Shown: positions 1-62,079 of the stretch, in pieces
How positions within the stretch are numbered: position 1 is the first letter of the stretch
How the letters are laid out: each line of letters begins with the position of its first letter
NCBI GenBank assembly: GCA_964646385.1
Contig: CAZYEC010000004.1
Location: 7,056-69,134 of the forward strand
DNA from: an uncultured Eubacteriales bacterium
Lineage (GTDB): Bacteria > Bacillota > Sulfobacillia > Fermentithermobacillales > Fermentithermobacillaceae
Reading direction: 5' to 3'
DNA length: 62,079 bases
Translations under genes and position numbers: made by a program
Notes under the pieces: generated by a model
What the model saw: the letters and a program-made list of their open reading frames with translations, nothing else
What the model was told of the DNA's origin: nothing
Database searches by the model: none

Positions 1-969
1 GGGGACCACTCTGGTCCCTGAAAAACTCAAAACTTCCTCTGGGTCGCGCTCCTCAATAGGGATATCGTGGCGGTATTTCATGCCAAGGTCGAAGGTGGAT
101 ACAGGCGCAGCCACATAAAAGGGTACCCTGTGTCGTTGGGCCACGCAGGCCAGCGTGTATGTCCCAATTTTGTTGGCAACGTCCCCGTTCCCTGTTACCC
201 TATCGGCACCCACGACAATAAGGTCCACCTTCCCTTGGGAAATCAGGTATCCTGCCGCGCCGTCAACAAGAACGGTCACTTCTATGCCGTCTTGAACCAG
301 CTCCCATGCCGTCAACCTTGCCCCCTGCAAGTACGGCCTCGTCTCGCATGCATAAACCATCTCGACTTTGCCTTCTTCCCAAGCCTTTCTCACAACACCC
401 AGGGCGGTGCCGTAACCGCCCGTAGCCAAGGCCCCGGCGTTGCAGTGAGTAAGGAGCCGCGACCCGGGTTTGACAAGCCTGGCCCCGTTGGCGCCGATTG
501 TCCGGTTTATCTCAAGGTCTTCCCGGTGGATGGCAAGCGCTTCATCTTCGGCTGCCTGGACGGCCGCTTCTCTGCCCCTTTCCCCCAAAGCCCTCAAAGC
601 TGCGGCTGACACACGGTCAACAGCCCACTTAAGGTTGACTGCTGTAGGGCGAGCCGAGATCAAGTACCGCGCTGCCGCCGTTATGCAACCGGCGCATGCT
701 TGCACGTTCACGGAAATCTTGCCGCCCATCCAACGCCCCGCACCGCCGGCACCGGTACTGCTCTCCCGACCACAACATTGTGAAACGGCCAAGGCCAAAG
801 CATAGCCGCCCGCAATTCCGATGGCGGGGGCTCCTCTGACCACCATGGCAGTTATCCCGTCGGATATTTCCCGGAAATTACTGCATTTCACGTACTCTGT
901 GCGGTCGGGCAGAAGTCTTTGATCCAACAACAGAATGCTATCCTTCTGCCATATCACCGCCTGGATCAT
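1..969 (-). CDS. mtnA: Methylthioribose-1-phosphate isomerase (runs off the left edge of the window; not in the ORF track)
   Basis: Manual translation from ATG at 969 (SD GGGGTGA): MIQAVIWQKDSILLLDQRLLP...MVVRGAPAIG...VYACETRPYLQGARLTAWEL...VGADRVTGNGDVANKIGTY. Confidence 0.93.
   Translation of the reverse strand, partial: MIQAVIWQKDSILLLDQRLLPDRTEYVKCSNFREISDGITAMVVRGAPAIGIAGGYALALAVSQCCGRESSTGAGGAGRWMGGKISVNVQACAGCITAAARYLISARPTAVNLKWAVDRVSAAALRALGERGREAAVQAAEDEALAIHREDLEINRTIGANGARLVKPGSRLLTHCNAGALATGGYGTALGVVRKAWEEGKVEMVYACETRPYLQGARLTAWELVQDGIEVTVLVDGAAGYLISQGKVDLIVVGADRVTGNGDVANKIGTYTLACVAQRHRVPFYVAAPVSTFDLGMKYRHDIPIEERDPEEVLSFSGTRVVP
865..879. repeat. 15-bp palindrome TATTTCC-C-GGAAATT (NBS-like site, copy 1)
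   Basis: Exact 14-mer TATTTCCCGGAAAT, also at 9023 and 57482; lies inside mtnA. Confidence 0.7.
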
Positions 970-1008
970 GTTGTTCACCCCAACAACACCATAATGCCCA
1001 GACTCCGT

Positions 1009-1806
1009 TCAGGATGCAGGGCCCAAATTTTTTCCGCACCCGCATCCCCGTTCAACAGGTACGGATTCTATGATTCTGGCAACCATTTTTTTCAGGATGG
1101 CGGTATGCTCTCTGAATACCTTTACGACCTCACCCTGTGTTACAGGCCGGATGTCCGCCCTACCCTCCAAACCCGCATCATAGTCCGTTATCAAGGCCAC
1201 GTTTAGGTAACACATGCCCAATTCCGCGGCAAGCACCACTTCTGGATAGCCGGTCATGTTAATAACTTTCCAACCTTGGGCAGAAAACCAGCGAGACTCG
1301 GCTTTGGTGGAAAACCGCGGGCCTTGTATTACCACCATGGTCCCACTTTCATGGTAAGAGATACCCAATTCATTGGCGCAGGAAAGGGCGATGCGGCGCA
1401 TTTCCGGGCAATACGGCTCGGCAGAACTCAGATGCACCGCCTTGGGCCCGTCGTAAAAGGTGTCTTTACGTCCGGTAGTCCTGTCGACGAACTGGTCCGA
1501 AATGACGAAATCTCCCGGTTTTACGTCCGGGTGAAGGCTGCCGGCCGCGCAGGGGCCTATGACCCTCGCTACCCCCAGCTCCTTTAGGGCCCACACGTTT
1601 GCCCTGTAATTCAGAGTGTGCGGCAAGAACTGATGGTGTCTTCCGTGACGTGGAAGAAAGGCCACTTGGGTCCCTCCCAAGTTTCCCAGGGACACTAGAT
1701 CGCTTGGTGGCCCGTAAGGAGTATCCACTTTCACTTCTGTAACATCATCCAAAAACTTGTAGAAGCCGGTGCCACCTATCACTGCGATGCTGGCTTTCTG
1801 TTCCAT
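1009..1806 (-). CDS. mtnP: S-methyl-5'-thioadenosine phosphorylase (MTAP)
   Basis: IAVIGGTG, TPYGPPS, FLPRHGRHH, QGPRFSTKAES, VINMTGYPE, ITDYD motifs; C-terminal CxC. Confidence 0.92.
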   Translation of the reverse strand: MEQKASIAVIGGTGFYKFLDDVTEVKVDTPYGPPSDLVSLGNLGGTQVAFLPRHGRHHQFLPHTLNYRANVWALKELGVARVIGPCAAGSLHPDVKPGDFVISDQFVDRTTGRKDTFYDGPKAVHLSSAEPYCPEMRRIALSCANELGISYHESGTMVVIQGPRFSTKAESRWFSAQGWKVINMTGYPEVVLAAELGMCYLNVALITDYDAGLEGRADIRPVTQGEVVKVFREHTAILKKMVARIIESVPVERGCGCGKNLGPAS

Positions 1807-1848
1807 GCGAATTGCCGCTTTTGCGGCCTTCCCCCCTCGCTTGTATGA

Positions 1849-3300
1849 CTACCCTTTTATGACGCCTAAGGGCCGCAACCGGGCAACCTTTCGCCCGAGG
1901 CCTGCCCGGGCAGTAGAATCCACAACCTCATCAACATTCTTGTAGGCTGAGGGAGCCTCTTCCACAAGCCCTTTTACGGTCGAGGAGCGCACAATGACTC
2001 CCATCGACAACAGCTCTTGCTTGAGATCGTCGGCCAAAAGTGCCTTTTTCGCCTGACTTCTGGACATGGCTCGCCCCGCACCGTGGCAGGCCGAACCAAA
2101 AGAAAGCTCCGCTGAATCTGTAATCCCCGCAAGCACCCACGAGGCGCGGCCCATGTCGCCCGGTATTAACACGGGCTGTCCAACATTTTTGAACTCCGGG
2201 GGGATAGCCGGAGACCCGGGTCCGAAAGCCCGAGTTGCTCCCTTACGGTGCACAAGAACTTTTCGGTCGTCTTCTCCCACCTTGTGCTTTTCGATTTTCC
2301 CAATGTTGTGCGCCACGTCATAAAGCAGTCTGGAGCTGCGGGATGCGCTTTTACCCAGGATTTCGCCGACGGCTTCCCGGACGAAGTGGGACAAAACCTG
2401 TCTGTTGGCCCAAGCATAGTTGGAGGCGGCAACCATCGCTGAAAAATACGTTCGGCCTTCAGGGGACGAAATCGGGACAGAGTCCAACTGCCTGTCCGGC
2501 TGGACGGTCCCGTAGTCCACGGCAGCCCGGCGCATAATTTTGATGTAATCGGTACACACTTGATGGCCCAAGCCCCGGGATCCTGAGTGTACCCACAGAA
2601 CCACCCGGTTCTCCCCCAGTCCGTAAACAGAGGCAATATTATGATCATAGACCCTTTCAACATACCCAATCTCAATAAAGTGGTTGCCCGACCCCAAAGT
2701 TCCCAAACCGCCGGCGCCTCGCCGGATCGCCCTATCTGATACGGATGAGGGGTCGGCTCCGGCCATGGAACCGTTTTCCTCGGATCGTGCCAAATCTTCC
2801 TGATACCCGTATCCGTTTTTGACGGCCCATTCGGCCCCAGTCAACAAGACCTCTTCCATTTGTTTTCGATCCAAACGAATAGGCCCGGCTTTGCCCACCC
2901 CCGCGGGAATCCGTTTGAAAAGAGCATCTACCAGTTCTTGCATTTTCCCCAGGACATCGCATTTTTCCAAATCGGTGACCATTACCCGCACTCCGCAGTT
3001 AATGTCATAACCGATTCCGCCCGGAGTTATCACGCCCTTTTCCATGTCCATTGCGGCAACTCCGCCTATTGGGAACCCGTATCCTTCGTGGATATCGGGC
3101 ATGGCTATGGATGCCTCCAGGATGCCGGGCAGGCAAGCGACGTTCTTCACCTGTTGAATGGCCTTGGACCCGATTTGCTCCGATACCACCTCTTGGCTGC
3201 CGAAGATTCTCCCTTGAACCACCATCTTCCCTTCGGGGGGAATAACCCAATGACAGTCTCCCTTTCTTACAAAGCCCTCAAACACGTCTTTGTCAGACAC
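1849..3300 (-). CDS. rtcB: RNA 2',3'-cyclic phosphate/5'-OH ligase RtcB (long, archaeal/eukaryal-like type)
   Basis: MPDIHEGYGFPIGGV, GYDINCGVR, GSGNHFIE, HSGSRG, HNIGK, HRKGATRA, PGDMG, SACHGAGR; 483 aa. Confidence 0.96.
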   Translation of the reverse strand: MSDKDVFEGFVRKGDCHWVIPPEGKMVVQGRIFGSQEVVSEQIGSKAIQQVKNVACLPGILEASIAMPDIHEGYGFPIGGVAAMDMEKGVITPGGIGYDINCGVRVMVTDLEKCDVLGKMQELVDALFKRIPAGVGKAGPIRLDRKQMEEVLLTGAEWAVKNGYGYQEDLARSEENGSMAGADPSSVSDRAIRRGAGGLGTLGSGNHFIEIGYVERVYDHNIASVYGLGENRVVLWVHSGSRGLGHQVCTDYIKIMRRAAVDYGTVQPDRQLDSVPISSPEGRTYFSAMVAASNYAWANRQVLSHFVREAVGEILGKSASRSSRLLYDVAHNIGKIEKHKVGEDDRKVLVHRKGATRAFGPGSPAIPPEFKNVGQPVLIPGDMGRASWVLAGITDSAELSFGSACHGAGRAMSRSQAKKALLADDLKQELLSMGVIVRSSTVKGLVEEAPSAYKNVDEVVDSTARAGLGRKVARLRPLGVIKG

Positions 3301-3320
3301 CTGGCATCCTCCTCCAATAT

Positions 3321-3785
3321 TCAGATGTCTAATGTAACGATGATTTCCCTTCCGTTTACCAGCAGATCGTGGTAGGTAGCAGCTTTGAAGTAGCGCATCA
3401 AGGGGGTCGTCATCGATTCCACAAGGGCACCGCTCAGGATCGCAGTCGCTCTGAACCCTTCACGACTTTCGCGAGAGCCGCAGTCTGACTCCATCACGGC
3501 CACGGACAGGACATCTCGGGCGACAAACCCGTCGGCGTCCACCAAAAAGATCTGTTCGTTTAGAAGATTGACTATCAGCTCGTGTCGATCCTGAGCGGTG
3601 ACAGACACACGAGCTTCTTTTTCTGGGGGAACGTTTTGAGGTTCCGCCACAAGTCTCCAAAACGCCCGAATAAGCATGCCCGCCGTATCGCTCAGGTCCG
3701 CACCCCAGGCTCTGATTCTCACGTCCGACGCGTGCTCAAGGTATTCGAAACCGCCCACTTGCGTTTCCTCGCTACTCGGCTTCAA
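3321..3785 (-). CDS. Archease (RtcB cofactor)
   Basis: [30 protein letters not shown], terminal DI; directly upstream of rtcB and overlapping the gyrA stop. Confidence 0.9.
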
Positions 3786-6195
3786 AGATGCTGCAAGCCG
3801 ACAACCTGTCGGGCGGCTCGATCCTCATGAGCCTCACCCCAAGCGTTGCGCGGCGCAAGACTTTGACCTCAGACAGGCGGGTCCTGATTGCAACGCCTTC
3901 CGCAGTCAAAAGCAACAGCTCATCCTCGGGCCTGACAACTCGCATGATGGCAAGGGGGCCGCTTTTTTCGGTCACTTTCAAACCTATAACCCCGCCTGCT
4001 CCCCTTTTGTGGAGGGGAAACTCTTTGATTGTCGTCAATTTGCCATATCCCATAAAACTTACCAGGAGAACCATTTCCCCGGACGAAGTGGAGTCCGCTC
4101 CAATTATGTGATCGCCTTTGGGGAGTCGCATGCCGATGACACCCACAGCGTCCCGCCCCATGGATCTCACGTCGGCTACTTTAATGCGGAGAGTCCTGCC
4201 TCGGGAGCTGGCCATAAGGAATTCGTCATCCGAATTGACCTCCCTCACTTGCATGAGGGCATCGTCGCCCCGCAAAGTGAGCGCCCTCAACCCGGATCTT
4301 CTCACTGTGGAAAACGCGGAAATGGGAGTCCTTTTGCAGATTCCGTTTCTGGTCACGAAGAACAAGTCCCCTTGGGCGTCGGGTTTCACTCTTATGAGAG
4401 CCGTCACCCGTTCGTCCTCGGCAAGCTGAACGAGTCTTGACACAAGATACCCTTTGGCTTGTTTCCCCGCTTCCGGTATGGTGTGAACCATAAGCCAGTA
4501 GGCTTTACCCTGAGTGGTGAACAACAGAAGCGACTCTCTGGTGGTGGCCGTAAGCACCTTATCCACCCAATCGCCATCCCTGGTTTGCATGGCGGTCGCA
4601 CCCATCCCGCCGCGCCTCTGGGAGCGGTAAGATGATAAAGGCATTCGTTTGACGTAACCCATACCGGTAAGCAGAACTGTCACTTCTTCTTCGTGGATGA
4701 GCTCAAGATCGCTTACCTCATCGCTTGCCCCAACGATCTGTGTCCTTCTTTCATCGGCGAAGATCCTTTTAACATCCCTAAGTTCTTTCTTGATGATGCC
4801 CATGACCATAGTATCCGATGACAGAACTGCCCTGAAGTATTCTATCTCTTTCAGAAGCGCCGCTCTTTCTTCCAGGATTTTGTCCCTTTCCAGGCCTGTC
4901 AACCTTTCAAGGCGCATGTCCAAAATGGCCTTGGCTTGCACTTCATCCAGGGCAAATCTTTCAATCAAACGTTCTTGAGCAATTTTGCCGTTGGGCGATG
5001 CCCTAATTATGCTGATGACTTCATCGATGTTGTCCAAAGCAACGGCCAAGCCGGCCAGAATATGGGCACGTTCCTCGGCCTTCCGGAGTTCGTACTTGGT
5101 CTTCCGGATTACTACTTCTTTACGGTGCATGAGGTAGTAATGCAGCATTCGCTCCAGGGGCAGAATCTGGGGTTTCCCATCCACCAGCGCGAGCATGATC
5201 CCTCCAAAACTCGTCTGAAGCGCGGTATGTTTGAAAAGCTGATTGAGCACGACCCGGGCCTCGACATCCCTGCGCACCTCTATGCTGATGCGCAAGCCTT
5301 CTTTTTTGTCACTTTCATCCCTGAGATCGCTTATGCCTTGAACTCTTTTATCACGGACCAGATTGGCTATAGATTCAATGAGCCTGGCTTTGTTGACCTG
5401 GTAGGGCAGTTCGTCCACATAGATCACCTGTCGTCCGTTCTTTTCGGTTTCGATGCGCGTTTTTGCCCTTAAGGTCATAACGCCCCGGCCCGTGTTGTAA
5501 AGAGATGCAATGGGCCCCTCACCGACAATCAGGCCGGCGGTGGGGAAATCGGGGCCTTGAATGTATTGCATGAGCTCCAAAGAGCCCAAATCGGGCCGGT
5601 CTATGAGGGCCACCAAAGCGTCCACCACTTCCCCAAGGTTGTGGGGAGGGATGTTGGTTGCCATGCCAACGGCTATGCCTGCCGACCCGTTCACCAACAA
5701 ATTGGGTATTCTTGAGGGCAACACGACGGGCTCCTTCAGGCTCTCGTCAAAGTTCGGCAGCCAATTAACGGTGTCTTTGTCGATATCGGACAAAAACTCT
5801 TCGGCAATGCTTGTAAGCCGGGCTTCCGTGTACCGTTGAGCCGCCGCCGGATCTCCGTCCACAGAGCCAAAATTCCCATGGCCGTCCACGAGAGGGTGTC
5901 TCATGTTGAAAGGCTGTGCCAATCTGACCAGAGCATCATATATGGCCGCTTCCCCGTGAGGATGGTATTTTCCCATGGTTTCCCCGACGATCCTCGCCGA
6001 CTTTTTGTGCGGCTTGTCGTGTCTTAGGGCCAAATCGTCCATTGCGTAGATAATCCTGCGCTGAACGGGTTTGAGCCCATCTCGCACATCGGGCAATGCT
6101 CGTGACACGATCACGCTCATTGAGTAATCGATGTACGAGCGTCTCATTTCCTCTTCTATAAGAGTGCCAATGACCCTCGTCGTCTCTTCCTGCAT
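3772..6195 (-). CDS. gyrA: DNA gyrase subunit A
   Basis: [33 protein letters not shown], GyrA-box variant QRRGGMG, C-terminal pinwheel repeats. Confidence 0.98.
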
Positions 6196-6206
6196 GCGGG
6201 GCCCCC

Positions 6207-8135
<1,929 letters not shown>

Positions 8136-8161
8136 TCATACATCTTAACATACCCTTAGGA

Positions 8162-8413
8162 TTAGGAACGAACTTGCGTTTGCTCAAGCCTTTGTTTTAG
8201 GTTTTTAACGGAACCGGTCAGCAGGTAAACCGTCCCGGAAGTTATCAACAGCATCCCGGCGCCGGGATTCTCGCCCACCAGAAAACCTTGCCCCCGTGCA
8301 TATCCGACCAAGGCCCTGTTATCCGGTGAATGTTTTCCCATACGCCAGTCCATCGCCAAAATGACCTCTGATGTCTCTATGACGTGGCCTCCAGAAATAC
8401 TCACTAAGCCCAC
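8162..8413 (-). CDS. remB: RemB/YaaB-like (DUF370) small protein
   Basis: 83 aa in the conserved recF-gyrB slot; pattern resembles YaaB/RemB. Confidence 0.6.
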   Translation of the reverse strand: MGLVSISGGHVIETSEVILAMDWRMGKHSPDNRALVGYARGQGFLVGENPGAGMLLITSGTVYLLTGSVKNLKQRLEQTQVRS

Positions 8414-8422
8414 CTTTTTGCC

Positions 8423-9292
8423 TCATTTCCTAGGAATCAAGGGTGCCAAACGCTTTCCCAGCGCTTTTTCAAAATCTTTGTGGCTCATTTTGTCTGCTCC
8501 GATGCCCGACCTTAAAGAAGCCAGTTTTTTTGCACATTCGGCCGTTTCCTGGGAACCGCTTTCTTTCCCCGCAGACCGAAAAACTTGACCTCGAAGGTAA
8601 TTCAACAACCGGGATTCCAGTGCGTTTCTCGCCCTTTGCGCAACAAAAGGATCGCGAATCCGGCACGCGTCGCATACCTGGCGGTCCGAAAGCGCCGGAG
8701 TCTTCTCAAGAATAACTATTGCACGGTGGTAACCATACGATTCCTCGCGATCCCGGCAGTAAGGACACCCCTTCTGCGAGCCTTCATACATCCACCCACA
8801 CTTTTTGCAATGTACGAACCCCGCGGCCTCAAGAAATGTCTTGTTCTTCCCCGCGGCCTTTTTCAAGGACTGGAGAGTTCCGCTCAAATCTTTTTCGGAG
8901 CCCCGCGATCCGCCCTGAGAGCGTCTCTTACCCCCCAATGTGGCTTCTTTCCCCGGCACCGCCCGGGCAGTGGCAACCCGGATATTGTTGGCCGCAAATT
9001 CCCAGAGGTGTTCAGAAAACTTTATTTCCCGGAAATAGCTGCCTCCCAAAGCGGCGTTTAGCTTGGCAAGAATGCCCTGGCTCATATAGGAAAGTTCTTG
9101 AGACCAAACCGAAGAAGCAGTGGCCACGTACAGGACATCGCCGTCTACCCGTCTCGGTTGGGCATGGCCGGCCAGTCTTCCGACCACTCGGGGCCAAATG
9201 CCATATATGCGATATTTTCTGGCCTTTTCGAACAAGCCCAAGCCATCGAGGCTTTCCCGAAGCACCTGTTCAATGTTCACAGGGTTTGCCAC
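8423..9292 (-). CDS. dciA: DciA (DUF721) helicase-operating protein with Zn-ribbon extension
   Basis: WPRVVG..A.HAQP..VDGDVLYVATASSVWSQELSY....IL.KLN..LG...F.EIKF; CKKC...CPYC. Confidence 0.8.
   Translation of the reverse strand: MANPVNIEQVLRESLDGLGLFEKARKYRIYGIWPRVVGRLAGHAQPRRVDGDVLYVATASSVWSQELSYMSQGILAKLNAALGGSYFREIKFSEHLWEFAANNIRVATARAVPGKEATLGGKRRSQGGSRGSEKDLSGTLQSLKKAAGKNKTFLEAAGFVHCKKCGWMYEGSQKGCPYCRDREESYGYHRAIVILEKTPALSDRQVCDACRIRDPFVAQRARNALESRLLNYLRGQVFRSAGKESGSQETAECAKKLASLRSGIGADKMSHKDFEKALGKRLAPLIPRK
9023..9037. repeat. Perfect 15-bp palindrome TATTTCC-C-GGAAATA (NBS-like site, copy 2)
   Basis: Perfect 7-1-7 inverted repeat inside dciA. Confidence 0.7.
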
Positions 9293-9321
9293 AGAACAAA
9301 CATCCTTCCCGAAATCTCCCG

Positions 9322-10422
9322 CTATAAGACGGAAACAACGGAATTGTCGCTCACCCGGAATAATTGGAAAGAGTGATCTTCGTCTGTGACCGGGTCTGTG
9401 GAAGTCAACAATATCTGGTGGCCGAATTCACAAAGGGAAATCACTTTATGGCGCCTTTTTTCGTCCAGTTCAGAAAAGACATCATCCAAAAGCAGGGCGG
9501 GTTTGCGCCCGTATGTATCCTCCAAAACTTTCGCTTCAGCCATGCGAAGCGCCAGGGCGACGCTTCTTTGTTGTCCTTGAGAACCGAAGTAACGAACAGG
9601 CCTGCCATCCAGGGAAATGACCAAGTCGTCCCGGTGTGGCCCGATGAGTGTCACGCCTCTGCTTCTTTCATCCCCTTTGACTTCTGCAAGACGGCTTCGA
9701 TAGAAGTCCTTGATCTGTCTTTCATCGTTGAGGATCTGGCCTACCGATGAAACGTAGGACACCTGACAGCTTTCATTTGCGATGAACCTGTAAGTGCCAG
9801 AAATGTGGTCAGCCAGGGTTTCCAGGAGCCCCAGCCGAGCCTTGAGAACCGCTGACCCGGTGGTCACAAGCAGATGGTCCAGATCTTCCAAAGTCTTTTT
9901 CCAAGAATCGTCGTGAAAAAGCCTCTTTAGGACAACGTTACGTCTGGCAACGGTGTCCTCAAACCTGGACAATTTGCCGGGATAGCCGTTATCCACTGCG
10001 GACAGAAGCGTATCCAAATACTTCCGCCGCAAAGATGATCCCTTTTTTACAGTGTATAAATCATCTGGCGAAAAGTACACACAGGAAAAAACCTTCAATA
10101 GATCGCTTCTTTTTGCCCTGTTGTCGTCGATTTCAATCCTTTTCCTTAGGGACGGGCTCACCGTCACCTGGATTCTAACGTACGTGGTCTTCTCACCGTT
10201 GAGCCTTGCGCCTACAGTGAAGCCTTCAGTTCCCCACCGGCTGAGGTCGCTGTCCCTTTCGGCTCTTGGCGACGTCAACATCGAGAGGTAGTGACATGCC
10301 TCCAAAAGGTTGGTTTTCCCCTGAGCGTTCCTGCCGAAAAAACAAGAAACTCCGGGAGTAAGAGATATCTCAAGGTGGGGGTAATTCCGAAAATCCTTAA
10401 GATACAAAAATAAAAGGGTCAC
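9322..10422 (-). CDS. recF: DNA replication/repair protein RecF
   Basis: GRNAQGKTNLLEA, GPHRDDL, GSQGQQRS, LLLDDVFSELD. Confidence 0.96.
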   Translation of the reverse strand: MTLLFLYLKDFRNYPHLEISLTPGVSCFFGRNAQGKTNLLEACHYLSMLTSPRAERDSDLSRWGTEGFTVGARLNGEKTTYVRIQVTVSPSLRKRIEIDDNRAKRSDLLKVFSCVYFSPDDLYTVKKGSSLRRKYLDTLLSAVDNGYPGKLSRFEDTVARRNVVLKRLFHDDSWKKTLEDLDHLLVTTGSAVLKARLGLLETLADHISGTYRFIANESCQVSYVSSVGQILNDERQIKDFYRSRLAEVKGDERSRGVTLIGPHRDDLVISLDGRPVRYFGSQGQQRSVALALRMAEAKVLEDTYGRKPALLLDDVFSELDEKRRHKVISLCEFGHQILLTSTDPVTDEDHSFQLFRVSDNSVVSVL

Positions 10423-10425
10423 TCT

Positions 10426-11562
10426 TCAAAAAGTCCCTTTCGGGCTTGACATGGGCATTACCACATAAGTGGCCTCAACTGGGACCTTTTCTCCATTTTC
10501 TACCACGGGCTCAAGTTTCATAGGACTTGCCTGACCCGATATCCCGATGAGCGTATCGGCGCTTCGAATCTTGTTCAATGCCTGCAACATGTAGCGGTGC
10601 TGAACCCAGATTTCTACGTTATCCCCGGAAATGATTGCCGGGACAATCTCTTCCATACGGCCTTTCTCAGGGGAACCGGCCCTTACGGTCAAAGTGCCGG
10701 CATCTTTGGTGACCATAAGCCGCATTGCCCTGTCTTCTTCGCTTGCCACTATAGCGGCTCTGGAGGAAGCGCGAAGGAGCGCTTCAGTAGGAATTCTCAC
10801 GGTTGAAGAGAAGGCCTTAGGGATGACCTGCTCGTAGGCATAATACTGTCCGTCAATCAGCCTGGAGAAACACGAAACCGCCCCTGTTTCGAAATAGATA
10901 TGGTTTTCCCCAAGCGTTATCTCAATTTCACCTTCATTTTGGCTATCAGAAAGTCTGGCCACATCCTGCAGAACATTGGCCGCCATTATCGCCTTGGCTT
11001 CGTTTCCTGGCACTTGGGCCCTGGAACGAGATAAAGCAAACTGGTCTGTACTCACCATGACCAGCGTTTCACCTTTGAATTCCAGTAGACATGCCCCCCA
11101 CAAGGGTCTTGCCGGGTTGGCGACTGCGCAAGTGGCACCTACTTTGACCATCTCCCGAAACAAATCAGCATTAATTTTTACTCTTTTCCCGTTTGCGGCC
11201 TCTGGCCAACGAGGAAAATCGTCCGCCGGCACTGCGTTAAGGGTCACTTCCGAACCTCCGGCTTTGATAGCCAGCGCCCATGCCGACTCATCCAGGGAAA
11301 GAGTGACGTCAGTGGTGGAAATAGTCCTAACAACATCTTCAAGGATTTTGGAAGAAACCACCAAAGACCCGGATGAGCCCACTTCGGCAGGAGCAGATAC
11401 ACGCACTCCCCAGTCGAGATTGGTACCGGAAAATGTGAGTCTGTCAGAAATGGCTTCTATCAAACAGCCTTTGATGACAGGGAAAGTAGTTCTTGAAGGT
11501 ATGGGCCGGGAAGCCGTCTGAACCAGCCACGAAAGACTGTCTTTTTGTATGTTCACATTCAC
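10426..11562 (-). CDS. dnaN: DNA polymerase III beta clamp
   Basis: 378 aa after dnaA; three-domain pattern, VSTDQFAL, RLIDGQY, YVVMPM. Confidence 0.93.
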   Translation of the reverse strand: MNVNIQKDSLSWLVQTASRPIPSRTTFPVIKGCLIEAISDRLTFSGTNLDWGVRVSAPAEVGSSGSLVVSSKILEDVVRTISTTDVTLSLDESAWALAIKAGGSEVTLNAVPADDFPRWPEAANGKRVKINADLFREMVKVGATCAVANPARPLWGACLLEFKGETLVMVSTDQFALSRSRAQVPGNEAKAIMAANVLQDVARLSDSQNEGEIEITLGENHIYFETGAVSCFSRLIDGQYYAYEQVIPKAFSSTVRIPTEALLRASSRAAIVASEEDRAMRLMVTKDAGTLTVRAGSPEKGRMEEIVPAIISGDNVEIWVQHRYMLQALNKIRSADTLIGISGQASPMKLEPVVENGEKVPVEATYVVMPMSSPKGTF

Positions 11563-11599
11563 GTCATTCTCTCCCCTTTGTGCCGCAAGCTGAACCGAT

Positions 11600-11855
11600 T
11601 ATCTTTCTTTCTAAACTATTTCTTCTTTGTTGATACTATAAAAACAGTCGTAGCAGTAGTGTCTGTTAAATTGTTGATAAGCTATGATTCTAGCATTTAG
11701 ATCCGAGTTCCTTCCTTGTGGGCGAGTTGTGGACAGCATGTGGAGACTTGTGCAAAAAAAGGGTTGCTTTTTATCGTTCGTCCCGTTGTTCACAGTCTCT
11801 CAACAACGCTGTCCCGGCAATTCACAGGTTCTCCCACAGGGTTATACACAGGTTC
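11600..11855. other. oriC, dnaA-dnaN half: DnaA boxes, DnaA-trios and AT-rich unwinding element
   Basis: Boxes TTATACACA 11842-11850, TTGTTCACA 11786-11794, TGTGGACAG 11728-11736, TGTTGATAA 11672-11680; trios CAG TCG TAG CAG TAG 11645-11659; AT-rich stretch 11600-11644; GC skew flips in this region. Confidence 0.85.
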
Positions 11856-13220
11856 CTATTCGTTTTGGATCCGTTTAGTCAATTCCTGAAGAGTGTTTTC
11901 AAAAGACGGGCTCGTTTTGCGTTGCCTGTTAAGTTTTTCGAAAGCATGTAAGACAGTCGTGTGGTCTCTGCCTCCAAATTGCTCGCCAATACGAGGCAAA
12001 GATGAATCGGTCAAGGTCCGGGACAGATACATGGCCACTTGTCGCGGGAAAGCTATGTTTCTGGTCCGTCGCTTGGAAGAAAAATCCGACATCTCCACAT
12101 TGTAATAGTCCGCTACAATGTTTTTGATAGATTCGATGGTTATCGGCGCACGTTTCTTTTGGGGTAGAAGGTCCCGCAAGATTTCTTTGGTCACGTCTAA
12201 GGTAACCTCTTTCATTTGCAGTGCGGTAAAAGCCAAGACTCTAATGAGCGCCCCTTCAAGCTCTCTTATATTGCTCGGGATACGTTCGGCTATGTACTGG
12301 CACACTTCAATTGGCACATCACGGTCTTCGATCTCGGCCTTTTTGCGCAAGATGGCCATTCGGGTCTCTATGTCTGGCGGCTGAATATCGCAAATGAGGC
12401 CCCATTCAAACCTGGTCCGAAGGCGTTCCTCCAAAGTGGAGATTTCTTTGGGAGGACGATCCGACGAAATGACTATCTGTTTTGAAGCCTGGTGCAGAGC
12501 ATCAAATGTGTGGAAAAACTCTTCTTGGGTGGCATCCTTGCCCGCGACAAACTGGATGTCGTCTATGAGAAGCAAATCCACACCCCGGTAACGGTTGCGA
12601 AATTCTTGGGTGTTTCCTTCCTGTATGGCTAAAATGAGTTCGTTTGTGAATGTCTCGGAAGAGACGTAGGAGACTTTAATGGCTTTATGGTGGGCCAAGA
12701 CGTAATGGGCAACTGCTTGCATTAAGTGAGTTTTACCCAAACCCACACCGCCGTATAAAAACAACGGATTATAAGTTTTTGCCGGGTTTTCCGAAACCGC
12801 CAAAGCGGCCGCATGGGCAAACCGATTGGATGCCCCAACAATGAAATTCTCAAAACTGTACCGGGGGTTAAGTCCCCTTATGTACTGGGAAACATCTTCG
12901 GCTTGTCGTTTCTTTCGCGAAGGAACGAACTGGGACTCCAAAGGGAACAGAGTTCCCGGGATGGCCCTTTGTTGAGGTGTGACAGCCAGCCTGATTTCAC
13001 AAGGCCTACCATAGGCATCTCTCCAGGCCCTATGCAGCTCTTCTTTGTAATGGGACTCGATCCAGTTTTTCGCGAATTCACTGGGGGCAGATATAGTAAG
13101 GGTTCTGTCCTCTAAGTTTACAGGCCTCGTTTCTTTCAACCAATTCAGGCTCGGACCTGCAAGGCGAGCTGAGGCCCTTTTCAGCGCATCGTCCCAGATG
13201 TCCTCCAGATTCCTGGCCAT
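11856..13220 (-). CDS. dnaA: Chromosomal replication initiator DnaA
   Basis: YSFENFIVGASN, YNPLFLYGGVGLGKTHL, LLIDDIQF, RLRTRFEWG, GGRDHTTVLHA. Confidence 0.99.
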   Translation of the reverse strand: MARNLEDIWDDALKRASARLAGPSLNWLKETRPVNLEDRTLTISAPSEFAKNWIESHYKEELHRAWRDAYGRPCEIRLAVTPQQRAIPGTLFPLESQFVPSRKKRQAEDVSQYIRGLNPRYSFENFIVGASNRFAHAAALAVSENPAKTYNPLFLYGGVGLGKTHLMQAVAHYVLAHHKAIKVSYVSSETFTNELILAIQEGNTQEFRNRYRGVDLLLIDDIQFVAGKDATQEEFFHTFDALHQASKQIVISSDRPPKEISTLEERLRTRFEWGLICDIQPPDIETRMAILRKKAEIEDRDVPIEVCQYIAERIPSNIRELEGALIRVLAFTALQMKEVTLDVTKEILRDLLPQKKRAPITIESIKNIVADYYNVEMSDFSSKRRTRNIAFPRQVAMYLSRTLTDSSLPRIGEQFGGRDHTTVLHAFEKLNRQRKTSPSFENTLQELTKRIQNE

Positions 13221-13400
13221 TCCTAATAACCACCATTTCGCATGTCTTATACAGAAAATCAGTTCGCTTTGACACTGTCAATCCGCTTTATGCACTAATG
13301 CATAGAGGTTCCGTTTCCGACTTTATGTTGGTTTTCTTCAGGAACACTTTGCCTCGTCAAGGTCATAGACCCCACAACCGCCGTATAGAAAACTCACAAT

Positions 13401-13432
13401 CTATGCACATAGTTATCAACAGCTGTGGATAA
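13401..13432. promoter_or_regulatory. DnaA-box cluster upstream of dnaA (second half of oriC, autoregulation)
   Basis: CTATGCACA 13401-13409, TTATCAACA 13413-13421, perfect TGTGGATAA 13424-13432. Confidence 0.8.
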
Positions 13433-13485
13433 AGTCCGAGATAAGCCGGTTTTTGGGCATGGCTTCCGAGTCCTCTCCGGTGAAA

Positions 13486-13514
13486 ACTATATCAGGGGCA
13501 GTGTTCTCACACAA
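13486..13514 (-). promoter_or_regulatory. Probable sigmaA promoter of dnaA
   Basis: TTGTGT-N17-TATAGT with TG extension on the minus strand, upstream of the box cluster. Confidence 0.55.
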
Positions 13515-13585
13515 CGGAACTGGTGTACGAAACCCGGGTTCAAACAGGCTGATTGACGGGAAAATCCCAGGGTAAAGGCGGTTTA

Positions 13586-13614
13586 TTGACACGATATTTT
13601 CGCTAAGATATAAT
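13586..13614 (+). promoter_or_regulatory. sigmaA promoter of the rpmH operon
   Basis: Perfect TTGACA-N17-TATAAT. Confidence 0.85.
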
Positions 13615-13666
13615 TCGTTGGACTCCTGGGGTTAAGTTCCAGAAGCGTTTTAGGGGGAAGGCGTTC

Positions 13667-13801
13667 ATGAAGCGGACGTACCAGCCAAAACGGCGCAAGA
13701 GATTTCGAACCCACGGGTTTTTGGTCAGGATGGCAACGAAAAGCGGAAGGAAGATTATAGCCCGCCGCCGATCTAGGGGTCGAAAGTCTCTTTCCGTTTA
13801 A
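13667..13801 (+). CDS. rpmH: 50S ribosomal protein L34 (not in the ORF track)
   Basis: [44 protein letters not shown]. Confidence 0.98.
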
Positions 13802-13838
13802 GCGTTTGTTTCAGATGAGGAAGAAATGAGGCGGTCGG

Positions 13839-14162
13839 GTGGTATCAGGCAGGATACCGGCGCCGTCGTACCGTAGAGTGTACAAGGAAGGCCGCTCGGT
13901 AAGCTGTCGGCGGCTGGTGTTATACTATTTGGGCGATGAACCGGGCCTTAGGCTAGGCATTAGCGTGTCAAAAAACCTGGGGAAAGCCCACGTGAGGAAT
14001 AAGCTCAAACGAAGGGTTAAAGAAGCGTTCCGGTTGTGTTTGCCCGATATCAGCGGTGAAGGCGAAATCGTTTTCATCGTGAGGCGGGGCTCGGTGAACA
14101 GCACTTTTTCAGAAGTGCTGGAATCCATGAGAGGCCTCCTAAAGAGGATGGGACTCCTGTAA
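13839..14162 (+). CDS. rnpA: Ribonuclease P protein component
   Basis: [33 protein letters not shown]. Confidence 0.95.
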
Positions 14163-14428
14163 TGGCTAAAACAGGCCTTTTGTTCCTCATAAAGATGTAC
14201 CAGACTTACATTTCACCCTTAAAGGGTCCGACATGCAGGTATTACCCCACATGTTCCGAGTACGCAAGGCAAGCCGTTTTATCTCACGGTGCTTTTAAAG
14301 GTTTCTTGTTGGCGTTGTGGAGAATCCTGCGGTGCAATCCCTTTTCGTACGGCGGTTATGATCCCGTGCCGCTCCCCCGGGGGGAGGGCCTTAAGAGGTC
14401 TAGGAGGTTCGACGAATGTCGTATATAA
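14162..14428 (+). CDS. yidD: Membrane protein insertion efficiency factor
   Basis: [34 protein letters not shown]. Confidence 0.95.
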
Positions 14429-15066
14429 CCGATATCATGATCCGCATTATGGATTTTGTTTTCAAAGTAACGGGCAGCTGGGGTCTCGCTATCGTGGGCC
14501 TGACCATCGTAGTGCGCGCAGTTATCCTTCCTGTGACGATCATTCAGGCCCGCTCCAACAAAGCCATGAGCATCATAACCCCGGAACAGACGAAGCTTCA
14601 AAAAAAATACAAGAATGATCCCGAAAGGCTCAACCTGGAATTGATGGAGTTGTACAGGAAGCACAAGGTCAGCCCTTTTTCCAGCTGCTTGGGACTGGCT
14701 ATTCAGTTTCCCGTGATCATAGCCATGGTAAGGTCTTTGGATGCCCACCCGGTTCTCAAAACCGCAACTTTTCTGAATCTGGAATTGGGGAAGCCCGGCA
14801 CTTGGCCCATGGTGTTGACGGCGATCCTGAGCACTTATTTGGCCATGCGGTTTTCACCCTCGATGAGTTCTCCCCAGCAACAAGGGGGGAACCAGAATGT
14901 TATGATGATCGTGATGTTGGGAATGATGGCGTTTTTTGCTTTCAAATATTCGGCGGCGGTTTCGGTGTACATCATCACCGCCAACTTTGTGGGGTTGCTT
15001 GAACGCCTTGTGGTTCCCGGTGCCAGGGTGACTCCGGAAGGAGCGGCTTCAAGTGAAAAGCATTGA
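14416..15066 (+). CDS. yidC: Membrane protein insertase YidC/SpoIIIJ (short form)
   Basis: [37 protein letters not shown]; synteny. Confidence 0.9.
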
Positions 15067-15706
15067 GAAGACGGGCCGTTCGGTTGAAGAAGCCCTGGAC
15101 ATGGCTCTCAGGGAGCTGGGAGTGGGGGCCGATGAAGTGGTCGTAGAGGTCTTATCGGAAGCGTCAAGGGGATTTCTCGGCATTTTGGGGACCAAGGACG
15201 CCAAGGTGAAGGTTACGGTAAGAAAGAACAGAAAAGAACTGGCTAAAGAATTTGTGGCGGGCGTTATAGAGAGGATGGGCTTGGATAGCGCCATCGAGGT
15301 GTTGGGCTCTGATCAGTCCGTCACTTTTAATATTGTGGGGAAAAACCTCGGCATTCTCATAGGAAGGCGAGGGGAAACTCTAAAAGCCTTGGAATTTCTT
15401 ACGGGGATAGCAAGCATCACGGGTGTTGGGGGCCCGGCACGGGTTTTTGTCGATGCGGCCGGATACCGGATGCGCCGGGAAAGGGATCTGGCTGATGCGG
15501 CTCGAAGCGCCGCCAGGCGCGTGAAGCGGCTGGGAAGGCGGGTGGTGTTGGAGCCCATGGATGCTCGAGACCGAAGGATAATTCATGTTGCCTTGCAGGA
15601 AGAACCGGGCATTTTCACCTACAGCGAAGGGCAAGAGCCTTTCAGGCGCGTAATAGTGTCTTCGACGGAAAGGAAGAGCGACGGGGAAGCGGTGCAAGGG
15701 CTGTAA
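15053..15706 (+). CDS. jag: Jag/EloR/KhpB RNA-binding protein
   Basis: Jag_N (GRSVEEAL), KH (LIGRRGETLKAL), R3H (RRIIHVAL). Confidence 0.93.
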   Translation: MKSIEKTGRSVEEALDMALRELGVGADEVVVEVLSEASRGFLGILGTKDAKVKVTVRKNRKELAKEFVAGVIERMGLDSAIEVLGSDQSVTFNIVGKNLGILIGRRGETLKALEFLTGIASITGVGGPARVFVDAAGYRMRRERDLADAARSAARRVKRLGRRVVLEPMDARDRRIIHVALQEEPGIFTYSEGQEPFRRVIVSSTERKSDGEAVQGL

Positions 15707-15729
15707 AGAACGGCTTTTTTCACAAATCG

Positions 15730-15752
15730 AGCCCCGGTCTTCCGGGGTTTTT
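15730..15752 (+). terminator. Intrinsic terminator-like hairpin between jag and mnmE
   Basis: AGCCCCGG-TCTT-CCGGGGTT followed by a T run. Confidence 0.6.
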
Positions 15753-17160
15753 GTGTGAGAAGGGTGAAATCATCAATCACAGGGTAAACGACTTTAGTCA
15801 GGAAACCATAGCGGCGGTATCGACGCCGTCGGGAACGGGGGGCATCGCCGTTGTGAGGGTGAGCGGCCCGGAGGCGCTGTGTGTGGTGGACCGGGTGGTC
15901 AGGTTGCGCCGGCGAAAGCCGGTCAGGGATTTGGACACGTGGTCAGCCGCCCTTGGCGATGCCTACGGGGCAGACGCCGTATTTCTGGATGAAGTTGTTG
16001 TCATGGTGATGAGGGCCCCGAACTCCTACACGGGAGAAGATGTTGTGGAGATTCAGTGCCACGGCGGGAGACTCGTTACGGAGAAAATTTTAGACGAAGT
16101 GCTGCGCCTTGGGGTCAGAGCCGCGATGCCCGGGGAGTTTACAAGGAGGGCCTATTTGTCAGGGCGTATAAATCTCCTTGAAGCAGAAGCTGTGGCAGAC
16201 GTGGTTGCTGCACGCTCCGAGGCGGCACTGGTTCAAGCGGGCAGGAGGCTTAAGGGTGAGTTCGGGGGATTGGTGAGGTCATGGGAAGAGAGACTGGTAG
16301 GGCTTTTGTCAACGCTCCTGGGTTCTTCTGATTTCCCGGAGGATGTGTCGATGGAAAGAGATGGCCTAACGGTCGGAGTAGAAAGCCTCTTTTGGGAGAT
16401 GGATACCTTCCTGTCTCGGGCGCCCATCGGGTTGGCACTGGCTGAGGGCGTGCAGGTGTGCCTGGTGGGAAAACCCAACGTGGGCAAATCGTCGTTGTTC
16501 AACGCCCTGTTACGCGAAGATAGGGCAATAGTGACCGAAATACCTGGGACGACCAGGGATATCCTCAGGGAGCACAGCCAGTGGGAAGGCGTGCCCGTTG
16601 TGCTGCTGGATACTGCCGGCCTGAGGGCAACCGCCGAAATAGTCGAAGTCATTGGGGTAGAGCGCGCGGAATCTGCGGCTTCCACTTCTGAGGTCATCTT
16701 ATATGTAGTTGAGGATACGGCGGGGCTTACGCCCGAGGACAGGGGCTGGCTCGAAAGGTGGAAAGAGAGGCGTCTGTTGCTGGTGATCAACAAGGTCGAT
16801 GCGGGTGCAGGGCTGATTACGCCGGAAGTTGTTGAACCCCTCGTGGGGAATTCGGCAGTTTGGGTATCGTGCCTCACAGGGCAAGGGCTCGAGGACCTTC
16901 GCAAGAAGGTTGCCGGATGGTTTTCATCCAAAGAGACTCTTGATCAGGTGGTGCCCGGGTCTGCCAGGCAAGTGGACTGCGTCAGGCGTGCGGCATGCTG
17001 TTTGAAAGATGCCCTTGATGAAATCAACCGGGGCTGGCCCGATGATGTGGTGGTGTTTTCTTTGGAAGATGCAGCAAAAGCACTGAAAGAGCTGACGGGA
17101 ACGGATTGGACCGAGGAAGCCTTGAACCAAGTGTTCGAGAGGTTTTGTGTTGGGAAATGA
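15751..17160 (+). CDS. mnmE: tRNA modification GTPase MnmE (start codon uncertain)
   Basis: TIAAVSTP.G.GGIAVVRVSG, GKPNVGKSSL, PGTTRD, DTAG, NKVD, terminal FCVGK. Confidence 0.96.
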   Translation: MCEKGEIINHRVNDFSQETIAAVSTPSGTGGIAVVRVSGPEALCVVDRVVRLRRRKPVRDLDTWSAALGDAYGADAVFLDEVVVMVMRAPNSYTGEDVVEIQCHGGRLVTEKILDEVLRLGVRAAMPGEFTRRAYLSGRINLLEAEAVADVVAARSEAALVQAGRRLKGEFGGLVRSWEERLVGLLSTLLGSSDFPEDVSMERDGLTVGVESLFWEMDTFLSRAPIGLALAEGVQVCLVGKPNVGKSSLFNALLREDRAIVTEIPGTTRDILREHSQWEGVPVVLLDTAGLRATAEIVEVIGVERAESAASTSEVILYVVEDTAGLTPEDRGWLERWKERRLLLVINKVDAGAGLITPEVVEPLVGNSAVWVSCLTGQGLEDLRKKVAGWFSSKETLDQVVPGSARQVDCVRRAACCLKDALDEINRGWPDDVVVFSLEDAAKALKELTGTDWTEEALNQVFERFCVGK

Positions 17161-18986
17161 GAGGCTTGGAAGGCGAAATGAATTTTGATGTAATCGTCGT
17201 GGGGAGCGGCCACGCCGCGGTTGAAGCGGGGTTGGCTTCTTCGAGGCTTGGAATGTACACGGCAATGGTGACTCTGAATCCAGATAACGTGGCGGGAATG
17301 CCGTGCAACCCATCCATCGGCGGCCCGGGGAAGGCTCAGATAGTCTCGGAGATCGATGCCCTGGGGGGAGAGATGGCTTTGGCCTGCGACCACGCAACTT
17401 TGTCGTTGCGGGTGCTTAATCTTTCCAAAGGGCCGGCCGTGCAGTCGTTGCGTGCTCAAGTCGACAAGACAGCATACGGGGCTTACATGAAAAGGGCTTT
17501 GACCTTGGCGGGCGTGGAAATGGTAAAAGGCAACGTCGATGAAGTATTCCTGGACGAGGGGGCCCGGGTCACAGGTGTGCGTTTGACCGGCGGAACGACG
17601 ATGAAGGCGCAAGCCGTAGTACTGTGCACCGGCGTTTATTTGGACAGCCGGATCATCATTGGGGAAGATATTCGGGATTCAGGGCCTTTGGGGGAGCCGC
17701 CTTCCCACGGGTTATCTTCTTGTCTCATGCGGTTGGGCCTGAGAATTAGTAGATTTAAAACTGGAACTTCCCCCCGAATCCACCGGGATACCATAAAATG
17801 GGATCAACTGGAACTCGAGAAGGGTACCTCCCGGCCCCGCGCGTTTTCGTTCATGTCCGAACCCAGGGTATGGGAACAAAATGTTTGTTACTCCACTTAC
17901 ACTAACGCGAAGACCCATCAGATAGTTAAAGAGAATGCCTGGCGGGCCCCTTTGTTTGACGGAACGATTAGGGGAACTGGCCCCAGGTATTGTCCGTCGA
18001 TTGAAGACAAGGTCATGAGGTTTCCCAACCGGGACAGGCATCACATCTACCTTGAAATCGAGCGCGAACAAGGGAATGAGGTGTATTTGCTTGGCCTTTC
18101 GACCAGCCTTCCTTTGGAAGTGCAACGTCTCGCCGTACAGAGTCTTCCCGGTTTGGATGAGGCCGAGATTGTGCGTCCCGGCTACGCCATAGAATACGAC
18201 TATTTGTCGTCTTCGGAGTTGAAGCCCACTTTGGAAGTCAAAAGGGTGAAAGGGCTTTATTCGGCGGGGCAAATAAACGGGACATCCGGGTACGAAGAGG
18301 CAGCCTGTCAAGGGCTTTTGGCAGGTATCAACGCTGTGAGGCACCTTCAAGGGAAGGAACAGGTCGTCTTGAGCCGAGATCAGGCTTATATTGGGGTGCT
18401 GATAGACGACATTGTGAACACACGCGTCGAAGAGCCTTACAGGATGCTTACTTCCCGGTCGGAATACCGTCTGTTGCTTCGGCAGTCTAATGCAGATTCC
18501 CGGCTGACGCCTTTGGGGAAGAAAATTGGGCTTGTGGGGGACAGCAGGTGGAGGCAGTTTGTGGCTAAAAGAAAGTGCTTGGAGCTGGGCCGCGAGATTT
18601 TGGAGCGCCCCGTTTCCGGCAGACCCATCAAAGATATGCTTAGAAACCCGAAATGCACTGTGATGGATTTTACCGGTATCATGCCGGATCTTTTGGATCT
18701 GCCCATTGCTGTGCTTGGCGAGGTGGAGATTGAAGCCAAATACGCAGGCTTTATCGAGCGTCAGCGAAGAGAGGCCGCAAGGCTCAAGCGCTATTCCGGG
18801 AAAAGCATTCCGCCGGGGTTGGACTTCTACTGTGTGCGGGGCCTATCGGCAGAAGGGCGGGACAGGATGGTCAAGCACGGGCCCTCGACGCTTGGCAGAG
18901 CAATGGAACTGGGGATCACACCGGCCGACGTCTTGGTTTTGCTGGCCTATTTGGATGGTCGCGATGGTGGGCTAGCCGGTGGTTAA
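17157..18986 (+). CDS. mnmG: tRNA uridine-5-carboxymethylaminomethyl modification enzyme MnmG
   Basis: VIVVGSGHAA, MPCNPSIGG, RFKTGTSPR, GPRYCPSIEDK, AGQINGTSGYEEAA; ATGA overlap with mnmE. Confidence 0.97.
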   Translation: MRGLEGEMNFDVIVVGSGHAAVEAGLASSRLGMYTAMVTLNPDNVAGMPCNPSIGGPGKAQIVSEIDALGGEMALACDHATLSLRVLNLSKGPAVQSLRAQVDKTAYGAYMKRALTLAGVEMVKGNVDEVFLDEGARVTGVRLTGGTTMKAQAVVLCTGVYLDSRIIIGEDIRDSGPLGEPPSHGLSSCLMRLGLRISRFKTGTSPRIHRDTIKWDQLELEKGTSRPRAFSFMSEPRVWEQNVCYSTYTNAKTHQIVKENAWRAPLFDGTIRGTGPRYCPSIEDKVMRFPNRDRHHIYLEIEREQGNEVYLLGLSTSLPLEVQRLAVQSLPGLDEAEIVRPGYAIEYDYLSSSELKPTLEVKRVKGLYSAGQINGTSGYEEAACQGLLAGINAVRHLQGKEQVVLSRDQAYIGVLIDDIVNTRVEEPYRMLTSRSEYRLLLRQSNADSRLTPLGKKIGLVGDSRWRQFVAKRKCLELGREILERPVSGRPIKDMLRNPKCTVMDFTGIMPDLLDLPIAVLGEVEIEAKYAGFIERQRREAARLKRYSGKSIPPGLDFYCVRGLSAEGRDRMVKHGPSTLGRAMELGITPADVLVLLAYLDGRDGGLAGG

Positions 18987-19728
18987 GTCTCCCAGAGACC
19001 GGGAAGTGCTGGTTTCCAGGGGTATGCTTGCATTCGCCGGATCTCTTAACGCTATGGGGTTACGAGTGTCTTCCTCTGCCTTAAGAGGGGTAAAGACATG
19101 GTTGAATTTCTATTACAGGTGGGACGGCAGGAGGACCGTTGGGTTTCCGGAGCCGGAGCTGGTAGCTGCAAAGCTGTTGGCAGACTCGTTCTCATTTGGG
19201 ATGCTGGAACCGAGCGTTTCGGGACTTCACATGATGGACCTGGGAAGCGGAAACGGCTGGCCAGGACTTGCTTTAAAGCTTTCTCATCAAAAGGCTGAGC
19301 TTATCCTGTTGGATTCTCGTCAAGGGGCCTGCGATTTCATGGGAAGGTACGTGGTTGCTGCCGGGCTTGAGGGCGTGAGGGTGACGCTTGGAAGGGCTGA
19401 GGAGTTGGGCAGGCGTTGCGAGTTGCGTGAGAGCCAGGACTTGGTGGTATCCCGGGCGATGGCCATGCCCCCGGTAGTGCTGGAGCTCGCTTCTCCCTTT
19501 GTTAGGGCAGGCGGCCAACTGGTGCTCTGGGTTGGCCGTGAGCAGGCGAAAAGACTGGCGGAATATCCTGTCTTGAAAGAATTGGGAATAAGGTTGTCTG
19601 ATATTGTAGAGTATACTCTGCCGTCAGGCTTGGGGGGCAGGGCGCTGGTAGTGTATTCCAAGGTGCAGCGTACCGATCCCGGATACCCCAGGAGGTTTGC
19701 AAAAATCCGCGGCAAACCAATATTTTGA
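18979..19728 (+). CDS. rsmG: 16S rRNA m7G methyltransferase RsmG/GidB (divergent)
   Basis: DLGSGNGWPG, LLDSRQ, GRAEE, VVSRA; position after mnmG. Confidence 0.85.
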   Translation: MVKSPRDREVLVSRGMLAFAGSLNAMGLRVSSSALRGVKTWLNFYYRWDGRRTVGFPEPELVAAKLLADSFSFGMLEPSVSGLHMMDLGSGNGWPGLALKLSHQKAELILLDSRQGACDFMGRYVVAAGLEGVRVTLGRAEELGRRCELRESQDLVVSRAMAMPPVVLELASPFVRAGGQLVLWVGREQAKRLAEYPVLKELGIRLSDIVEYTLPSGLGGRALVVYSKVQRTDPGYPRRFAKIRGKPIF

Positions 19729-19813
19729 CTTCCCGTTTACGCGACAGGTGTTTTGCCTTTACCGGGAGGAAAAATCTGCCTTATCCGAGAAAGGTCTGTC
19801 GGGGGGTGTGAGG

Positions 19814-20614
19814 GTGTCGGTAGGCGCGTTGTTGGACAAGTTCGAGACGGCGGATGTTCCCACGGATCGTATAGAGATGAGGGTGGGGGCTTGCGTGCCG
19901 GGCGGCACGGGGTCAGTTAGAAAGAAGATTATCAAGAACCTTGTGAGAGGGAGCAGGGCTCCAATTTTCGTTCGCCCGGTTGGGGATAAATACGAGCTGG
20001 TTGCCGGGGATACCGAATTCTTAGCCGCCCGTAAACAAGGGCAGGTCGCAGTGCGCGTGTTTCTCTCTGCTCTGGACGATAAAGATGCTTTGTTTTTGCG
20101 GCTTCACGAGGGTGGGCAAAGGCGCGATCTTAATGCGGTTGAGGAGGCAGAAATAATCAGGGAACTCAATGTGGAACACGGGTTGACACAGCAGGAAATA
20201 GCCGTGAGGTGCGATAGGGTCCAATCGACAATAGCGAACAAGTTAAGGCTGCTATCCTTGCCATCTGAAATCCTGGCAAGCCTTCGAAAGGGCGAAATCG
20301 GGGAGCGACACGCCAGGGCGCTTCTCAAGTTGAAGGACAGAGATAAGCAGATGGAGGCCTTCCAACGTTTGATGCGGTGGGGTTTGTCTGCAAAGGATGT
20401 GGAATCTCTATGCAGTGTTTTGACCGGAGACAAAAGCCGCCGGAACACTAAGCGAACGACGCAGGGCGCCGTGAAGGATCCGCGCATTTATCAAAACGCG
20501 TTGCGGAGCGTTGTCAGGGAGATGCAAAAAGCAGGACTGGAGGCCGTGTGTGAAGAAAACGTGACCCACGACAAATGGGAATTTCGCGTAACTGTGGACG
20601 TTACCGATTTCTGA
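19814..20614 (+). CDS. noc: Noc-like ParB paralogue with a degenerate CTP-binding domain
   Basis: rsmG-[x]-parA slot; HTH GLTQQEIA..QSTIANKLRLL, IGERHARAL, Noc-like C-terminus DPRIYQNALR; GERR motif replaced by GDTE. Confidence 0.8.
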   Translation: MSVGALLDKFETADVPTDRIEMRVGACVPGGTGSVRKKIIKNLVRGSRAPIFVRPVGDKYELVAGDTEFLAARKQGQVAVRVFLSALDDKDALFLRLHEGGQRRDLNAVEEAEIIRELNVEHGLTQQEIAVRCDRVQSTIANKLRLLSLPSEILASLRKGEIGERHARALLKLKDRDKQMEAFQRLMRWGLSAKDVESLCSVLTGDKSRRNTKRTTQGAVKDPRIYQNALRSVVREMQKAGLEAVCEENVTHDKWEFRVTVDVTDF

Positions 20615-20628
20615 ACCGGCGTGGTGGC

Positions 20629-21405
20629 ATGTCAAAAGTAATAGCGATCGCAAACCAGAAAGGCGGGGTAGGAAAGACTACTACCGCGATAAATCTTGGC
20701 GCTTGCTTGGGCGACTTGGGGCGCTCTGTTTTGTTGGTGGATTTAGACCCCCAAGGGAATGCGTCGAGCGGAGTAGGAGTGGATCGGCACGGCAGCGGGC
20801 CGTACCTTTACGATTCTCTCATAGGGGAACTTGCTCCTGCCAAAGTTCTGAGGGCCACAGGCTTCAGGGGTCTTTCCATTTTGCCTTCTTCCTTGGACCT
20901 GGCCGGCGCCGATATTGAGCTGGTTAACATGTCGGGCCGCGAATCCCGATTAAAAAGGATAGTTGCCACACTTAGAGACGATTTTGACTACACCCTGATT
21001 GACTGTCCGCCTTCTTTGGGTCTTCTTACGATAAATGCCTTTACGGCCGCCGACTCAGTATTGATTCCCATCCAGTGTGAGTATTACGCTTTGGAAGGGT
21101 TGACGCAGCTACTAAGTGTCATAAAGCTTGTGAGGGGTAGGCTCAACTCCTCTTTGGATCTCGAGGGTGTTTTGCTCACCATGTTTGACGGAAGGACGAA
21201 TTTGTCGCTGCAAGTGGCAGAAGACGTGAAAAGATATTTTCGGGACAAGGTGTACCTTACCATTATTCCAAGAAATGTTCGACTGTCGGAGGCCCCCTCT
21301 CATGGAAAACCTATACACATTTATGATCCCAGGTCCCGAGGGGCCGAGGTTTATCAAGAATTAGCCGAGGAGGTCTTGCGGCGTGGCCAGAAAGAGCTTA
21401 GGTAG
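20629..21405 (+). CDS. parA: Chromosome partitioning ATPase ParA/Soj
   Basis: IAIANQKGGVGKTTT, DLDPQGNAS, IDCPPSLG, EYYALEG, IPRNVRLSEAPSHG. Confidence 0.97.
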   Translation: MSKVIAIANQKGGVGKTTTAINLGACLGDLGRSVLLVDLDPQGNASSGVGVDRHGSGPYLYDSLIGELAPAKVLRATGFRGLSILPSSLDLAGADIELVNMSGRESRLKRIVATLRDDFDYTLIDCPPSLGLLTINAFTAADSVLIPIQCEYYALEGLTQLLSVIKLVRGRLNSSLDLEGVLLTMFDGRTNLSLQVAEDVKRYFRDKVYLTIIPRNVRLSEAPSHGKPIHIYDPRSRGAEVYQELAEEVLRRGQKELR

Positions 21406-22237
21406 GGGAATTGAGGCCCTCATACCTATCGCAGCCCCCGAGGAATCCGGCGGGGACGTGCTTCGGTTGAAAACCAACCAGATTGAGGCAGATCCAAACC
21501 AGCCCAGGCAGGTCTTTGATGAGGCCAAGATCCGGGAACTTGCTTCATCCCTGAAAGAACATGGGATGATTCAGCCTCTAATCGTCCGGCGAGTGGGCGA
21601 TGTTTACAGATTGGTGGCAGGGGAGCGTCGCCTTAGGGCCGCCGAGCATGCGGGAATGACTGAAATACCGGTAGTGTTGAGAGAAATGGACGACAGGGAG
21701 GCAATGGAAGTCTCCTTAGTGGAAAACCTGCAAAGAGAAGACTTGGGTCCCCTTGAGCAGGCGGCTGCCTTCCAGCGCCTTGTGGATGAATTCGGGTTGA
21801 CTCAGGAAGAGATTGCCAGGCGTGTGGGAAAGAGCAGACCCGACGTGGCCAATACGCTGCGTCTCTTGAAGCTGGAACCTGAGGTCAAAGTCCTTGTCAA
21901 TGAAGGCAAAATCTCCGGTGGACACGGGCGGGCTTTGGTTACCTTGGATAGAGGGACCCAGTTGAAAATAGCTGAAGCCGTTTTGAGGCAAGGATTATCT
22001 GTGAGAAAGACTGAAGAAGCGGTAGCAAGAGAGGTGAACCGAAAAGTTGCTCGCGGGGGGAGAGCCCCGGTGTGGGTTCGCCGGCAGGATGCCGAGGAAT
22101 TGTTGTCTGCAGCCTTGGGGAGCCCCGTACTGGTCAAGAGCTACCGCAACAAAGGCTCCATAGAGATTACCTTTTACGGCGAAGAAGACCTTGAGCGTCT
22201 TATCGATCTGGTCCACGGGGGGACGCGCAAGGACTGA
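21383..22237 (+). CDS. parB: Chromosome partitioning CTPase ParB/Spo0J
   Basis: PNQPR, GMIQPLIVR, VAGERRLRAA, ENLQREDL, SRPDVANTLRLL, SGGHGRAL. Confidence 0.97.
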   Translation: MARKSLGRGIEALIPIAAPEESGGDVLRLKTNQIEADPNQPRQVFDEAKIRELASSLKEHGMIQPLIVRRVGDVYRLVAGERRLRAAEHAGMTEIPVVLREMDDREAMEVSLVENLQREDLGPLEQAAAFQRLVDEFGLTQEEIARRVGKSRPDVANTLRLLKLEPEVKVLVNEGKISGGHGRALVTLDRGTQLKIAEAVLRQGLSVRKTEEAVAREVNRKVARGGRAPVWVRRQDAEELLSAALGSPVLVKSYRNKGSIEITFYGEEDLERLIDLVHGGTRKD

Positions 22238-22248
22238 GCCGTACAGCC

Positions 22249-22264
22249 TGTTTCACGTGAAACA
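22249..22264. promoter_or_regulatory. parS centromere site
   Basis: Perfect TGTTTCACGTGAAACA just after the parB stop. Confidence 0.95.
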
Positions 22265-22298
22265 GAACAATTTCTCTGGCTTGAGGAGGTGCCTTAAC

Positions 22299-23423
22299 GT
22301 GAACTGTCCTTCGCTCAGACCAACCTGGGCCCAAATCGATTTGACAGCCTTCCAGCGCAACCTTCGCACGGTGATGCGGTTGATACCGCAAGCTACCGGG
22401 ATTTTGGCTATCGTCAAAGCCGACGCCTACGGCTTGGGAGCGGTGGAAGTTTCACGGGTAGCCACCAAGAACAAACAAGTTTGGGGTTTGGGGGTAGCTA
22501 CCCCTGACGAGGCTTTGCACTTGAGGGAAAATGGGATCGATGAATTCATCTTGGTGCTAGGCAGTTCGACCCAGGAGGCTGCATCGGCGCTGGCGTCCCG
22601 GGGGGTCGCCCTCACCGTCGGTAGCATCCCGGACTTGAAAGCTGCCGATCGAGGCGCTGCCTGTGCCGGTAACAAGCTTAAGGTTCACCTGAAGGTGGAC
22701 ACAGGCATGAACAGGATCGGGTTCCAGGTCGGAGAACCTTTGAGCGAGGCCCTCCGGCATTTTGGCTGCTCTCGGAATCTGGTTTTGGATGGCGTTTTCA
22801 CCCACTTGTCTTCTGCCGACACAGATGCGGCCTATACAACTGAACAGATTTCGCGGTTTAAGATCGCAAAAAGCCAGATTGAAATGCTTGGCATTCACCC
22901 CAGGTGCTATCACGCTGCCAACTCTGCTGCAATTTATCTGTTCCCGGATGCCCACATGGATATGGTGCGGCCGGGCATCATGCTTTACGGATCTTACCCT
23001 GCGGCACACTTGGAGAATTTGGGATCTATTGAGCCGGTCATGTCACTTTATTCAACAGTATCCAACGTTAAACGGGTGACCGCGAACACCTCGATCGGAT
23101 ACGGCGGAACGTATACGACTCAATGTGAGACGACCATTGCGACGGTGCCCTTAGGATACGCTGACGGTTACCCGCGCTTGTTGTCAAATTCGGCTTGTGT
23201 GCTCATCAAAGGCAAAAGGCACCCTCTGGCAGGCAGGGTTTGTATGGACCAGCTCATGGTTGATGTGGGCGACGCTTCTGTCCAAAAAGGGGATTTGGTC
23301 ACCTTGATGGGAAAAGACGGCGGGGAATTCATAGGCGTTGATGAGCTGGCTGAAAAAAGCGCAACTATCGCCCACGAGATCCTGACCGGCATATCTGGTA
23401 GGGTGCCCCGAGTCTACAAATAA
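22299..23423 (+). CDS. alr: Alanine racemase
   Basis: IVKADAYG (PLP lysine), VHLKVDTGMNRIG, HAANSA, VRPGIMLYG, IGYGGTY, GRVCMD; GTG start after GAGGAGG. Confidence 0.95.
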   Translation: MNCPSLRPTWAQIDLTAFQRNLRTVMRLIPQATGILAIVKADAYGLGAVEVSRVATKNKQVWGLGVATPDEALHLRENGIDEFILVLGSSTQEAASALASRGVALTVGSIPDLKAADRGAACAGNKLKVHLKVDTGMNRIGFQVGEPLSEALRHFGCSRNLVLDGVFTHLSSADTDAAYTTEQISRFKIAKSQIEMLGIHPRCYHAANSAAIYLFPDAHMDMVRPGIMLYGSYPAAHLENLGSIEPVMSLYSTVSNVKRVTANTSIGYGGTYTTQCETTIATVPLGYADGYPRLLSNSACVLIKGKRHPLAGRVCMDQLMVDVGDASVQKGDLVTLMGKDGGEFIGVDELAEKSATIAHEILTGISGRVPRVYK

Positions 23424-23518
23424 GTTTCGAGTCGAGGAAGGAATCTTTTGGCTTTCGTCGAACTGGTAGACAAGCCCTCCTTCTTAAATGTTGACGTCTT
23501 CTAGCGCGGCGGTGTGTT

Positions 23519-24514
23519 ATGGCAAAAGCGGCACGGAAAATTTGGTTAAAACGCCTACACAAGACCCCGGGAGTAAAACCGGCGGACAAGTTTTTCACGC
23601 TGTTGCTAGTTCCGTCCCACGGCAACAGCCGGTCTGTTCGCTTCAGCAGAAAACTGGCCAGGGCTTTTGCAGTTACCGCTGTCCTGTTTGCAGTGTCTTT
23701 GTCATACTTTATCGCGTCATACAGGGCCAATAGGGCTGAGCTGGCAGAGCTCATGTATATGCGGGATGTCGCCGAATCCCAGAGGGTTGAAATAATGGCT
23801 CTGGATGATCAGTGCAAATCCTTGTCTCTGCGCCTGAAGGAAGCCGAGGTCGTTGAGGCACAAATCACCAATATGCTTGCTAACGAGGGTTTGCTTTCCC
23901 AAGAATCGGGCATGGCTGCGGCTGTGGCCGATTTTGACAGGGGCAGGACGATCCTCCCTTCAAGGGGCGGCGAATCTCGGCAAGAACGGGTGGCCCCCAA
24001 GGATCTTGGGACGCTGCTGTTGAAAACCGGTTCTGAGGCCGATGGGCTGGAAAAGCGGCTGGACGAGGTTAGCGCCGGGGTGGCCCGGTTGCTGGAGGAT
24101 GCGGTTCAAACGGTGGCCTATTTTCGGGCAAGGCCAAACCAGTGGCCGGTATCGGGTCGGATTTCGTCACCTTTCGGGCCCCGTCGTCATCCAATTACTC
24201 GGCGTCTGGAAACGCACGAGGGCACAGATATTGCGGCCCCATACGGGGACAAGATCCTGGCTCCGGCAGACGGCGTCGTCACCTTTGCGGGCTACAAGGC
24301 GGGTTACGGCTATTGCCTTGTAATTGAGCATGACTTTGGTTTCGAAACCCTGTACGGTCATTGTTCCAGGCTTACCGTCAGCCTCGGGGACACAATCATT
24401 CGTGGAGACCACATCGGGAACGTGGGGCAGTCCGGGGTGGCCACAGGCCCACACCTCCATTACGAGGTTCATGTGAAGGGCAAGAAGGTTGATCCCGAAA
24501 AATACCTTCCCTGA
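23519..24514 (+). CDS. Membrane-anchored coiled-coil M23 endopeptidase
   Basis: N-terminal FTLLLVPSH motif, TM helix, coiled coil, HEGTD, YGHC, ATGPHLHYEV. Confidence 0.9.
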   Translation: MAKAARKIWLKRLHKTPGVKPADKFFTLLLVPSHGNSRSVRFSRKLARAFAVTAVLFAVSLSYFIASYRANRAELAELMYMRDVAESQRVEIMALDDQCKSLSLRLKEAEVVEAQITNMLANEGLLSQESGMAAAVADFDRGRTILPSRGGESRQERVAPKDLGTLLLKTGSEADGLEKRLDEVSAGVARLLEDAVQTVAYFRARPNQWPVSGRISSPFGPRRHPITRRLETHEGTDIAAPYGDKILAPADGVVTFAGYKAGYGYCLVIEHDFGFETLYGHCSRLTVSLGDTIIRGDHIGNVGQSGVATGPHLHYEVHVKGKKVDPEKYLP

Positions 24515-24531
24515 AACGGAGGGACAGAGGT

Positions 24532-24936
24532 ATGTTCGGCAGAATGGACTCCGGTCCCAAAAGCGGTTCTTTTGAGAGTTTGGTGGGGAAAGGCATGGAA
24601 ATTACCGGCACTGTCAAATCAAAAGGAAGTCTGCGCATAGAGGGCAGCGTTGAAGGAGATATCGCATGCCTGGGAGACGTAGCAGTGGGTGACGGGGCTG
24701 TCGTCAACGCCGACGTCACCGCGAACAATGTTACGGTGGGCGGGACGGTCAAAGGTAACATTCTGTGTTCGGGCAGACTCGAACTGCTTCCCGCCGCTCG
24801 GGTCGTCGGGGACGTCACTTCGTCCATGTTGGTGGTGGCAGAGGGAGCCGTTTTGGCCGGAAAAGCGTGCGTGGCTGACCCGGCCAAGAGGAAACCTCCG
24901 GTAACAGAAGCGACCGGCGAAAGTCCGGAAGACTGA
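24532..24936 (+). CDS. Bactofilin (polymer-forming cytoskeletal protein)
   Basis: LVGKGMEITGTV...LRIEGSVEGDI...V.VGDGAVVNADV...VTVGGTVKGNI...LVVAEGAVLAG beta-helix repeats. Confidence 0.92.
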   Translation: MFGRMDSGPKSGSFESLVGKGMEITGTVKSKGSLRIEGSVEGDIACLGDVAVGDGAVVNADVTANNVTVGGTVKGNILCSGRLELLPAARVVGDVTSSMLVVAEGAVLAGKACVADPAKRKPPVTEATGESPED

Positions 24937-25047
24937 GAAGTCTCTGCGTATCATTTTGAAACCCACTGCGCATATTTTGTACCAGGGGTTTTATCTTTCA
25001 CAGGTTGTTCCGTCATCAGTACGAAATCCCGGGATGCCTCCCGACAG

Positions 25048-25638
25048 GTGGCTTTCGCTATCATTAAAGGTGCGGCGAAACTGGGGCGCAACCTTCCGCT
25101 GGTCGTCGTGGGTGTGGGGACCGACCGGTCAACCGGTGATTCTCTTGGCCCACTTACAGGTACTTTGTTGTCAACCTGCGGCTTTCCCGGTCGCCTGCAC
25201 GGCACTCTGGATTTCCCTGTGCATGCCGAAAATCTGCGTTCTGTGCATTCCCAAATAGCGGCTTCGGACGCTTTGGTGGTCGCAGTCGATGCCTGTCTTG
25301 GCAGCAGACGCGAGGTGGGGTCAATCATTGTCCGCCCGGGCCCGCTGAAACCCGGATTGGGTGTTGGCAAAAAGCTCCCTTTGGTAGGAGATTTGCACAT
25401 TGCCGGTGTGGTGAATGTGGGGGGGTATATGGAGTATACGGTTTTGCAGAGCACCAGGCTGAGCCAAGTGCTGAAGATGGCCCAAATAATCGCAGTCGGC
25501 ATCTATGAAGCGGACAGCATTTTTCGCGCTGCCCGCAGTCCGGGAGACAACCCAGTCCCGGTTGACGCTACTCACGGGGCCCCAAAGACCGGCGCACTTC
25601 GTTCACTACTTCCTCAGGGGTTCTCCCGACAGCGTTAA
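25048..25638 (+). CDS. yyaC: Spore protease YyaC
   Basis: VVVGVGTDRSTGDSLGPLTG, GTLDFPVHA, AVDACLG, GVVN, STRLS. Confidence 0.92.
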   Translation: MAFAIIKGAAKLGRNLPLVVVGVGTDRSTGDSLGPLTGTLLSTCGFPGRLHGTLDFPVHAENLRSVHSQIAASDALVVAVDACLGSRREVGSIIVRPGPLKPGLGVGKKLPLVGDLHIAGVVNVGGYMEYTVLQSTRLSQVLKMAQIIAVGIYEADSIFRAARSPGDNPVPVDATHGAPKTGALRSLLPQGFSRQR

Positions 25639-25831
25639 TGACAGGTGTGTTTCCCGCATCGGGCAAGCCTAGGAAATCGTCATCCATCCCCGAAACGACC
25701 ACCGCATGCAGATGGGCGGTGTGCAAGTCGTGGGTCCCTGACAACTGCACAACTACGAAGCCTGCGTCCTTTAGAGCTACCTCAAAAGGTCTTAGCCCGG
25801 ATTCCACAGCAATCTTGGTCAGCTCAATCAT
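25568..25831 (-). CDS. UPF0180/YkuS family protein
   Basis: KIAVESGL..FEVALKDAGF.V, AVVVSGMDDDFLG, PVINAVGRTPEEV. Confidence 0.85.
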   Translation of the reverse strand: MIELTKIAVESGLRPFEVALKDAGFVVVQLSGTHDLHTAHLHAVVVSGMDDDFLGLPDAGNTPVINAVGRTPEEVVNEVRRSLGPRE

Positions 25832-25954
25832 CTCTCTTCCGCATGACTGTGTAACGTAATGTCTCTCCATTTGCGGGGCCCTATTCCAGGAAGGACATGA
25901 CATGAAAACAGTAGAAATATCTATGCGGTTGCTAACGGAGGTGCAAAAAGGAAT

Positions 25955-26437
25955 ATGTGGGGGTTGGCTGCAAGGGTCAGGGGCCTATTGGACAGAGGGG
26001 AAGTACAGGAGGCTTTGGAAACGGTCCAAAACGCTCGCAACCAAGGTTGCCGGTTTCGCTTTCATCAATGGAACTTGCTGGGTGTGTGTCAAGCCAGAGC
26101 AGGATATCTGGGCGAGGCCAGGGCAACCTTCCGCTTCGTTCTGTCATCGTGGCCGAACAGCGCCAAGATTTTCAATAATCTAGGCAACCTGTATTTGCTG
26201 GAAAACCGCCCTCAAATGGCTCGCGATTGCTATCGCAAAGCCGTTCTGGCCAACGTGTGGTTGGCCGCGCCCCATTTCAATTTGACCCTTGCCTGTCTGG
26301 AAATCGGGCACGTAGAAGAAGCGCTGGATGCCTACCGGAATTATGTGGGCGTGTACCGTGCCGCTCGCCTGTCGAAAGGTCTGGGCTGGGCCTTGCTCAC
26401 TTTGCTGGCATTCGGTTTCACCCGGATGAATTGCTAA
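25955..26437 (+). CDS. TPR-repeat protein with a C-terminal membrane anchor
   Basis: WNLLGVCQ, IFNNLGNLY, HFNLTLAC TPR helices; hydrophobic tail LGWALLTLLAFGF. Confidence 0.75.
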   Translation: MWGLAARVRGLLDRGEVQEALETVQNARNQGCRFRFHQWNLLGVCQARAGYLGEARATFRFVLSSWPNSAKIFNNLGNLYLLENRPQMARDCYRKAVLANVWLAAPHFNLTLACLEIGHVEEALDAYRNYVGVYRAARLSKGLGWALLTLLAFGFTRMNC

Positions 26438-26469
26438 AATACCACGGAACGGGGCGGCTGCATGGGGTG

Positions 26470-27618
26470 ATGGCGCCTTGGCATAGAGAGAAAACACTCC
26501 CCTCCGGCACGGGGGCAGATCCAAACGGGGGACAAACGGGTCTTTTGCGCCGAAACAAAGTCTCGATTTGGCGGACTCTGGGGCTTGTTGCACTGCTTTT
26601 GTGCTTAGGCACATTCATAGCGTTTGTTGAAAGCCATCATCAAAACAAACATCGGGTGTGGGTCTGCGAAGAGGCGGCTTTCTTGTCAGCAGCAGGCGGG
26701 CGATACTTGCTGCAAACGGGCACAGGCTACTCTGTTTGGGGCACCCGTGGTCTCGTATTCGACGCCGGGTCTTTGGCGGGCCGGGTTTCCCTCACGCCTT
26801 GGGGGGTTATCGCCGTCGATTCTACGTCAATAACGTTCCTGGATGATAATGGGGAAGAGGAAGTGATTGCGTCTTTCCCAGGAGAGTTCGCCCTTTGCTG
26901 CCCGGAAACGGGATTGATCGGGCTTGCCAGGCCACGGGAAGGAGGCAGGTTCGGCGAATCCTGGGTTCTTCGGGCCGTCTCGCCTCACGGTTTGGTCCAG
27001 TGGGAGGCTACTGTGCCGGCTGTACCTCTTGAGGTGGCAGGGGGTATTTCGCGGATTTATGTTGCGGCTGTAGACGTGGCGTCACATGGTGAAGCTTTTC
27101 TGTTTTGCCTGGACAGCGGATCGGGCCTCAAACTGTGGGCCAAAGGTTTGGGTTCCGGTTTGTGGCGTGGGCTTTTTTGGGACGGAGATAGAGCCGTGGC
27201 AGTTCTCGAAGACAAGGTGCTGGCCTTTTCCTCAGATGGGGACAATCTGTGGACTTTTGATCCGCCAGGCAGTCTGTTGTCGGCCGATGCACATGCAGGT
27301 TATACTCTCTTGTCTTGGGCGCCGGGATCTTCATCACCGGCTCGAAAACTTGCCTCAAACGGCGTGCTCATGTTGGACCGGGACGGTGCGGTTCTTTGGA
27401 AAAAGCAGGTGCCCGGCAAAACTGCCAAAGTACAGATTGGCGAAGCACCGGCTTACGCCGTTGTGTTGTCCGAGGGCAAAGTCACGGGCCTGTCCTTAGG
27501 CGACGGGCAACAGGTTTTCTGTTTTGCACGCAAAGGGCTCCCAGTGGATTTTTCAGGGGAATTTGCCCTTTACATGAACGCCAGACAAGTAGAGTCAGTG
27601 AGAGTTTGCGGAAAATGA
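26470..27618 (+). CDS. Single-pass membrane protein with an extracellular PQQ-like beta-propeller
   Basis: TM helix TLGLVALLLCLGTFIAFV; repeats ending G.VQWE, GLKLWA, GDNLWTF, GAVLWKK, GQQVFCF. Confidence 0.7.
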   Translation: MAPWHREKTLPSGTGADPNGGQTGLLRRNKVSIWRTLGLVALLLCLGTFIAFVESHHQNKHRVWVCEEAAFLSAAGGRYLLQTGTGYSVWGTRGLVFDAGSLAGRVSLTPWGVIAVDSTSITFLDDNGEEEVIASFPGEFALCCPETGLIGLARPREGGRFGESWVLRAVSPHGLVQWEATVPAVPLEVAGGISRIYVAAVDVASHGEAFLFCLDSGSGLKLWAKGLGSGLWRGLFWDGDRAVAVLEDKVLAFSSDGDNLWTFDPPGSLLSADAHAGYTLLSWAPGSSSPARKLASNGVLMLDRDGAVLWKKQVPGKTAKVQIGEAPAYAVVLSEGKVTGLSLGDGQQVFCFARKGLPVDFSGEFALYMNARQVESVRVCGK

Positions 27619-27640
27619 GCCACGGGGAGGCCATTGGGCT

Positions 27641-28006
27641 GTGAAATTTGAAACGGCGAACAAAGGTTTGTATCGGGTGGCCAAACTGCTGCTTTCCGGT
27701 GTTGCGTTGGAAAGGCTTTCCCGGGCTTTCCCCAGTCTTCTTCGGTTCGTGGCCGTTTTTTTGGTTGTGTACGTTGCCGACAACTTTGGTCGTTTCTTTT
27801 TGTCCCAAAAAAGACGGCCGGTGTTTTTAGAGGAAATACTGGGCGGTTTGTTGCTCTACGGAGGATTTGCCCTGTTTGCCTGGTGGCTGGATGGTCAGGC
27901 TTTCGTCTATACTGGAAGACACGCAAGTCCTGCGGTCCCTGCCGTCATACTGGCTTTGTTGGATAGGGCTTGGCCTGCGCCCAGGCTCTTGGGGCGGGGG
28001 AGGTAG
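27641..28006 (+). CDS. Hypothetical small polytopic membrane protein
   Basis: 121 aa, mostly hydrophobic segments; fills the gap between co-oriented genes. Confidence 0.55.
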   Translation: MKFETANKGLYRVAKLLLSGVALERLSRAFPSLLRFVAVFLVVYVADNFGRFFLSQKRRPVFLEEILGGLLLYGGFALFAWWLDGQAFVYTGRHASPAVPAVILALLDRAWPAPRLLGRGR

Positions 28007-28010
28007 GTCA

Positions 28011-28712
28011 GTGAATTATGTCGACGTTTTCATCGGGCTAACAGTGGGTTTGGCGTTTTTGAAAGGATTTGTCTCTGGCGTATGGAAGTCAATCACTAAT
28101 CTCCTTACTACCATTTTGTCTTTGTTTTTGGCGTACTGGTTGGCAGGACCTGCAGTGCGGTTTCTGGACGCAAAATACGGAGTCCTGACTTCCGTCGCCG
28201 GATGGATCAAGAATGTGCTTCCCGCATTGCCCGGAATGTTTGAGCCCTACGATCCTGCCACTTTCGGAGTCTTATCAGGCGGCCTGAATCCCGCCGGCTG
28301 GACGGGGGTTTTTCGCGACTATTTGAGTGGAGATTTGGCGGGGGCCGCTTCTCTAGCCGGGCCAAGCCCTGCCTGGGTAGATGTTTTGGCGGCGGCAGCG
28401 TCCCATTTGTTTCTTTCGGGGTTCTCTTTTTTGGTCTTGCTGGCAGTTTTCTCGGCGCTAGGAAAACTTCTGACCAGAACGCTGAGTTTTGCCCTTCCCG
28501 TTTCTTTAGGCGCCAGGGTTTTGGGAGGTTTGATTGAGACGGCTTTGTCGGTCCTCTGGCTTTCTATTCTGGCCGGCACTCTATATCCCACAATTGTAGG
28601 CGGATTCCTGAGGGGTATCAATCCGGTGGCTTCTGCTTCTTGGCTGATGTCGCTGCTTCTGGGGATATACAGATCTGTGTGGCCCGTTCTGGTTGCCAAA
28701 ATCAAATTCTGA
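28011..28712 (+). CDS. CvpA family membrane protein
   Basis: MNYVDVFIGL...AFLKGFVSG..., ARVLGGLI; SD GGAGGT before the GTG. Confidence 0.8.
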   Translation: MNYVDVFIGLTVGLAFLKGFVSGVWKSITNLLTTILSLFLAYWLAGPAVRFLDAKYGVLTSVAGWIKNVLPALPGMFEPYDPATFGVLSGGLNPAGWTGVFRDYLSGDLAGAASLAGPSPAWVDVLAAAASHLFLSGFSFLVLLAVFSALGKLLTRTLSFALPVSLGARVLGGLIETALSVLWLSILAGTLYPTIVGGFLRGINPVASASWLMSLLLGIYRSVWPVLVAKIKF

Positions 28713-28728
28713 GGAGAAGGTAGACACC

Positions 28729-28962
28729 ATGATTTTTGACCCGCCTGTAAGACCCGGTGATGTGGTTCAAATGAAGAAACTTCATGCTTGCGGGACCGAC
28801 AGGTGGGTCGTGCTTTACGCAGGCGCCGATATGCGGATAAAATGCTGTGGCTGCGGCAGGGTAGTGTTGTTAGACAGACAACGTTTCAACTCCCGCCTGA
28901 AACGAAGGCTGGCCATATCCAAGGAACCCGGTGATTTTGGGGCCGGCCTTGAGATTATCTGA
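28729..28962 (+). CDS. DUF951 (YyzM-like) protein
   Basis: GDVVQMKKLHACG...W...GADMRIKC.GCGR.VLLDR..F. Confidence 0.9.
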   Translation: MIFDPPVRPGDVVQMKKLHACGTDRWVVLYAGADMRIKCCGCGRVVLLDRQRFNSRLKRRLAISKEPGDFGAGLEII

Positions 28963-28977
28963 GACGCAGACTATAAT
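28949..28977 (+). promoter_or_regulatory. sigmaA promoter of rpsF-ssb-rpsR
   Basis: TTGAGA-N17-TATAAT. Confidence 0.75.
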
Positions 28978-28983
28978 GTGTGC

Positions 28984-29068
28984 TGCGCCGGTTGAGGCAC
29001 GGGGTAATGCCCCTGCACTCCCGCCCCAAAAACAAAGGGGCCACAAGTCCGAGGGAGGAGGATTAAGT
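28984..29068 (+). ncRNA. bS6:bS18-binding leader (rpsF autoregulatory RNA)
   Basis: CTCC-CG-CCCC 29018-29027 pairs with GGGGC 29037-29041 and with the SD GGGAG 29053-29057; CCG in the internal loop. Confidence 0.65.
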
Positions 29069-29509
29069 TTGCGTTTGTACGAATTGTTGTTCATCACAAA
29101 GCCCGATTACGACGACGAGAGAGTAGCTTCTGTAATTTCAAGGTACACAGACCTCATCACCAACGCCAACGGAATCATTGAATCCGCAGAGAAATGGGGA
29201 AAACGTCGCCTCGCTTATGAGATCGACGACATGCGAGAGGGAGTTTACGTACAGATAGACTTCCAGGCAGAAAGTGTCGTCATTGCGGAGCTTGATCGTC
29301 TCATGAAGATCGATCAGGACGTGATGAGGCACATGGTTTCCCGTATCGAACACAAAGCCAAAAAGACATCCCGAAAAGCTGCTTCTAAGCCCCGGGCGGA
29401 TGAAGTCAAAATCCAGCCCACTACGGCTTCGCCAACCGTGAGAGTTGTGGATGGCGCCGTACCTGAGGGGGAGCAGCCGGAATCCAACACGGTAGCAGGT
29501 GCGCAATAA
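29069..29509 (+). CDS. rpsF: 30S ribosomal protein S6 (with C-terminal extension)
   Basis: YELLFI..PD, WGKRRLAYEI, GVYVQIDF, ELDRLMKIDQDVMRHM. Confidence 0.96.
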   Translation: MRLYELLFITKPDYDDERVASVISRYTDLITNANGIIESAEKWGKRRLAYEIDDMREGVYVQIDFQAESVVIAELDRLMKIDQDVMRHMVSRIEHKAKKTSRKAASKPRADEVKIQPTTASPTVRVVDGAVPEGEQPESNTVAGAQ

Positions 29510-29530
29510 AGTCTATTTGGGGGGAAGAGT

Positions 29531-29932
29531 TTGCTCAATCGGATCATCCTGATAGGGAGGTTGACCCGCCAGCCGGAACTTCGAGTCACTCCGAGCGGAG
29601 TGTCTGTGGGGAGTTTTGCCCTTGCAGTGGACAGACGGCCGAACCAGGCGGGCCAAAAAGAGACCGATTTTATCGACATCGTTGTGTTTGGGAAGCTTGC
29701 GGAGATCACCTGCAAGTACTTGGATAAGGGCAGGTTAGTGGCGGTAGAAGGTCGTTTGCAGACCCGAACCTACGAAACCAAGGACGGCCAACGAAGAAGG
29801 GCTTGGGAAGTGATAGGCGATAACATAGAGTTTTTGGGACCCAGGCCCAGGACAAGGGACAGCGATGCTGACGAGAATATGGGCCCGGAGTATTCCCAAT
29901 CCGGGGCCGACAAAGTGGAGTTTACCGAATAG
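29531..29932 (+). CDS. ssb: Single-stranded DNA-binding protein
   Basis: MLNRIILIGRLTRQPELR, TDFIDIVVFGKLAE, KGRLVAVEGRLQTR. Confidence 0.97.
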   Translation: MLNRIILIGRLTRQPELRVTPSGVSVGSFALAVDRRPNQAGQKETDFIDIVVFGKLAEITCKYLDKGRLVAVEGRLQTRTYETKDGQRRRAWEVIGDNIEFLGPRPRTRDSDADENMGPEYSQSGADKVEFTE

Positions 29933-29962
29933 ATTGCGATGTAGCCGGAGAAGGAGGTCTTC

Positions 29963-30196
29963 TTGTTGAGACGTGAAGGGGGCCGCAAGGGGCGAAAACG
30001 AGTGTGTGCCTTTTGCGTGGATGGCATACGCGATGTGGATTACAAGGACGTACCCCGCTTGCGCCGATATATAACTGAACGTGGAAAGATCCTGCCCAGA
30101 AGGATCACGGGCAATTGCGCGCGACACCAGCGCCTCTTGACAGTTGCCATCAAGAAGGCAAGAGTGATGGCGCTCATGCCTTACTCCATAGAGTAG
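29963..30196 (+). CDS. rpsR: 30S ribosomal protein S18 (Zn-binding type)
   Basis: [37 protein letters not shown]. Confidence 0.97.
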
Positions 30197-30222
30197 AGGC
30201 TGTCGCTTAGCATTAGAAGTTG

Positions 30223-30255
30223 AAGCGGGGCTTTTTTCGAGGAAAGCCCCGCTTT
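30223..30255 (+). terminator. Strong hairpin terminator after rpsR
   Basis: AAGCGGGGCTTT-N8-AAAGCCCCGCTT. Confidence 0.7.
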
Positions 30256-30285
30256 GCCTGGGGGAATTTGAAGAGGGGTTTGCCG

Positions 30286-31239
30286 TTGAGAAATCTTACT
30301 GCACGGCCTTTGGTGGAAAGCGCGCTGTTGGCCGCCCTCGGGGCTGTGCTGATTCTGTTCGCTTTTTACATGCCGGTCCTTGGGGTCGTCGTAGCCCTGG
30401 CATCGCCGTTGCCCGCCGCTTTTGCCGTTATTCGCCACGGGGGCCGCTGGGGTTTGCTGACTTCCATAGTGTCAATTTTGGCGCTTCTCCCGTTTGTGGA
30501 TTGGATTACCGCGGTCGGCCTGTGGATCCTTTACGGGTGGGTGGGCCTGGCTTTTGGCATTGCCGTAAGACGGCAGTATTCGGCGGGATTGGTCTTGGCT
30601 GTCACGGCTCTTGCCTTTGTTTTCGGTGTGCTTTCGGTGTTCGTCACCTCATATTTGGTGACGGGGTTGAGCCTTTTCGATTTCGTGGATCAGCTGATTA
30701 AATCCGTTGAAATTGCCGTTAGGATGAACGAGAGGATTTTGGGCCCAAACCCTGTTCTTGACCAGATTGCAGCTTCTCTTTCCGAAAGAGATGTCTTGCT
30801 GAAAATGATACCGTCAACCGTTGTCCTATCGAGCCTGCTGTTGGCTTACGTGAATATTGAGGTCTTTCGCCGGGTAATGCCGCGGTTTGGTTACAATATT
30901 GAGGGGTTGCCTCCTTTCTCGAGGTGGATTTTCCCGGAAATAGTCGCTTGGATTGGTCTCCTGGGCCTATTGGGTATACCTTATCTTCCCATGAATGCGA
31001 TGAAAACCGCAGCTGAAAACATTTTTATCATTGTGGCTTTTCTGGCCCACCTCCAAGCGCTGTCCTTCATTTCCTTCTTTCTTCTGCGAGCGGGTTTCCC
31101 CAGGCTCATGACCGGACTGGTAGTCGTGTTCGTTCTTAGCGTAACCCTTACTGCCCCGGGCTTCTCTTTCATCGCTTCCTTTTTTGGTATGATAGATATG
31201 CTTTTTGACTTCAGACGAGTTAGATACGGTTTGGCGTAA
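30286..31239 (+). CDS. yybS: YybS/DUF2232 membrane protein
   Basis: LVESALLAAL..., many TM helices, terminal D.LFDFRR; slot between rpsR and rplI. Confidence 0.88.
   Translation: MRNLTARPLVESALLAALGAVLILFAFYMPVLGVVVALASPLPAAFAVIRHGGRWGLLTSIVSILALLPFVDWITAVGLWILYGWVGLAFGIAVRRQYSAGLVLAVTALAFVFGVLSVFVTSYLVTGLSLFDFVDQLIKSVEIAVRMNERILGPNPVLDQIAASLSERDVLLKMIPSTVVLSSLLLAYVNIEVFRRVMPRFGYNIEGLPPFSRWIFPEIVAWIGLLGLLGIPYLPMNAMKTAAENIFIIVAFLAHLQALSFISFFLLRAGFPRLMTGLVVVFVLSVTLTAPGFSFIASFFGMIDMLFDFRRVRYGLA
30928..30942. repeat. NBS-like 15-bp site ATTTTCC-C-GGAAATA (near copy)
   Basis: Core TTTCC-C-GGAAA intact, two outer mismatches; inside yybS. Confidence 0.5.
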
Positions 31240-31261
31240 AAGCTTACGGGAGGGACGCCAA

Positions 31262-31714
31262 ATGGAGGTAGTACTGGTCAAAGATGTTCCGGGCCTGGGC
31301 AAACGAGGGGCCGTTGTATCGGTAAAAACGGGATACGCACGAAATTACCTTCTCCCAAGAGGGTTCGCTGTACCTGCCACCAAAGGGGTCTTGAAGCAGC
31401 AGCAAACGCTGCAAACCGCCAAAAAAGACAAAGATGAACGGGCTTTTGCTGAAGCCGAGGAAAACGCAGCCCTATTGGGCGGCAAGACTTTGGTATTTGA
31501 GAGAAAAGTAGGGCAGGGGCGCATTTTTGGTTCCATAACCGCACAAGAGATCGCTGCAAAGATCTGGTCTGTGCATAAGATTAAGGTGGACAGGCGGAAA
31601 ATTCTCATCGGTGAGCACCTTAAAAGCATCGGGCGTCACGAGGTAACCATCGTAATGCACCCCAAAGTCCGGGCCAAAATCCTAGTGGAAATAAAACCGG
31701 AGGTGGCCAAGTAG
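31262..31714 (+). CDS. rplI: 50S ribosomal protein L9
   Basis: MEVVLVKDVPGLGKRG.VVSVKTGYARNYLLPRG, GRIFGSIT. Confidence 0.97.
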   Translation: MEVVLVKDVPGLGKRGAVVSVKTGYARNYLLPRGFAVPATKGVLKQQQTLQTAKKDKDERAFAEAEENAALLGGKTLVFERKVGQGRIFGSITAQEIAAKIWSVHKIKVDRRKILIGEHLKSIGRHEVTIVMHPKVRAKILVEIKPEVAK

Positions 31715-31715
31715 G

Positions 31716-33638
31716 TTGGAACGCAAAAATCCGCAACCTTCGCTTATTGAAACCGAGGAGCTTTTCAAGCGTCAGGTGGGTGCTTTGTTCGGCTTCCTTG
31801 CGTCTATATATGGGGCGGAAAGGTTGGTTTTGAAAGCGGGCAAGCTCGATGCTTTGAGGGGCATGAAGTCCAAGGATCTTCTGCAACAAGTCGTGGCATT
31901 GCAGAAAGTGGTCTACGAGGATCCAACAATCGGGGTACCTTTCGGTTTTGATGAAATTCCCGGAATCTTGGAAGGGTGCCAGGACGAAATAGCTAACCGC
32001 ATTGCCCGGCAATCTATAGAACAGGAAATCGAGGAACGGGTGTCAAGGAGGATGCAAGAAAAGCACGAGGAGTACGTGCAGGACATAAAACGGGAAATCC
32101 TTTCCGATGACGCAGGTCCCGAAAACGATGTTACCAAGAAGAAACTAAGGGATCTTGTGCGGCTCGAGCAAAGAAATCTGTCTCGTTCTGTGTTGAGTTT
32201 CTTGCGCCCAAGGAGCATAAAAGATGTGGTCGGGCAGGACAGGGCCATGAAAGCGCTGCTGTCCAAAATAGCCAGTCCCTTTCCTCAGCACGTGATTCTT
32301 TATGGGCCGCCGGGCGTGGGCAAGACGTCCGCGGCCAGGTTAGTTTTGGAGGAAGCAAAAAGACTTTCCTTCTCACCGTTTCTAAAAGATGCGCCTTTTG
32401 TGGAAACCGATGGGGCCACTTTGAGGTGGGATCCCAGGGAAATCACAAACCCTTTGTTGGGCTCCGTACACGATCCCATATACCAGGGGGCGAAACGGGA
32501 TCTCGCCGAAGGCGGCATACCCGAGCCCAAATTAGGATTGGTCACCGCGGCCACCGGCGGGGTTCTGTTTATAGACGAAATTGGGGAAATGGACCCTTTC
32601 CTTCAGAACAAGCTGTTGAAGGTTTTAGAGGACAAACGCGTTAGTTTTGATTCGTCATACTATGACCCTTCGGACCCAAGGGTACCTGAATACGTCAGAC
32701 GCCTTTTCGACAAAGGGGCACCGGCGGACCTGGTCATGGTGGGGGCCACTACCAGAGACCCCATGGATATCAGCCCGGCTTTGCGGTCCAGATGCGCGGA
32801 AGTGTTTTTTGATGCCCTGACGCCATCTCACATTGTGGTTATAGTCAAAGGGGCGGCCAGAAGACTCCGGGCCAAGATACCTGAAGAGGCCTGCGAGCTT
32901 ATAGCCGATCACACTATCGAAGGGCGCAAAGCGGTGGGACTCCTTGCCGACGCTTACGCTATTTCAATTCACAAGGCCGGGGCCCTGCCGGCTCGAGGTT
33001 TCCTTCCGATATCCGTGGAGGACGTGACGGACGCTTTGGGAACCGGCAGGTTTCTGCCAAACGTCACGGTTCGTGCCAAAGATGATTTTGAGGTGGGAAG
33101 GGCTTTCGGTTTGGGGGTTGTAAGTTACCTGGGATCGATTTTGGAGATCGAAGCGGCGAGTTTTCGCGGCAGAGAACCTGGAAAAGGTACGATGCGCATG
33201 AACGAAACCGCCGGTTCTATGGTCAAGGATTCTCTGTTCAACGCGGGGGTCTGCCTGAGAAGACTCTTTAACATCGACCTTAATTCCCACGACGTTCACG
33301 TGAATATAATAGGCGGAGCGCAAGTGGATGGACCTTCCGCCGGCTTGGCCATCACTCTGGCCATTTTCTCCGCAATTACCGGTTTGCCACTGAAGCAAAA
33401 CGTCGCCATCACAGGTGAGGTATCCCTGCAGGGGCGCGTCAAAGCCATCGGGGGAGTGTACGAGAAGATTTACGGCGCCAAGCAAGCCGGAATGAAGACC
33501 ATTCTAATTCCAAGGGAAAACGAAAAAGGCATAAAGGAGATCCGGGGGATCGATGTCGCATTCGTAGGCGATGTAAGGGAAGCATTGGATTACGTAAGCC
33601 CCGATTGGAGATGTGCAACCCTTGCAGGCATCTCTTGA
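31716..33638 (+). CDS. lonC: Lon-family ATP-dependent protease LonC
   Basis: GPPGVGKTSAAR, LFIDEIGE, DGPSAG (catalytic Ser), IGGVYEK (catalytic Lys). Confidence 0.92.
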   Translation: MERKNPQPSLIETEELFKRQVGALFGFLASIYGAERLVLKAGKLDALRGMKSKDLLQQVVALQKVVYEDPTIGVPFGFDEIPGILEGCQDEIANRIARQSIEQEIEERVSRRMQEKHEEYVQDIKREILSDDAGPENDVTKKKLRDLVRLEQRNLSRSVLSFLRPRSIKDVVGQDRAMKALLSKIASPFPQHVILYGPPGVGKTSAARLVLEEAKRLSFSPFLKDAPFVETDGATLRWDPREITNPLLGSVHDPIYQGAKRDLAEGGIPEPKLGLVTAATGGVLFIDEIGEMDPFLQNKLLKVLEDKRVSFDSSYYDPSDPRVPEYVRRLFDKGAPADLVMVGATTRDPMDISPALRSRCAEVFFDALTPSHIVVIVKGAARRLRAKIPEEACELIADHTIEGRKAVGLLADAYAISIHKAGALPARGFLPISVEDVTDALGTGRFLPNVTVRAKDDFEVGRAFGLGVVSYLGSILEIEAASFRGREPGKGTMRMNETAGSMVKDSLFNAGVCLRRLFNIDLNSHDVHVNIIGGAQVDGPSAGLAITLAIFSAITGLPLKQNVAITGEVSLQGRVKAIGGVYEKIYGAKQAGMKTILIPRENEKGIKEIRGIDVAFVGDVREALDYVSPDWRCATLAGIS

Positions 33639-34947
33639 GCGCATTCCACCACAGAATATTGAAGCCGAGGAATCGGTGCTAGGTTCTATGCTAATTGACC
33701 AAGAAGCGGTGCTGGTGGCCACCGAACTTCTGGCACCGGAGGATTTCTACAAGGAAAACCACCGTGTGATTTTCCGGGCCATGGCCCGAATGGCGGAAAT
33801 CCCGGAAGCAGTGGATGTGGTTACCCTTGCGGATCGCATGCGGTCTCAAGGGGAACTGGAGAAGGTTGGTGGCATGGCAGAGCTTGCGCGCCTGGCCAAT
33901 TTCGTTCCCACGGCCGCAAACGTCGAGTATTATTCCCGCATAGTGTCAGAAAAGGCTACTATCCGGAGGCTTATCGGCGCCGCCACGGAAGTGGTCGCCA
34001 ATTCGTACAAAGGGACCTTTGAACTGGACGAGCTTTTGGACAAAGCAGAAGAGGCCATTTTTCAAGTGTCCCGCAAGAGGTCTTATCAGGGCTACGCTGT
34101 CCTTAAAGATGTGCTTGTGGAGGCCATGGAAAAAATCGAACTCATAGCTTCTCACAGCGGGGAAACGGTGGGGTTGCCAAGCGGCCTGGACGACTTGGAC
34201 AGGATGACCACCGGTTTTCAAAGATCCGACCTTATTATCCTGGCGGCAAGGCCTTCTGTGGGGAAAACTTCCCTGGCTTTGAACATTGTGAGGAATGCCA
34301 CGATAAAATTGGATATCCCGGTGGTGGTTTTCAGCCTGGAAATGTCCAAAGAGCAGGTTGCTCAAAGGTTGCTTTGCTCGGAATCCTACATCGCAAGCCA
34401 AAAACTGCGCAATGGTTTTTTAAGCGATGATGAGTGGAGGCGACTTTCTGCCGCTTTGGGCACCCTTGGGGAAGCCAAGGTCTTCATCGACGATACCCCT
34501 TCAATATCGGTCATGGAGTTAAGGACCAAGTGCCGCCGCCTACGGGCGGAGCAGGGATTGGGGCTGGTAGTGGTGGACTATTTGCAGCTGATGAGACCTG
34601 GCAGGCGCCAGGAAAACAGGCAGCAGGAGATCTCCGAGATTTCCCGGTCGCTGAAGGGACTTGCCCGGGAGCTTGATGTACCTATAGTCGCGCTATCCCA
34701 GCTTTCAAGGGCGGTGGAGCAGAGGCAAAAGCAGATTCCACAGCTGTCTGATTTACGGGAATCCGGGGCCATCGAACAAGACGCCGACATAGTCATGTTT
34801 CTGTACACGGATTCCGAACTGGAACAACAAAACGCCATCCAACTCATACTGGCAAAACAGCGTAATGGGCCGACGGGTTCGGTTAAGCTGTTTTTTTCCA
34901 GGGAATACTGCAAGTTTGGGAACTTGGACGTCGTCCACCAGCCATAG
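33613..34947 (+). CDS. dnaB: Replicative DNA helicase
   Basis: PPQNIEAEESVLG, AARPSVGKTS, FSLEMS, VVVDYLQL, LSQLSR, DLRESGAIEQDAD, KQRNGPTG. Confidence 0.98.
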   Translation: MQPLQASLERIPPQNIEAEESVLGSMLIDQEAVLVATELLAPEDFYKENHRVIFRAMARMAEIPEAVDVVTLADRMRSQGELEKVGGMAELARLANFVPTAANVEYYSRIVSEKATIRRLIGAATEVVANSYKGTFELDELLDKAEEAIFQVSRKRSYQGYAVLKDVLVEAMEKIELIASHSGETVGLPSGLDDLDRMTTGFQRSDLIILAARPSVGKTSLALNIVRNATIKLDIPVVVFSLEMSKEQVAQRLLCSESYIASQKLRNGFLSDDEWRRLSAALGTLGEAKVFIDDTPSISVMELRTKCRRLRAEQGLGLVVVDYLQLMRPGRRQENRQQEISEISRSLKGLARELDVPIVALSQLSRAVEQRQKQIPQLSDLRESGAIEQDADIVMFLYTDSELEQQNAIQLILAKQRNGPTGSVKLFFSREYCKFGNLDVVHQP

Positions 34948-34977
34948 CGGGACAATAGCGGTGGGAGGTGCGTCGGC

Positions 34978-36369
34978 ATGATTTGGGATGTGATAATAGT
35001 CGGTGCGGGGCCGGCCGGCATTTTTTCTGCCATAGAGCTGGTTAGGGCGGCACCCCACTCATCGGTGCTTATTCTGGACAAGGGACAAGGGATAGAAACC
35101 CGCCGTTGTCCCAGGCCGGGCCTCGTAGGAGGATGTCTTGATTGCACCCCGTGTTCCATAACCTCCGGTTGGGGCGGCGCCGGGGCTTTCAGCGACGGAA
35201 AACTGACCCTTACTACCAAGTTCGGCGGGTTCTTGGACGAATACTTGTCCCAGGAAGACCTATCGGCTCTGATCAAGTACCAAGATGATATATGGCGGGA
35301 ATTCGGAGCTACAGAGCAGCTGTACGGGACAGATGAAAACTCCATCAACTCGCTGGTGACCCGGGCGGCAAAAGCGGGGCTCGAGCTGATTCCCGCCTTA
35401 ATCAGACACCTGGGAACCGAGAATTGCCCGGTGATACTCAAAAGAATGTACGATTACCTGGCTACCCGGGTGGAGATTCGCACCCGGGCCGAGGTTGAAC
35501 GGTTCGTCGTCGATAAAGGGAGGATATCGGGGGTAGTCCTCACAGACGGAAAGGAGGAACTCTGCCGCTATCTTATTGCCGCCCCGGGAAGGGAAGGGGC
35601 TTCATGGTTTTCCCAGGAGGCCAGAAGGCTGGGTTTGTCCGCAGAAAACAACCCGGTTGATATCGGTGTGAGGGTTGAGGTCCCGGCGGTGCTGACTGAT
35701 GAGATTACCCAAAAAGTTTGGGAACCCAAAATTCATTACTATTCAAGATCTTTTGACGACCTTGTCAGGACTTTTTGCGTTTGCCCCAGAGGCGAAGTAG
35801 TGGTTGAAAACTCGTCTGGAGTGGTTACTGTTAACGGACATTCCCGAAGCGAACCTACCTCAGAAAACACCAATTTCGCCTTGCTGGTGTCCAAAACTTT
35901 CACCGAACCCTTCAAAGAACCCATAGAATATGGCAAGTATATTGCAAGTTTGGCCAATATGCTCAGCGGCGGGGTCATGGTGCAGCGGCTGGGGGATCTT
36001 TGGGAAGGGCGCAGATCCACCGCCAAAAGGCTTGCCAAAGGAATGGTACAACCCACCTTGAAGGCGGCGACGCCGGGGGATCTGACCCTCGTCCTGCCCT
36101 ACCGGCACATAAGAAACATTCTGGAAATGCTTGAAGTCCTGGATAAGTTGATACCGGGAGTGTGGGCCAGAAGTACTTTGCTTTACGGGGTTGAAGTGAA
36201 GTTTTATTCTTTGCGGGTAAAGGTTAAGAACGATATGGAGACGGAGGTAAGCGGGTTATTCGTGAGCGGCGACGGCGCCGGTGTGACCAGAAGTCTGGCC
36301 CAGGCCTCCGCCTCGGGCGTCAAGGCGGCTCGATCGGTTTTGTCACGACTGGGTGTAACTCGCGGCTAG
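34978..36369 (+). CDS. Uncharacterised NAD(P)/FAD-dependent oxidoreductase with a Cys cluster
   Basis: DVIIVGAGPAG, CP...C..C.PC, GWGGAGAFSDGKL, SGDGAG. Confidence 0.85.
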   Translation: MIWDVIIVGAGPAGIFSAIELVRAAPHSSVLILDKGQGIETRRCPRPGLVGGCLDCTPCSITSGWGGAGAFSDGKLTLTTKFGGFLDEYLSQEDLSALIKYQDDIWREFGATEQLYGTDENSINSLVTRAAKAGLELIPALIRHLGTENCPVILKRMYDYLATRVEIRTRAEVERFVVDKGRISGVVLTDGKEELCRYLIAAPGREGASWFSQEARRLGLSAENNPVDIGVRVEVPAVLTDEITQKVWEPKIHYYSRSFDDLVRTFCVCPRGEVVVENSSGVVTVNGHSRSEPTSENTNFALLVSKTFTEPFKEPIEYGKYIASLANMLSGGVMVQRLGDLWEGRRSTAKRLAKGMVQPTLKAATPGDLTLVLPYRHIRNILEMLEVLDKLIPGVWARSTLLYGVEVKFYSLRVKVKNDMETEVSGLFVSGDGAGVTRSLAQASASGVKAARSVLSRLGVTRG

Positions 36370-36391
36370 GTAGTCCCTCGCTTCGGCCAAA

Positions 36392-36420
36392 TTGATTTTC
36401 CGTTTCCTCCATGTTATCAT
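36392..36420 (+). promoter_or_regulatory. sigmaA promoter of the tRNA cluster
   Basis: TTGATT-N17-TATCAT with TG extension. Confidence 0.7.
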
Positions 36421-36435
36421 GACGTACCGAAGACA

Positions 36436-36525
36436 GGAGGGGTGGCAGAGCGGTTGATTGCGGCAGTCTTGAAAACTGCTGAGGGTGCAAGCCCTCCGTG
36501 GGTTCGAATCCCACCTCCTCCGCCA
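36436..36525 (+). tRNA. tRNA-Ser(TGA)
   Basis: Cloverleaf, GCAGT-CT TGA AA-ACTGC, long variable arm, encoded CCA. Confidence 0.97.
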
Positions 36526-36526
36526 C

Positions 36527-36555
36527 TTGGAACGCCTGGCCATGCGTGATAAAAT
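36527..36555 (+). promoter_or_regulatory. Second sigmaA promoter within the tRNA cluster
   Basis: TTGGAA-N17-TAAAAT with TG extension. Confidence 0.55.
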
Positions 36556-36599
36556 AGGTTTTGCGGGGCTCTTTGGGAAAGAGCGTCAGGTTTTTACGC

Positions 36600-36691
36600 G
36601 GAGAGGTCGCCTAGCTGGCCGAGGGCGACGGTTTGCTAAACCGTTAAGGGGGTAAACCCCTTCGAGGGTTCGAATCCCTCCCTCTCCGCCA
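36600..36691 (+). tRNA. tRNA-Ser(GCT)
   Basis: ACGGT-TT GCT AA-ACCGT, long variable arm, CCA. Confidence 0.97.
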
Positions 36692-36697
36692 GAAATT

Positions 36698-36774
36698 GCG
36701 CCCGTGGCTCAATTGGATAGAGCGACAGACTACGGATCTGTAGGTTGTGGGTTCGAGTCCCGCCGGGCGCACCA
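36698..36774 (+). tRNA. tRNA-Arg(ACG)
   Basis: ACAGA-CT ACG GA-TCTGT, A20, CCA. Confidence 0.97.
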
Positions 36775-36795
36775 TCAGCGATAATCGGTCTTGAT

Positions 36796-36874
36796 GCGCC
36801 CGTAGCTCAGGCGGATAGAGCGGGGGATTCCTAATCCCCGTCTGCCGGAGGTTCGAGTCCTCCCGGGCGCACCA
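36796..36874 (+). tRNA. tRNA-Arg(CCT)
   Basis: GGGGA-TT CCT AA-TCCCC, A20, CCA. Confidence 0.95.
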
Positions 36875-36891
36875 AATTCTTTGGTAATGGA

Positions 36892-37365
36892 ATGAATGGT
36901 GTAACGTTGGATGAATTTGCTTTCGGCATGGGACTGGCAATCCGAGAGGCTTTGCGGTCCTACAGGTTGGAAGAAGTGCCTGTGGGGGCTGTAATACTGA
37001 AGGATGGAGTCCTCATTGGAAGAGGGCACAACCTTAAAGAGACTTTAGGAGACCCTACCGCCCACGCTGAAATTCGGGCTCTTAGGGAAGCGGCCCAACA
37101 TGAGGACTCTTGGCGCATTTTGGGTGCCACTATGTATGTGACTCTTGAACCTTGTCCAATGTGTGCCGGGGCGATTGTCTTGGCCAGAATACCGACTTTG
37201 GTCATAGGGGCCAAGGACCCTAAAACCGGCGCTTGCGGTTCCGTCATGGATATCACAAGTGACGGAAGACTGAATCACAGGGTAAACGTCGTATACGGCG
37301 TAAGACAAGAGGAATGCGCCTCGTTGTTAGAGGCGTTTTTCAAAGACCTCAGGGAAAAGGGGTAA
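36892..37365 (+). CDS. tadA: tRNA adenosine(34) deaminase
   Basis: EVPVGAVI, DPTAHAEI, YVTLEPCPMCAGAI, DPKTGACGS, LNHRV. Confidence 0.96.
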   Translation: MNGVTLDEFAFGMGLAIREALRSYRLEEVPVGAVILKDGVLIGRGHNLKETLGDPTAHAEIRALREAAQHEDSWRILGATMYVTLEPCPMCAGAIVLARIPTLVIGAKDPKTGACGSVMDITSDGRLNHRVNVVYGVRQEECASLLEAFFKDLREKG

Positions 37366-37372
37366 CCTTTTC

Positions 37373-37462
37373 GGAGGGGTGTCGGAGCGGTTGAACGAGC
37401 TCGCCTCGAAAGCGAGTAGGCGTTTACGCGCCTCGTGGGTTCGAATCCCACCCCCTCCGCCA
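37373..37462 (+). tRNA. tRNA-Ser(CGA)
   Basis: CTCGC-CT CGA AA-GCGAG, long variable arm, CCA. Confidence 0.97.
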
Positions 37463-37483
37463 TTGGATGTTGATATCGACCGC

Positions 37484-37573
37484 GGAGGGATGTCCGAGCG
37501 GCTGAAGGAGCACGCCTGGAAAGCGTGTGGACGGGGAACCGTCTCGTGGGTTCAAATCCCACTCCCTCCGCCA
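37484..37573 (+). tRNA. tRNA-Ser(GGA)
   Basis: CACGC-CT GGA AA-GCGTG, long variable arm, CCA. Confidence 0.97.
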
Positions 37574-37589
37574 TGCCGTCAAAAAGTTT

Positions 37590-37858
37590 GGCCGTGCTAA
37601 ATGGGGAGATAGCGGTGCCCTGTAACCCGCAATCCGCTACAGCGGGATTGAAGCCTTTCATGCGGCCGTGCCTTTTTGGGGCCGGCCTGGGCGGGCGGCG
37701 TTGAAGGTTGGGTCCTGCGCAATGGAAACTCGTGAACCCCGTCAGGTCCGGGAGGAAGCAGCGGTAAGCGAATCTTTCCATGTGCCGCAGGGGTTCCTGA
37801 CCGGAGCAAGCCACTCAGGTATCGCCTGGGGAGGGCGGTCAAGGGAAGGTGCACGGCC
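37590..37858 (+). ncRNA. ffs: Large (Alu-containing) bacterial SRP RNA
   Basis: Terminal helix GGCCGTGC/GCACGGCC; helix 8 core GTCAGGTCCGGGAGGAAGCAGC; about 270 nt, upstream of dnaX. Confidence 0.93.
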
Positions 37859-37925
37859 AACCGTTTTTGTGTGACTGCAGAAATTTTCCGACTTTCTCCG
37901 AAAAAGCCTCCGGGGGGCAAAGTAA

Positions 37926-39542
37926 GTGTCTTACATGGCTCTGTACCGCGTCTGGCGCCCTGCCAGGTGGGAAGATGTAGTCAATCAACAAGCGGTTGTC
38001 CGGATCCTGCAAAACGCTCTTTTGGAAGGCAAAGTGTCCCACGCTTATCTGTTTTCCGGTCCCCGGGGGACCGGGAAGACTACTGTGGCGCGCCTTTTGG
38101 CAAAAGCCCTCAACTGTCAATCGCCACAAGGAGCAGAACCCTGCAACTCGTGTTCGTCTTGCGAGGCTGTGGCTTCAGGCACGTCGGTGGACGTGATAGA
38201 AATCGACGCGGCCTCCAACCGGGGAATAGATGAGATGCGCAGTCTCAGGGAAAGCGTCAGATATGTCCCGGTAATGGGCAAGTTTAAGGTGTACATAATA
38301 GATGAAGTCCATATGTTGACCCAGGAAGCGTTTAACGCCCTTTTGAAAACGTTGGAAGAACCACCCGGCCATGTCATCTTTGTAATGGCAACGACTGCTC
38401 CCCACAAGATACCCGTTACAATCGCTTCCAGGTGCCAGAGGATGGATTTTCATCGTCTCTCAATCGAGGATATTCAGGGGCAACTTCGCAAGATTCTTGC
38501 TAACGTCGGTGAATACCGTGACAATTCGGAAAACGCTTTGACAGTGATTGCAAGAGCCGCTCAGGGTTCCATGCGCGACGCTTTGTCTATCTTGGATCTT
38601 TGTCTCACTTACGGTGAAGGATTTGTGAATGAGGATGATGTCCGGGAAATACTCGGGGAAACCGCCTCGGAATCCATGGCCAAATTGTTCGAGGCCCTGT
38701 CTGCCGGAGATTTGCAGACTGTTCTCAGCATGACAAGGAACCTTTCCGACAGGGGGAAAGACATGGGCGAATTGGCGGGAGAAATCGGCGCTTATGCCCG
38801 GGATTTGTTGCTGCTGAAGTCGACCCGCAGGACTCCCAATCTCGGCAGGCCGCCCGACGAAATGGCACATATGAGGCACTTGGGAGAATCTCTTTCCAAT
38901 CCCATGTTGGTTTCTTTGCTGGATGCTGCCGCAAGGGCCGTGGGGACCATGCGCAACGCCGACGATCCCCGTTTAATGCTGGAAGTCTCGCTGCTTGGGG
39001 TGATGCTTTCTGGGGCAATTCCGGCAGCCCGGCCTGCGGGGGAATCTCAGGAACCCCGTCAAGAAGCAACGGGGCCCGTGCCCAAGGTTCAAAAGGCGAG
39101 AACCGTAGAGGAGGAACCGGTGACCCCACCCGAAGACCGGATACAAGAGCTATCTTTGGAAAACATCAAAGCCGTTTGGACCAGGCTTCTTGACAGTCTG
39201 TTACGGGCGAAAAAAGCTCTGACCAGAGCATACCTTCTTCCGGCAGAGCCTTGGCGCCTGGAAGGAAACACGCTTTTTTTGGCGTATCCCAAAGGCTATG
39301 TAACCCACATGGAACAGATGACGTCGAAACCCCACAAGGAGGTAGTTGAAGAATATCTCGTGGGAATAATGGGGCATCCGGTAACGCTTGTGGCAGAGAT
39401 TTGCCCCGGCGATTCCGGTCAGACTAATCCAACAAGTTGCGGCTCCGGGGAACCGGGACAGGGAGTCTCCCACGCCCAACAGGATTTGCATCCCCTGGTG
39501 AAAGCTGCAATAACTATGGTTGACGGCAAAGTGGTGACCTAG
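37926..39542 (+). CDS. dnaX: DNA polymerase III subunit gamma/tau
   Basis: MSYMALYRVWRP, GPRGTGKTT, EIDAASNRG, IIDEVHML, AFNALLKTLEEPP, SRCQR. Confidence 0.97.
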   Translation: MSYMALYRVWRPARWEDVVNQQAVVRILQNALLEGKVSHAYLFSGPRGTGKTTVARLLAKALNCQSPQGAEPCNSCSSCEAVASGTSVDVIEIDAASNRGIDEMRSLRESVRYVPVMGKFKVYIIDEVHMLTQEAFNALLKTLEEPPGHVIFVMATTAPHKIPVTIASRCQRMDFHRLSIEDIQGQLRKILANVGEYRDNSENALTVIARAAQGSMRDALSILDLCLTYGEGFVNEDDVREILGETASESMAKLFEALSAGDLQTVLSMTRNLSDRGKDMGELAGEIGAYARDLLLLKSTRRTPNLGRPPDEMAHMRHLGESLSNPMLVSLLDAAARAVGTMRNADDPRLMLEVSLLGVMLSGAIPAARPAGESQEPRQEATGPVPKVQKARTVEEEPVTPPEDRIQELSLENIKAVWTRLLDSLLRAKKALTRAYLLPAEPWRLEGNTLFLAYPKGYVTHMEQMTSKPHKEVVEEYLVGIMGHPVTLVAEICPGDSGQTNPTSCGSGEPGQGVSHAQQDLHPLVKAAITMVDGKVVT

Positions 39543-39556
39543 GAGGCGACGCACAG

Positions 39557-39892
39557 ATGCCAAGATATCCGGGGCCAGGTGGCATGGATATTCAAAAACT
39601 CATCAAAGAAGCCCAGAAGCTGCAAACGGGAATGGCAAAGATCGAGGAGGAACTGGCCGAAAAAACGGTTGAGGGTACCTCGGGGGGGGGCATGGTCAAA
39701 GTGACCATGACTTGCGGCATGCGGTTTAAAACTGTGGAAATCGAGAAAGATGCGGTTGACCCCGACGATGTGGAAATGCTGCAAGATCTCATACTGGCTG
39801 CCCTCAATTCGGCAGTGGCCGCCGCCGAAGAAACCCGCAAGGAAGAGATGGGCAAAATCACCGGTATGGCGAATCTGCCCTTAAAGTTTTGA
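39557..39892 (+). CDS. ybaB: Nucleoid-associated protein YbaB/EbfC
   Basis: GTSGGGMVKV, VDPDDVEMLQDLILAA. Confidence 0.95.
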   Translation: MPRYPGPGGMDIQKLIKEAQKLQTGMAKIEEELAEKTVEGTSGGGMVKVTMTCGMRFKTVEIEKDAVDPDDVEMLQDLILAALNSAVAAAEETRKEEMGKITGMANLPLKF

Positions 39893-39893
39893 C

Positions 39894-40508
39894 ATGTCTT
39901 TGCTTCCCAAATCCGTACAAGGGCTCATCGACGAGCTCAAAAGGTTGCCCGGGATAGGACCCAAGTCGGCACAACGTTTGGCTTTCCACCTTGTTGTGTC
40001 TGGCAAACACCGGATGAGCCAGCTTATTGCCTCCTTGGAAGAGGCAAGGGACAAAACCGGGTATTGTTCTGTTTGCGGGAATCTCACCGACACAGATCCG
40101 TGCCCTTTGTGCGGTGATCCCAAGCGCGACAGGTCTCTTTTGTGTGTGGTGGGATATCCCAAAGACGTGCTGGCAATTGAGCGGGCCGGCGGTTACAGGG
40201 GGTTGTATCATGTTCTCCACGGGTACATAGAACCCTTAAAGGGAATCGGCCCTGAAGATTTGAGGGTTAAGGATCTGATGGCTCGTCTGGAGCCCGAAAA
40301 AAAGGCTCGGGAGATAACAGAAGTGGTTCTTGCCACTAACCCAGACGTTGATGGGGAGACCACTGCACTGTATTTGGCCCGGCAGATAAAACCTCTCGGC
40401 GTCAAAGTCACTCGGCTGGCACGAGGGCTCCCCTTTGGGGCAGATCTGGATTACGCCGATGAGGTTACTCTGGCAAGATCCTTGGAAGCCCGAAGGGAGA
40501 TGCAATAG
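39894..40508 (+). CDS. recR: Recombination mediator RecR
   Basis: LPGIGPKSAQRLA, CSVC...CPLC, YHVLHG, ATNPDVDGE, RLARGLP. Confidence 0.97.
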   Translation: MSLLPKSVQGLIDELKRLPGIGPKSAQRLAFHLVVSGKHRMSQLIASLEEARDKTGYCSVCGNLTDTDPCPLCGDPKRDRSLLCVVGYPKDVLAIERAGGYRGLYHVLHGYIEPLKGIGPEDLRVKDLMARLEPEKKAREITEVVLATNPDVDGETTALYLARQIKPLGVKVTRLARGLPFGADLDYADEVTLARSLEARREMQ

Positions 40509-40531
40509 GCTCCTCCGGTCATCGAGCGCCC

Positions 40532-40560
40532 TCATAAAATTCGGCTTTTTTGCATAGGTT
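40532..40560 (+). promoter_or_regulatory. sigmaE-type (mother-cell) promoter upstream of yaaL
   Basis: TCATA-N16-CATAGGTT, matching ATa-N16-cATAcanT. Confidence 0.5.
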
Positions 40561-40636
40561 TTCCACCAAGTAGCCACACTAGCGATAGGAGCATATCATT
40601 TACCGTATCCATTGCAGAATTGGGGGTGACCGTGCG

Positions 40637-40879
40637 TTGCGTTCATTGGCGTCCAGGAGCCAGGCCACGGAAGAAAATCTCTGCTTAAAAGCGTTGTTGC
40701 AGGCGCAAAAAGAATACGAAGTTGCGCTTTCTTATTTTGACGAAAGCACAGAACCAGAAGCTATTGACGAGGCCATATTCCGGATGCAAGCGGCACGCAA
40801 AAAATACTCACTTTTCTTGCGCAAGTATAAGAAGAAGACTGGGCAAGCATCCACTTTGACGGGCGACTGCGTTTCGTAA
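40637..40879 (+). CDS. yaaL: YaaL/DUF2508 family protein
   Basis: AQKEYEVALSYFDESTEPEAIDEAIFRMQAARKKY. Confidence 0.85.
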   Translation: MRSLASRSQATEENLCLKALLQAQKEYEVALSYFDESTEPEAIDEAIFRMQAARKKYSLFLRKYKKKTGQASTLTGDCVS

Positions 40880-40906
40880 TATCCCCACCGGTTCACACAT
40901 AGCAAT
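40877..40906 (+). promoter_or_regulatory. sigmaE-type promoter upstream of bofA
   Basis: TAATA-N16-CATAGCAAT. Confidence 0.45.
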
Positions 40907-40922
40907 TCCAAGGGGGATAATC

Positions 40923-41183
40923 TTGGGATTTAATGTCATATTAGGAATAGCCGTCTCTATCGTGGTCGTCTTTTATCTGGTAAAAGCGTTGTCCAAACCC
41001 TTTCGGAGTCTTGGAAAAGTGGCGGCGCGTTCAGCAGTGGCTTTCTTTGCCATCTGGGCAATCAACGTTTTAGGTGGCTTTGTGGGGTTTCATCTTGGAC
41101 TGAACCTCTATTCGGTGCTGTCGGTAGGATTGCTTGGGTTGCCCGGAGCGGCCCTCTTGGTTGCCGTAAAGTTCCTTCTGTGA
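40923..41183 (+). CDS. bofA: Pro-sigmaK processing inhibitor BofA
   Basis: INVLGGFVGFHLGLN.YSV..VGLLGLPG; synteny recR-yaaL-bofA. Confidence 0.9.
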   Translation: MGFNVILGIAVSIVVVFYLVKALSKPFRSLGKVAARSAVAFFAIWAINVLGGFVGFHLGLNLYSVLSVGLLGLPGAALLVAVKFLL

Positions 41184-41217
41184 GCGCCGGCCCCGAAGGC
41201 TCTCGAACCACCCAGGT

Positions 41218-42219
41218 CTAACGCAGGTAATCCTTAGGATTCTTGGACAGGCCATACAACCTGATTTCAAAATGACAATGAGGGCCTGTTGCATTCCCCG
41301 ATTGGCCTACGTATCCGATTATCTCCCCTGCCGCGATTTGTTGGTCTGAACTTACCGCATACCCCGACAGGTGTCCATACCTAGTCTCAACACCGTTTCC
41401 GTGGCTGATGACAACGAGCCTTCCGTAGTTGCCAGCCCAGCCAACGTAGGTGACCTTTCCCTGGGAAGCGGCTTTGATTCCCGTTCCCATGGGTGCTGCG
41501 ATGTCGATACCCTCGTGGAATGTCCGTTTCCCCGATATGGGGTGAATTCTCCAACCATAACCGCTGGTGACTGTTCCTTCAACAGGCCAGGAAAAAGATT
41601 CGGACCTGGAAGCGGTCGCCACTTGCAGAGGAGACAAAGGTTTCCCGCCAGGAAGAAACAAGAGCTGTCCCGCCGCCAAATGGTCGGAGGTCTTCAGCCC
41701 GTTAAGGGCCATTATGTCGTTAACTGAAATCCCGTAACGCCGGGAAATGCCTTCCAAGGTGTCGCCCTTTGCCACTCGCACGATGGTCCCAGAGGAGTTT
41801 TCCAAAACCAAGAGGGATGCTCCTACAGATATGGTGTCGGGAGACGTTAGGTTGTTAATAGCGGCGATTGATTCGGTACTGGTATCGAACCTGCGGGCGA
41901 TGGAACTTAGCGTATCGCCCTTTTTCACTGTATAAGTCGTCAGACTCACCCGGGGGTTGGCGCCGTCGTGTAAATCCCACAGGTCGCCGGTTTCCCCGGC
42001 GCCCACAGGGTCCCCTTCGAGAAAGCAAGTGATGAGAGGGGTCTCCCATTCGGGTGGCGGGCATCTATTGGCGGGAGCGCTCAAAACCGGGAAAAATCCG
42101 GCGGCCATGCCTGTAAAAAACAGCGCTATGAGCAGCAACCGAAGCCAGGGCCTGTCACGGTCTTCTTGAAAACCATTCTTCTTTCCAAGCGAGACGACTC
42201 TCAAGGTTTTTATTCGCAC
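41218..42219 (-). CDS. LysM-LysM-M23 peptidoglycan endopeptidase
   Basis: TM helix, YTVKKGDTLSSIA, VRVAKGDTLEGIS, HEGID, YGHL, TGPHCHFE. Confidence 0.92.
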   Translation of the reverse strand: MRIKTLRVVSLGKKNGFQEDRDRPWLRLLLIALFFTGMAAGFFPVLSAPANRCPPPEWETPLITCFLEGDPVGAGETGDLWDLHDGANPRVSLTTYTVKKGDTLSSIARRFDTSTESIAAINNLTSPDTISVGASLLVLENSSGTIVRVAKGDTLEGISRRYGISVNDIMALNGLKTSDHLAAGQLLFLPGGKPLSPLQVATASRSESFSWPVEGTVTSGYGWRIHPISGKRTFHEGIDIAAPMGTGIKAASQGKVTYVGWAGNYGRLVVISHGNGVETRYGHLSGYAVSSDQQIAAGEIIGYVGQSGNATGPHCHFEIRLYGLSKNPKDYLR

Positions 42220-42439
42220 TCTCGGCTATTCTCTCCCTTAAATGATAATACTTGTCACAATGCCCGAATTATACATGTCGGGTGTGTACAAAGGATGTGC
42301 CGGACCAGACAACGAGCCGGAAAACGGAACTCTAGAAGGAAATCTTCGCAGCAGGATAGAATAGCATGGTTTGATTCCTGTACTTTGTTATGTCTACTCA
42401 GATTGCACGAAGGGTCTGAGTTAAATCTTACTGGAACGG

Positions 42440-43942
42440 GTGGCTTTACCGATGATGGACAGACGGCGAGAGAGGCAAAGAAGGGTGATGAGGGACAGGC
42501 TTAACCCAACAGGTGGTGCGGAAGGCGGTCCTGTGGACGCGGGAGAAGAAATGCCGCCGCCCCGGGTAATTCGTCCCGGTTTTTGGACTCGTCCCAGGTC
42601 GTTTTACGGCTTGGGATTGCTGGTCATAGCGGCCGTGGCTGTGACCGCCATATTGGTGGCAACTGCTTCCGGCGGAGCAGGCGCCAAAAGCATCTACTTG
42701 GTCAAGGTTGGAGATGCGGTGCTTGGCTGCATTACCGAAAAGGACATAACGGAAGAAGTCCTTCACGGCATTTTGGAAGAAGAGGCCACGCGCATAGGCT
42801 GCGAGGTATTTGCAAGGACCGACATCGAACACGAAAAGACCAAACCGTCGGGAGAAACACAAACTTTAACCCCCGAAGAATTGTGCGACACGCTTAGAGA
42901 CAACATTGTCCTTGCTGCAAAAGGCTTTGTCATTAATGTTAACGGTGCAGACGTAGTGGCCCTGTCTTCGGAGGAAGACGCGAGAGGCGTCATCTCCGAC
43001 CTTAGAGCCGAATACATACGTACGGTCATCGGTACCACTGCTTCTGTAGATGAAGTGCTCATCAAAGAACAGGTTGACTTCCAGGAGAAAGAGGTAGCCA
43101 CAACGTTGTTCAGGACCCGCGAGGAAGCGGCGCGGGTTCTTTCCCGTGGAACCGACAAAACTTTGAATTATGTAGTAAAGCGCGGAGATTCCCTGTGGGC
43201 CATAGCCGAAACTAATCATCTCACAGTGGATGACCTTAAAAAGGCCAATCCCGAGGTACAAAGCGATTTGATTCAAATAGGGCAAAATCTGAACCTTGTG
43301 GTCCCCGATCCCTACGTTACCCTTACCTCCAAAGAGACTGTGGTGACCACCGTTTCCATTCCCTTTTCCATCGAAGTGACAAATGATCCAAACATGTGGC
43401 CGTGGCAAGAAACCGTTACCCAAGCAGGGAAAAGTGGACAAAAACGGATTACCCAGGTGGTCAGAAGAGATGAAGGAAAAGAAGTATCCCGGGTTACAGT
43501 TTCCGAGGAAATCCTGTCCCACCCTGTTACGAAGAAACTCACAAGGGGTTCAAAGCAGGTTCCTACGATGGGTTCAGGCCAGCTGGTCTGGCCCGTCCAG
43601 GGGACCATCACTTCGTATTTTGGATACCGCTGGGGTTCTTTCCACCAAGGCGTAGATATTGGGGCGCCGTCGGGCACGGAAATTCTGGCGGCCGACTCGG
43701 GAATGGTAAGTTTGGCCTGTTGGAACGGAGGATACGGAAACTGCGTCAAGATCGATCACGGAGGGGGCTTAGTGACCCTTTATGGGCATCTTAGCAAAAT
43801 AGGTGTAGAAGTCGGGGATTCCGTAACAAAAGGTGCCGTGATAGGATATGTGGGTTCGACGGGCGTATCCACCGGCCCCCATTTGCATTTCGAAATACAC
43901 GTGGACGGAAAGGCGAAAGATCCTTTGTCCTTTTACGAATAG
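42440..43942 (+). CDS. LysM-G5-M23 peptidoglycan endopeptidase
   Basis: TM helix, YVVKRGDSLWAIA, G5-like VTQAGKSGQK...PVTKKLTRG, HQGVD, YGHL, TGPHLHFE. Confidence 0.92.
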   Translation: MALPMMDRRRERQRRVMRDRLNPTGGAEGGPVDAGEEMPPPRVIRPGFWTRPRSFYGLGLLVIAAVAVTAILVATASGGAGAKSIYLVKVGDAVLGCITEKDITEEVLHGILEEEATRIGCEVFARTDIEHEKTKPSGETQTLTPEELCDTLRDNIVLAAKGFVINVNGADVVALSSEEDARGVISDLRAEYIRTVIGTTASVDEVLIKEQVDFQEKEVATTLFRTREEAARVLSRGTDKTLNYVVKRGDSLWAIAETNHLTVDDLKKANPEVQSDLIQIGQNLNLVVPDPYVTLTSKETVVTTVSIPFSIEVTNDPNMWPWQETVTQAGKSGQKRITQVVRRDEGKEVSRVTVSEEILSHPVTKKLTRGSKQVPTMGSGQLVWPVQGTITSYFGYRWGSFHQGVDIGAPSGTEILAADSGMVSLACWNGGYGNCVKIDHGGGLVTLYGHLSKIGVEVGDSVTKGAVIGYVGSTGVSTGPHLHFEIHVDGKAKDPLSFYE

Positions 43943-43976
43943 ATGCACGATAAACCCCACGAAGGGAACCGAACCG

Positions 43977-45230
43977 ATGTCCAAACTAGTTATCAACGGC
44001 AGAAGAAGACTTACCGGGGAAGTTACCGTAGGGGGCTCCAAGAACTCCTCCGTAGCGCTGATTCCCGCGGCGTTACTGGCGGATGAGCCCTGTAAAATCG
44101 ACAGTGTTCCTCTGATCCGTGATGTCAAAGTCTTCGCCCAGATACTATCGGACTTGGGTGCCGTCGTTTCCATGAACCGCAACTCGATGATAGTGCAGCC
44201 AAACGGTTTTTCCTCACACGTGGCCCCGTACGATCTGGTAAAGGAACTTAGGGCCTCCTATTATCTGATGGGAGTTTTGCTGGCCAAATTCGGTTGTGCC
44301 GAAGTGGGTTTGCCCGGGGGTTGCGCCATCGGACCAAGGCCCATCGATCAACACTTAAAAGGGTTCAGGGCGATGGGGGCGGATGCCTCTGTAGAAGGTG
44401 GGGTAGTAAAGATTAGGGCTCCCAGGTTGACCGGCGCCACCATATACCTGGATATACCCAGTGTAGGGGCCACCATCAATATCATGTTGGCGGCCTCAAT
44501 GGCGGAGGGTTTAACGGTCATCGAAAACGCTGCCAAAGAACCCCATGTGGTGGATTTGGCTAATTTTCTGAACGCCATGGGAGGGCGAGTTTTGGGAGCC
44601 GGCACTGATGTGGTGAGGGTGCGGGGGGTCAAAGAGATGAAAGGCGCCGACCATTCCGTGATTCCCGATGACATGGAAGCGGCCACTTACATGATGGCGG
44701 CTGTGGGCACGTCAGGCGATGTGATGGTCAAAAATGTTATTACGAAGCATCTGGAGCCCATTACGGCGAAACTTAGGGAATCAGGTGCGATCATCGAAGA
44801 GAACGGAGATTACGTTCACGTGGTCGGCCCCGAGCGGCCCCGCCCTATCAATGTGAGGACACTGCCTTATCCGGGTTTCCCCACCGACGCCCAGCAACCT
44901 TTAGTAGCGGTCCTTGCCCGAGCCACCGGTGTGAGCGTGGTCCAGGAGTCGATGTACGACAACCGTTTGGCGTATGTGGGTGAGCTGGTGAAGATGGGTG
45001 CTTCCATAAAAGTCCAGGGCCGTACGGCGATCGTGGAAGGCGCCAACAGGCTTGTGGGTAGCCCTGTCAGGACCTACGACCTTCGCGCCGGTGCCGCCTT
45101 GGTTATCGCCGGGTTGTCGGCCGAGGGTACCACTGTGGTCCATGGCATGGATATCATTTCCCGCGGGTATGAGACAATGGCCCCGAAATTGTCCGCTTTG
45201 GGCGCTGACGTGACAATAAGAGACGAATAA
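43977..45230 (+). CDS. murA: UDP-N-acetylglucosamine 1-carboxyvinyltransferase
   Basis: GSKNS, LRASYY, LPGGCAIGPRPIDQH, PYPGFPTDAQ, DLRAGAAL. Confidence 0.97.
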   Translation: MSKLVINGRRRLTGEVTVGGSKNSSVALIPAALLADEPCKIDSVPLIRDVKVFAQILSDLGAVVSMNRNSMIVQPNGFSSHVAPYDLVKELRASYYLMGVLLAKFGCAEVGLPGGCAIGPRPIDQHLKGFRAMGADASVEGGVVKIRAPRLTGATIYLDIPSVGATINIMLAASMAEGLTVIENAAKEPHVVDLANFLNAMGGRVLGAGTDVVRVRGVKEMKGADHSVIPDDMEAATYMMAAVGTSGDVMVKNVITKHLEPITAKLRESGAIIEENGDYVHVVGPERPRPINVRTLPYPGFPTDAQQPLVAVLARATGVSVVQESMYDNRLAYVGELVKMGASIKVQGRTAIVEGANRLVGSPVRTYDLRAGAALVIAGLSAEGTTVVHGMDIISRGYETMAPKLSALGADVTIRDE

Positions 45231-45406
45231 ATTTCGAAACCGCCGCCGGTTTGCTGCCCCAAAAGGCAAACCTGCCCCGCGACTTTAAGTCACCGGATTC
45301 TGGGCAAAGATACCTTATGGCAAACAGATCGTAAAACTAATGTGCAAGATTTTTTCCCGGCAGGGTTTTGGGAAAAACGCAAGACAGGTTGGGGAGGATA
45401 CTACCG

Positions 45407-46570
45407 ATGCAAGAATTTAATGGACCTCGTTTCAACGGGGGAATTCCTGGGAGAAAACGCTCGCCGTTTTGGGACTACTTGCTGGTTGGGGTAGTGGGGG
45501 CCGTAATCGGCGGCTTTTTAGTCGCGGGCATAGTCCCCCAAATCCTTGTCCACAAGGCGGAGCAGTTGGTTGCCGAAGCGGTAAATCTGAGCCTGGGAAC
45601 AAGCCAAAAGGGCCCCGTGCCCGTGTTGCAGGTGAGCGGGGATCCTTGGGATCTGGTGGCCCATGCTGCCGAAAAAGTCAGTCCCGCCGTGGTCGCAATA
45701 GTCAACAAATCGCCGTTCTCTGATTTTTTTGGCAGGCAGTTTCTTAGGGACACTTCCGGCTCAGGGCTGATCATGAGCCAAGACGGGTACGTGGTAACAA
45801 ACCATCATGTCATTGAAAACAGCCAAGGTCTGACCGTATTCTTGCCCGATGGCAGGGCTCTTCCGGCCAAAGTGGTGGGGTTCGACGAAGCTACAGATCT
45901 GGCCGTCATCAAAATCGAGGCTAGCGGCTTGTCTGCCGCCACGTTAGGGGATTCAGACGATCTTCGACCCGGAGAACTGGCCGTCGCCATTGGGAACCCC
46001 CTGGGTGTGGAGTTCAGCCGTACAGTGACGGCCGGCGTGGTATCGGGTTTGAACAGGGTGTTAAGCGATGGGGAGAACTCGATGCGCCTCATTCAGACTG
46101 ATGCGGTGATAAGCCCGGGAAACAGCGGTGGTCCCTTGGTAAACGCACGCGGAGAGGTAATCGGCCTGACTTCTGTCAAGATTGCCCAGGAAGCGGTTGA
46201 GGGCATGGGTTTTGCTATTCCATCCAACCAGGTAAAGCGGATTACAGGTGAGATCATCTCCACCGGACGCGTAAGGCGGGCTCAAGTCGGCGTCAGGCTT
46301 TTGGACAGAGAGACCGCGGAGCTGTACGCCACAGACATACAGATCGAAAAAGGACTTTACGTGTTTGAAGCCATAGCGGGGCTACCTGCCGCTAAAGCCG
46401 GGTTGCGGCAAGGCGATTTTATTTTGAAAGTGGATGGAACCACAACCGATGCTTTTGCCACGTTTCAGGCGATTCTGTCGGAGAAATCCCCCGGAGAGAC
46501 AGTCATCCTTACGGTGCTGCGGGGTAATCAAGAGATGGAGATATCCGTGATTCTGGGTGAGGCCTCTTAG
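45407..46570 (+). CDS. HtrA/DegP-family serine protease with one PDZ domain
   Basis: TM helix, TNHHV, TDLAV, GNSGGPL, PDZ domain. Confidence 0.95.
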   Translation: MQEFNGPRFNGGIPGRKRSPFWDYLLVGVVGAVIGGFLVAGIVPQILVHKAEQLVAEAVNLSLGTSQKGPVPVLQVSGDPWDLVAHAAEKVSPAVVAIVNKSPFSDFFGRQFLRDTSGSGLIMSQDGYVVTNHHVIENSQGLTVFLPDGRALPAKVVGFDEATDLAVIKIEASGLSAATLGDSDDLRPGELAVAIGNPLGVEFSRTVTAGVVSGLNRVLSDGENSMRLIQTDAVISPGNSGGPLVNARGEVIGLTSVKIAQEAVEGMGFAIPSNQVKRITGEIISTGRVRRAQVGVRLLDRETAELYATDIQIEKGLYVFEAIAGLPAAKAGLRQGDFILKVDGTTTDAFATFQAILSEKSPGETVILTVLRGNQEMEISVILGEAS

Positions 46571-46604
46571 CAACGGTGCCGCCAAACCCGTGTTTCGCCG
46601 GCGG

Positions 46605-48782
46605 TTAATGAGAAGCGGGAAACAGGCGCTTCAAAAGGTCGTAAAAATCTTGGTCAGGGGGATAACCCGGTTCCCAGAATTCTTTAGGTTCAGGGCTTGC
46701 CGGTGGAGTGAACTCTTGTGCTCTGATTGGGGGAACCGGGTCGACTTCCATCCCTTCCGGAGGGATTAGTGTTTCTGTGGCAAAAGGGCTTGCCGTGCCT
46801 GGCCCGGGCAGCGCGCGCCGCAAGAACACCTCGTAATAGGTGTTTGGGTCACCCGGCCATGCCAGAGTGCCTGTGTTTGCAGAAACCCGGGCCCACACTG
46901 CATCGGGCGGCACTTCCCAATCGGAAAAAGGAACGTTTTTGAGGGCGTCTGCCATAAAGTGAGCCCATATTGGTCCTGCCACTTGGGCGCCCGTTGCCCC
47001 CAAGGACTTTTCTCTGTCATCCCAGCCAACATAGACGGAGCAAGCCAGCTCCCTGGTGTACCCTACAAACCACGCATCCAGCTCTTCGTCCGTGGTTCCC
47101 GATTTTGCAGCCGCCGGCCGCCCCTCCAATATCTTGTCGAGCCCGCTTCCTGTGCCGCCGGGGGCCAAAACCGATCGCAAGACGCTGGTAAGAACGTAAG
47201 AGGTACCCGGGGACAAGACGGCCGTCTTCTTCGTCAAGTTATCTTCCAGCACCTGGCCTTTGCGATCCACGAGTTTAAGGACTGCCAAAGGCTCGGGACG
47301 AATTCCCCCGGACGAAAGAGTTGCGGCCGCCACTGCCATCTCCATGGGGGCCACTTCCGAGGCCCCTAATGCCAAAGGGATGTTGGATTGCAGTGGGCTC
47401 TGGATTCCAAGTTTTTGCGCGTACTCGATGATGCGGTCGGGGGTAATTTCCTGGGCCCACCGGGCTGCCACCACATTGTCCGAAATAGCCACTGCCTGTC
47501 TCACTGTAAGGGGCGCATAGTGGTAGTTCCTCTTGCCGTAGTCCACCGGCCGGTACGTTTCGCCTTGGGATGCCCCCGGGAATACCACCGGTTCGCAAAC
47601 GCGGGTTTCGGTTACAGGATGGCCCAAATCGATGACGGCGGCGTACAAGAATATCTTGAAAGCCGACCCGGGTTGTCTTTTCGCTTGAAAAGCCCTGTTG
47701 AGCTGGCTCTCCCCCCAATCCCTGCCGCCTATCATGGCTTTTATGTACCCCGTTTCGGGATCGATAGCTACCAGGGCTCCTTGAGGTTGAGTGATGCCTT
47801 TCGAATCCGGGACTCCACTGGGAATGTACCGGCGAAACGCGGCCTCGGCAGCCCTTTGTGTATCCAGATCCAAAGAAGTGTAGATTTCGTACCCACCCCT
47901 GTACACCTCGGCCCCGATCTCGGGGTGCCGTAGCCTGATTTGGGAAATGGCATAGTTTACGAAATATGGGGCGGAATTTTGGGGCAAACCGGGGAAAACC
48001 AGATCTTCCGCTCTGGCGGAAGCAGCCCCGGTTGCATCTATGAAACCCTGCTCCACCATCTGGTCCAGGACCAAATCCCGTCTTCTGAAACCGGCCTCTT
48101 TGTCGTTGTAAGGCGAGTAAAACTCGGGCCCCTTGATGATTCCGGCCAAAAGAGCCGACTCCCCCAAACTCAAGTTTTTGACGCTCTTACCAAAATAGGT
48201 TTTTGCCGCCACTTCCATGCCCCACGTCCCGTGTCCCATGTAAAGCTGGTTCAAGTACATGGTGAGTATCTCGTCCTTGGTGTAACGCATTTCCAGCTTC
48301 AAAGTGTACACCATCTCCATAAATTTCCTTTGAGGTGTTACTTCCAGGGTCAAGAACAGGTTTCGGGCAGCCTGCTGAGTGATGGTGCTTCCACCTTCCA
48401 CGATTCTTCTCGCTTTCAAGTTTCTAACCAAAGCCCTTCCAATGGCAGTGAAGTCCAATCCGTGATGGTGGAAAAACCGCTTATCCTCCACAGCTACAAC
48501 TGCTTGTTTCAAGACCGGGGATATTTGAGAAGAACTGACCACCACTCGGTTTTGCTCAAACAAGGAAGATATCAGTCTGCCTTTGATGTCGTACACCCGC
48601 GTGGCCTGGGGAACTTTTGCCTCGGGCAGAGGGAGAAACAGCACCAAGGCCAAAAACACAACAGCTAAGGACAGCCCCGCAAGGACCGTTCCTTTGAAGA
48701 GGAGCAGACCCCAACGCTTGGCCCGGTGCGTTCCGTCCTTTTGTTTGCGGTAGACTTTGGTGTGCCCTTTGTCTTGGGCCAA
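46605..48782 (-). CDS. Class A penicillin-binding protein (transglycosylase/transpeptidase)
   Basis: AVEDKRFFHH, GGSTITQQ, RQPGSAFK (SxxK), SDN, KSGT; TTG start after AGGGG. Confidence 0.95.
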   Translation of the reverse strand: MAQDKGHTKVYRKQKDGTHRAKRWGLLLFKGTVLAGLSLAVVFLALVLFLPLPEAKVPQATRVYDIKGRLISSLFEQNRVVVSSSQISPVLKQAVVAVEDKRFFHHHGLDFTAIGRALVRNLKARRIVEGGSTITQQAARNLFLTLEVTPQRKFMEMVYTLKLEMRYTKDEILTMYLNQLYMGHGTWGMEVAAKTYFGKSVKNLSLGESALLAGIIKGPEFYSPYNDKEAGFRRRDLVLDQMVEQGFIDATGAASARAEDLVFPGLPQNSAPYFVNYAISQIRLRHPEIGAEVYRGGYEIYTSLDLDTQRAAEAAFRRYIPSGVPDSKGITQPQGALVAIDPETGYIKAMIGGRDWGESQLNRAFQAKRQPGSAFKIFLYAAVIDLGHPVTETRVCEPVVFPGASQGETYRPVDYGKRNYHYAPLTVRQAVAISDNVVAARWAQEITPDRIIEYAQKLGIQSPLQSNIPLALGASEVAPMEMAVAAATLSSGGIRPEPLAVLKLVDRKGQVLEDNLTKKTAVLSPGTSYVLTSVLRSVLAPGGTGSGLDKILEGRPAAAKSGTTDEELDAWFVGYTRELACSVYVGWDDREKSLGATGAQVAGPIWAHFMADALKNVPFSDWEVPPDAVWARVSANTGTLAWPGDPNTYYEVFLRRALPGPGTASPFATETLIPPEGMEVDPVPPIRAQEFTPPASPEPKEFWEPGYPPDQDFYDLLKRLFPASH

Positions 48783-48991
48783 CGTTCCGCCCCTTTCGCC
48801 CCGGCGCTCCGGGTGATCATCACCTTGTGCTAATGTTTTGTCCAATACCCATATCTGATATAATGCCTTCGATATTGGCCCGGTTGGTTTGAATTGAGTA
48901 AAGTGTCCCCGGGGCGGAAGCCTTACCGGGGTTTGGTGCGTGTTGTCAGGTGTTTTGCACCGGCATTGGAAAGGCATGGGAGGCGAGACCT

Positions 48992-49828
48992 TTGGAACTA
49001 TGGTTCACAGAAGAATGGCTAGAGGGCATGAGGGTGTCCCTCAAGGTGAAAAAAGTGGTGTTTTCCGCAAAGACCAAGTATCAGAATTTAGCTATCTACG
49101 ACACGGTTCAGTTCGGCAGGACTCTGGTCCTGGACAACATAATCCAAACATCGGAAAAAGACGAGTACATATATCACGAGTCTTTGGTCCACGTGCCTAT
49201 GTTTGCCCACCCAAACCCAGAGAGAGTGCTTATCGTAGGCGGTGGGGACGGAGGGTCTCTGAGAGAAGTGTTGCGCCACCCCACAGTAAAAGAAGCCACT
49301 CTGGTCGACATTGACGGAGAAGTAATTGATGCCGCCCAAAAATACTTGCCTGCCTGGAGCGTGGGATTTTCGGACCCCAGGACAAAGGTAATAGTGGGCG
49401 ACGGGCTGAAACACGTGGCGGAGGCGAAGGAGAAATACGACGTGGTTATCGTGGATGCTACCGACCCGATTGGCCCCGGAGTGGTGCTGTTCACTTTCGA
49501 ATTTTATGAGTCGGTGAAAAAGGCCTTGCGGCCCGGCGGCCTTATGTCGGCACAGACCGAAGCTCCAATCGTAGAACCGGACTTGGTCAGGAGCATCCTG
49601 GACAACGTCAGAAAGGTGTTTCCGGAAACCCGGCTTTATACATCCCCTATGCCCAGCTACCCCGGAGGATGGTGGAGTTACGCTTGCGGTTCGATGGGGC
49701 CGGACCCTGCGGTCCCCCTCAGGGAACCCGGGCATGATTGGGGCCTCAGGCACTACACCTCCGAAATCCACAGAGGAGCGTTTGCCTTGGGCCCGAAGGT
49801 TAAAACAGATTTGGGCATTTCCACGTGA
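48992..49828 (+). CDS. speE: Polyamine aminopropyltransferase (spermidine synthase)
   Basis: LWFTE, YHESLVH, VLIVGGGDGG.LRE, YDVVIVDATDP, YPGGWW; TTG start after GGAGG. Confidence 0.96.
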   Translation: MELWFTEEWLEGMRVSLKVKKVVFSAKTKYQNLAIYDTVQFGRTLVLDNIIQTSEKDEYIYHESLVHVPMFAHPNPERVLIVGGGDGGSLREVLRHPTVKEATLVDIDGEVIDAAQKYLPAWSVGFSDPRTKVIVGDGLKHVAEAKEKYDVVIVDATDPIGPGVVLFTFEFYESVKKALRPGGLMSAQTEAPIVEPDLVRSILDNVRKVFPETRLYTSPMPSYPGGWWSYACGSMGPDPAVPLREPGHDWGLRHYTSEIHRGAFALGPKVKTDLGIST

Positions 49829-49832
49829 AACC
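49817..49832. promoter_or_regulatory. Degenerate parS-like site
   Basis: ATTTCCACGTGAAACC, 13/16 match to TGTTNCACGTGAAACA; overlaps the speE stop. Confidence 0.45.
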
Positions 49833-49872
49833 TCACGGAAGTCGCGCAGACAGAGGCAGCGTTTGAAAGGAG

Positions 49873-51582
49873 ATGTTCTCTTTGCAGGGTGTGCCTAGCG
49901 TAGTGGCTGAGGTGAAAAAGGATATCGGATCTCGCATCGCAAAAGCAGTTGAAAAAGCCAAGCAAAAAGGCGAGTTGCCCGAAAACCTTTCTGTGGAAGT
50001 CAAGATTGAGATGCCACCCAAACCCGAACTGGGGGATTTTGCCACGGGTGTGTCCATGGCTTTGGCAAGGCAAGTAAAAACTGACGGCCGGACAATCGCC
50101 GGGATTATCGTTAAGCACCTGAATATAGATGATTCCCCCGTAGTACGGGTTGACATCGCGGGCCCCGGATTTCTGAATTTTTTCCTCAATGTCAGCTGGC
50201 TTGAAAAAGCCATGTCCAAGATCTGGGCGGAAGGGCCCTCTTACGGGAAGACTGACTACTGCAGCGGAAAAAAAGTGCTGCTTGAGTTCGTAAGCGCAAA
50301 TCCTACCGGTCCGTTGAACGTGGTGAGCGCCCGGGCCGCCGCCGTTGGAGACTGTTTGGCCTCCCTTCTGGAGATGTCAGGGTGCGCCGTGTCACGAGAG
50401 TTTTATGTAAATGATGCGGGTTCCCAAACAGATATTCTTGCCGATTCTGTGGAGGTTCGTTACCGGCAGGCCCTGGGTCAGGAATGCGAGATGCCCGAAA
50501 ACGCCTACATGGGGGACTACATAAATGATTTGGCTGCGGAGCTTGTCAATGTAAAGAGCTCTTCTTTGCTTGACATGCCACAGGAAACGCGTCACAAGGT
50601 CATCAAGAGACATGCTCTTGAACAGATGATAACGCGGCAGAAAAACACGCTTTTGGGTTACGGGCTGCAATTCGATACGTGGTTTTCCGAACAATCCTTG
50701 CGAGATGCCGGGGCTCACAACGAAGTCGTGGAAATACTGGGCAAAAAAAGCCTTATCTACGAAAAAGACGGGGCTATTTGGTTCAAATCCAGTGCTTTCG
50801 GCGACGACAAGGACAGGGTTCTTATCAGATCCGATAGCGGCGCTGCCACCTACATTGTCCCCGATCTGGCTTACCACAAAAATAAATTGGAGCGCGGGTT
50901 CGACCATCTAATAGACATTTTGGGGCCCGATCACCACGGTTACATCAAGAGACTGGCGGCGGGCCTTATGGGGCTCGGTTATCCCAAAGAATGTCTGGAA
51001 ATCCTGATAGTTCAGACTGTGAGGCTTGTAAAAGGCCGGGAAATTGTGAAAATGTCCAAGCGGGGCGGGGAATTTGTAACCATGGACGATCTTTTGGAGG
51101 AAGTGGGCAAAGATGCCGCGAGATTTTTCTTCCTTACGCGTTCACCGGGAAGCCACTTGGATTTTGACCTTGATTTGGCCAAATTGCAGACGAACGAGAA
51201 CCCTGTTTACTACGTGCAGTACGCTCACGCCAGAATCGCAAGCATCTTCAGGCAGGCGAATCAGGAAGGGTTTAACGTTGCCTTGGGCCCCGGCGAGGTC
51301 AAATTCACTTTGTTGCGGGATCCTTCTGAGTTAGCGCTCATGAAAATGCTTGCTCTGTTCCCCGAAGAAATCCACGAAGTGGGCCAGGCCAGGGAGCCAA
51401 ACCGGATTGTAAAATACATGATGGATTTGGCGTCGTCCTTTCACACCTTTTACACCAGGTGTCGGGTACTGGGGGATGATCGCCAGTTGTCCGAGGCCAG
51501 GCTTTATCTGGTGAAGCTGGCCAAGATCGTTTTGGCCAACGCCTTGAGGGTCGCCGGAATTTCGGCACCGGAAGCGATGTAA
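49873..51582 (+). CDS. argS: Arginine--tRNA ligase
   Basis: GDFATG, GPGFLNF, EFVSANPTGPL, LGPDHHGY, KMSKRGGE, YYVQYAHAR, terminal APEAM. Confidence 0.97.
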   Translation: MFSLQGVPSVVAEVKKDIGSRIAKAVEKAKQKGELPENLSVEVKIEMPPKPELGDFATGVSMALARQVKTDGRTIAGIIVKHLNIDDSPVVRVDIAGPGFLNFFLNVSWLEKAMSKIWAEGPSYGKTDYCSGKKVLLEFVSANPTGPLNVVSARAAAVGDCLASLLEMSGCAVSREFYVNDAGSQTDILADSVEVRYRQALGQECEMPENAYMGDYINDLAAELVNVKSSSLLDMPQETRHKVIKRHALEQMITRQKNTLLGYGLQFDTWFSEQSLRDAGAHNEVVEILGKKSLIYEKDGAIWFKSSAFGDDKDRVLIRSDSGAATYIVPDLAYHKNKLERGFDHLIDILGPDHHGYIKRLAAGLMGLGYPKECLEILIVQTVRLVKGREIVKMSKRGGEFVTMDDLLEEVGKDAARFFFLTRSPGSHLDFDLDLAKLQTNENPVYYVQYAHARIASIFRQANQEGFNVALGPGEVKFTLLRDPSELALMKMLALFPEEIHEVGQAREPNRIVKYMMDLASSFHTFYTRCRVLGDDRQLSEARLYLVKLAKIVLANALRVAGISAPEAM

Positions 51583-51592
51583 AGGGACGCAA

Positions 51593-51781
51593 ACTGAGCC
51601 CCGCCTTGATCTTTTTTCTAAGAATTGTACCTGTCTCGGCCCAGGCGAAAGGCGGGGCGACCAAGATGCTTCCAGTTGCGATTACATTGTGCAACAATCG
51701 GGATGCGTCGTCGCTACCGTCTTCGGGAACTAACGTCTTTACCAGAACGATTGTGTCCAGGCAGTAAACAGTCCTACTCAT
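51593..51781 (-). pseudogene. vapC: Truncated PIN-domain (VapC) toxin
   Basis: YCLDTIVLVKTLVPEDGSDDA...APPFAWAETGTILRKK; similarity ends after about 63 aa, and the ORF then runs antisense into argS. Confidence 0.8.
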
Positions 51782-52028
51782 CCCATCCTCCTCTTTCCCT
51801 CAATTCTCGTATTATCTCGGTTGAGTCAGGTTGAATTCCACGACTCTCCAGTTTCCGCCTGGTTCTTTGAAGATCTGCCAAAAGAAAGCTTTGCTCACTG
51901 CGGTCCACTTCCTTTTGTACTGCCGCCACTACAAAGTCGTTCATGGACATGCCGTAGGCTTTCGCTTGTTCCCGCACTTTGTCAAGCAACATTTTTGGGG
52001 CGCGGGGGCTAAACTGCTGGCGTCTCAC
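51774..52028 (-). CDS. Ribbon-helix-helix/Arc-like antitoxin
   Basis: QFSPRAPKMLLDKVREQAKAYGMSMNDFVVAAV, terminal DSTEIIRELR; overlaps the toxin start. Confidence 0.8.
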   Translation of the reverse strand: MRRQQFSPRAPKMLLDKVREQAKAYGMSMNDFVVAAVQKEVDRSEQSFLLADLQRTRRKLESRGIQPDSTEIIRELRERGGWDE

Positions 52029-52072
52029 GAAAACACCCCCATCCTCCGCATACACCGGGAGTTCTGCCCCGG

Positions 52073-52089
52073 ACATCATGCACTGATGT
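52073..52089. promoter_or_regulatory. Probable toxin-antitoxin operator
   Basis: ACATCA-N5-TGATGT inverted repeat just downstream of a minus-strand TTGACA (52096-52101). Confidence 0.5.
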
Positions 52090-52160
52090 TAGTGGTGTCA
52101 AAGAATGCAAGCGTGCAGAGGGATAAGTTTCTTCGCCAGTTTAGGTGTATACTTGGGTAA

Positions 52161-53468
52161 ATGTTTTCTATGGATTCGGCACACAGGGAGGTAAGTTGCA
52201 CCTTGCGGCACTGGAAAGAGATCCCTTTGTTTTCCCAAGTGCGTGAAGAAGACTGGAATGACTGGCGCTGGCAATGGAAAAACCGCATAGAAGATGTCGA
52301 GACCTTGTCCAAAGTGATTCACCTCGAACAGGAGGCTGTAGCGGGGATTCATTGTGCCCTGGCCAAGGTCCGCATGGCAATAACTCCCTATTACGCCAGC
52401 CTCATGGATCCGGTTTCGGAAAACTGCCCCATCCGTCTTCAATCTGTTCCCAGGGGTCAGGAAACAATTGTGCACCCTTGGGAATTCGTCGATCCTTTGG
52501 CAGAAGAAGACGATTCGCCTGTGGAGGGGCTGGTTCACCGCTACCCTGACAGGGTTCTTTTTCTGGTCACAGAGCAATGCTCTATGTATTGCAGGCATTG
52601 CACCAGGCGCAGGGTCGTGGGAGTCACCGATGTCGTAGCGTCGGCTGAAAGGCTTGAGGCCGCCTTTCATTACATCAGGGAACACCCCGAGGTTAAAGAT
52701 GTGCTTGTCTCAGGAGGCGATCCCTTCACCCTTTCAGACGGAAAGCTAGACTTCATCCTGAAATCACTCAGGGAGATTCCCAGCGTAGAAATTATCAGGG
52801 TGGGCACCCGAGTGCCGGTGGTGATGCCCCAAAGAGTCACACACGACCTGGCGCGCCTCTTGGCACGATACCACCCAGTTTACGTGAACACTCAATTTAA
52901 CCACCCCAAAGAGATTACTCCGGAAACGAAAGAGGCTTGCGCCATCTTGGCGGATCATGGCATTCCTTTGGGCAACCAAAGCGTCTTGTTGAGGAGCATA
53001 AACAATTGTCCCGTAATCATGAAGGATCTGATGCGGGGACTCATGAGAATTAGGGTTAAGCCTTACTATGTTTATCAGTGTGACCTGAGTTGGGGCTTGG
53101 ATCATTTTAGGACGCCTATCGGGGAAGGCATCGAGATCATGGAGGCCATGAGGGGCCATATTACGGGTTTGGCGGTTCCCACTTATGTAGTGGATGCTCC
53201 TGGAGGAGGGGGCAAGATCCCTTTGGGGCCCCAATATGTGCTGTCCAGAAGCGCCGATACAGTTGTAGTCAGAAACTATGAAGGCGTCATATCTGCTTAT
53301 AAGGAGCCGAGGTTCGACCCCGGGGAAAGAACCGATGAGAGGGGATTATGCCGTCTTTGCGGGGGCGATCACAAAGATGTGGTGGGGGTCGCTTCTCTAT
53401 TGGCAGGTGACAAGGTTACCTTGGTCCCCAAAGGTACTGAACGACTCAAGAGGAGAATCGGGCGTTAA
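52161..53468 (+). CDS. kamA: Lysine 2,3-aminomutase (radical SAM/PLP)
   Basis: CSMYCRHCTRRR, SGGDP, YQCD, VVDAPGGGGK. Confidence 0.95.
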   Translation: MFSMDSAHREVSCTLRHWKEIPLFSQVREEDWNDWRWQWKNRIEDVETLSKVIHLEQEAVAGIHCALAKVRMAITPYYASLMDPVSENCPIRLQSVPRGQETIVHPWEFVDPLAEEDDSPVEGLVHRYPDRVLFLVTEQCSMYCRHCTRRRVVGVTDVVASAERLEAAFHYIREHPEVKDVLVSGGDPFTLSDGKLDFILKSLREIPSVEIIRVGTRVPVVMPQRVTHDLARLLARYHPVYVNTQFNHPKEITPETKEACAILADHGIPLGNQSVLLRSINNCPVIMKDLMRGLMRIRVKPYYVYQCDLSWGLDHFRTPIGEGIEIMEAMRGHITGLAVPTYVVDAPGGGGKIPLGPQYVLSRSADTVVVRNYEGVISAYKEPRFDPGERTDERGLCRLCGGDHKDVVGVASLLAGDKVTLVPKGTERLKRRIGR

Positions 53469-53559
53469 AAGGTCGTGTGCGGCGCCGGTAAAAAGGCGAC
53501 TGTGTCAGGTTTTCCGCGCGAACGTGCATAAGTTCGCCGTATGATGGGTTTAGGTCGTA

Positions 53560-53587
53560 TTGACAGCGCCCGGCCAGTGGGTAGAAT
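53560..53587 (+). promoter_or_regulatory. sigmaA promoter upstream of rpoE-pyrG
   Basis: TTGACA-N16-TAGAAT with TG extension. Confidence 0.65.
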
Positions 53588-53635
53588 GACTTGGAGCATT
53601 GAGGTTTTCAAACACAAAAAGTTGGGGGTAGTACT

Positions 53636-54046
53636 GTGAGCGATGCCATCCAATTTCAAAGCCCCCGTGCTAAGCCTTCGGTTGGGGACATGGCCTATCG
53701 CGTCCTGAAAGAACGCAGGGAGCCCATGAAGTACAAAGACCTTGTCCACGAAGTCTTAATCCAAAGGGGCGTTTTGCCCGGGCCCGATTTTTCTAGGCTC
53801 ATGGCTAAAACCCATACCGATTTGAGCCTCGACAACCGGTTTTTGAACCGGGGAGGCGGGATGTGCGGCCTTCGGGAATGGACGGTCAAACCTCTTGCGT
53901 ACAAGGTGGTGGAGCTCTCCAACGCCGAAAGGCTCAAACCTGGGGAACGGCTGCGGAGAGAACTGGTAACCGTTGACGAAGGTTATCAAAACGAACAGCC
54001 ACAAGAAGAAACACTAGGGGAGCCCGAAGAACCCGAGGAGGGGTAG
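53636..54046 (+). CDS. rpoE: RNA polymerase delta subunit (HARE-HTH)
   Basis: [26 protein letters not shown]...G..GLREW; adjacent to pyrG. Confidence 0.8.
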
Positions 54047-54078
54047 GGCTCCCTCCTCTTTATAGGAGGTCAACTGCG

Positions 54079-55695
54079 GTGCCTAAGTTCATATTTGTTA
54101 CGGGAGGGGTTGTTTCAGGCCTCGGGAAGGGAATTACAGCCGCTTCAATTGGCGCGTTACTGAGGGCCAGAGGGTATTCGGTTACCATCATGAAGATGGA
54201 TCCCTATATAAACGTTGATGCCGGTACCATGAGCCCCTTGCAGCACGGTGAAGTGTTTGTGACGGATGACGGTGCGGAAACCGATCTGGATTTGGGGCAT
54301 TATGAAAGGTTCATAGACAGATCGTTATCGGCTGCTAACAACATAACCACAGGGCAGGTTTACGGTTCCGTCATCGACAAAGAACGGAAAGGCGATTTTT
54401 CCGGGAGTACAGTCCAGGTAATCCCCCATGTGACTAACGAAATTAAAGATAGGATCAGAAAGGTAGGGCACGAGTCCGGGGCAGATTTTGTGATCGCGGA
54501 AATCGGTGGTACAGTCGGGGATATTGAAAGCTTGCCTTTTTTGGAGGCCATAAGGCAGTTCAGGGCTGACGCGGGCTTGAAAAACACGCTTTACGTCCAC
54601 GTTACTCTCATCCCGTACATATGGGGGACAGGCGAACTCAAAACCAAACCCACCCAGCACAGCGTCGCTGAACTAAGATCAATAGGAATCGCTCCCGATA
54701 TTCTGGTTTGCAGGTCCAATTACCCTCTGTCCGGGGACACCAAGGACAAGCTTGCCCTGTTCTGCAGCGTGGACCGCCACGCCGTGATTCAGAACCTTAA
54801 TGCCGCGAGTATTTACCAAGTACCTGTCATGATGGAGGAAGAAGGTATAGGATGCATTGTGGAAGACAAGCTTGGCTTGGGAAGGCGGGAGCCGGATCTT
54901 GCCGAGTGGACCAAAATCGGGGTTAAGGTTGGGAACCCAAGCAAGGAATGCAAAGTTGCTATCGTGGGAAAGTATGTGGCCCTCCACGATGCCTATAGCA
55001 GCGTGGTGGAGGCTCTAAGCCACGGGGGCCTGGCTAACGACGCCAAAGTAGAAATTCGCTGGGTCAATTCTATCGATCTGGACGGAGCCACCCAAGAGAC
55101 GGTCAAAGCCGCGTTGAATTGTGCTGACGCGGTGCTTGTGCCCGGGGGATTTGGGAAAAGGGGCGTTCCGGGCAAAATCAAAGCCGTCAGGTACGCCAGG
55201 GAGAACGATGTGCCTTTTTTTGGAATATGCATGGGGCTGCAATGTGCGGCAGTAGAAATCGCGAGACACGTTTTGGAGCTGCCCTGCGCCAATTCGTCGG
55301 AAATCGAGCCCGACACCGGGGATCCCGTCGTCGATCTTTTGCCCGAACAAAAAGGGGCCCAAGGCTGCGGCGGAGACATGCGTCTGGGTCTCTACCCGTG
55401 CCGCTTGAAACCCGGGTCTTTGGCCATGAGGGCGTATGGGGCTGAAATCGTAAAAGAAAGGCACAGGCATCGTTTCGAGATTAACCCCAGGTATGTGGCG
55501 GCCCTAAACGAGGCGGGGCTTCTGACAACCGGCATATGGCCGGCTAGGGGGTTTGTGGAAATCATGGAGCTAAGAGGTCACCCCTGGTTTGTCGGGGTTC
55601 AATTTCATCCGGAATTGGTTTCGAGGCCTCACAGGCCGCACCCTTTGTTCAGAGATTTTGTTGCGGCTGCCATAAATAAGCGAGAAAGAGCGTGA
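54079..55695 (+). CDS. pyrG: CTP synthase
   Basis: [48 protein letters not shown]. Confidence 0.98.
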
Positions 55696-55783
55696 GACCC
55701 TGACAAGCCCCGCCGTGAAGAGACGACTCTCTCATGCAATCAGGCTTTGTAACTAATTAAGGAAAACATGGGGTGATTTTCGG

Positions 55784-57183
55784 ATGGGGTAGGAATCACC
55801 GACACCACTCTTAGGGACGGGCATCAATCCCTCCTTGCTACGCGCATGAAAACCCAAGATATGCTTCCTATTGTGGAAAAGATGGACCAAGTAGGTTTCC
55901 ATTCCGTGGAGGTTTGGGGCGGCGCCACTTTCGATACATGTTTACGGTTTTTGTCGGAGGACCCTTGGGAAAGGCTCAGGGCCTTTAAGCGGGGTTTCAA
56001 AAATACGCCGCTTCAAATGCTCTTGCGAGGCCAAAACCTGGTAGGTTACAGACACTACCCTGATGATGTGGTGGAGCAATTTGTGAAGGCAGCGGTTGCC
56101 AACGGTATTTCCATCATGCGAATCTTCGACGCTTTGAACGATCCTCGCAATATGAGGCGCGCGATGGAAGTCTCAAAAGAAATGGGTGCACACGTTCAGG
56201 CCACGGTTTGTTTCACCATCAGCCCGGTCCACGACTTGAAGCACTATGTGGCTGTTGCAGGGGAGCTCCGGAAAATGGGCGCCGACTCCTTGTGCTTAAA
56301 GGATATGGCGGGGATCATTTCGCCTACCGAAGCCCACGATATCGTGAAGGCATGGAAAGATGAGCTGGGACTTCCCGTGCAGCTTCACTCTCACTACACT
56401 TCGGGCATGGCCTCCATGGCTTACCTCAAGGCGATAGAGGCCGGATGCGATGTTGTGGATTGTGCCATCTCGACCATGTCTATGTCCACTTCGCAACCGC
56501 CGGTGGAGAGCATGGCGGCCGCCCTTCAAAGCACTCCCAAAGATTCCCGGCTGGATCTGAACCTGCTTTCAGAAATCGCCGAGCATCTCAAAGGGGTAAG
56601 GGCAAAGTACGGGGCCTTTGACACCGCTTCGGCGGTACCCGACACTAACGTCTTGCGGTACCAGATTCCCGGGGGAATGATTTCCAATTTCATTTCCCAA
56701 CTGCGCGAACAGGGTCAGATTGAAAAACTCTCTGAGGTGTTGCAAGAAGTGCCCCGAGTGAAAGCCGATCTTGGGCATCCACCACTGGTGACCCCTTCCA
56801 GCCAGATAGTTGGCACCCAGGCGGTGCTGAACGTTCTTATGGGCGAACGTTACAAAATGGCCACCAACGAAGTGAAGGACTATTTGAGGGGACTTTACGG
56901 CAAGGCACCGGGTCGGGTGAGCATTGAGGTTCAAAAGAAGGTGATAGGGGATGAAAAGCCCATTTCCGGCAGGCCCGCAGATCTTATCGAGCCGGGCATG
57001 GCAAAAGCCAAACGGGAATTGGGCCACCTATATTCAAAGGAAGAAGATATACTTTCTTATGCCTTGTTCCCGCCCCAGGCCAAAAAGTTTCTGGAGGAAC
57101 AACTTGCCAAAAGAACCGGAGTCGATTACAACCTTTTGGAACAAGCCGTAAAAGAGCATCCCAAAGGTTTCGCTCCCGTATGA
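55784..57183 (+). CDS. Oxaloacetate decarboxylase alpha/pyruvate carboxylase B-type carboxyltransferase subunit (no biotinyl domain); frameshift at codon 2-3
   Basis: ITDTTLRDGHQSLLATRM, WGGATFD, MLLRGQN, CLKDMAG, HSHYTSG, QIPGGM, PPLVTPSSQ; the SD-spaced ATG at 55784 is out of frame. Confidence 0.85.
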
Positions 57184-58139
57184 TGGTTTCGAAGGGGGAA
57201 GTCGGCTTGAAGGAAATCGATATCTTCCAGGTGGATGCCTTTACCGATGTGTTGTTCGGCGGAAACGCGGCAGGGGTTGTTCCCGATGCCACCGGTTTGT
57301 CCGGCGATGTAATGCAAAAAATCGCTGGGGAGATGAACTTGTCTGAGACGGCTTTTGTCCAAGGCGGGGGCCAGAGCGGGCCTGCCGATTTCGAGGTCAG
57401 GTTTTTTACCCCTGTATCCGAGGTGGACTTGTGCGGGCACGCGACTATAGGCGCCTTTTGGCTATTGGCCGAACTAGGGGTTATTTCCCGGAAATTGCCG
57501 GATGTGAGGGTGACCCAGGAGACCAAAGCCGGAGTTTTGCCTGTGGACATCGAGTACGGTTGCGAAGGCGCCCTGTCCCGGGTGATGATGACTCAAAATG
57601 CCCCTGAAGTCGTGGCGGAACTCTCTTTTCAAGAGGTATCGGAACTGGAAGAGCTGCTGGGGGCCCCCCAAAGTTCCATTGGGGGTTTTGGCCGCGCCAG
57701 GCCCCAGGTTGTTTCCACGGGGTTACCGGACCTGATCACTCCTGTGATTTCTCGAGAAGCCCTTTTGTCCATGAGGCCGAACATGGCGCCGCTTACGGAT
57801 TTTTGTAATGATCGCGGCATAATAAGCGTCCACTGCTTTTCCCTTGACACGGTGCATCCCGCCGCCACGGTCCACTGCAGGGATTTTTCTCCGGCCGTGG
57901 GGGTGCCTGAGGAACCGGCCACGGGCACTGCTTCCGGTGCCACCGGAGCTTATTTGGCCCTGAACAATTTGGTCAGGATTTCTAGTCCTACAACTCGGAT
58001 TGTCTGCGAACAAGGGCACATCCTCAAGCGTCCCTCCAAAATACATGTTGAAATCACCAAGGAAGGGCCAAATGTCGTGGGTGTCAGGGTGGGCGGAAGC
58101 GCAGTCACCGCCATCTCTGGCAGAATCAGAATTCCGTAG
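57180..58139 (+). CDS. PhzF/diaminopimelate-epimerase-like isomerase
   Basis: FQVDAFT...GGNAAGV, SETAF, EVDLCGHAT, EEPATGTA, EQGHILKRPS. Confidence 0.9.
   Translation: MMVSKGEVGLKEIDIFQVDAFTDVLFGGNAAGVVPDATGLSGDVMQKIAGEMNLSETAFVQGGGQSGPADFEVRFFTPVSEVDLCGHATIGAFWLLAELGVISRKLPDVRVTQETKAGVLPVDIEYGCEGALSRVMMTQNAPEVVAELSFQEVSELEELLGAPQSSIGGFGRARPQVVSTGLPDLITPVISREALLSMRPNMAPLTDFCNDRGIISVHCFSLDTVHPAATVHCRDFSPAVGVPEEPATGTASGATGAYLALNNLVRISSPTTRIVCEQGHILKRPSKIHVEITKEGPNVVGVRVGGSAVTAISGRIRIP
57482..57496. repeat. 15-bp palindrome TATTTCC-C-GGAAATT (NBS-like site, copy 3)
   Basis: Identical to 865-879; inside the phzF-like gene. Confidence 0.7.
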
Positions 58140-58312
58140 GTTTCCCTCCATTAAAATTGTGTCCGCTAAAACTGTGGCCGCCAATACCTATTAGAATTTC
58201 CTCGCCATAATATACCCTAGAAGGATATGGATACCCGGCGTAGAAGAGAAAGGGTTGGCGGAACATTTCTACCTTTAGGCCGTCGAAAATGGTGGGAGAG
58301 GTGATCATATCC

Positions 58313-58939
58313 TTGAAAGGAACGCTGCTGGTAACCGGCTTCGAACCCTTTGGGAGCGATGATTTTAACCCCTCCGGGGAAGTGGCCAAAAGGTTGGATG
58401 GCAAAGAGGTGGGAGAATGCCGCGTTCAGTCTAGAATTCTGCCTGTTGAATGGGGGACTGTGAAAAAGGTCCTTACAGGCCTGGTGGACGATCTTGATCC
58501 GGTTGTTGTGCTGTCTTTGGGGTTGGCGGGTGGTAGCCCTAGTATATCGGTGGAAAAGGTGGCGGTGAACTATACCGCCGAAGCCAAGGATAACGCGGGA
58601 AAGATTCCCGAAGAGAGGGCCATTTGCCGCGATGGCGCGGACGCTTACTTTGCGACAATACCTGCCGAAAAAATCGTAAGCCGCCTGGTTCAAACTAAGA
58701 TACCTGCAAGGTTAACTTTTTCCGCGGGCACCTATCTCTGCAACTACGCCTTTTACACGGCGGCATGCCACGTAAAAACCGCCGGTAAAAGAGCCAAAGT
58801 GGGCTTTGTCCACGTGCCTGCGACTCCGGAGATGGTGGCAGGCAAAACCCCCAGGCCATCCATGAATTTGGATACCGTCTGCGACGCGGTGCTGAGCGCT
58901 TTGGAGACCACCGTGGAAACCCTTACAAATTGTGGCTGA
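58313..58939 (+). CDS. pcp: Pyroglutamyl-peptidase I
   Basis: LLVTGFEPF, NPS, SVEKVAVN, AGTYLCN, GFVHVP; TTG start after AGGTGA. Confidence 0.95.
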   Translation: MKGTLLVTGFEPFGSDDFNPSGEVAKRLDGKEVGECRVQSRILPVEWGTVKKVLTGLVDDLDPVVVLSLGLAGGSPSISVEKVAVNYTAEAKDNAGKIPEERAICRDGADAYFATIPAEKIVSRLVQTKIPARLTFSAGTYLCNYAFYTAACHVKTAGKRAKVGFVHVPATPEMVAGKTPRPSMNLDTVCDAVLSALETTVETLTNCG

Positions 58940-59060
58940 AAAAGAAGGATTTTTGGGAAGGGCGAAGAAGTAAGTCCGCCAAGTCTTGTTCCTTTTGACA
59001 ATATAGCTTCTATGGCCCAAAGAAACCGTGCATTACCTGTGATTACCTTGGCAACATAGA

Positions 59061-59090
59061 TTGACCACCCCTGGCTGCGGGTGCTATAAT
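59061..59090 (+). promoter_or_regulatory. sigmaA promoter of the S-layer gene
   Basis: TTGACC-N18-TATAAT with TG extension. Confidence 0.7.
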
Positions 59091-59096
59091 CGGCCA

Positions 59097-59438
59097 TAGC
59101 CTGGCAAGTTGTCCATTAATCGGCCAGTTAGAAAGGCAAAAGCGTACCGGCGAAACATAAAACACAGGGCGAGCAAGAAGAACCCGGCCCGGAGTGACAG
59201 GCTCCCAACACACTTGATTATTCGGACTCCTTTTTATACACAGACGGGAGTCACTCCCCAACTGGGGGGTTAAACCGGGCAAGGTGGAAGGCTGTAGAGA
59301 AATTTCTGGAAGGGGGGTTCTAGGGCAAACCAATCTAGCGTAGTGGGCTCTAGGTTTGTTCATTCCAGATCCAGAGTCAACGAAGTTGACCGGTTAAGTA
59401 CTCCACAGGTACCTAACACGACAAAGGAGGATACAAGC
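59097..59438 (+). other. Long structured 5' leader of the S-layer gene (about 340 nt)
   Basis: Several complementary blocks between the promoter and the SD (AAGGAGG)/GTG; see findings. Confidence 0.55.
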
Positions 59439-61955
59439 GTGTACAAAAGAATCCTTGCTGTTGCTCTAGCGATGGCAATGATACTTGGGCTGGCGAGCGT
59501 TGCGTTGGCCGCATCTCCGTTTCCCGACACTGTCGGGCACAAAGATGAGGGAACAATCGCATTGCTCAAGGCTCTTGACCTTGTCAAAGGCGACGATCTG
59601 GGCTACTTCAACCCCGATGACACTATCACCAGGGCAGAGTTCTGCGCCATGATCGTGAGGGCGCTGGGGCTTGAGAAATCTGCCGGTTTCGCAGACTTCC
59701 CGACCCAGTTCCCCGATGTTGGCGCAAACCAGGCTTGGGCTTACGGATACATCAACGTTGCGGTAAGTCAGAAGATTATCGAAGGCTATCCCGATGGAAC
59801 CTTCAAGCCTTCTGATCCCGTCAGCCAGGGTGAAGCTCTTACCATGGTGATGAGGGCCCTCGGCTACCGGAACTCCCTCCCCGGCCCCTGGCCGTTGAAC
59901 TACATCATGGAAGGCGCCAGACAGGGCGTAGATTTGGTTGAAGCCGGATTTGCTGCCTCCACGTCTGCTGCCAGGGCGTTTGTTGCCCACATGATCGGCA
60001 ATCTGTTAGGGAAGAGTTTTGTTGTTGAAAACAAAGACAACCCAGGGCAATTCGATCCAGTGACACCGAGCCCCGGACCATTTAGTGAGGTAAAGCTTGG
60101 CGTGGTGCCAGGAGTTTCGGGTGTGGTGGCTTCAGTAAACACAACGACAAAAACGATCACGATAGACGAAGCTGAAAAAGACTATATTTCAGCTGTTGCT
60201 GTGTACGGCAAAGTTGACAAAGTGGCGGACCTCAAAGGTTACGCCGTTAAGACTTGGATAAACGGCAAAGACGAGATAGTATTCATTTCCACAACAGTTG
60301 CTGACTACGTTGTGGGTAAGGTTACTGCCGTGAACGTCTCTGACGGGACTCTTACTGTGGGTGGAGTAGTTTACACTGCTGCAGGCAAGGCGGATGGGGA
60401 TGGCCTTGATGCCACAAAGAACAGTGCCGAACTCACCGGCAGCCTGGCCAACAAACTGGTGGCTCTTAAGGACACCACGGCCAGCATCTGGCTAAACGCC
60501 GATGGTGAAGCCTACAAAATCGAGGCCCGTTTCCTTGAGCATACCGGGGAAGTTATAGCAAAGAAAATTACTTCCGTGGATGCTGACGGCGTCGTCTACA
60601 AACTGGTTTTCGCGGACAGCGCTACTGAGCACTCATTGGCCAAAGACGCCACAATCACCAAGAACAACGTGGCAGCCGTTTGGGCTGACCTGAAGACAGG
60701 CGACAATTGTTCCTTTACTCTCGAAAGCGGCAAAATTGTGTGGCTCGATGCCTGGAAGAACGTCGTCAAGGGCGTTAAGGTTACTGCCAAGCTTCGGTCA
60801 GGCACAACCTACCAAGTTACGGGATTGCTCGGCGATGAGACGGTTGTCTACACCTGCGACACCGTATCCGTCTACAACACTATCCAGGTTGGCAGCTATT
60901 ACGATTTCAGCCTCAATCGCGACGGAAAGGTCTACGACCTGCCAACAATGGAATCTTCCAAGATCGTCGGTACTATTGTGGGATCCAGCATAAGCGTGGA
61001 AGGTTCCCCGGCCGTGACTGTGTACAGAGTCGCACTGGCTGACGGCACTTCAGTTGCGGTACCGTTGGCTGATCTGGCTGATGGCGCTATCATTGAGGAC
61101 AGTCGCGGGCTTGATATGCCTGAGGTCAACGACAGAGCCCAGTTCTTCACGGACGTGTTTGCAGTTAAGCGGGGTATTTACCTCGAGAGAAATGCGGCTG
61201 GCGTAGTCACCCTGGCGAAGGTCTACTCGCCGGTATTGAAGGGCGTTGGTCAGTGGATTTCCAGCCAATTCAAGGTGAAACTCAGTGACTCTGATTACAC
61301 TGCGGCAATTTCTCTTGCAACAGGCGCTTCTGTCACTTTGAACGGCGTTACCACTACTCTGAAGGCTTTGGGTGAGGGCGAATACAATGTTACCCTTAGC
61401 TGGGATGTTGAGACCGGCAAGGCCGCTAAAGTCGCTGGTGTGGACTTCCTGCGGGAGGCCGCCAGCGCTGTTGCCGGTATTTCTTCCGATGCCGAAGGCA
61501 ACTACGTGTTCAACCTGGTAAATGACGACGAAGTCTCCGCGCCTGTAGGCACAATTGTCATCAGGGACGGGGAGAAGGCAGTTTTGTCAGACATCAAGCT
61601 CGGCGACAAGCTGCTCTACGATGCGGAAGACCCGGCCACTTACATTGAAGCGGCCATTGACGAGGATGCACCGAAACTCGACACTTACGTTGCTGAGTAC
61701 GATGGTGACCTTACGGTTACCTTGACCTTCAACGAAGAAGTACAACGGCCCACGGTCTGGATTGACGGCGTGAAATATACCAAGACCGTGGCCGGTGAGG
61801 TGCAGTACAGCACTTGCGACTCTATAGAATGGGTAATCACGGTCATTGGTGTCGACGATCCTGGGAACCATGTATCCTTGGCAGTTACAGCCAGTGACTA
61901 TGCAGGGAACGTGCTGAACGTGACGCCTGGAATGATTCCAGTGGCAGTACCCTGA
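59439..61955 (+). CDS. S-layer (SLH-domain) protein
   Basis: Signal peptide, SLH repeats (FPDTVGH, GYFNPDDTITRAEF, GYPDGTFKPSDPVSQGEA), beta-rich body, Ig-like C-terminus; GTG start after AAGGAGG. Confidence 0.92.
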   Translation: MYKRILAVALAMAMILGLASVALAASPFPDTVGHKDEGTIALLKALDLVKGDDLGYFNPDDTITRAEFCAMIVRALGLEKSAGFADFPTQFPDVGANQAWAYGYINVAVSQKIIEGYPDGTFKPSDPVSQGEALTMVMRALGYRNSLPGPWPLNYIMEGARQGVDLVEAGFAASTSAARAFVAHMIGNLLGKSFVVENKDNPGQFDPVTPSPGPFSEVKLGVVPGVSGVVASVNTTTKTITIDEAEKDYISAVAVYGKVDKVADLKGYAVKTWINGKDEIVFISTTVADYVVGKVTAVNVSDGTLTVGGVVYTAAGKADGDGLDATKNSAELTGSLANKLVALKDTTASIWLNADGEAYKIEARFLEHTGEVIAKKITSVDADGVVYKLVFADSATEHSLAKDATITKNNVAAVWADLKTGDNCSFTLESGKIVWLDAWKNVVKGVKVTAKLRSGTTYQVTGLLGDETVVYTCDTVSVYNTIQVGSYYDFSLNRDGKVYDLPTMESSKIVGTIVGSSISVEGSPAVTVYRVALADGTSVAVPLADLADGAIIEDSRGLDMPEVNDRAQFFTDVFAVKRGIYLERNAAGVVTLAKVYSPVLKGVGQWISSQFKVKLSDSDYTAAISLATGASVTLNGVTTTLKALGEGEYNVTLSWDVETGKAAKVAGVDFLREAASAVAGISSDAEGNYVFNLVNDDEVSAPVGTIVIRDGEKAVLSDIKLGDKLLYDAEDPATYIEAAIDEDAPKLDTYVAEYDGDLTVTLTFNEEVQRPTVWIDGVKYTKTVAGEVQYSTCDSIEWVITVIGVDDPGNHVSLAVTASDYAGNVLNVTPGMIPVAVP

Positions 61956-61977
61956 GTAAAAAGCAGTCTGTTTTACG

Positions 61978-62011
61978 GGGCGAGGGCGGAAAGCTCTCGC
62001 CCTTCTTTTTT
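61978..62011 (+). terminator. Intrinsic terminator of the S-layer gene
   Basis: GGGCGAGGGC-GGAAA-GCTCTCGCCC-TTCTTTTTT. Confidence 0.88.
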
Positions 62012-62079
62012 GCAGGCCCGAAGGCCGGTTCAGCGCAGAAAACACTTCGTCGCTTTCCCGGTTGAAAATATCTGTCATC

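Follow-up and report, generated by a model that had tools for sequence, protein, structure and literature searches.

Why does a 15-bp palindrome recur inside unrelated genes around a bacterial replication origin, and why does it resemble a Noc binding site (NBS) from which one central base has been removed? The window analysed here, a stretch of 62,079 nucleotides, is the oriC region of a MAG of an uncultured member of the Bacillota, class DTU015 (Ca. Fermentithermobacillia). A preliminary description of the sequence had listed three exact copies of the palindrome and three near copies, and all six were found again at the positions it gave (Table 1). The 14-mer TATTTCCCGGAAAT occurs exactly three times in the whole window (865-878, 9023-9036 and 57482-57495) and is the only 14-mer there with at least three copies, the only further 13-mer to reach that number being a tRNA T-arm. 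Among 100 dinucleotide shuffles, not one produced three copies. The sites at 865 and 57482 carry a terminal T, and the one at 9023 is perfect. The canonical 16-bp NBS, in which the outer half-sites stand two base pairs apart (7-2-7), had been described as missing, and a search of the window allowing up to three mismatches returned the 15-bp sites themselves and nothing else. The CodY box, AATTTTCWGAAAATT, was dropped as a candidate, as it agrees at only 10 of 15 positions, and the sole literature matches to the motif sequence, eukaryotic STAT3 probes, were judged a coincidence.

Table 1. Palindromic sites and genes discussed in the text, with positions in the window.
Feature	Position	Strand	Details
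15-bp site TATTTCCCGGAAATT in mtnA	865..879	minus-strand gene	AAT TTC CGG GAA ATA = NFREI; exact 14-mer
Imperfect site CATTTCCGGGCAATA in the MTAP gene (mtnP)	1399..1413	minus (TATTGCCCGGAAATG)	2 mismatches to the 15-mer
Perfect palindrome TATTTCC-C-GGAAATA in dciA (DUF721)	9023..9037	minus-strand gene	YFREI; exact 14-mer
noc ortholog, candidate binder	19814..20614	+	266 aa; gene order gidB-noc-soj-spo0J; alignment; AF2 model
soj/parA	20575..21405	+	NCBIfam ParA-family matches
spo0J/parB	21383..22237	+	canonical GERR and ENLQRE, read from sequence; NCBIfam parB_part match, 178 bits
Perfect canonical parS TGTTTCACGTGAAACA	22249..22264		directly after spo0J
Near copy ATTTTCCCGGAAATA in a DUF2232 membrane-protein gene	30928..30942	plus	IFPEI; 2 mismatches; Pfam match
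Near copy GATGTCCGGGAAATA in dnaX	38637..38651	gene plus; motif minus (TATTTCCCGGACATC)	DVREI; 2 mismatches; NCBIfam match
15-bp site TATTTCCCGGAAATT in a PhzF-family gene	57482..57496	plus	exact 14-mer

We asked whether the motif might be a by-product of coding that has no role as DNA, arising where local codon bias meets conserved peptides (FREI, for example). Two of the strong sites do share the FREI peptide and its reading frame. However, all six sites are intragenic in unrelated genes, on both strands, and they use three frames and three peptides, in agreement with what had been described. We also carried out the codon-preserving shuffles that had been suggested as a check (n = 3000, with the protein sequences and the codon usage of each gene held fixed). 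The 13-mer core, present three times in the window, was expected 0.08 times on average, and matches to the 15-mer with up to two mismatches numbered six against an expected 0.67; neither observed value was reached in any of the 3000 shuffles. Given the peptides at the strong sites, the codon usage of the window yields the motif codons in 0.3-0.5% of cases. A shared peptide had been thought to account for two copies at most, and on the shuffles and these codon odds we rejected it as the cause.

Further evidence came from origin-proximal DNA of relatives, fetched as loci of up to 21 kb by protein-anchored locus retrieval; retrieval with the MTAP protein of the window gave only a 1.3-kb contig. 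Among palindromes with 6-mer halves, ATTTCC-N-GGAAAT is the most frequent in the closer relatives. It is found at about 13 different positions, and those in dciA, mtnP, mtnA and dnaN, four in all, are orthologous. The preliminary description had proposed that the two spacings be counted against each other, and across 313 kb of close relatives TTTCC and GGAAA were separated by 0, 1, 2 or 3 bases 2, 24, 1 and 0 times, respectively. The 7-2-7 NBS was not found in about 375 kb of origin-proximal DNA from this lineage. A symmetrised logo of 37 sites gave T.64, A.96, T 1.0, T.88, T.81, C 1.0 and C 1.0 for the half-site, the central base at every site is a single C or G, and the sequence flanking the sites is not conserved. 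The claim that these are NBS half-sites (TATTTCC) in a non-random 7-1-7 arrangement is thus borne out by the shuffles, the half-site identity and the enrichment at the one-base spacer only.

Where a relative does not carry exactly the motif codons, its codons for the same peptide have drifted; at the sites, the synonymous choices are frozen, whereas neighbouring codons drift. The mtnA site has an orthologous copy in eight further relatives' loci (two of which are near-duplicate assemblies), with a synonymous codon identity of 0.59 against 0.37 in the rest of the gene, and relatives without the site encode the same or a similar peptide with other codons. The dciA site, located between recF and gyrB, has an orthologous copy in 12 loci despite a protein identity of merely 34-52%, and synonymous identity is 0.72 at its motif codons versus 0.40. 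At the mtnP site (coding strand TAT TGC CCG GAA ATG, YCPEM), codon identity among close relatives is 100% compared with 0.42-0.43 in the remaining gene. In an unbiased synonymous-constraint scan, the dciA, MTAP and mtnA sites fell in top-ranking windows of their own genes; the MTAP site ranked first of all windows, and the mtnA site, at 0.87 (background 0.39), was the highest window of its gene. In dnaN, the peptide LFREM is written CTT TTC CGG GAA ATG in nine loci and TTG TTT CGG GAG ATG in the window. Flips of the central base keep the palindrome at the cost of an amino acid: the mtnP site of one relative (L134) has CGG for CCG, which replaces proline with arginine (YCPEM to YCREM), and in recF the flip exchanges ISG and ISR. 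These data show that the relatives maintain the motif by selection at the DNA level. The same-peptide recoding, the amino-acid-changing centre flips and the restriction of the enrichment to one spacer join the shuffles in contradicting a coding by-product, which is largely refuted and to which we assign a negligible probability, even though several motif-like matches in one sub-clade, described below, belong to the P-loop of TrmE (SGKS).

A selected palindrome could serve as some other DNA-level signal, such as a restriction-modification or methylation target, a recombination site or a hairpin element, and its shortness and G:C centre are like those of many type II restriction targets. Restriction targets, however, are usually avoided rather than held at orthologous positions where DnaN identity is merely 65-78%. 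Uptake sequences and REP elements would come in more copies than are seen, a hairpin formed by an A/T-rich 7-1-7 palindrome would be weak, and the flanks are not conserved. We regard signals of this kind as very improbable.

Conservation does not extend to every site. The 57482 site (ATT TCC CGG AAA TTG, ISRKL within VISRKL) encodes part of a variable protein loop and is not conserved in three relatives, whose orthologs read ATT TCG GGG AAG and similar; the difference reflects a lineage-specific gain or loss. Since, in addition, the 59 kb around the equivalent position, to the right of the origin, contain no site in these three relatives, the sites turn over and their density is not uniform. 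It may be low beyond the cluster on the dnaN-gyrA-mtnA side. There is also no site in the approximately 10 kb on both sides of noc, in the window, in the relatives' loci L001-L005 or in loci L166-L170 of the sister clade P0044/P0046; as the window is empty over that stretch as well, these loci are uninformative.

The preliminary description had suggested that the sites are bound by an altered Noc encoded at 19814. This protein is indeed a syntenic ortholog of Noc: its gene is a parB paralog between gidB (rsmG) and soj-spo0J, an order kept in L001-L005 and L166-L170, all of which also carry the parS TGTTTCACGTGAAACA at the equivalent place. A residue-level alignment with Geobacillus Noc (structure 7NG0) showed that the recognition helix QSTIANKLRLL and the segment ERHARAL are identical. 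The NBS-specificity residues Q173, K179 and R201 are present, and position 184 is Ser; in earlier work, Q173, R201 and one Lys (179 and/or 184) sufficed for NBS specificity, the half-site being defined by A1 and C6 (PMC7383237). The AF2 model (pLDDT 85) has the three-domain ParB/Noc fold, with the Noc structures 7OL9 and 7NFU as top PDB matches and KorB structures among the fold matches, and its DNA-binding domain superposes on 6Y93 with a TM score of 0.84-0.89 and an rmsd of 2.4-2.5 Å. The match to TIGR04285 scores 169 bits, below the cut-off of 315, and is limited to model positions 40-253. The alteration concerns the CTP motifs: GERR is replaced by GDTE (GDTEFL) and ENLQRE by EGGQRR. Both GERR and ENLQR are missing in 46 of the 46 closest homolog clusters and present in all more distant homologs with readable motifs. 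The N terminus, VSVGALLDKF, is conserved in the clade, is modelled as a short helix and is unlike the Bacillus peptide MKHSFSRFFG.

On the basis of sequence, the WATTTCC-S-GGAAATW palindromes are probably chromosomal binding sites of a dimeric helix-turn-helix protein, most likely the lineage's Noc ortholog, a prediction favoured by the match of the half-sites, by the residues that read them and by a covariation, if partial, across sub-clades. In a sub-clade whose helix reads QCT(V/I)(A/S)NK, mostly with GERQARAL instead of GERHARAL, the orthologous sites are absent and the motif is not enriched. Neither a de novo search for palindromes nor scans for synonymous constraint revealed a substitute motif in this sub-clade; they returned only DnaA-box pairs and coding features. 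The covariation is imperfect because of two exceptions: two sites persist in L126 despite a proline in its helix (VQPTVANK), and L136, with a QCT helix, has two one-mismatch sites. A control, of a kind proposed in the preliminary description, was provided by 20.8 kb from the equivalent region near the origin of one clostridial genome with a canonical Noc; there the NBS occurs twice in its 16-bp form, and the 15-bp site is absent.

The imperfect covariation would also fit an operator for some other protein that binds DNA as a dimer, be it a transcription factor or a nucleoid-associated protein, whose half-site resembles that of the NBS by coincidence. Consistent with such an operator, the sites are concentrated in a handful of genes left of oriC (dnaN, recF, dciA, mtnP and mtnA) and are not visibly scattered. 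A change in spacing of 1 bp rotates the half-sites by about 35 degrees relative to each other, which a Noc dimer may or may not tolerate. On the other hand, the chance of a seven-of-seven match to the NBS half-site is about 6e-5, exclusively intragenic sites are unusual for an operator, and the lineage retains a Noc ortholog with the exact NBS-reading residues but, in the origin-proximal DNA covered, no 16-bp NBS for it to bind. We therefore consider a different protein unlikely, and favour the Noc ortholog as the binder.

If Noc is the binder, half-site positions 1-6 (A-T-T-T-C-C) would be read as in the canonical Noc-NBS complex, with Gln173 reading A1, Arg201 reading C6 and Lys179 making a permissive contact. 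The half-sites would lie 1 bp closer, a single central G:C pair common to both replacing the central CG step. The Noc variants R89A and N121S retain nucleation and lose spreading and membrane binding (PMC8429893). Because R89 (in GERR) and N121 (in ENLQR), which B. subtilis Noc needs for CTP, are absent here, the ortholog has presumably lost CTP binding, and it would nucleate at its sites but neither close into a sliding clamp with CTP nor form a CTP-dependent complex at the membrane. Without engagement of the N-domain, the spacing of the half-sites may also be under less geometric constraint. In the cell, the protein might bring about nucleoid occlusion by a different route, or it might organise or control the region near the origin. 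More tentatively, and with a little less than even confidence, we propose that throughout DTU015 Noc has turned into a CTP-independent site-specific DNA binder, with selected, intragenic sites near the origin compressed from 7-2-7 to 7-1-7.

Noc and ParB are a model system for the evolution of DNA-binding specificity and for CTP-switch proteins. To our knowledge, work on them to date has dealt with base changes in 16-bp sites of fixed spacing, and with proteins that all bind CTP. If our reading is true, this clade is a natural one in which the base-reading residues were kept while the half-site spacing changed and the CTP motifs were lost, a natural case in the ParB family of operator re-spacing coupled to loss of the CTP clamp. 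The lineage then allows direct tests of whether N-domain (CTP) engagement fixes operator geometry, and of what a Noc can do if it neither spreads nor binds the membrane in a CTP-dependent way. The sites are selection-validated targets for binding assays in an uncultured class, and they illustrate that synonymous-site constraint alone can reveal intragenic protein-binding sites, here putative ones.

Among known systems, the closest is the NBS of Bacillus subtilis and Staphylococcus aureus, TATTTCCCGGGAAATA, 16 bp long with a 14-bp core; in B. subtilis, dozens of copies are scattered over the chromosome, with none near the terminus. The 15-bp sites are likewise palindromic and within coding regions, and the outer seven bases of each half-site (TATTTCC) are identical, but the two canonical 8-bp half-sites abut at a central CG, whereas the sites of this lineage have one central base pair. 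Their candidate binder shares with Noc (TIGR04285; 7OL9, 7NFU and 6Y93) its position between gidB and soj-spo0J, the three-domain fold including the C-terminal domain, and the DNA-reading segments. Across the lineage it differs in GD(T/A/I)E for GERR, EGxxR for ENLQR and the loss of box I, and its N terminus is not recognisable as a Bacillus-type membrane helix. ParB (Spo0J) and parS belong to the same protein family and follow the same palindromic logic, and the window contains both a perfect parS and a canonical ParB, which has intact CTP motifs and the parS-type residues Arg173 and Gly201; parS differs from the 15-bp site at half-site positions 1 and 6 and in spacing. A precedent for the geometry is KorB of plasmid RK2, a ParB-family protein that binds the single-base-pair-centred palindrome OB, TTTAGC-G-GCTAAA (PMC11790492), although its half-site sequence is another one and KorB is a plasmid transcriptional repressor that has retained CTP binding.

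The 14-mer TATTTCCCGGAAAT occurs three times in the window (865, 9023 and 57482), a number reached in 0 of 100 dinucleotide shuffles, which yielded not even one copy, and it is the sole 14-mer with at least three copies there; the only further 13-mer to reach that number is a tRNA T-arm. These three copies, the perfect palindrome and three near copies of the 15-mer were found as the preliminary description had reported them, and the 16-bp Noc-binding site (NBS) of B. subtilis, with half-sites spaced 7-2-7, is absent from the window, as it had also said. The flanks of the copies share no common sequence, so the palindrome is a discrete 15-bp element with no longer repeat around it. The copies had been placed in unrelated genes, and gene calls put all six inside genes (mtnA, dciA (DUF721), a PhzF-family gene, a DUF2232 gene, the methylthioadenosine phosphorylase-type (MTAP) gene mtnP and dnaX), with both strands and three peptide contexts represented.

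Positions of sites and other features, in window coordinates unless a locus (L) of another genome is named; locus counts include the near-duplicate assemblies L128/L142 and L133/L145 and so slightly overstate independence
Feature	Position	Remarks
Perfect 15-bp palindrome, TATTTCC-C-GGAAATA	9023-9037	
Near copies of the 15-mer	30928, 1399, 38637	
dciA site	9023 (orthologous)	12 loci
MTAP site	1399 (orthologous)	11 loci
mtnA site	865 (orthologous)	9 loci
dnaN site		9 loci
recF site		3 loci
Several other sites		one or two loci each
gyrA, gyrB, dciA, recF, dnaN, dnaA		gene order, minus strand
rnpA, yidC, jag, trmE, gidA, gidB, noc-like, soj, spo0J, alr		gene order, plus strand
DciA-family protein (PF05258, 289 aa)	8423-9292 (-)	gene between recF and gyrB
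Inverted DnaA-box-like 9-mers TTATCAACA and TTATCCACA	13413-13432	dnaA-rpmH intergenic region, at GC-skew flip
Syntenic Noc ortholog	19814-20614	
Perfect canonical parS TGTTTCACGTGAAACA	22249-22264	directly 3' of spo0J
M23 peptidase-bactofilin pair	23519-24936	after alr; common to the whole lineage, sister clade and clostridial control
Six tRNA genes (four Ser, two Arg), then large SRP RNA	36436-37856	just upstream of dnaX
dnaN frame with 3 in-frame stops	L135:10001-11130	MAG AnMBR.bin336; probably a frameshift or assembly error
TrmE P-loop codons (SGKS), xxTTTCCGGGAAATC	L138 5049, L139 5056, L151 5104, L156 5120, L162 5165	trmE

The recurrence could be a coding artefact of peptide and codon usage. 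We ran the codon-preserving shuffle that the preliminary description had proposed, on the window, permuting synonymous codons within each gene so that protein sequences and each gene's codon usage were unchanged. ATTTCC-S-GGAAAT was observed 3 times against 0.08 expected, and the 15-mer at up to two mismatches 6 times against 0.67; neither count was matched in any of 3,000 shuffles. Under the codon usage of the window, the motif codons are only a 0.3-0.5% outcome for each strong-site peptide. A coding origin is largely refuted, and we regard it as the least probable of the explanations considered here.

The GC skew switches sign near 12-13 kb, and together with the gene order and parS this identifies the window as the oriC region. 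The parS is the only one at up to two mismatches across the 62-kb window, and its place is kept in the noc-centred loci of relatives (L001-L005) and in the sister clade (L166-L170). The dnaA-rpmH intergenic stretch with the inverted DnaA-box-like pair is likely oriC; a counterpart of this pair, TATCCACA..TGTGGATA, is conserved in the loci of 12 relatives. DnaN-anchored retrieval placed the window within an uncultured Bacillota lineage to which 'Ca. Fermentithermobacillaceae' MAGs also belong, as does Ca. Fermentithermobacillus carboniphilus (class DTU015), which has a closed genome.

We examined another 35 origin loci with aligned DnaN; GTDB genomes of this lineage supplied 14 of them and metagenomes 21. 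The closer relatives form group A, with DnaN 65-78% and Noc-like protein 55-67% identical, and cover 313 kb when the window is counted. Among palindromes with 6-base halves in this DNA, ATTTCC-N-GGAAAT leads by a wide margin with 13 occurrences, and the runner-up has 5. The half-site spacing is specific: TTTCC and GGAAA separated by zero, one, two or three bases occur 2, 24, 1 and 0 times, favouring the single-base spacer. The sites occupy about 13 distinct positions across loci, and those visible in this origin-proximal DNA comprise lineage-specific copies and a cluster conserved on one side of oriC, that of dnaN-recF-dciA-gyrBA-mtnPA. The site at 57482 was not found in three relatives, in which the 59 kb around it held no copy at up to two mismatches, and no site was found within about 10 kb on each side of noc in any genome examined.

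Selection at these sites acts on the DNA rather than on the peptide. The gene carrying the best-conserved site is dciA, the product of which has a long, poorly conserved C-terminal extension; in the sister clade (L169 and L170) dciA directly follows dnaN without an intervening recF. DciA proteins are just 34-52% identical, and the site-bearing loci all read TAT TTC CGG GAA AT[A/T/C], while adjoining Gly, Ser, Phe, Arg and Glu codons are free to vary. Pairwise synonymous-codon identity was 0.72 for the motif codons of dciA versus 0.40 for the remainder of the gene, 1.00 versus 0.42 for MTAP (rank 1 of 267 windows) and 0.59 versus 0.37 for mtnA. In an unbiased 5-codon scan, the site was the top-ranked window of both MTAP and mtnA, the second of dciA and the third of dnaN; among the other high-ranking windows, many consist of C-ending two-fold codons in a run, a sign of codon bias. 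Loci are bimodal, with either the exact motif codons or other codons for the same peptide: dnaN LFREM is CTT TTC CGG GAA ATG in nine loci and TTG TTT CGG GAG ATG in the window, and mtnA DFREV in one relative (L126) is GAT TTT CGA GAG GTT. C/G flips at the centre retain the palindrome and alter the amino acid, as in recF (ATT TCC GGG, ISG, to ATT TCC CGG, ISR) and in MTAP of another relative, L134 (CCG, Pro, to CGG, Arg). New sites arise where the protein is variable, as with the one in recF and the one at 57482 in the PhzF loop. The site is a real, selected, lineage-specific variant of an NBS-type site. A restriction-modification or other DNA signal would also act at the DNA level, and we consider this very unlikely. 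A literature search for the sequence matched eukaryotic STAT3 probes and found no bacterial report.

A plausible candidate binder is the Noc ortholog, which the preliminary description had called an altered Noc; synteny supports the orthology, and its CTP motifs are replaced. Box I is lost, GDTE stands in place of GERR, and EGGQRR in place of ENLQRE. Box I, GERR and ENLQR are lost in all 46 closest homolog clusters, including the sister clade at about 40% identity, and every more distant homolog with readable motifs has AGERR and ENLQR. The window Spo0J keeps GERR and ENLQRE, with parS-type residues, so the loss of CTP motifs is specific to the Noc paralog. In B. subtilis, Noc R89A and N121S nucleate on NBS without spreading, liposome binding or complementation (PMC8429893). 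Alignment to the solved structure showed that the recognition helix QSTIANKLRLL and the ERHARAL segment are identical to those of Geobacillus Noc (7NG0). Noc specificity relies on Q173 reading adenine 1, R201 reading cytosine 6 and one Lys at 179 or 184 being sufficient (PMC7383237); at these residues the window protein carries Q, K179, S184 and R, and each half-site of the 15-bp motif matches NBS exactly over positions 1-6. Its AF2 model (pLDDT 85) has the three-domain ParB/Noc fold, with Noc 7OL9 and 7NFU as top PDB matches and a DNA-binding domain TM of 0.84-0.89 against 6Y93.

The comparison of canonical with altered Noc that had also been proposed was run on origin loci. The Clostridiaceae genome BRH_c20a, with a canonical Noc (AGERRF, ENLQRE), has the 16-bp sites TATTTCCCGGGAAATA and TATTTCCCGGGAAATG and no 15-bp site in its 20.8-kb origin locus, whereas group A has 7-1-7. 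Judged from these sequences, 7-2-7 is in use outside Bacilli, and 7-1-7 is the derived state. In a second sub-clade (group B, including Ca. F. carboniphilus), the helix reads QCT(V/I)(A/S)NK, mostly with GERQARAL; its altered-helix Noc-like genes lie upstream of dnaN (L136-L139, L151, L156, L159 and L162). Orthologous sites are absent from group B, without enrichment of the motif, and no recurrent palindrome for its Noc-like protein was found in 229 kb. Most of its few motif matches are TrmE P-loop codons, and the resemblance of the SGKS codons to the motif makes them false positives for any genome-wide scan. Site and helix do not covary perfectly: two sites are kept in L126 despite its VQPT, and L136, with QCT, has two one-mismatch sites. 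Another dimeric protein could bind the sites, which we think unlikely given the helix and half-site identities, albeit less so than a restriction-modification or other DNA signal.

We favour, with reasonable but not high confidence, the reading of the 15-bp palindromes as putative binding sites of the Noc ortholog, with NBS half-sites 1 bp closer and a Noc without the CTP switch. Such a protein would read half-sites compressed by one base pair, and we infer that loss of N-domain engagement may have released the constraint on their spacing. The ParB family offers a precedent for an odd-centred operator in KorB OB, TTTAGC-G-GCTAAA (PMC11790492).

Follow-up and report, generated by a model that had tools for sequence, protein, structure and literature searches.

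What becomes of a Noc protein when the residues that contact its nucleotide are replaced? Noc and ParB are model CTP switches, and the spreading, membrane binding and nucleoid occlusion of characterised Noc proteins are all CTP-dependent. The question is raised by the window, the whole 62,079-nucleotide stretch of DNA analysed here from an uncultured member of the Eubacteriales, in which an original prediction had described one gene as a Noc orthologue that lost the entire CTP switch but kept Noc-type DNA specificity. We call this gene nocL and its product NocL (Table 1), and refer to its closest relatives, described below, as the NocL clade. In the window, mnmE, mnmG and rsmG lie upstream of nocL and parA, parB, parS and alr downstream, and the order mnmG-rsmG-nocL-parA-parB-alr is found both there and in 23/23 clade loci (L001-L023); nocL sits at the classical noc position of the Bacillota. 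The predicted status of nocL as a positional and Noc-derived orthologue of noc is borne out by the rsmG-x-parA-parB arrangement in all 23 clade loci together with the specificity residues and C-terminal domain of the protein. The GTG start is favoured over a TTG upstream at 19697 by the alignment of homologues, every one of which starts at the GTG. A scan for promoters and terminators around nocL gave nothing above background, suggesting that the gene is probably in an operon with its neighbours.

Table 1. Features of the window discussed in the text (positions counted from its first nucleotide)
Feature	Position	Strand	Remarks
rsmG (gidB), upstream neighbour	18979..19728	+	synteny in L001-L023
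nocL, Noc-derived gene	19814..20614	+	266 aa, GTG start, TGA stop
N-terminal ParB/Srx-type fold, ~residues 11-104	19844..20125	+	nucleotide-contact motifs all replaced
Box I remnant, R23-G31 (RVGACVPGG)	19880..19906	+	clade consensus RPGAxVPGG; Gln and Arg of QPR absent
Box II remnant, G65-D-T-E-F-L-A71	20006..20026	+	canonical Noc: GERRxRA
Box III remnant, E99-G-G-Q-R103	20108..20122	+	canonical Noc: ENLQR
HTH DNA-binding domain, residues 105-205	20126..20428	+	recognition helix Q137-K143, nt 20222-20242; R165, nt 20306-20308
Noc-type C-terminal (dimerisation) domain, residues 220-266	20471..20611	+	
parA/soj	20629..21405	+	domain and family searches, synteny
canonical parB/spo0J	21383..22237	+	Boxes I-III intact
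perfect 16-bp parS, TGTTTCACGTGAAACA	22249..22264	none	
15-bp site, TATTTCCCGGAAATT	865..879	none	probably 5' part of an IF-2B/MtnA-like gene leaving the window (synteny)
variant site, CATTTCCGGGCAATA (reverse complement TATTGCCCGGAAATG)	1399..1413	none	in PNP_UDP_1 gene
15-bp NBS-like site, TATTTCCCGGAAATA	9023..9037	none	inside DciA-domain gene; orthologous copies in 6 other genomes
variant site, ATTTTCCCGGAAATA	30928..30942	none	
variant site, GATGTCCGGGAAATA	38637..38651	none	
15-bp site, TATTTCCCGGAAATT	57482..57496	none	inside ORF 57180-58139

Alignments place the loss of the CTP motifs beyond a single box. The Box I region of NocL has no N-x-x-Q-P-R, the canonical form being xPNxxQPR, and in alignment to Thermus Spo0J and Geobacillus Noc its GDTE faces GERR and its EGGQR faces ENLQR, whereas the neighbouring ParB carries PNQPR, GERRLRA and ENLQRE. 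Residues were counted by column over 45 clade, 4 sister and 40 canonical Noc sequences, with Box II and III positions in B. subtilis Noc numbering. The Box I Gln (canonical Noc, 40/40) is V, L, I or M in 45/45 clade members; in Box II, E87 (40/40) is D in 44/45, R88 (40/40) is hydrophobic or Thr, R89 (40/40) is E in 36, D in 3 and Q in 3 with Arg in 0/45, and R91 (38/40) is L in 35/45; and N121 of Box III (40/40) is G in 40 and A in 5, with Asn in 0/45. Of the 45 clade sequences, 0 thus retain the Gln of Box I, the arginines of Box II or the Asn of Box III, and the claim that all three motifs are lost in NocL and intact in the ParB next door holds in pairwise and multiple alignments alike. The residues now in place are conserved within the clade, namely R23 (42/45), G25 (45/45), P29 (44/45), G30 and G31 (42/45 each) and D66 (44/45); E99 and R103 of Box III are invariant in the 45 sequences, and conserved basic residues (R23, R/K102 and R103) still lie near the old pocket. 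Among the 269 nearest proteins, GxRR and ENxxR are missing only in the NocL clade and its sister group. Four other candidates for degenerate ParB or Noc proteins in this set were rejected, as they keep GxRR or have only an N-to-D change.

The domain that carried these motifs appears to have kept its fold. NocL scores 20.1 bits against Pfam ParB_N, below the cutoff of 26.3, but an AlphaFold2 model (pLDDT 86.6 overall, mostly 84-95 in the N-domain) predicts the ParB-N beta/alpha fold, and the best Foldseek matches of the model are ParB and Noc structures. The residues equivalent to Noc R89 and N121 are Glu68 and Gly100. In Noc of B. subtilis, R89A abolishes CTP binding and N121S leaves weak CTP binding and abolishes hydrolysis; both proteins still nucleate at the Noc binding site (NBS), with no accumulation or spreading on closed DNA, no liposome binding and no complementation (Jalal et al., 2021; PMC8429893). 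Across NTP-binding ParB folds the GxxR P motif is nearly invariant, and its R-to-A change serves as a non-binding control (PMC12704722). This motif, with its phosphate-binding Arg, is missing from the clade, where the corresponding residues are G-D-x-E/D/Q. From the motifs and the published R89A and N121S mutants we consider it very likely that NocL has lost CTP binding. Since the equivalents of R89 and N121 are replaced, the CTP-gated spreading and membrane switch would, judging from the same mutants (PMC8429893), be lost as well.

The remainder of the protein is Noc-like. The DNA-binding domain matches Pfam HTH_ParB (4e-27) and superimposes on the Noc DBD-NBS structure 6Y93 with a TM of 0.84-0.88 and rmsd of 2.4-2.7 A (Foldseek). 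Noc specificity resides in Q173, K179, K184 and R201 (Caulobacter numbering), of which Q173 reads adenine 1 and R201 cytosine 6 of the NBS half-site, and for the permissive residue a Lys at just one of positions 179 and 184 is enough (Jalal et al., 2020; PMC7383237). NocL Q137, K143 and R165 correspond to Q173, K179 and R201, where ParB has R, T and G, and the Noc-type Q, K and R that had been noticed in the HTH prove to be invariant (45/45 clade members). At the fourth position, 184, on which the first reading was silent, NocL has Ser148 and 41/45 clade members have K or R; NocL therefore presents 3/4 of the specificity residues, including both that read bases. A clade-specific change of Ser172 to Val adjoins the recognition Gln in 39/45 members and may be related to the altered centre of the candidate sites described below. 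For the C-terminus, an HMM built from 40 canonical Noc C-termini gives NocL 45.5 bits (E 2e-14) and the clade 36-57, compared with at most 3.3 for ParB C-termini, confirming that a Noc-like C-terminal domain is kept; D222, R224, I225, N228 and G241 are common to Noc. In the NCBIfam Noc model TIGR04285, positions 40-253 of 255 are matched by NocL residues 49-261, at a score of 169.7 bits where the cutoff is 315.

Relatives with the same replacements were found in one lineage. A search of 5.8 billion proteins gave ~43 clusters at 47-67% identity to NocL and a sister group at ~40%; ordinary Noc proteins follow after a gap, at 33-42%. Some 50 clusters of proteins from Candidatus Fermentithermobacillaceae/-ia carry these motif replacements. 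A genome scan located clade members in metagenome-assembled genomes of Candidatus Fermentithermobacillaceae and in the complete genome of Ca. Fermentithermobacillus carboniphilus Bu02. The distribution of NocL is therefore family- to class-wide in an uncultured class-level lineage of the Bacillota. In a 50%-clustered library of 1.84 billion proteins, the N-terminal 45 residues of NocL aligned in only five representatives. A metagenome scan for further loci returned mostly duplicates of the genome loci. Public records call NocL relatives only 'ParB/RepB/Spo0J family', and the automatic label 'ParB family partition protein' hides a distinct subfamily.

The nearest canonical Noc (locus L024) has 45% identity, matching synteny and intact RFQAR, GERRWRA and ENLQR, which places the loss of the CTP motifs on the branch leading to the Fermentithermobacillia lineage. 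A neighbour-joining tree of residues 45-205 recovers the clade as monophyletic on a long branch, and midpoint rooting puts it outside both Noc and ParB. This tree leaves Noc versus ParB ancestry unsettled, so the assignment relies on synteny, the specificity residues and HMMs of the C-terminal and DNA-binding domains, the last with a modest preference for Noc (+6 bits as the clade mean, +15 for NocL). On this evidence we judge that NocL descends from, and probably works like, Noc. A second, canonical noc may be present elsewhere in clade genomes.

An N-terminal membrane helix had also been proposed, on account of an i/i+3/i+4/i+7 hydrophobic pattern in MSVGALLDKF. The pattern is literally present as V3, L6, L7 and F10, but the helix and the membrane tether built upon it found no support. 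Over its best 9-residue stretch NocL has a hydrophobic moment of 0.49 (clade mean 0.46); random 16-mers give 0.51 +/- 0.16 and the N-termini of canonical Noc proteins 0.60-0.75. The net charge is -1 with no basic residues in NocL and -1 or 0 in the clade, compared with +2 in canonical Noc. The sequence of this segment is also poorly conserved and varies widely in the clade. We therefore rejected a membrane-targeting helix for NocL, its moment and charge being no better than random and its sequence unconserved.

The window offers a candidate for the DNA that NocL reads. Its most enriched gapped palindrome is ATTTCC-N1-GGAAAT, ranking first among all such palindromes with 3 observed against 0.003 expected, and in palindrome enumeration across the clade loci TTTCC-N1-GGAAA is level with parS. 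Extended, it becomes a 15-bp site, TATTTCC-S-GGAAATA (written out, TATTTCCSGGAAATA), which is the NBS minus one central base pair (7-1-7); with flanks, the motif in the window reads T-ATTTCCSGGAAAT-A/T. The exact 13-bp core ATTTCCCGGAAAT occurs three times (starts 866, 9024 and 57483), as do copies with one mismatch (starts 1400, 30929 and 38638). Allowing up to 3 mismatches, the 15-mer has 9 matches in the window against 1.7 expected, a number reached in 0/100 shuffles; at up to 2 mismatches the density is about one site per 9-10 kb of this origin-spanning window. Roughly 70 NBS were reportedly counted by Wu and colleagues in 2009 in the 4.2 Mb of B. subtilis. No canonical 16-bp NBS was found in the window. 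An enrichment of CCCTT-N-AAGGG was discarded, as its main copy (14216, L001-L004) lies in a conserved flank at one orthologous position and the rest are scattered singletons.

Across genomes, the shortened spacing follows the clade. The spacing counts used TATTTCC-Nx-GGAAATA with half-site gaps of 0/1/2/3/4 nt, at mismatch limits that differ between sequence sets and with sites outside the window partly non-independent, some being orthologous copies: 433 kb of clade DNA around nocL gave 3/14/3/2/0 (up to 2 mismatches), seven gyrB-centred clade loci 2/23/1/0/0 (up to 2) and 1.41 Mb of non-clade loci 0/1/4/0/0 (up to 1). The 2-nt-gap matches in the non-clade loci include the exact 16-bp NBS TATTTCCCGGGAAATA in L038, L052 and L098; L098 carries the sites of L038 and looks like its duplicate. 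No 16-bp NBS (7-N2-7), exact or with 1 mismatch, was found in the 433 kb of clade DNA. The 1-nt spacing is thus enriched only in loci of the NocL clade, and canonical-Noc loci have the 16-bp form; in the sister subclade (L021-L023) no spacing stands out clearly, though its 62 kb are little sequence for the call.

The 15-bp sites are moreover conserved as DNA, beyond the conservation of the encoded proteins, as in two intragenic sites the synonymous positions are also maintained across 5-8 genomes. In 6/7 other genomes the dciA site (9023) is exact or has one mismatch, and no other stretch of the gene alignment stays invariant for as long: the site gives a run of 14 nt, the runner-up one of 5 nt. 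The pnp site TATTGCCCGGAAATG (1399) is invariant in 8/8 genomes, four synonymous positions included. Among 146 invariant degenerate amino acids of pnp in the 8 genomes, only 7 have an invariant codon, and 4 of these 7 are the Tyr-Cys-Pro-Glu of the site. Matches to the site at 865 occur close to where the IF-2B-family gene begins in L161-L164, and we treat them as orthologous on the grounds of synteny; L158 has not retained the site. The half-site of these 15-bp palindromes retains A1 and C6, the two bases that separate NBS from parS, both recognised by residues that do not vary in the clade. The clade-specific 1-nt spacing and the conservation at synonymous positions strengthen the proposed link between NocL and the 15-bp sites, and on half-site identity and co-occurrence these sites probably belong to NocL.

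The palindromes could instead be owned by another regulator, for instance a 7-1-7 binder such as CodY, with NocL binding otherwise or nothing specific. Boxes of 7-1-7 architecture are used by other bacterial regulators, and the connection between NocL and the sites is inferential, which leaves some room for this alternative. It is nevertheless unlikely: a scan of the window with the CodY consensus, tolerating as many as 3 mismatches, gave 0 matches where 2.1 would be expected, and CodY boxes were discarded as a source of the 7-1-7 sites. The half-site is also exactly that of the NBS, including A1 and C6, the bases that the Gln and Arg kept in NocL recognise (PMC7383237), and most of the 15-bp sites are intragenic, as NBS are. 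The exchange of spacing between clade and canonical-Noc loci likewise speaks against an owner other than NocL. That nocL is a decaying or non-functional paralogue, its motifs lost under relaxed selection, might be read from its scores below the thresholds of Pfam ParB_N and the Noc HMM, and a loss unique to this genome had been named as what would overturn the original prediction. We found the opposite, with replacements common to about 50 clusters, an intact open reading frame in every locus and dN/dS of 0.07-0.2 overall and in every domain (0.06-0.19 in the N-domain and similar in the HTH; Nei-Gojobori, closest locus pairs). Identity to the window proteins across clade loci is ~45% for RsmG, ~56% for NocL and ~66% for ParB, placing the evolutionary rate of NocL between those of its neighbours. 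Clade-wide conservation and dN/dS rule out a pseudogene, and decay is exceedingly improbable.

A conserved N-domain without CTP contacts could have been rewired or could close by other means. In the former case it would remain a switch, with R23, R/K102, R103, D66 and E68 forming a site for a different nucleotide or a small ligand, as might be suggested by the high conservation of the substituted positions and by the binding of ATP or GTP by the ParB fold in some families (PMC12704722). However, the GxxR Arg that is nearly invariant in tested NTP binders is Glu, Asp or Gln in the clade, the NocL pocket has gained two acidic residues, and 17/28 ParB-fold proteins tested in the same survey, which raises an analogy to pseudokinases, showed no NTP binding (PMC12704722); a rewired pocket is thus quite improbable. 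In the latter case NocL would be a clamp that closes and diffuses or accumulates without CTP, the 1-bp-closer half-sites causing a clash that drives N-domain engagement and release. Although it has no CTPase domain, ParT loads at its parS and diffuses, with an accumulation set by the half-site distance through a steric clash of opposing subunits (PMC12260392), and the N-domain of NocL is as constrained as its HTH, with replacement residues that are themselves conserved. Yet the N-domain of ParT is different and truncated, so that its mechanism would be transferred by analogy, and the engaged N-domain interface of ParB and Noc is built around the nucleotide, leaving this alternative, the strongest of the rivals, doubtful.

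Taken whole, the best explanation, to which we assign a probability of roughly 0.6, is that the noc of Candidatus Fermentithermobacillia has evolved into a nucleotide-free form. Under this reading, NocL would bind as a dimer, held by its C-terminal domain, to dispersed and mostly intragenic 15-bp palindromes whose NBS half-sites are 1 bp closer together. Without CTP binding it would be unable to close as a clamp, slide or switch to the membrane under CTP control, as Bacillus Noc does, and its complexes would most likely be static and site-bound. The remodelled N-domain would act as a nucleotide-free protein-protein or oligomerisation module, and dense local sites near the origin may stand in for spreading. 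More tentatively, protein and site may have co-evolved as the lineage turned a CTP-gated sliding clamp nucleotide-free, with the 1-bp-shorter NBS changing subunit geometry, the dead-pocket N-domains either engaging each other spontaneously, to give a clamp that loads itself with no NTP, or locking the dimer on its site, and many close sites replacing spreading.

In this class-level lineage, selection maintains a Noc DNA reader, a dimerisation domain and a CTPase fold, while the nucleotide contacts have been dropped and the probable site is 1 bp shorter, making NocL a natural test of how ParB and Noc proteins act without a nucleotide switch. This opens to study the role of a ParB N-domain that does not switch, possibly a 'pseudo-CTPase' comparable to pseudokinases, the coupling of half-site spacing to clamp geometry, and the use of dense static sites instead of spreading for nucleoid occlusion or organisation of the origin. 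A 2025 survey of the ParB-CTPase fold describes no Noc without the P motif (PMC12704722), and we found no description in the literature of a Noc lineage without CTP motifs, nor of a 15-bp NBS.

Among known systems, NocL is closest to Noc of Bacillus subtilis and Geobacillus thermoleovorans (TIGR04285; PDB 7NFU, 7NG0, 7OL9, 6Y93), with which it shares the rsmG-noc-soj-spo0J position, the three-domain layout, Q173, K179 and R201 (and K/R184 in most clade members), the C-terminal domain and, for its probable sites, the half-site ATTTCC. It differs from Noc in the replacement of Boxes I-III, the absence of a basic amphipathic N-terminal membrane-targeting peptide, the 15-bp (7-1-7) rather than 16-bp sites, the Ser172-to-Val change and a score below the family cutoff (169.7 against 315 bits), and so fails four defining features of the family, namely CTP motifs, membrane helix, 16-bp NBS and HMM cutoff. 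Chromosomal ParB/Spo0J, one of which is encoded two genes downstream, shares ancestry, fold and HTH with NocL but keeps the CTP motifs and has R/T/G specificity, a 16-bp parS, another C-terminal domain and a ParA-interaction motif. PadC, Srx, SerK and the set with no detectable NTP binding also use the ParB fold as a scaffold or enzyme without a switch, although none is a Noc-type HTH protein at a noc locus (PMC12704722).

ParT of the Streptomyces plasmid SCP2 resembles NocL as a CTP-free DNA binder of the ParB family to which half-site spacing matters, but it lacks the CTPase fold, its N-terminal region being two helices, and it acts with a ParA partner in plasmid partition on an 18-bp parS (PMC12260392). 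As the full ParB-N fold is predicted in NocL, NocL is not a ParT; since ParT diffuses on DNA without a CTPase domain, we infer rather than observe that NocL does not spread, and the 1-bp contraction of its sites could play a ParT-like spacing role. The best experimental proxies are the engineered Noc variants R89A and N121S, altered at two of the positions replaced in NocL (Jalal et al., 2021; PMC8429893). These are, however, loss-of-function laboratory mutants, whereas the changes in NocL are ancient, joined by many others and kept by selection together with re-spaced sites.

The replication origin lies within the window, with the predicted origin region at 11856-14415, which contains one consensus DnaA box (13424) and is flanked by divergently oriented gene blocks (see table below). 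In related loci the right-hand plus-strand block opens with rpmH-rnpA-yidC-jag. The Archease-RtcB pair is variably distributed among the clade genomes, being present in loci L157-L159 and L164 and absent from L160-L163.

Features of the window surrounding the Noc-like gene and the predicted origin
Feature	Position	Strand	Remarks
Archease-RtcB pair	1849-3785	minus	after gyrA; assigned by synteny with Pfam-annotated related loci
289-aa ORF	8423-9292	minus	between recF and gyrB
dnaA-dnaN-recF-dciA-like-gyrB-gyrA block	left of origin region	minus	
Block through mnmE-mnmG-rsmG	from ~14.4 kb, right of origin region	plus	
parS, TGTTTCACGTGAAACA	22249-22264		perfect 16-bp copy, 12 bp downstream of parB stop codon
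Six clustered tRNA genes	36436-37570		
Large SRP RNA	37592-37856		directly after tRNA cluster

Strong enrichment in the clade loci is seen for two kinds of palindrome, the 15-bp Noc-like sites and the parS type, and the enrichment of the latter, together with the perfect 16-bp copy beside parB, indicates that ParB/parS retains canonical even spacing whereas the Noc-like sites do not. The palindrome CCCTT-N-AAGGG is also enriched in the clade loci, with copies in the window at 14216, 23956 and 40233. The copy at 14216 is found again in clade loci L001-L004 (at ~4390) with nearly identical flanks, and we therefore attribute it to the conservation of orthologous sequence around rpmH/rnpA; all copies outside this set are scattered singletons.

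The mechanical ORF of the Noc-like gene extends a further 39 codons upstream to a TTG (19697-19813). Homologues and a G-rich Shine-Dalgarno-like stretch at 19801-19806 both speak for a true start at GTG 19814. The sister subclade (loci L021-L023; proteins P0044-P0046 and P0124) comprises a second, more divergent group from Fermentithermobacillaceae MAGs, in which the degenerate motif set differs (AGDRDFLRW, VLGSNRRE and REDSVPPSE) and the proteins carry a C-terminal tail of 20-40 aa. The 62 kb of sister-subclade DNA gives no clear spacing signal and contains one TTTCC-N2-GGAAA site, in L021.

The best-conserved 15-bp site sits inside the 289-aa ORF, whose orthologues in related loci carry a DciA domain (PF05258). 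In Bacilli a small DUF721/RemB protein is usual between recF and gyrB, and the dciA-like ORF is far longer than this protein.
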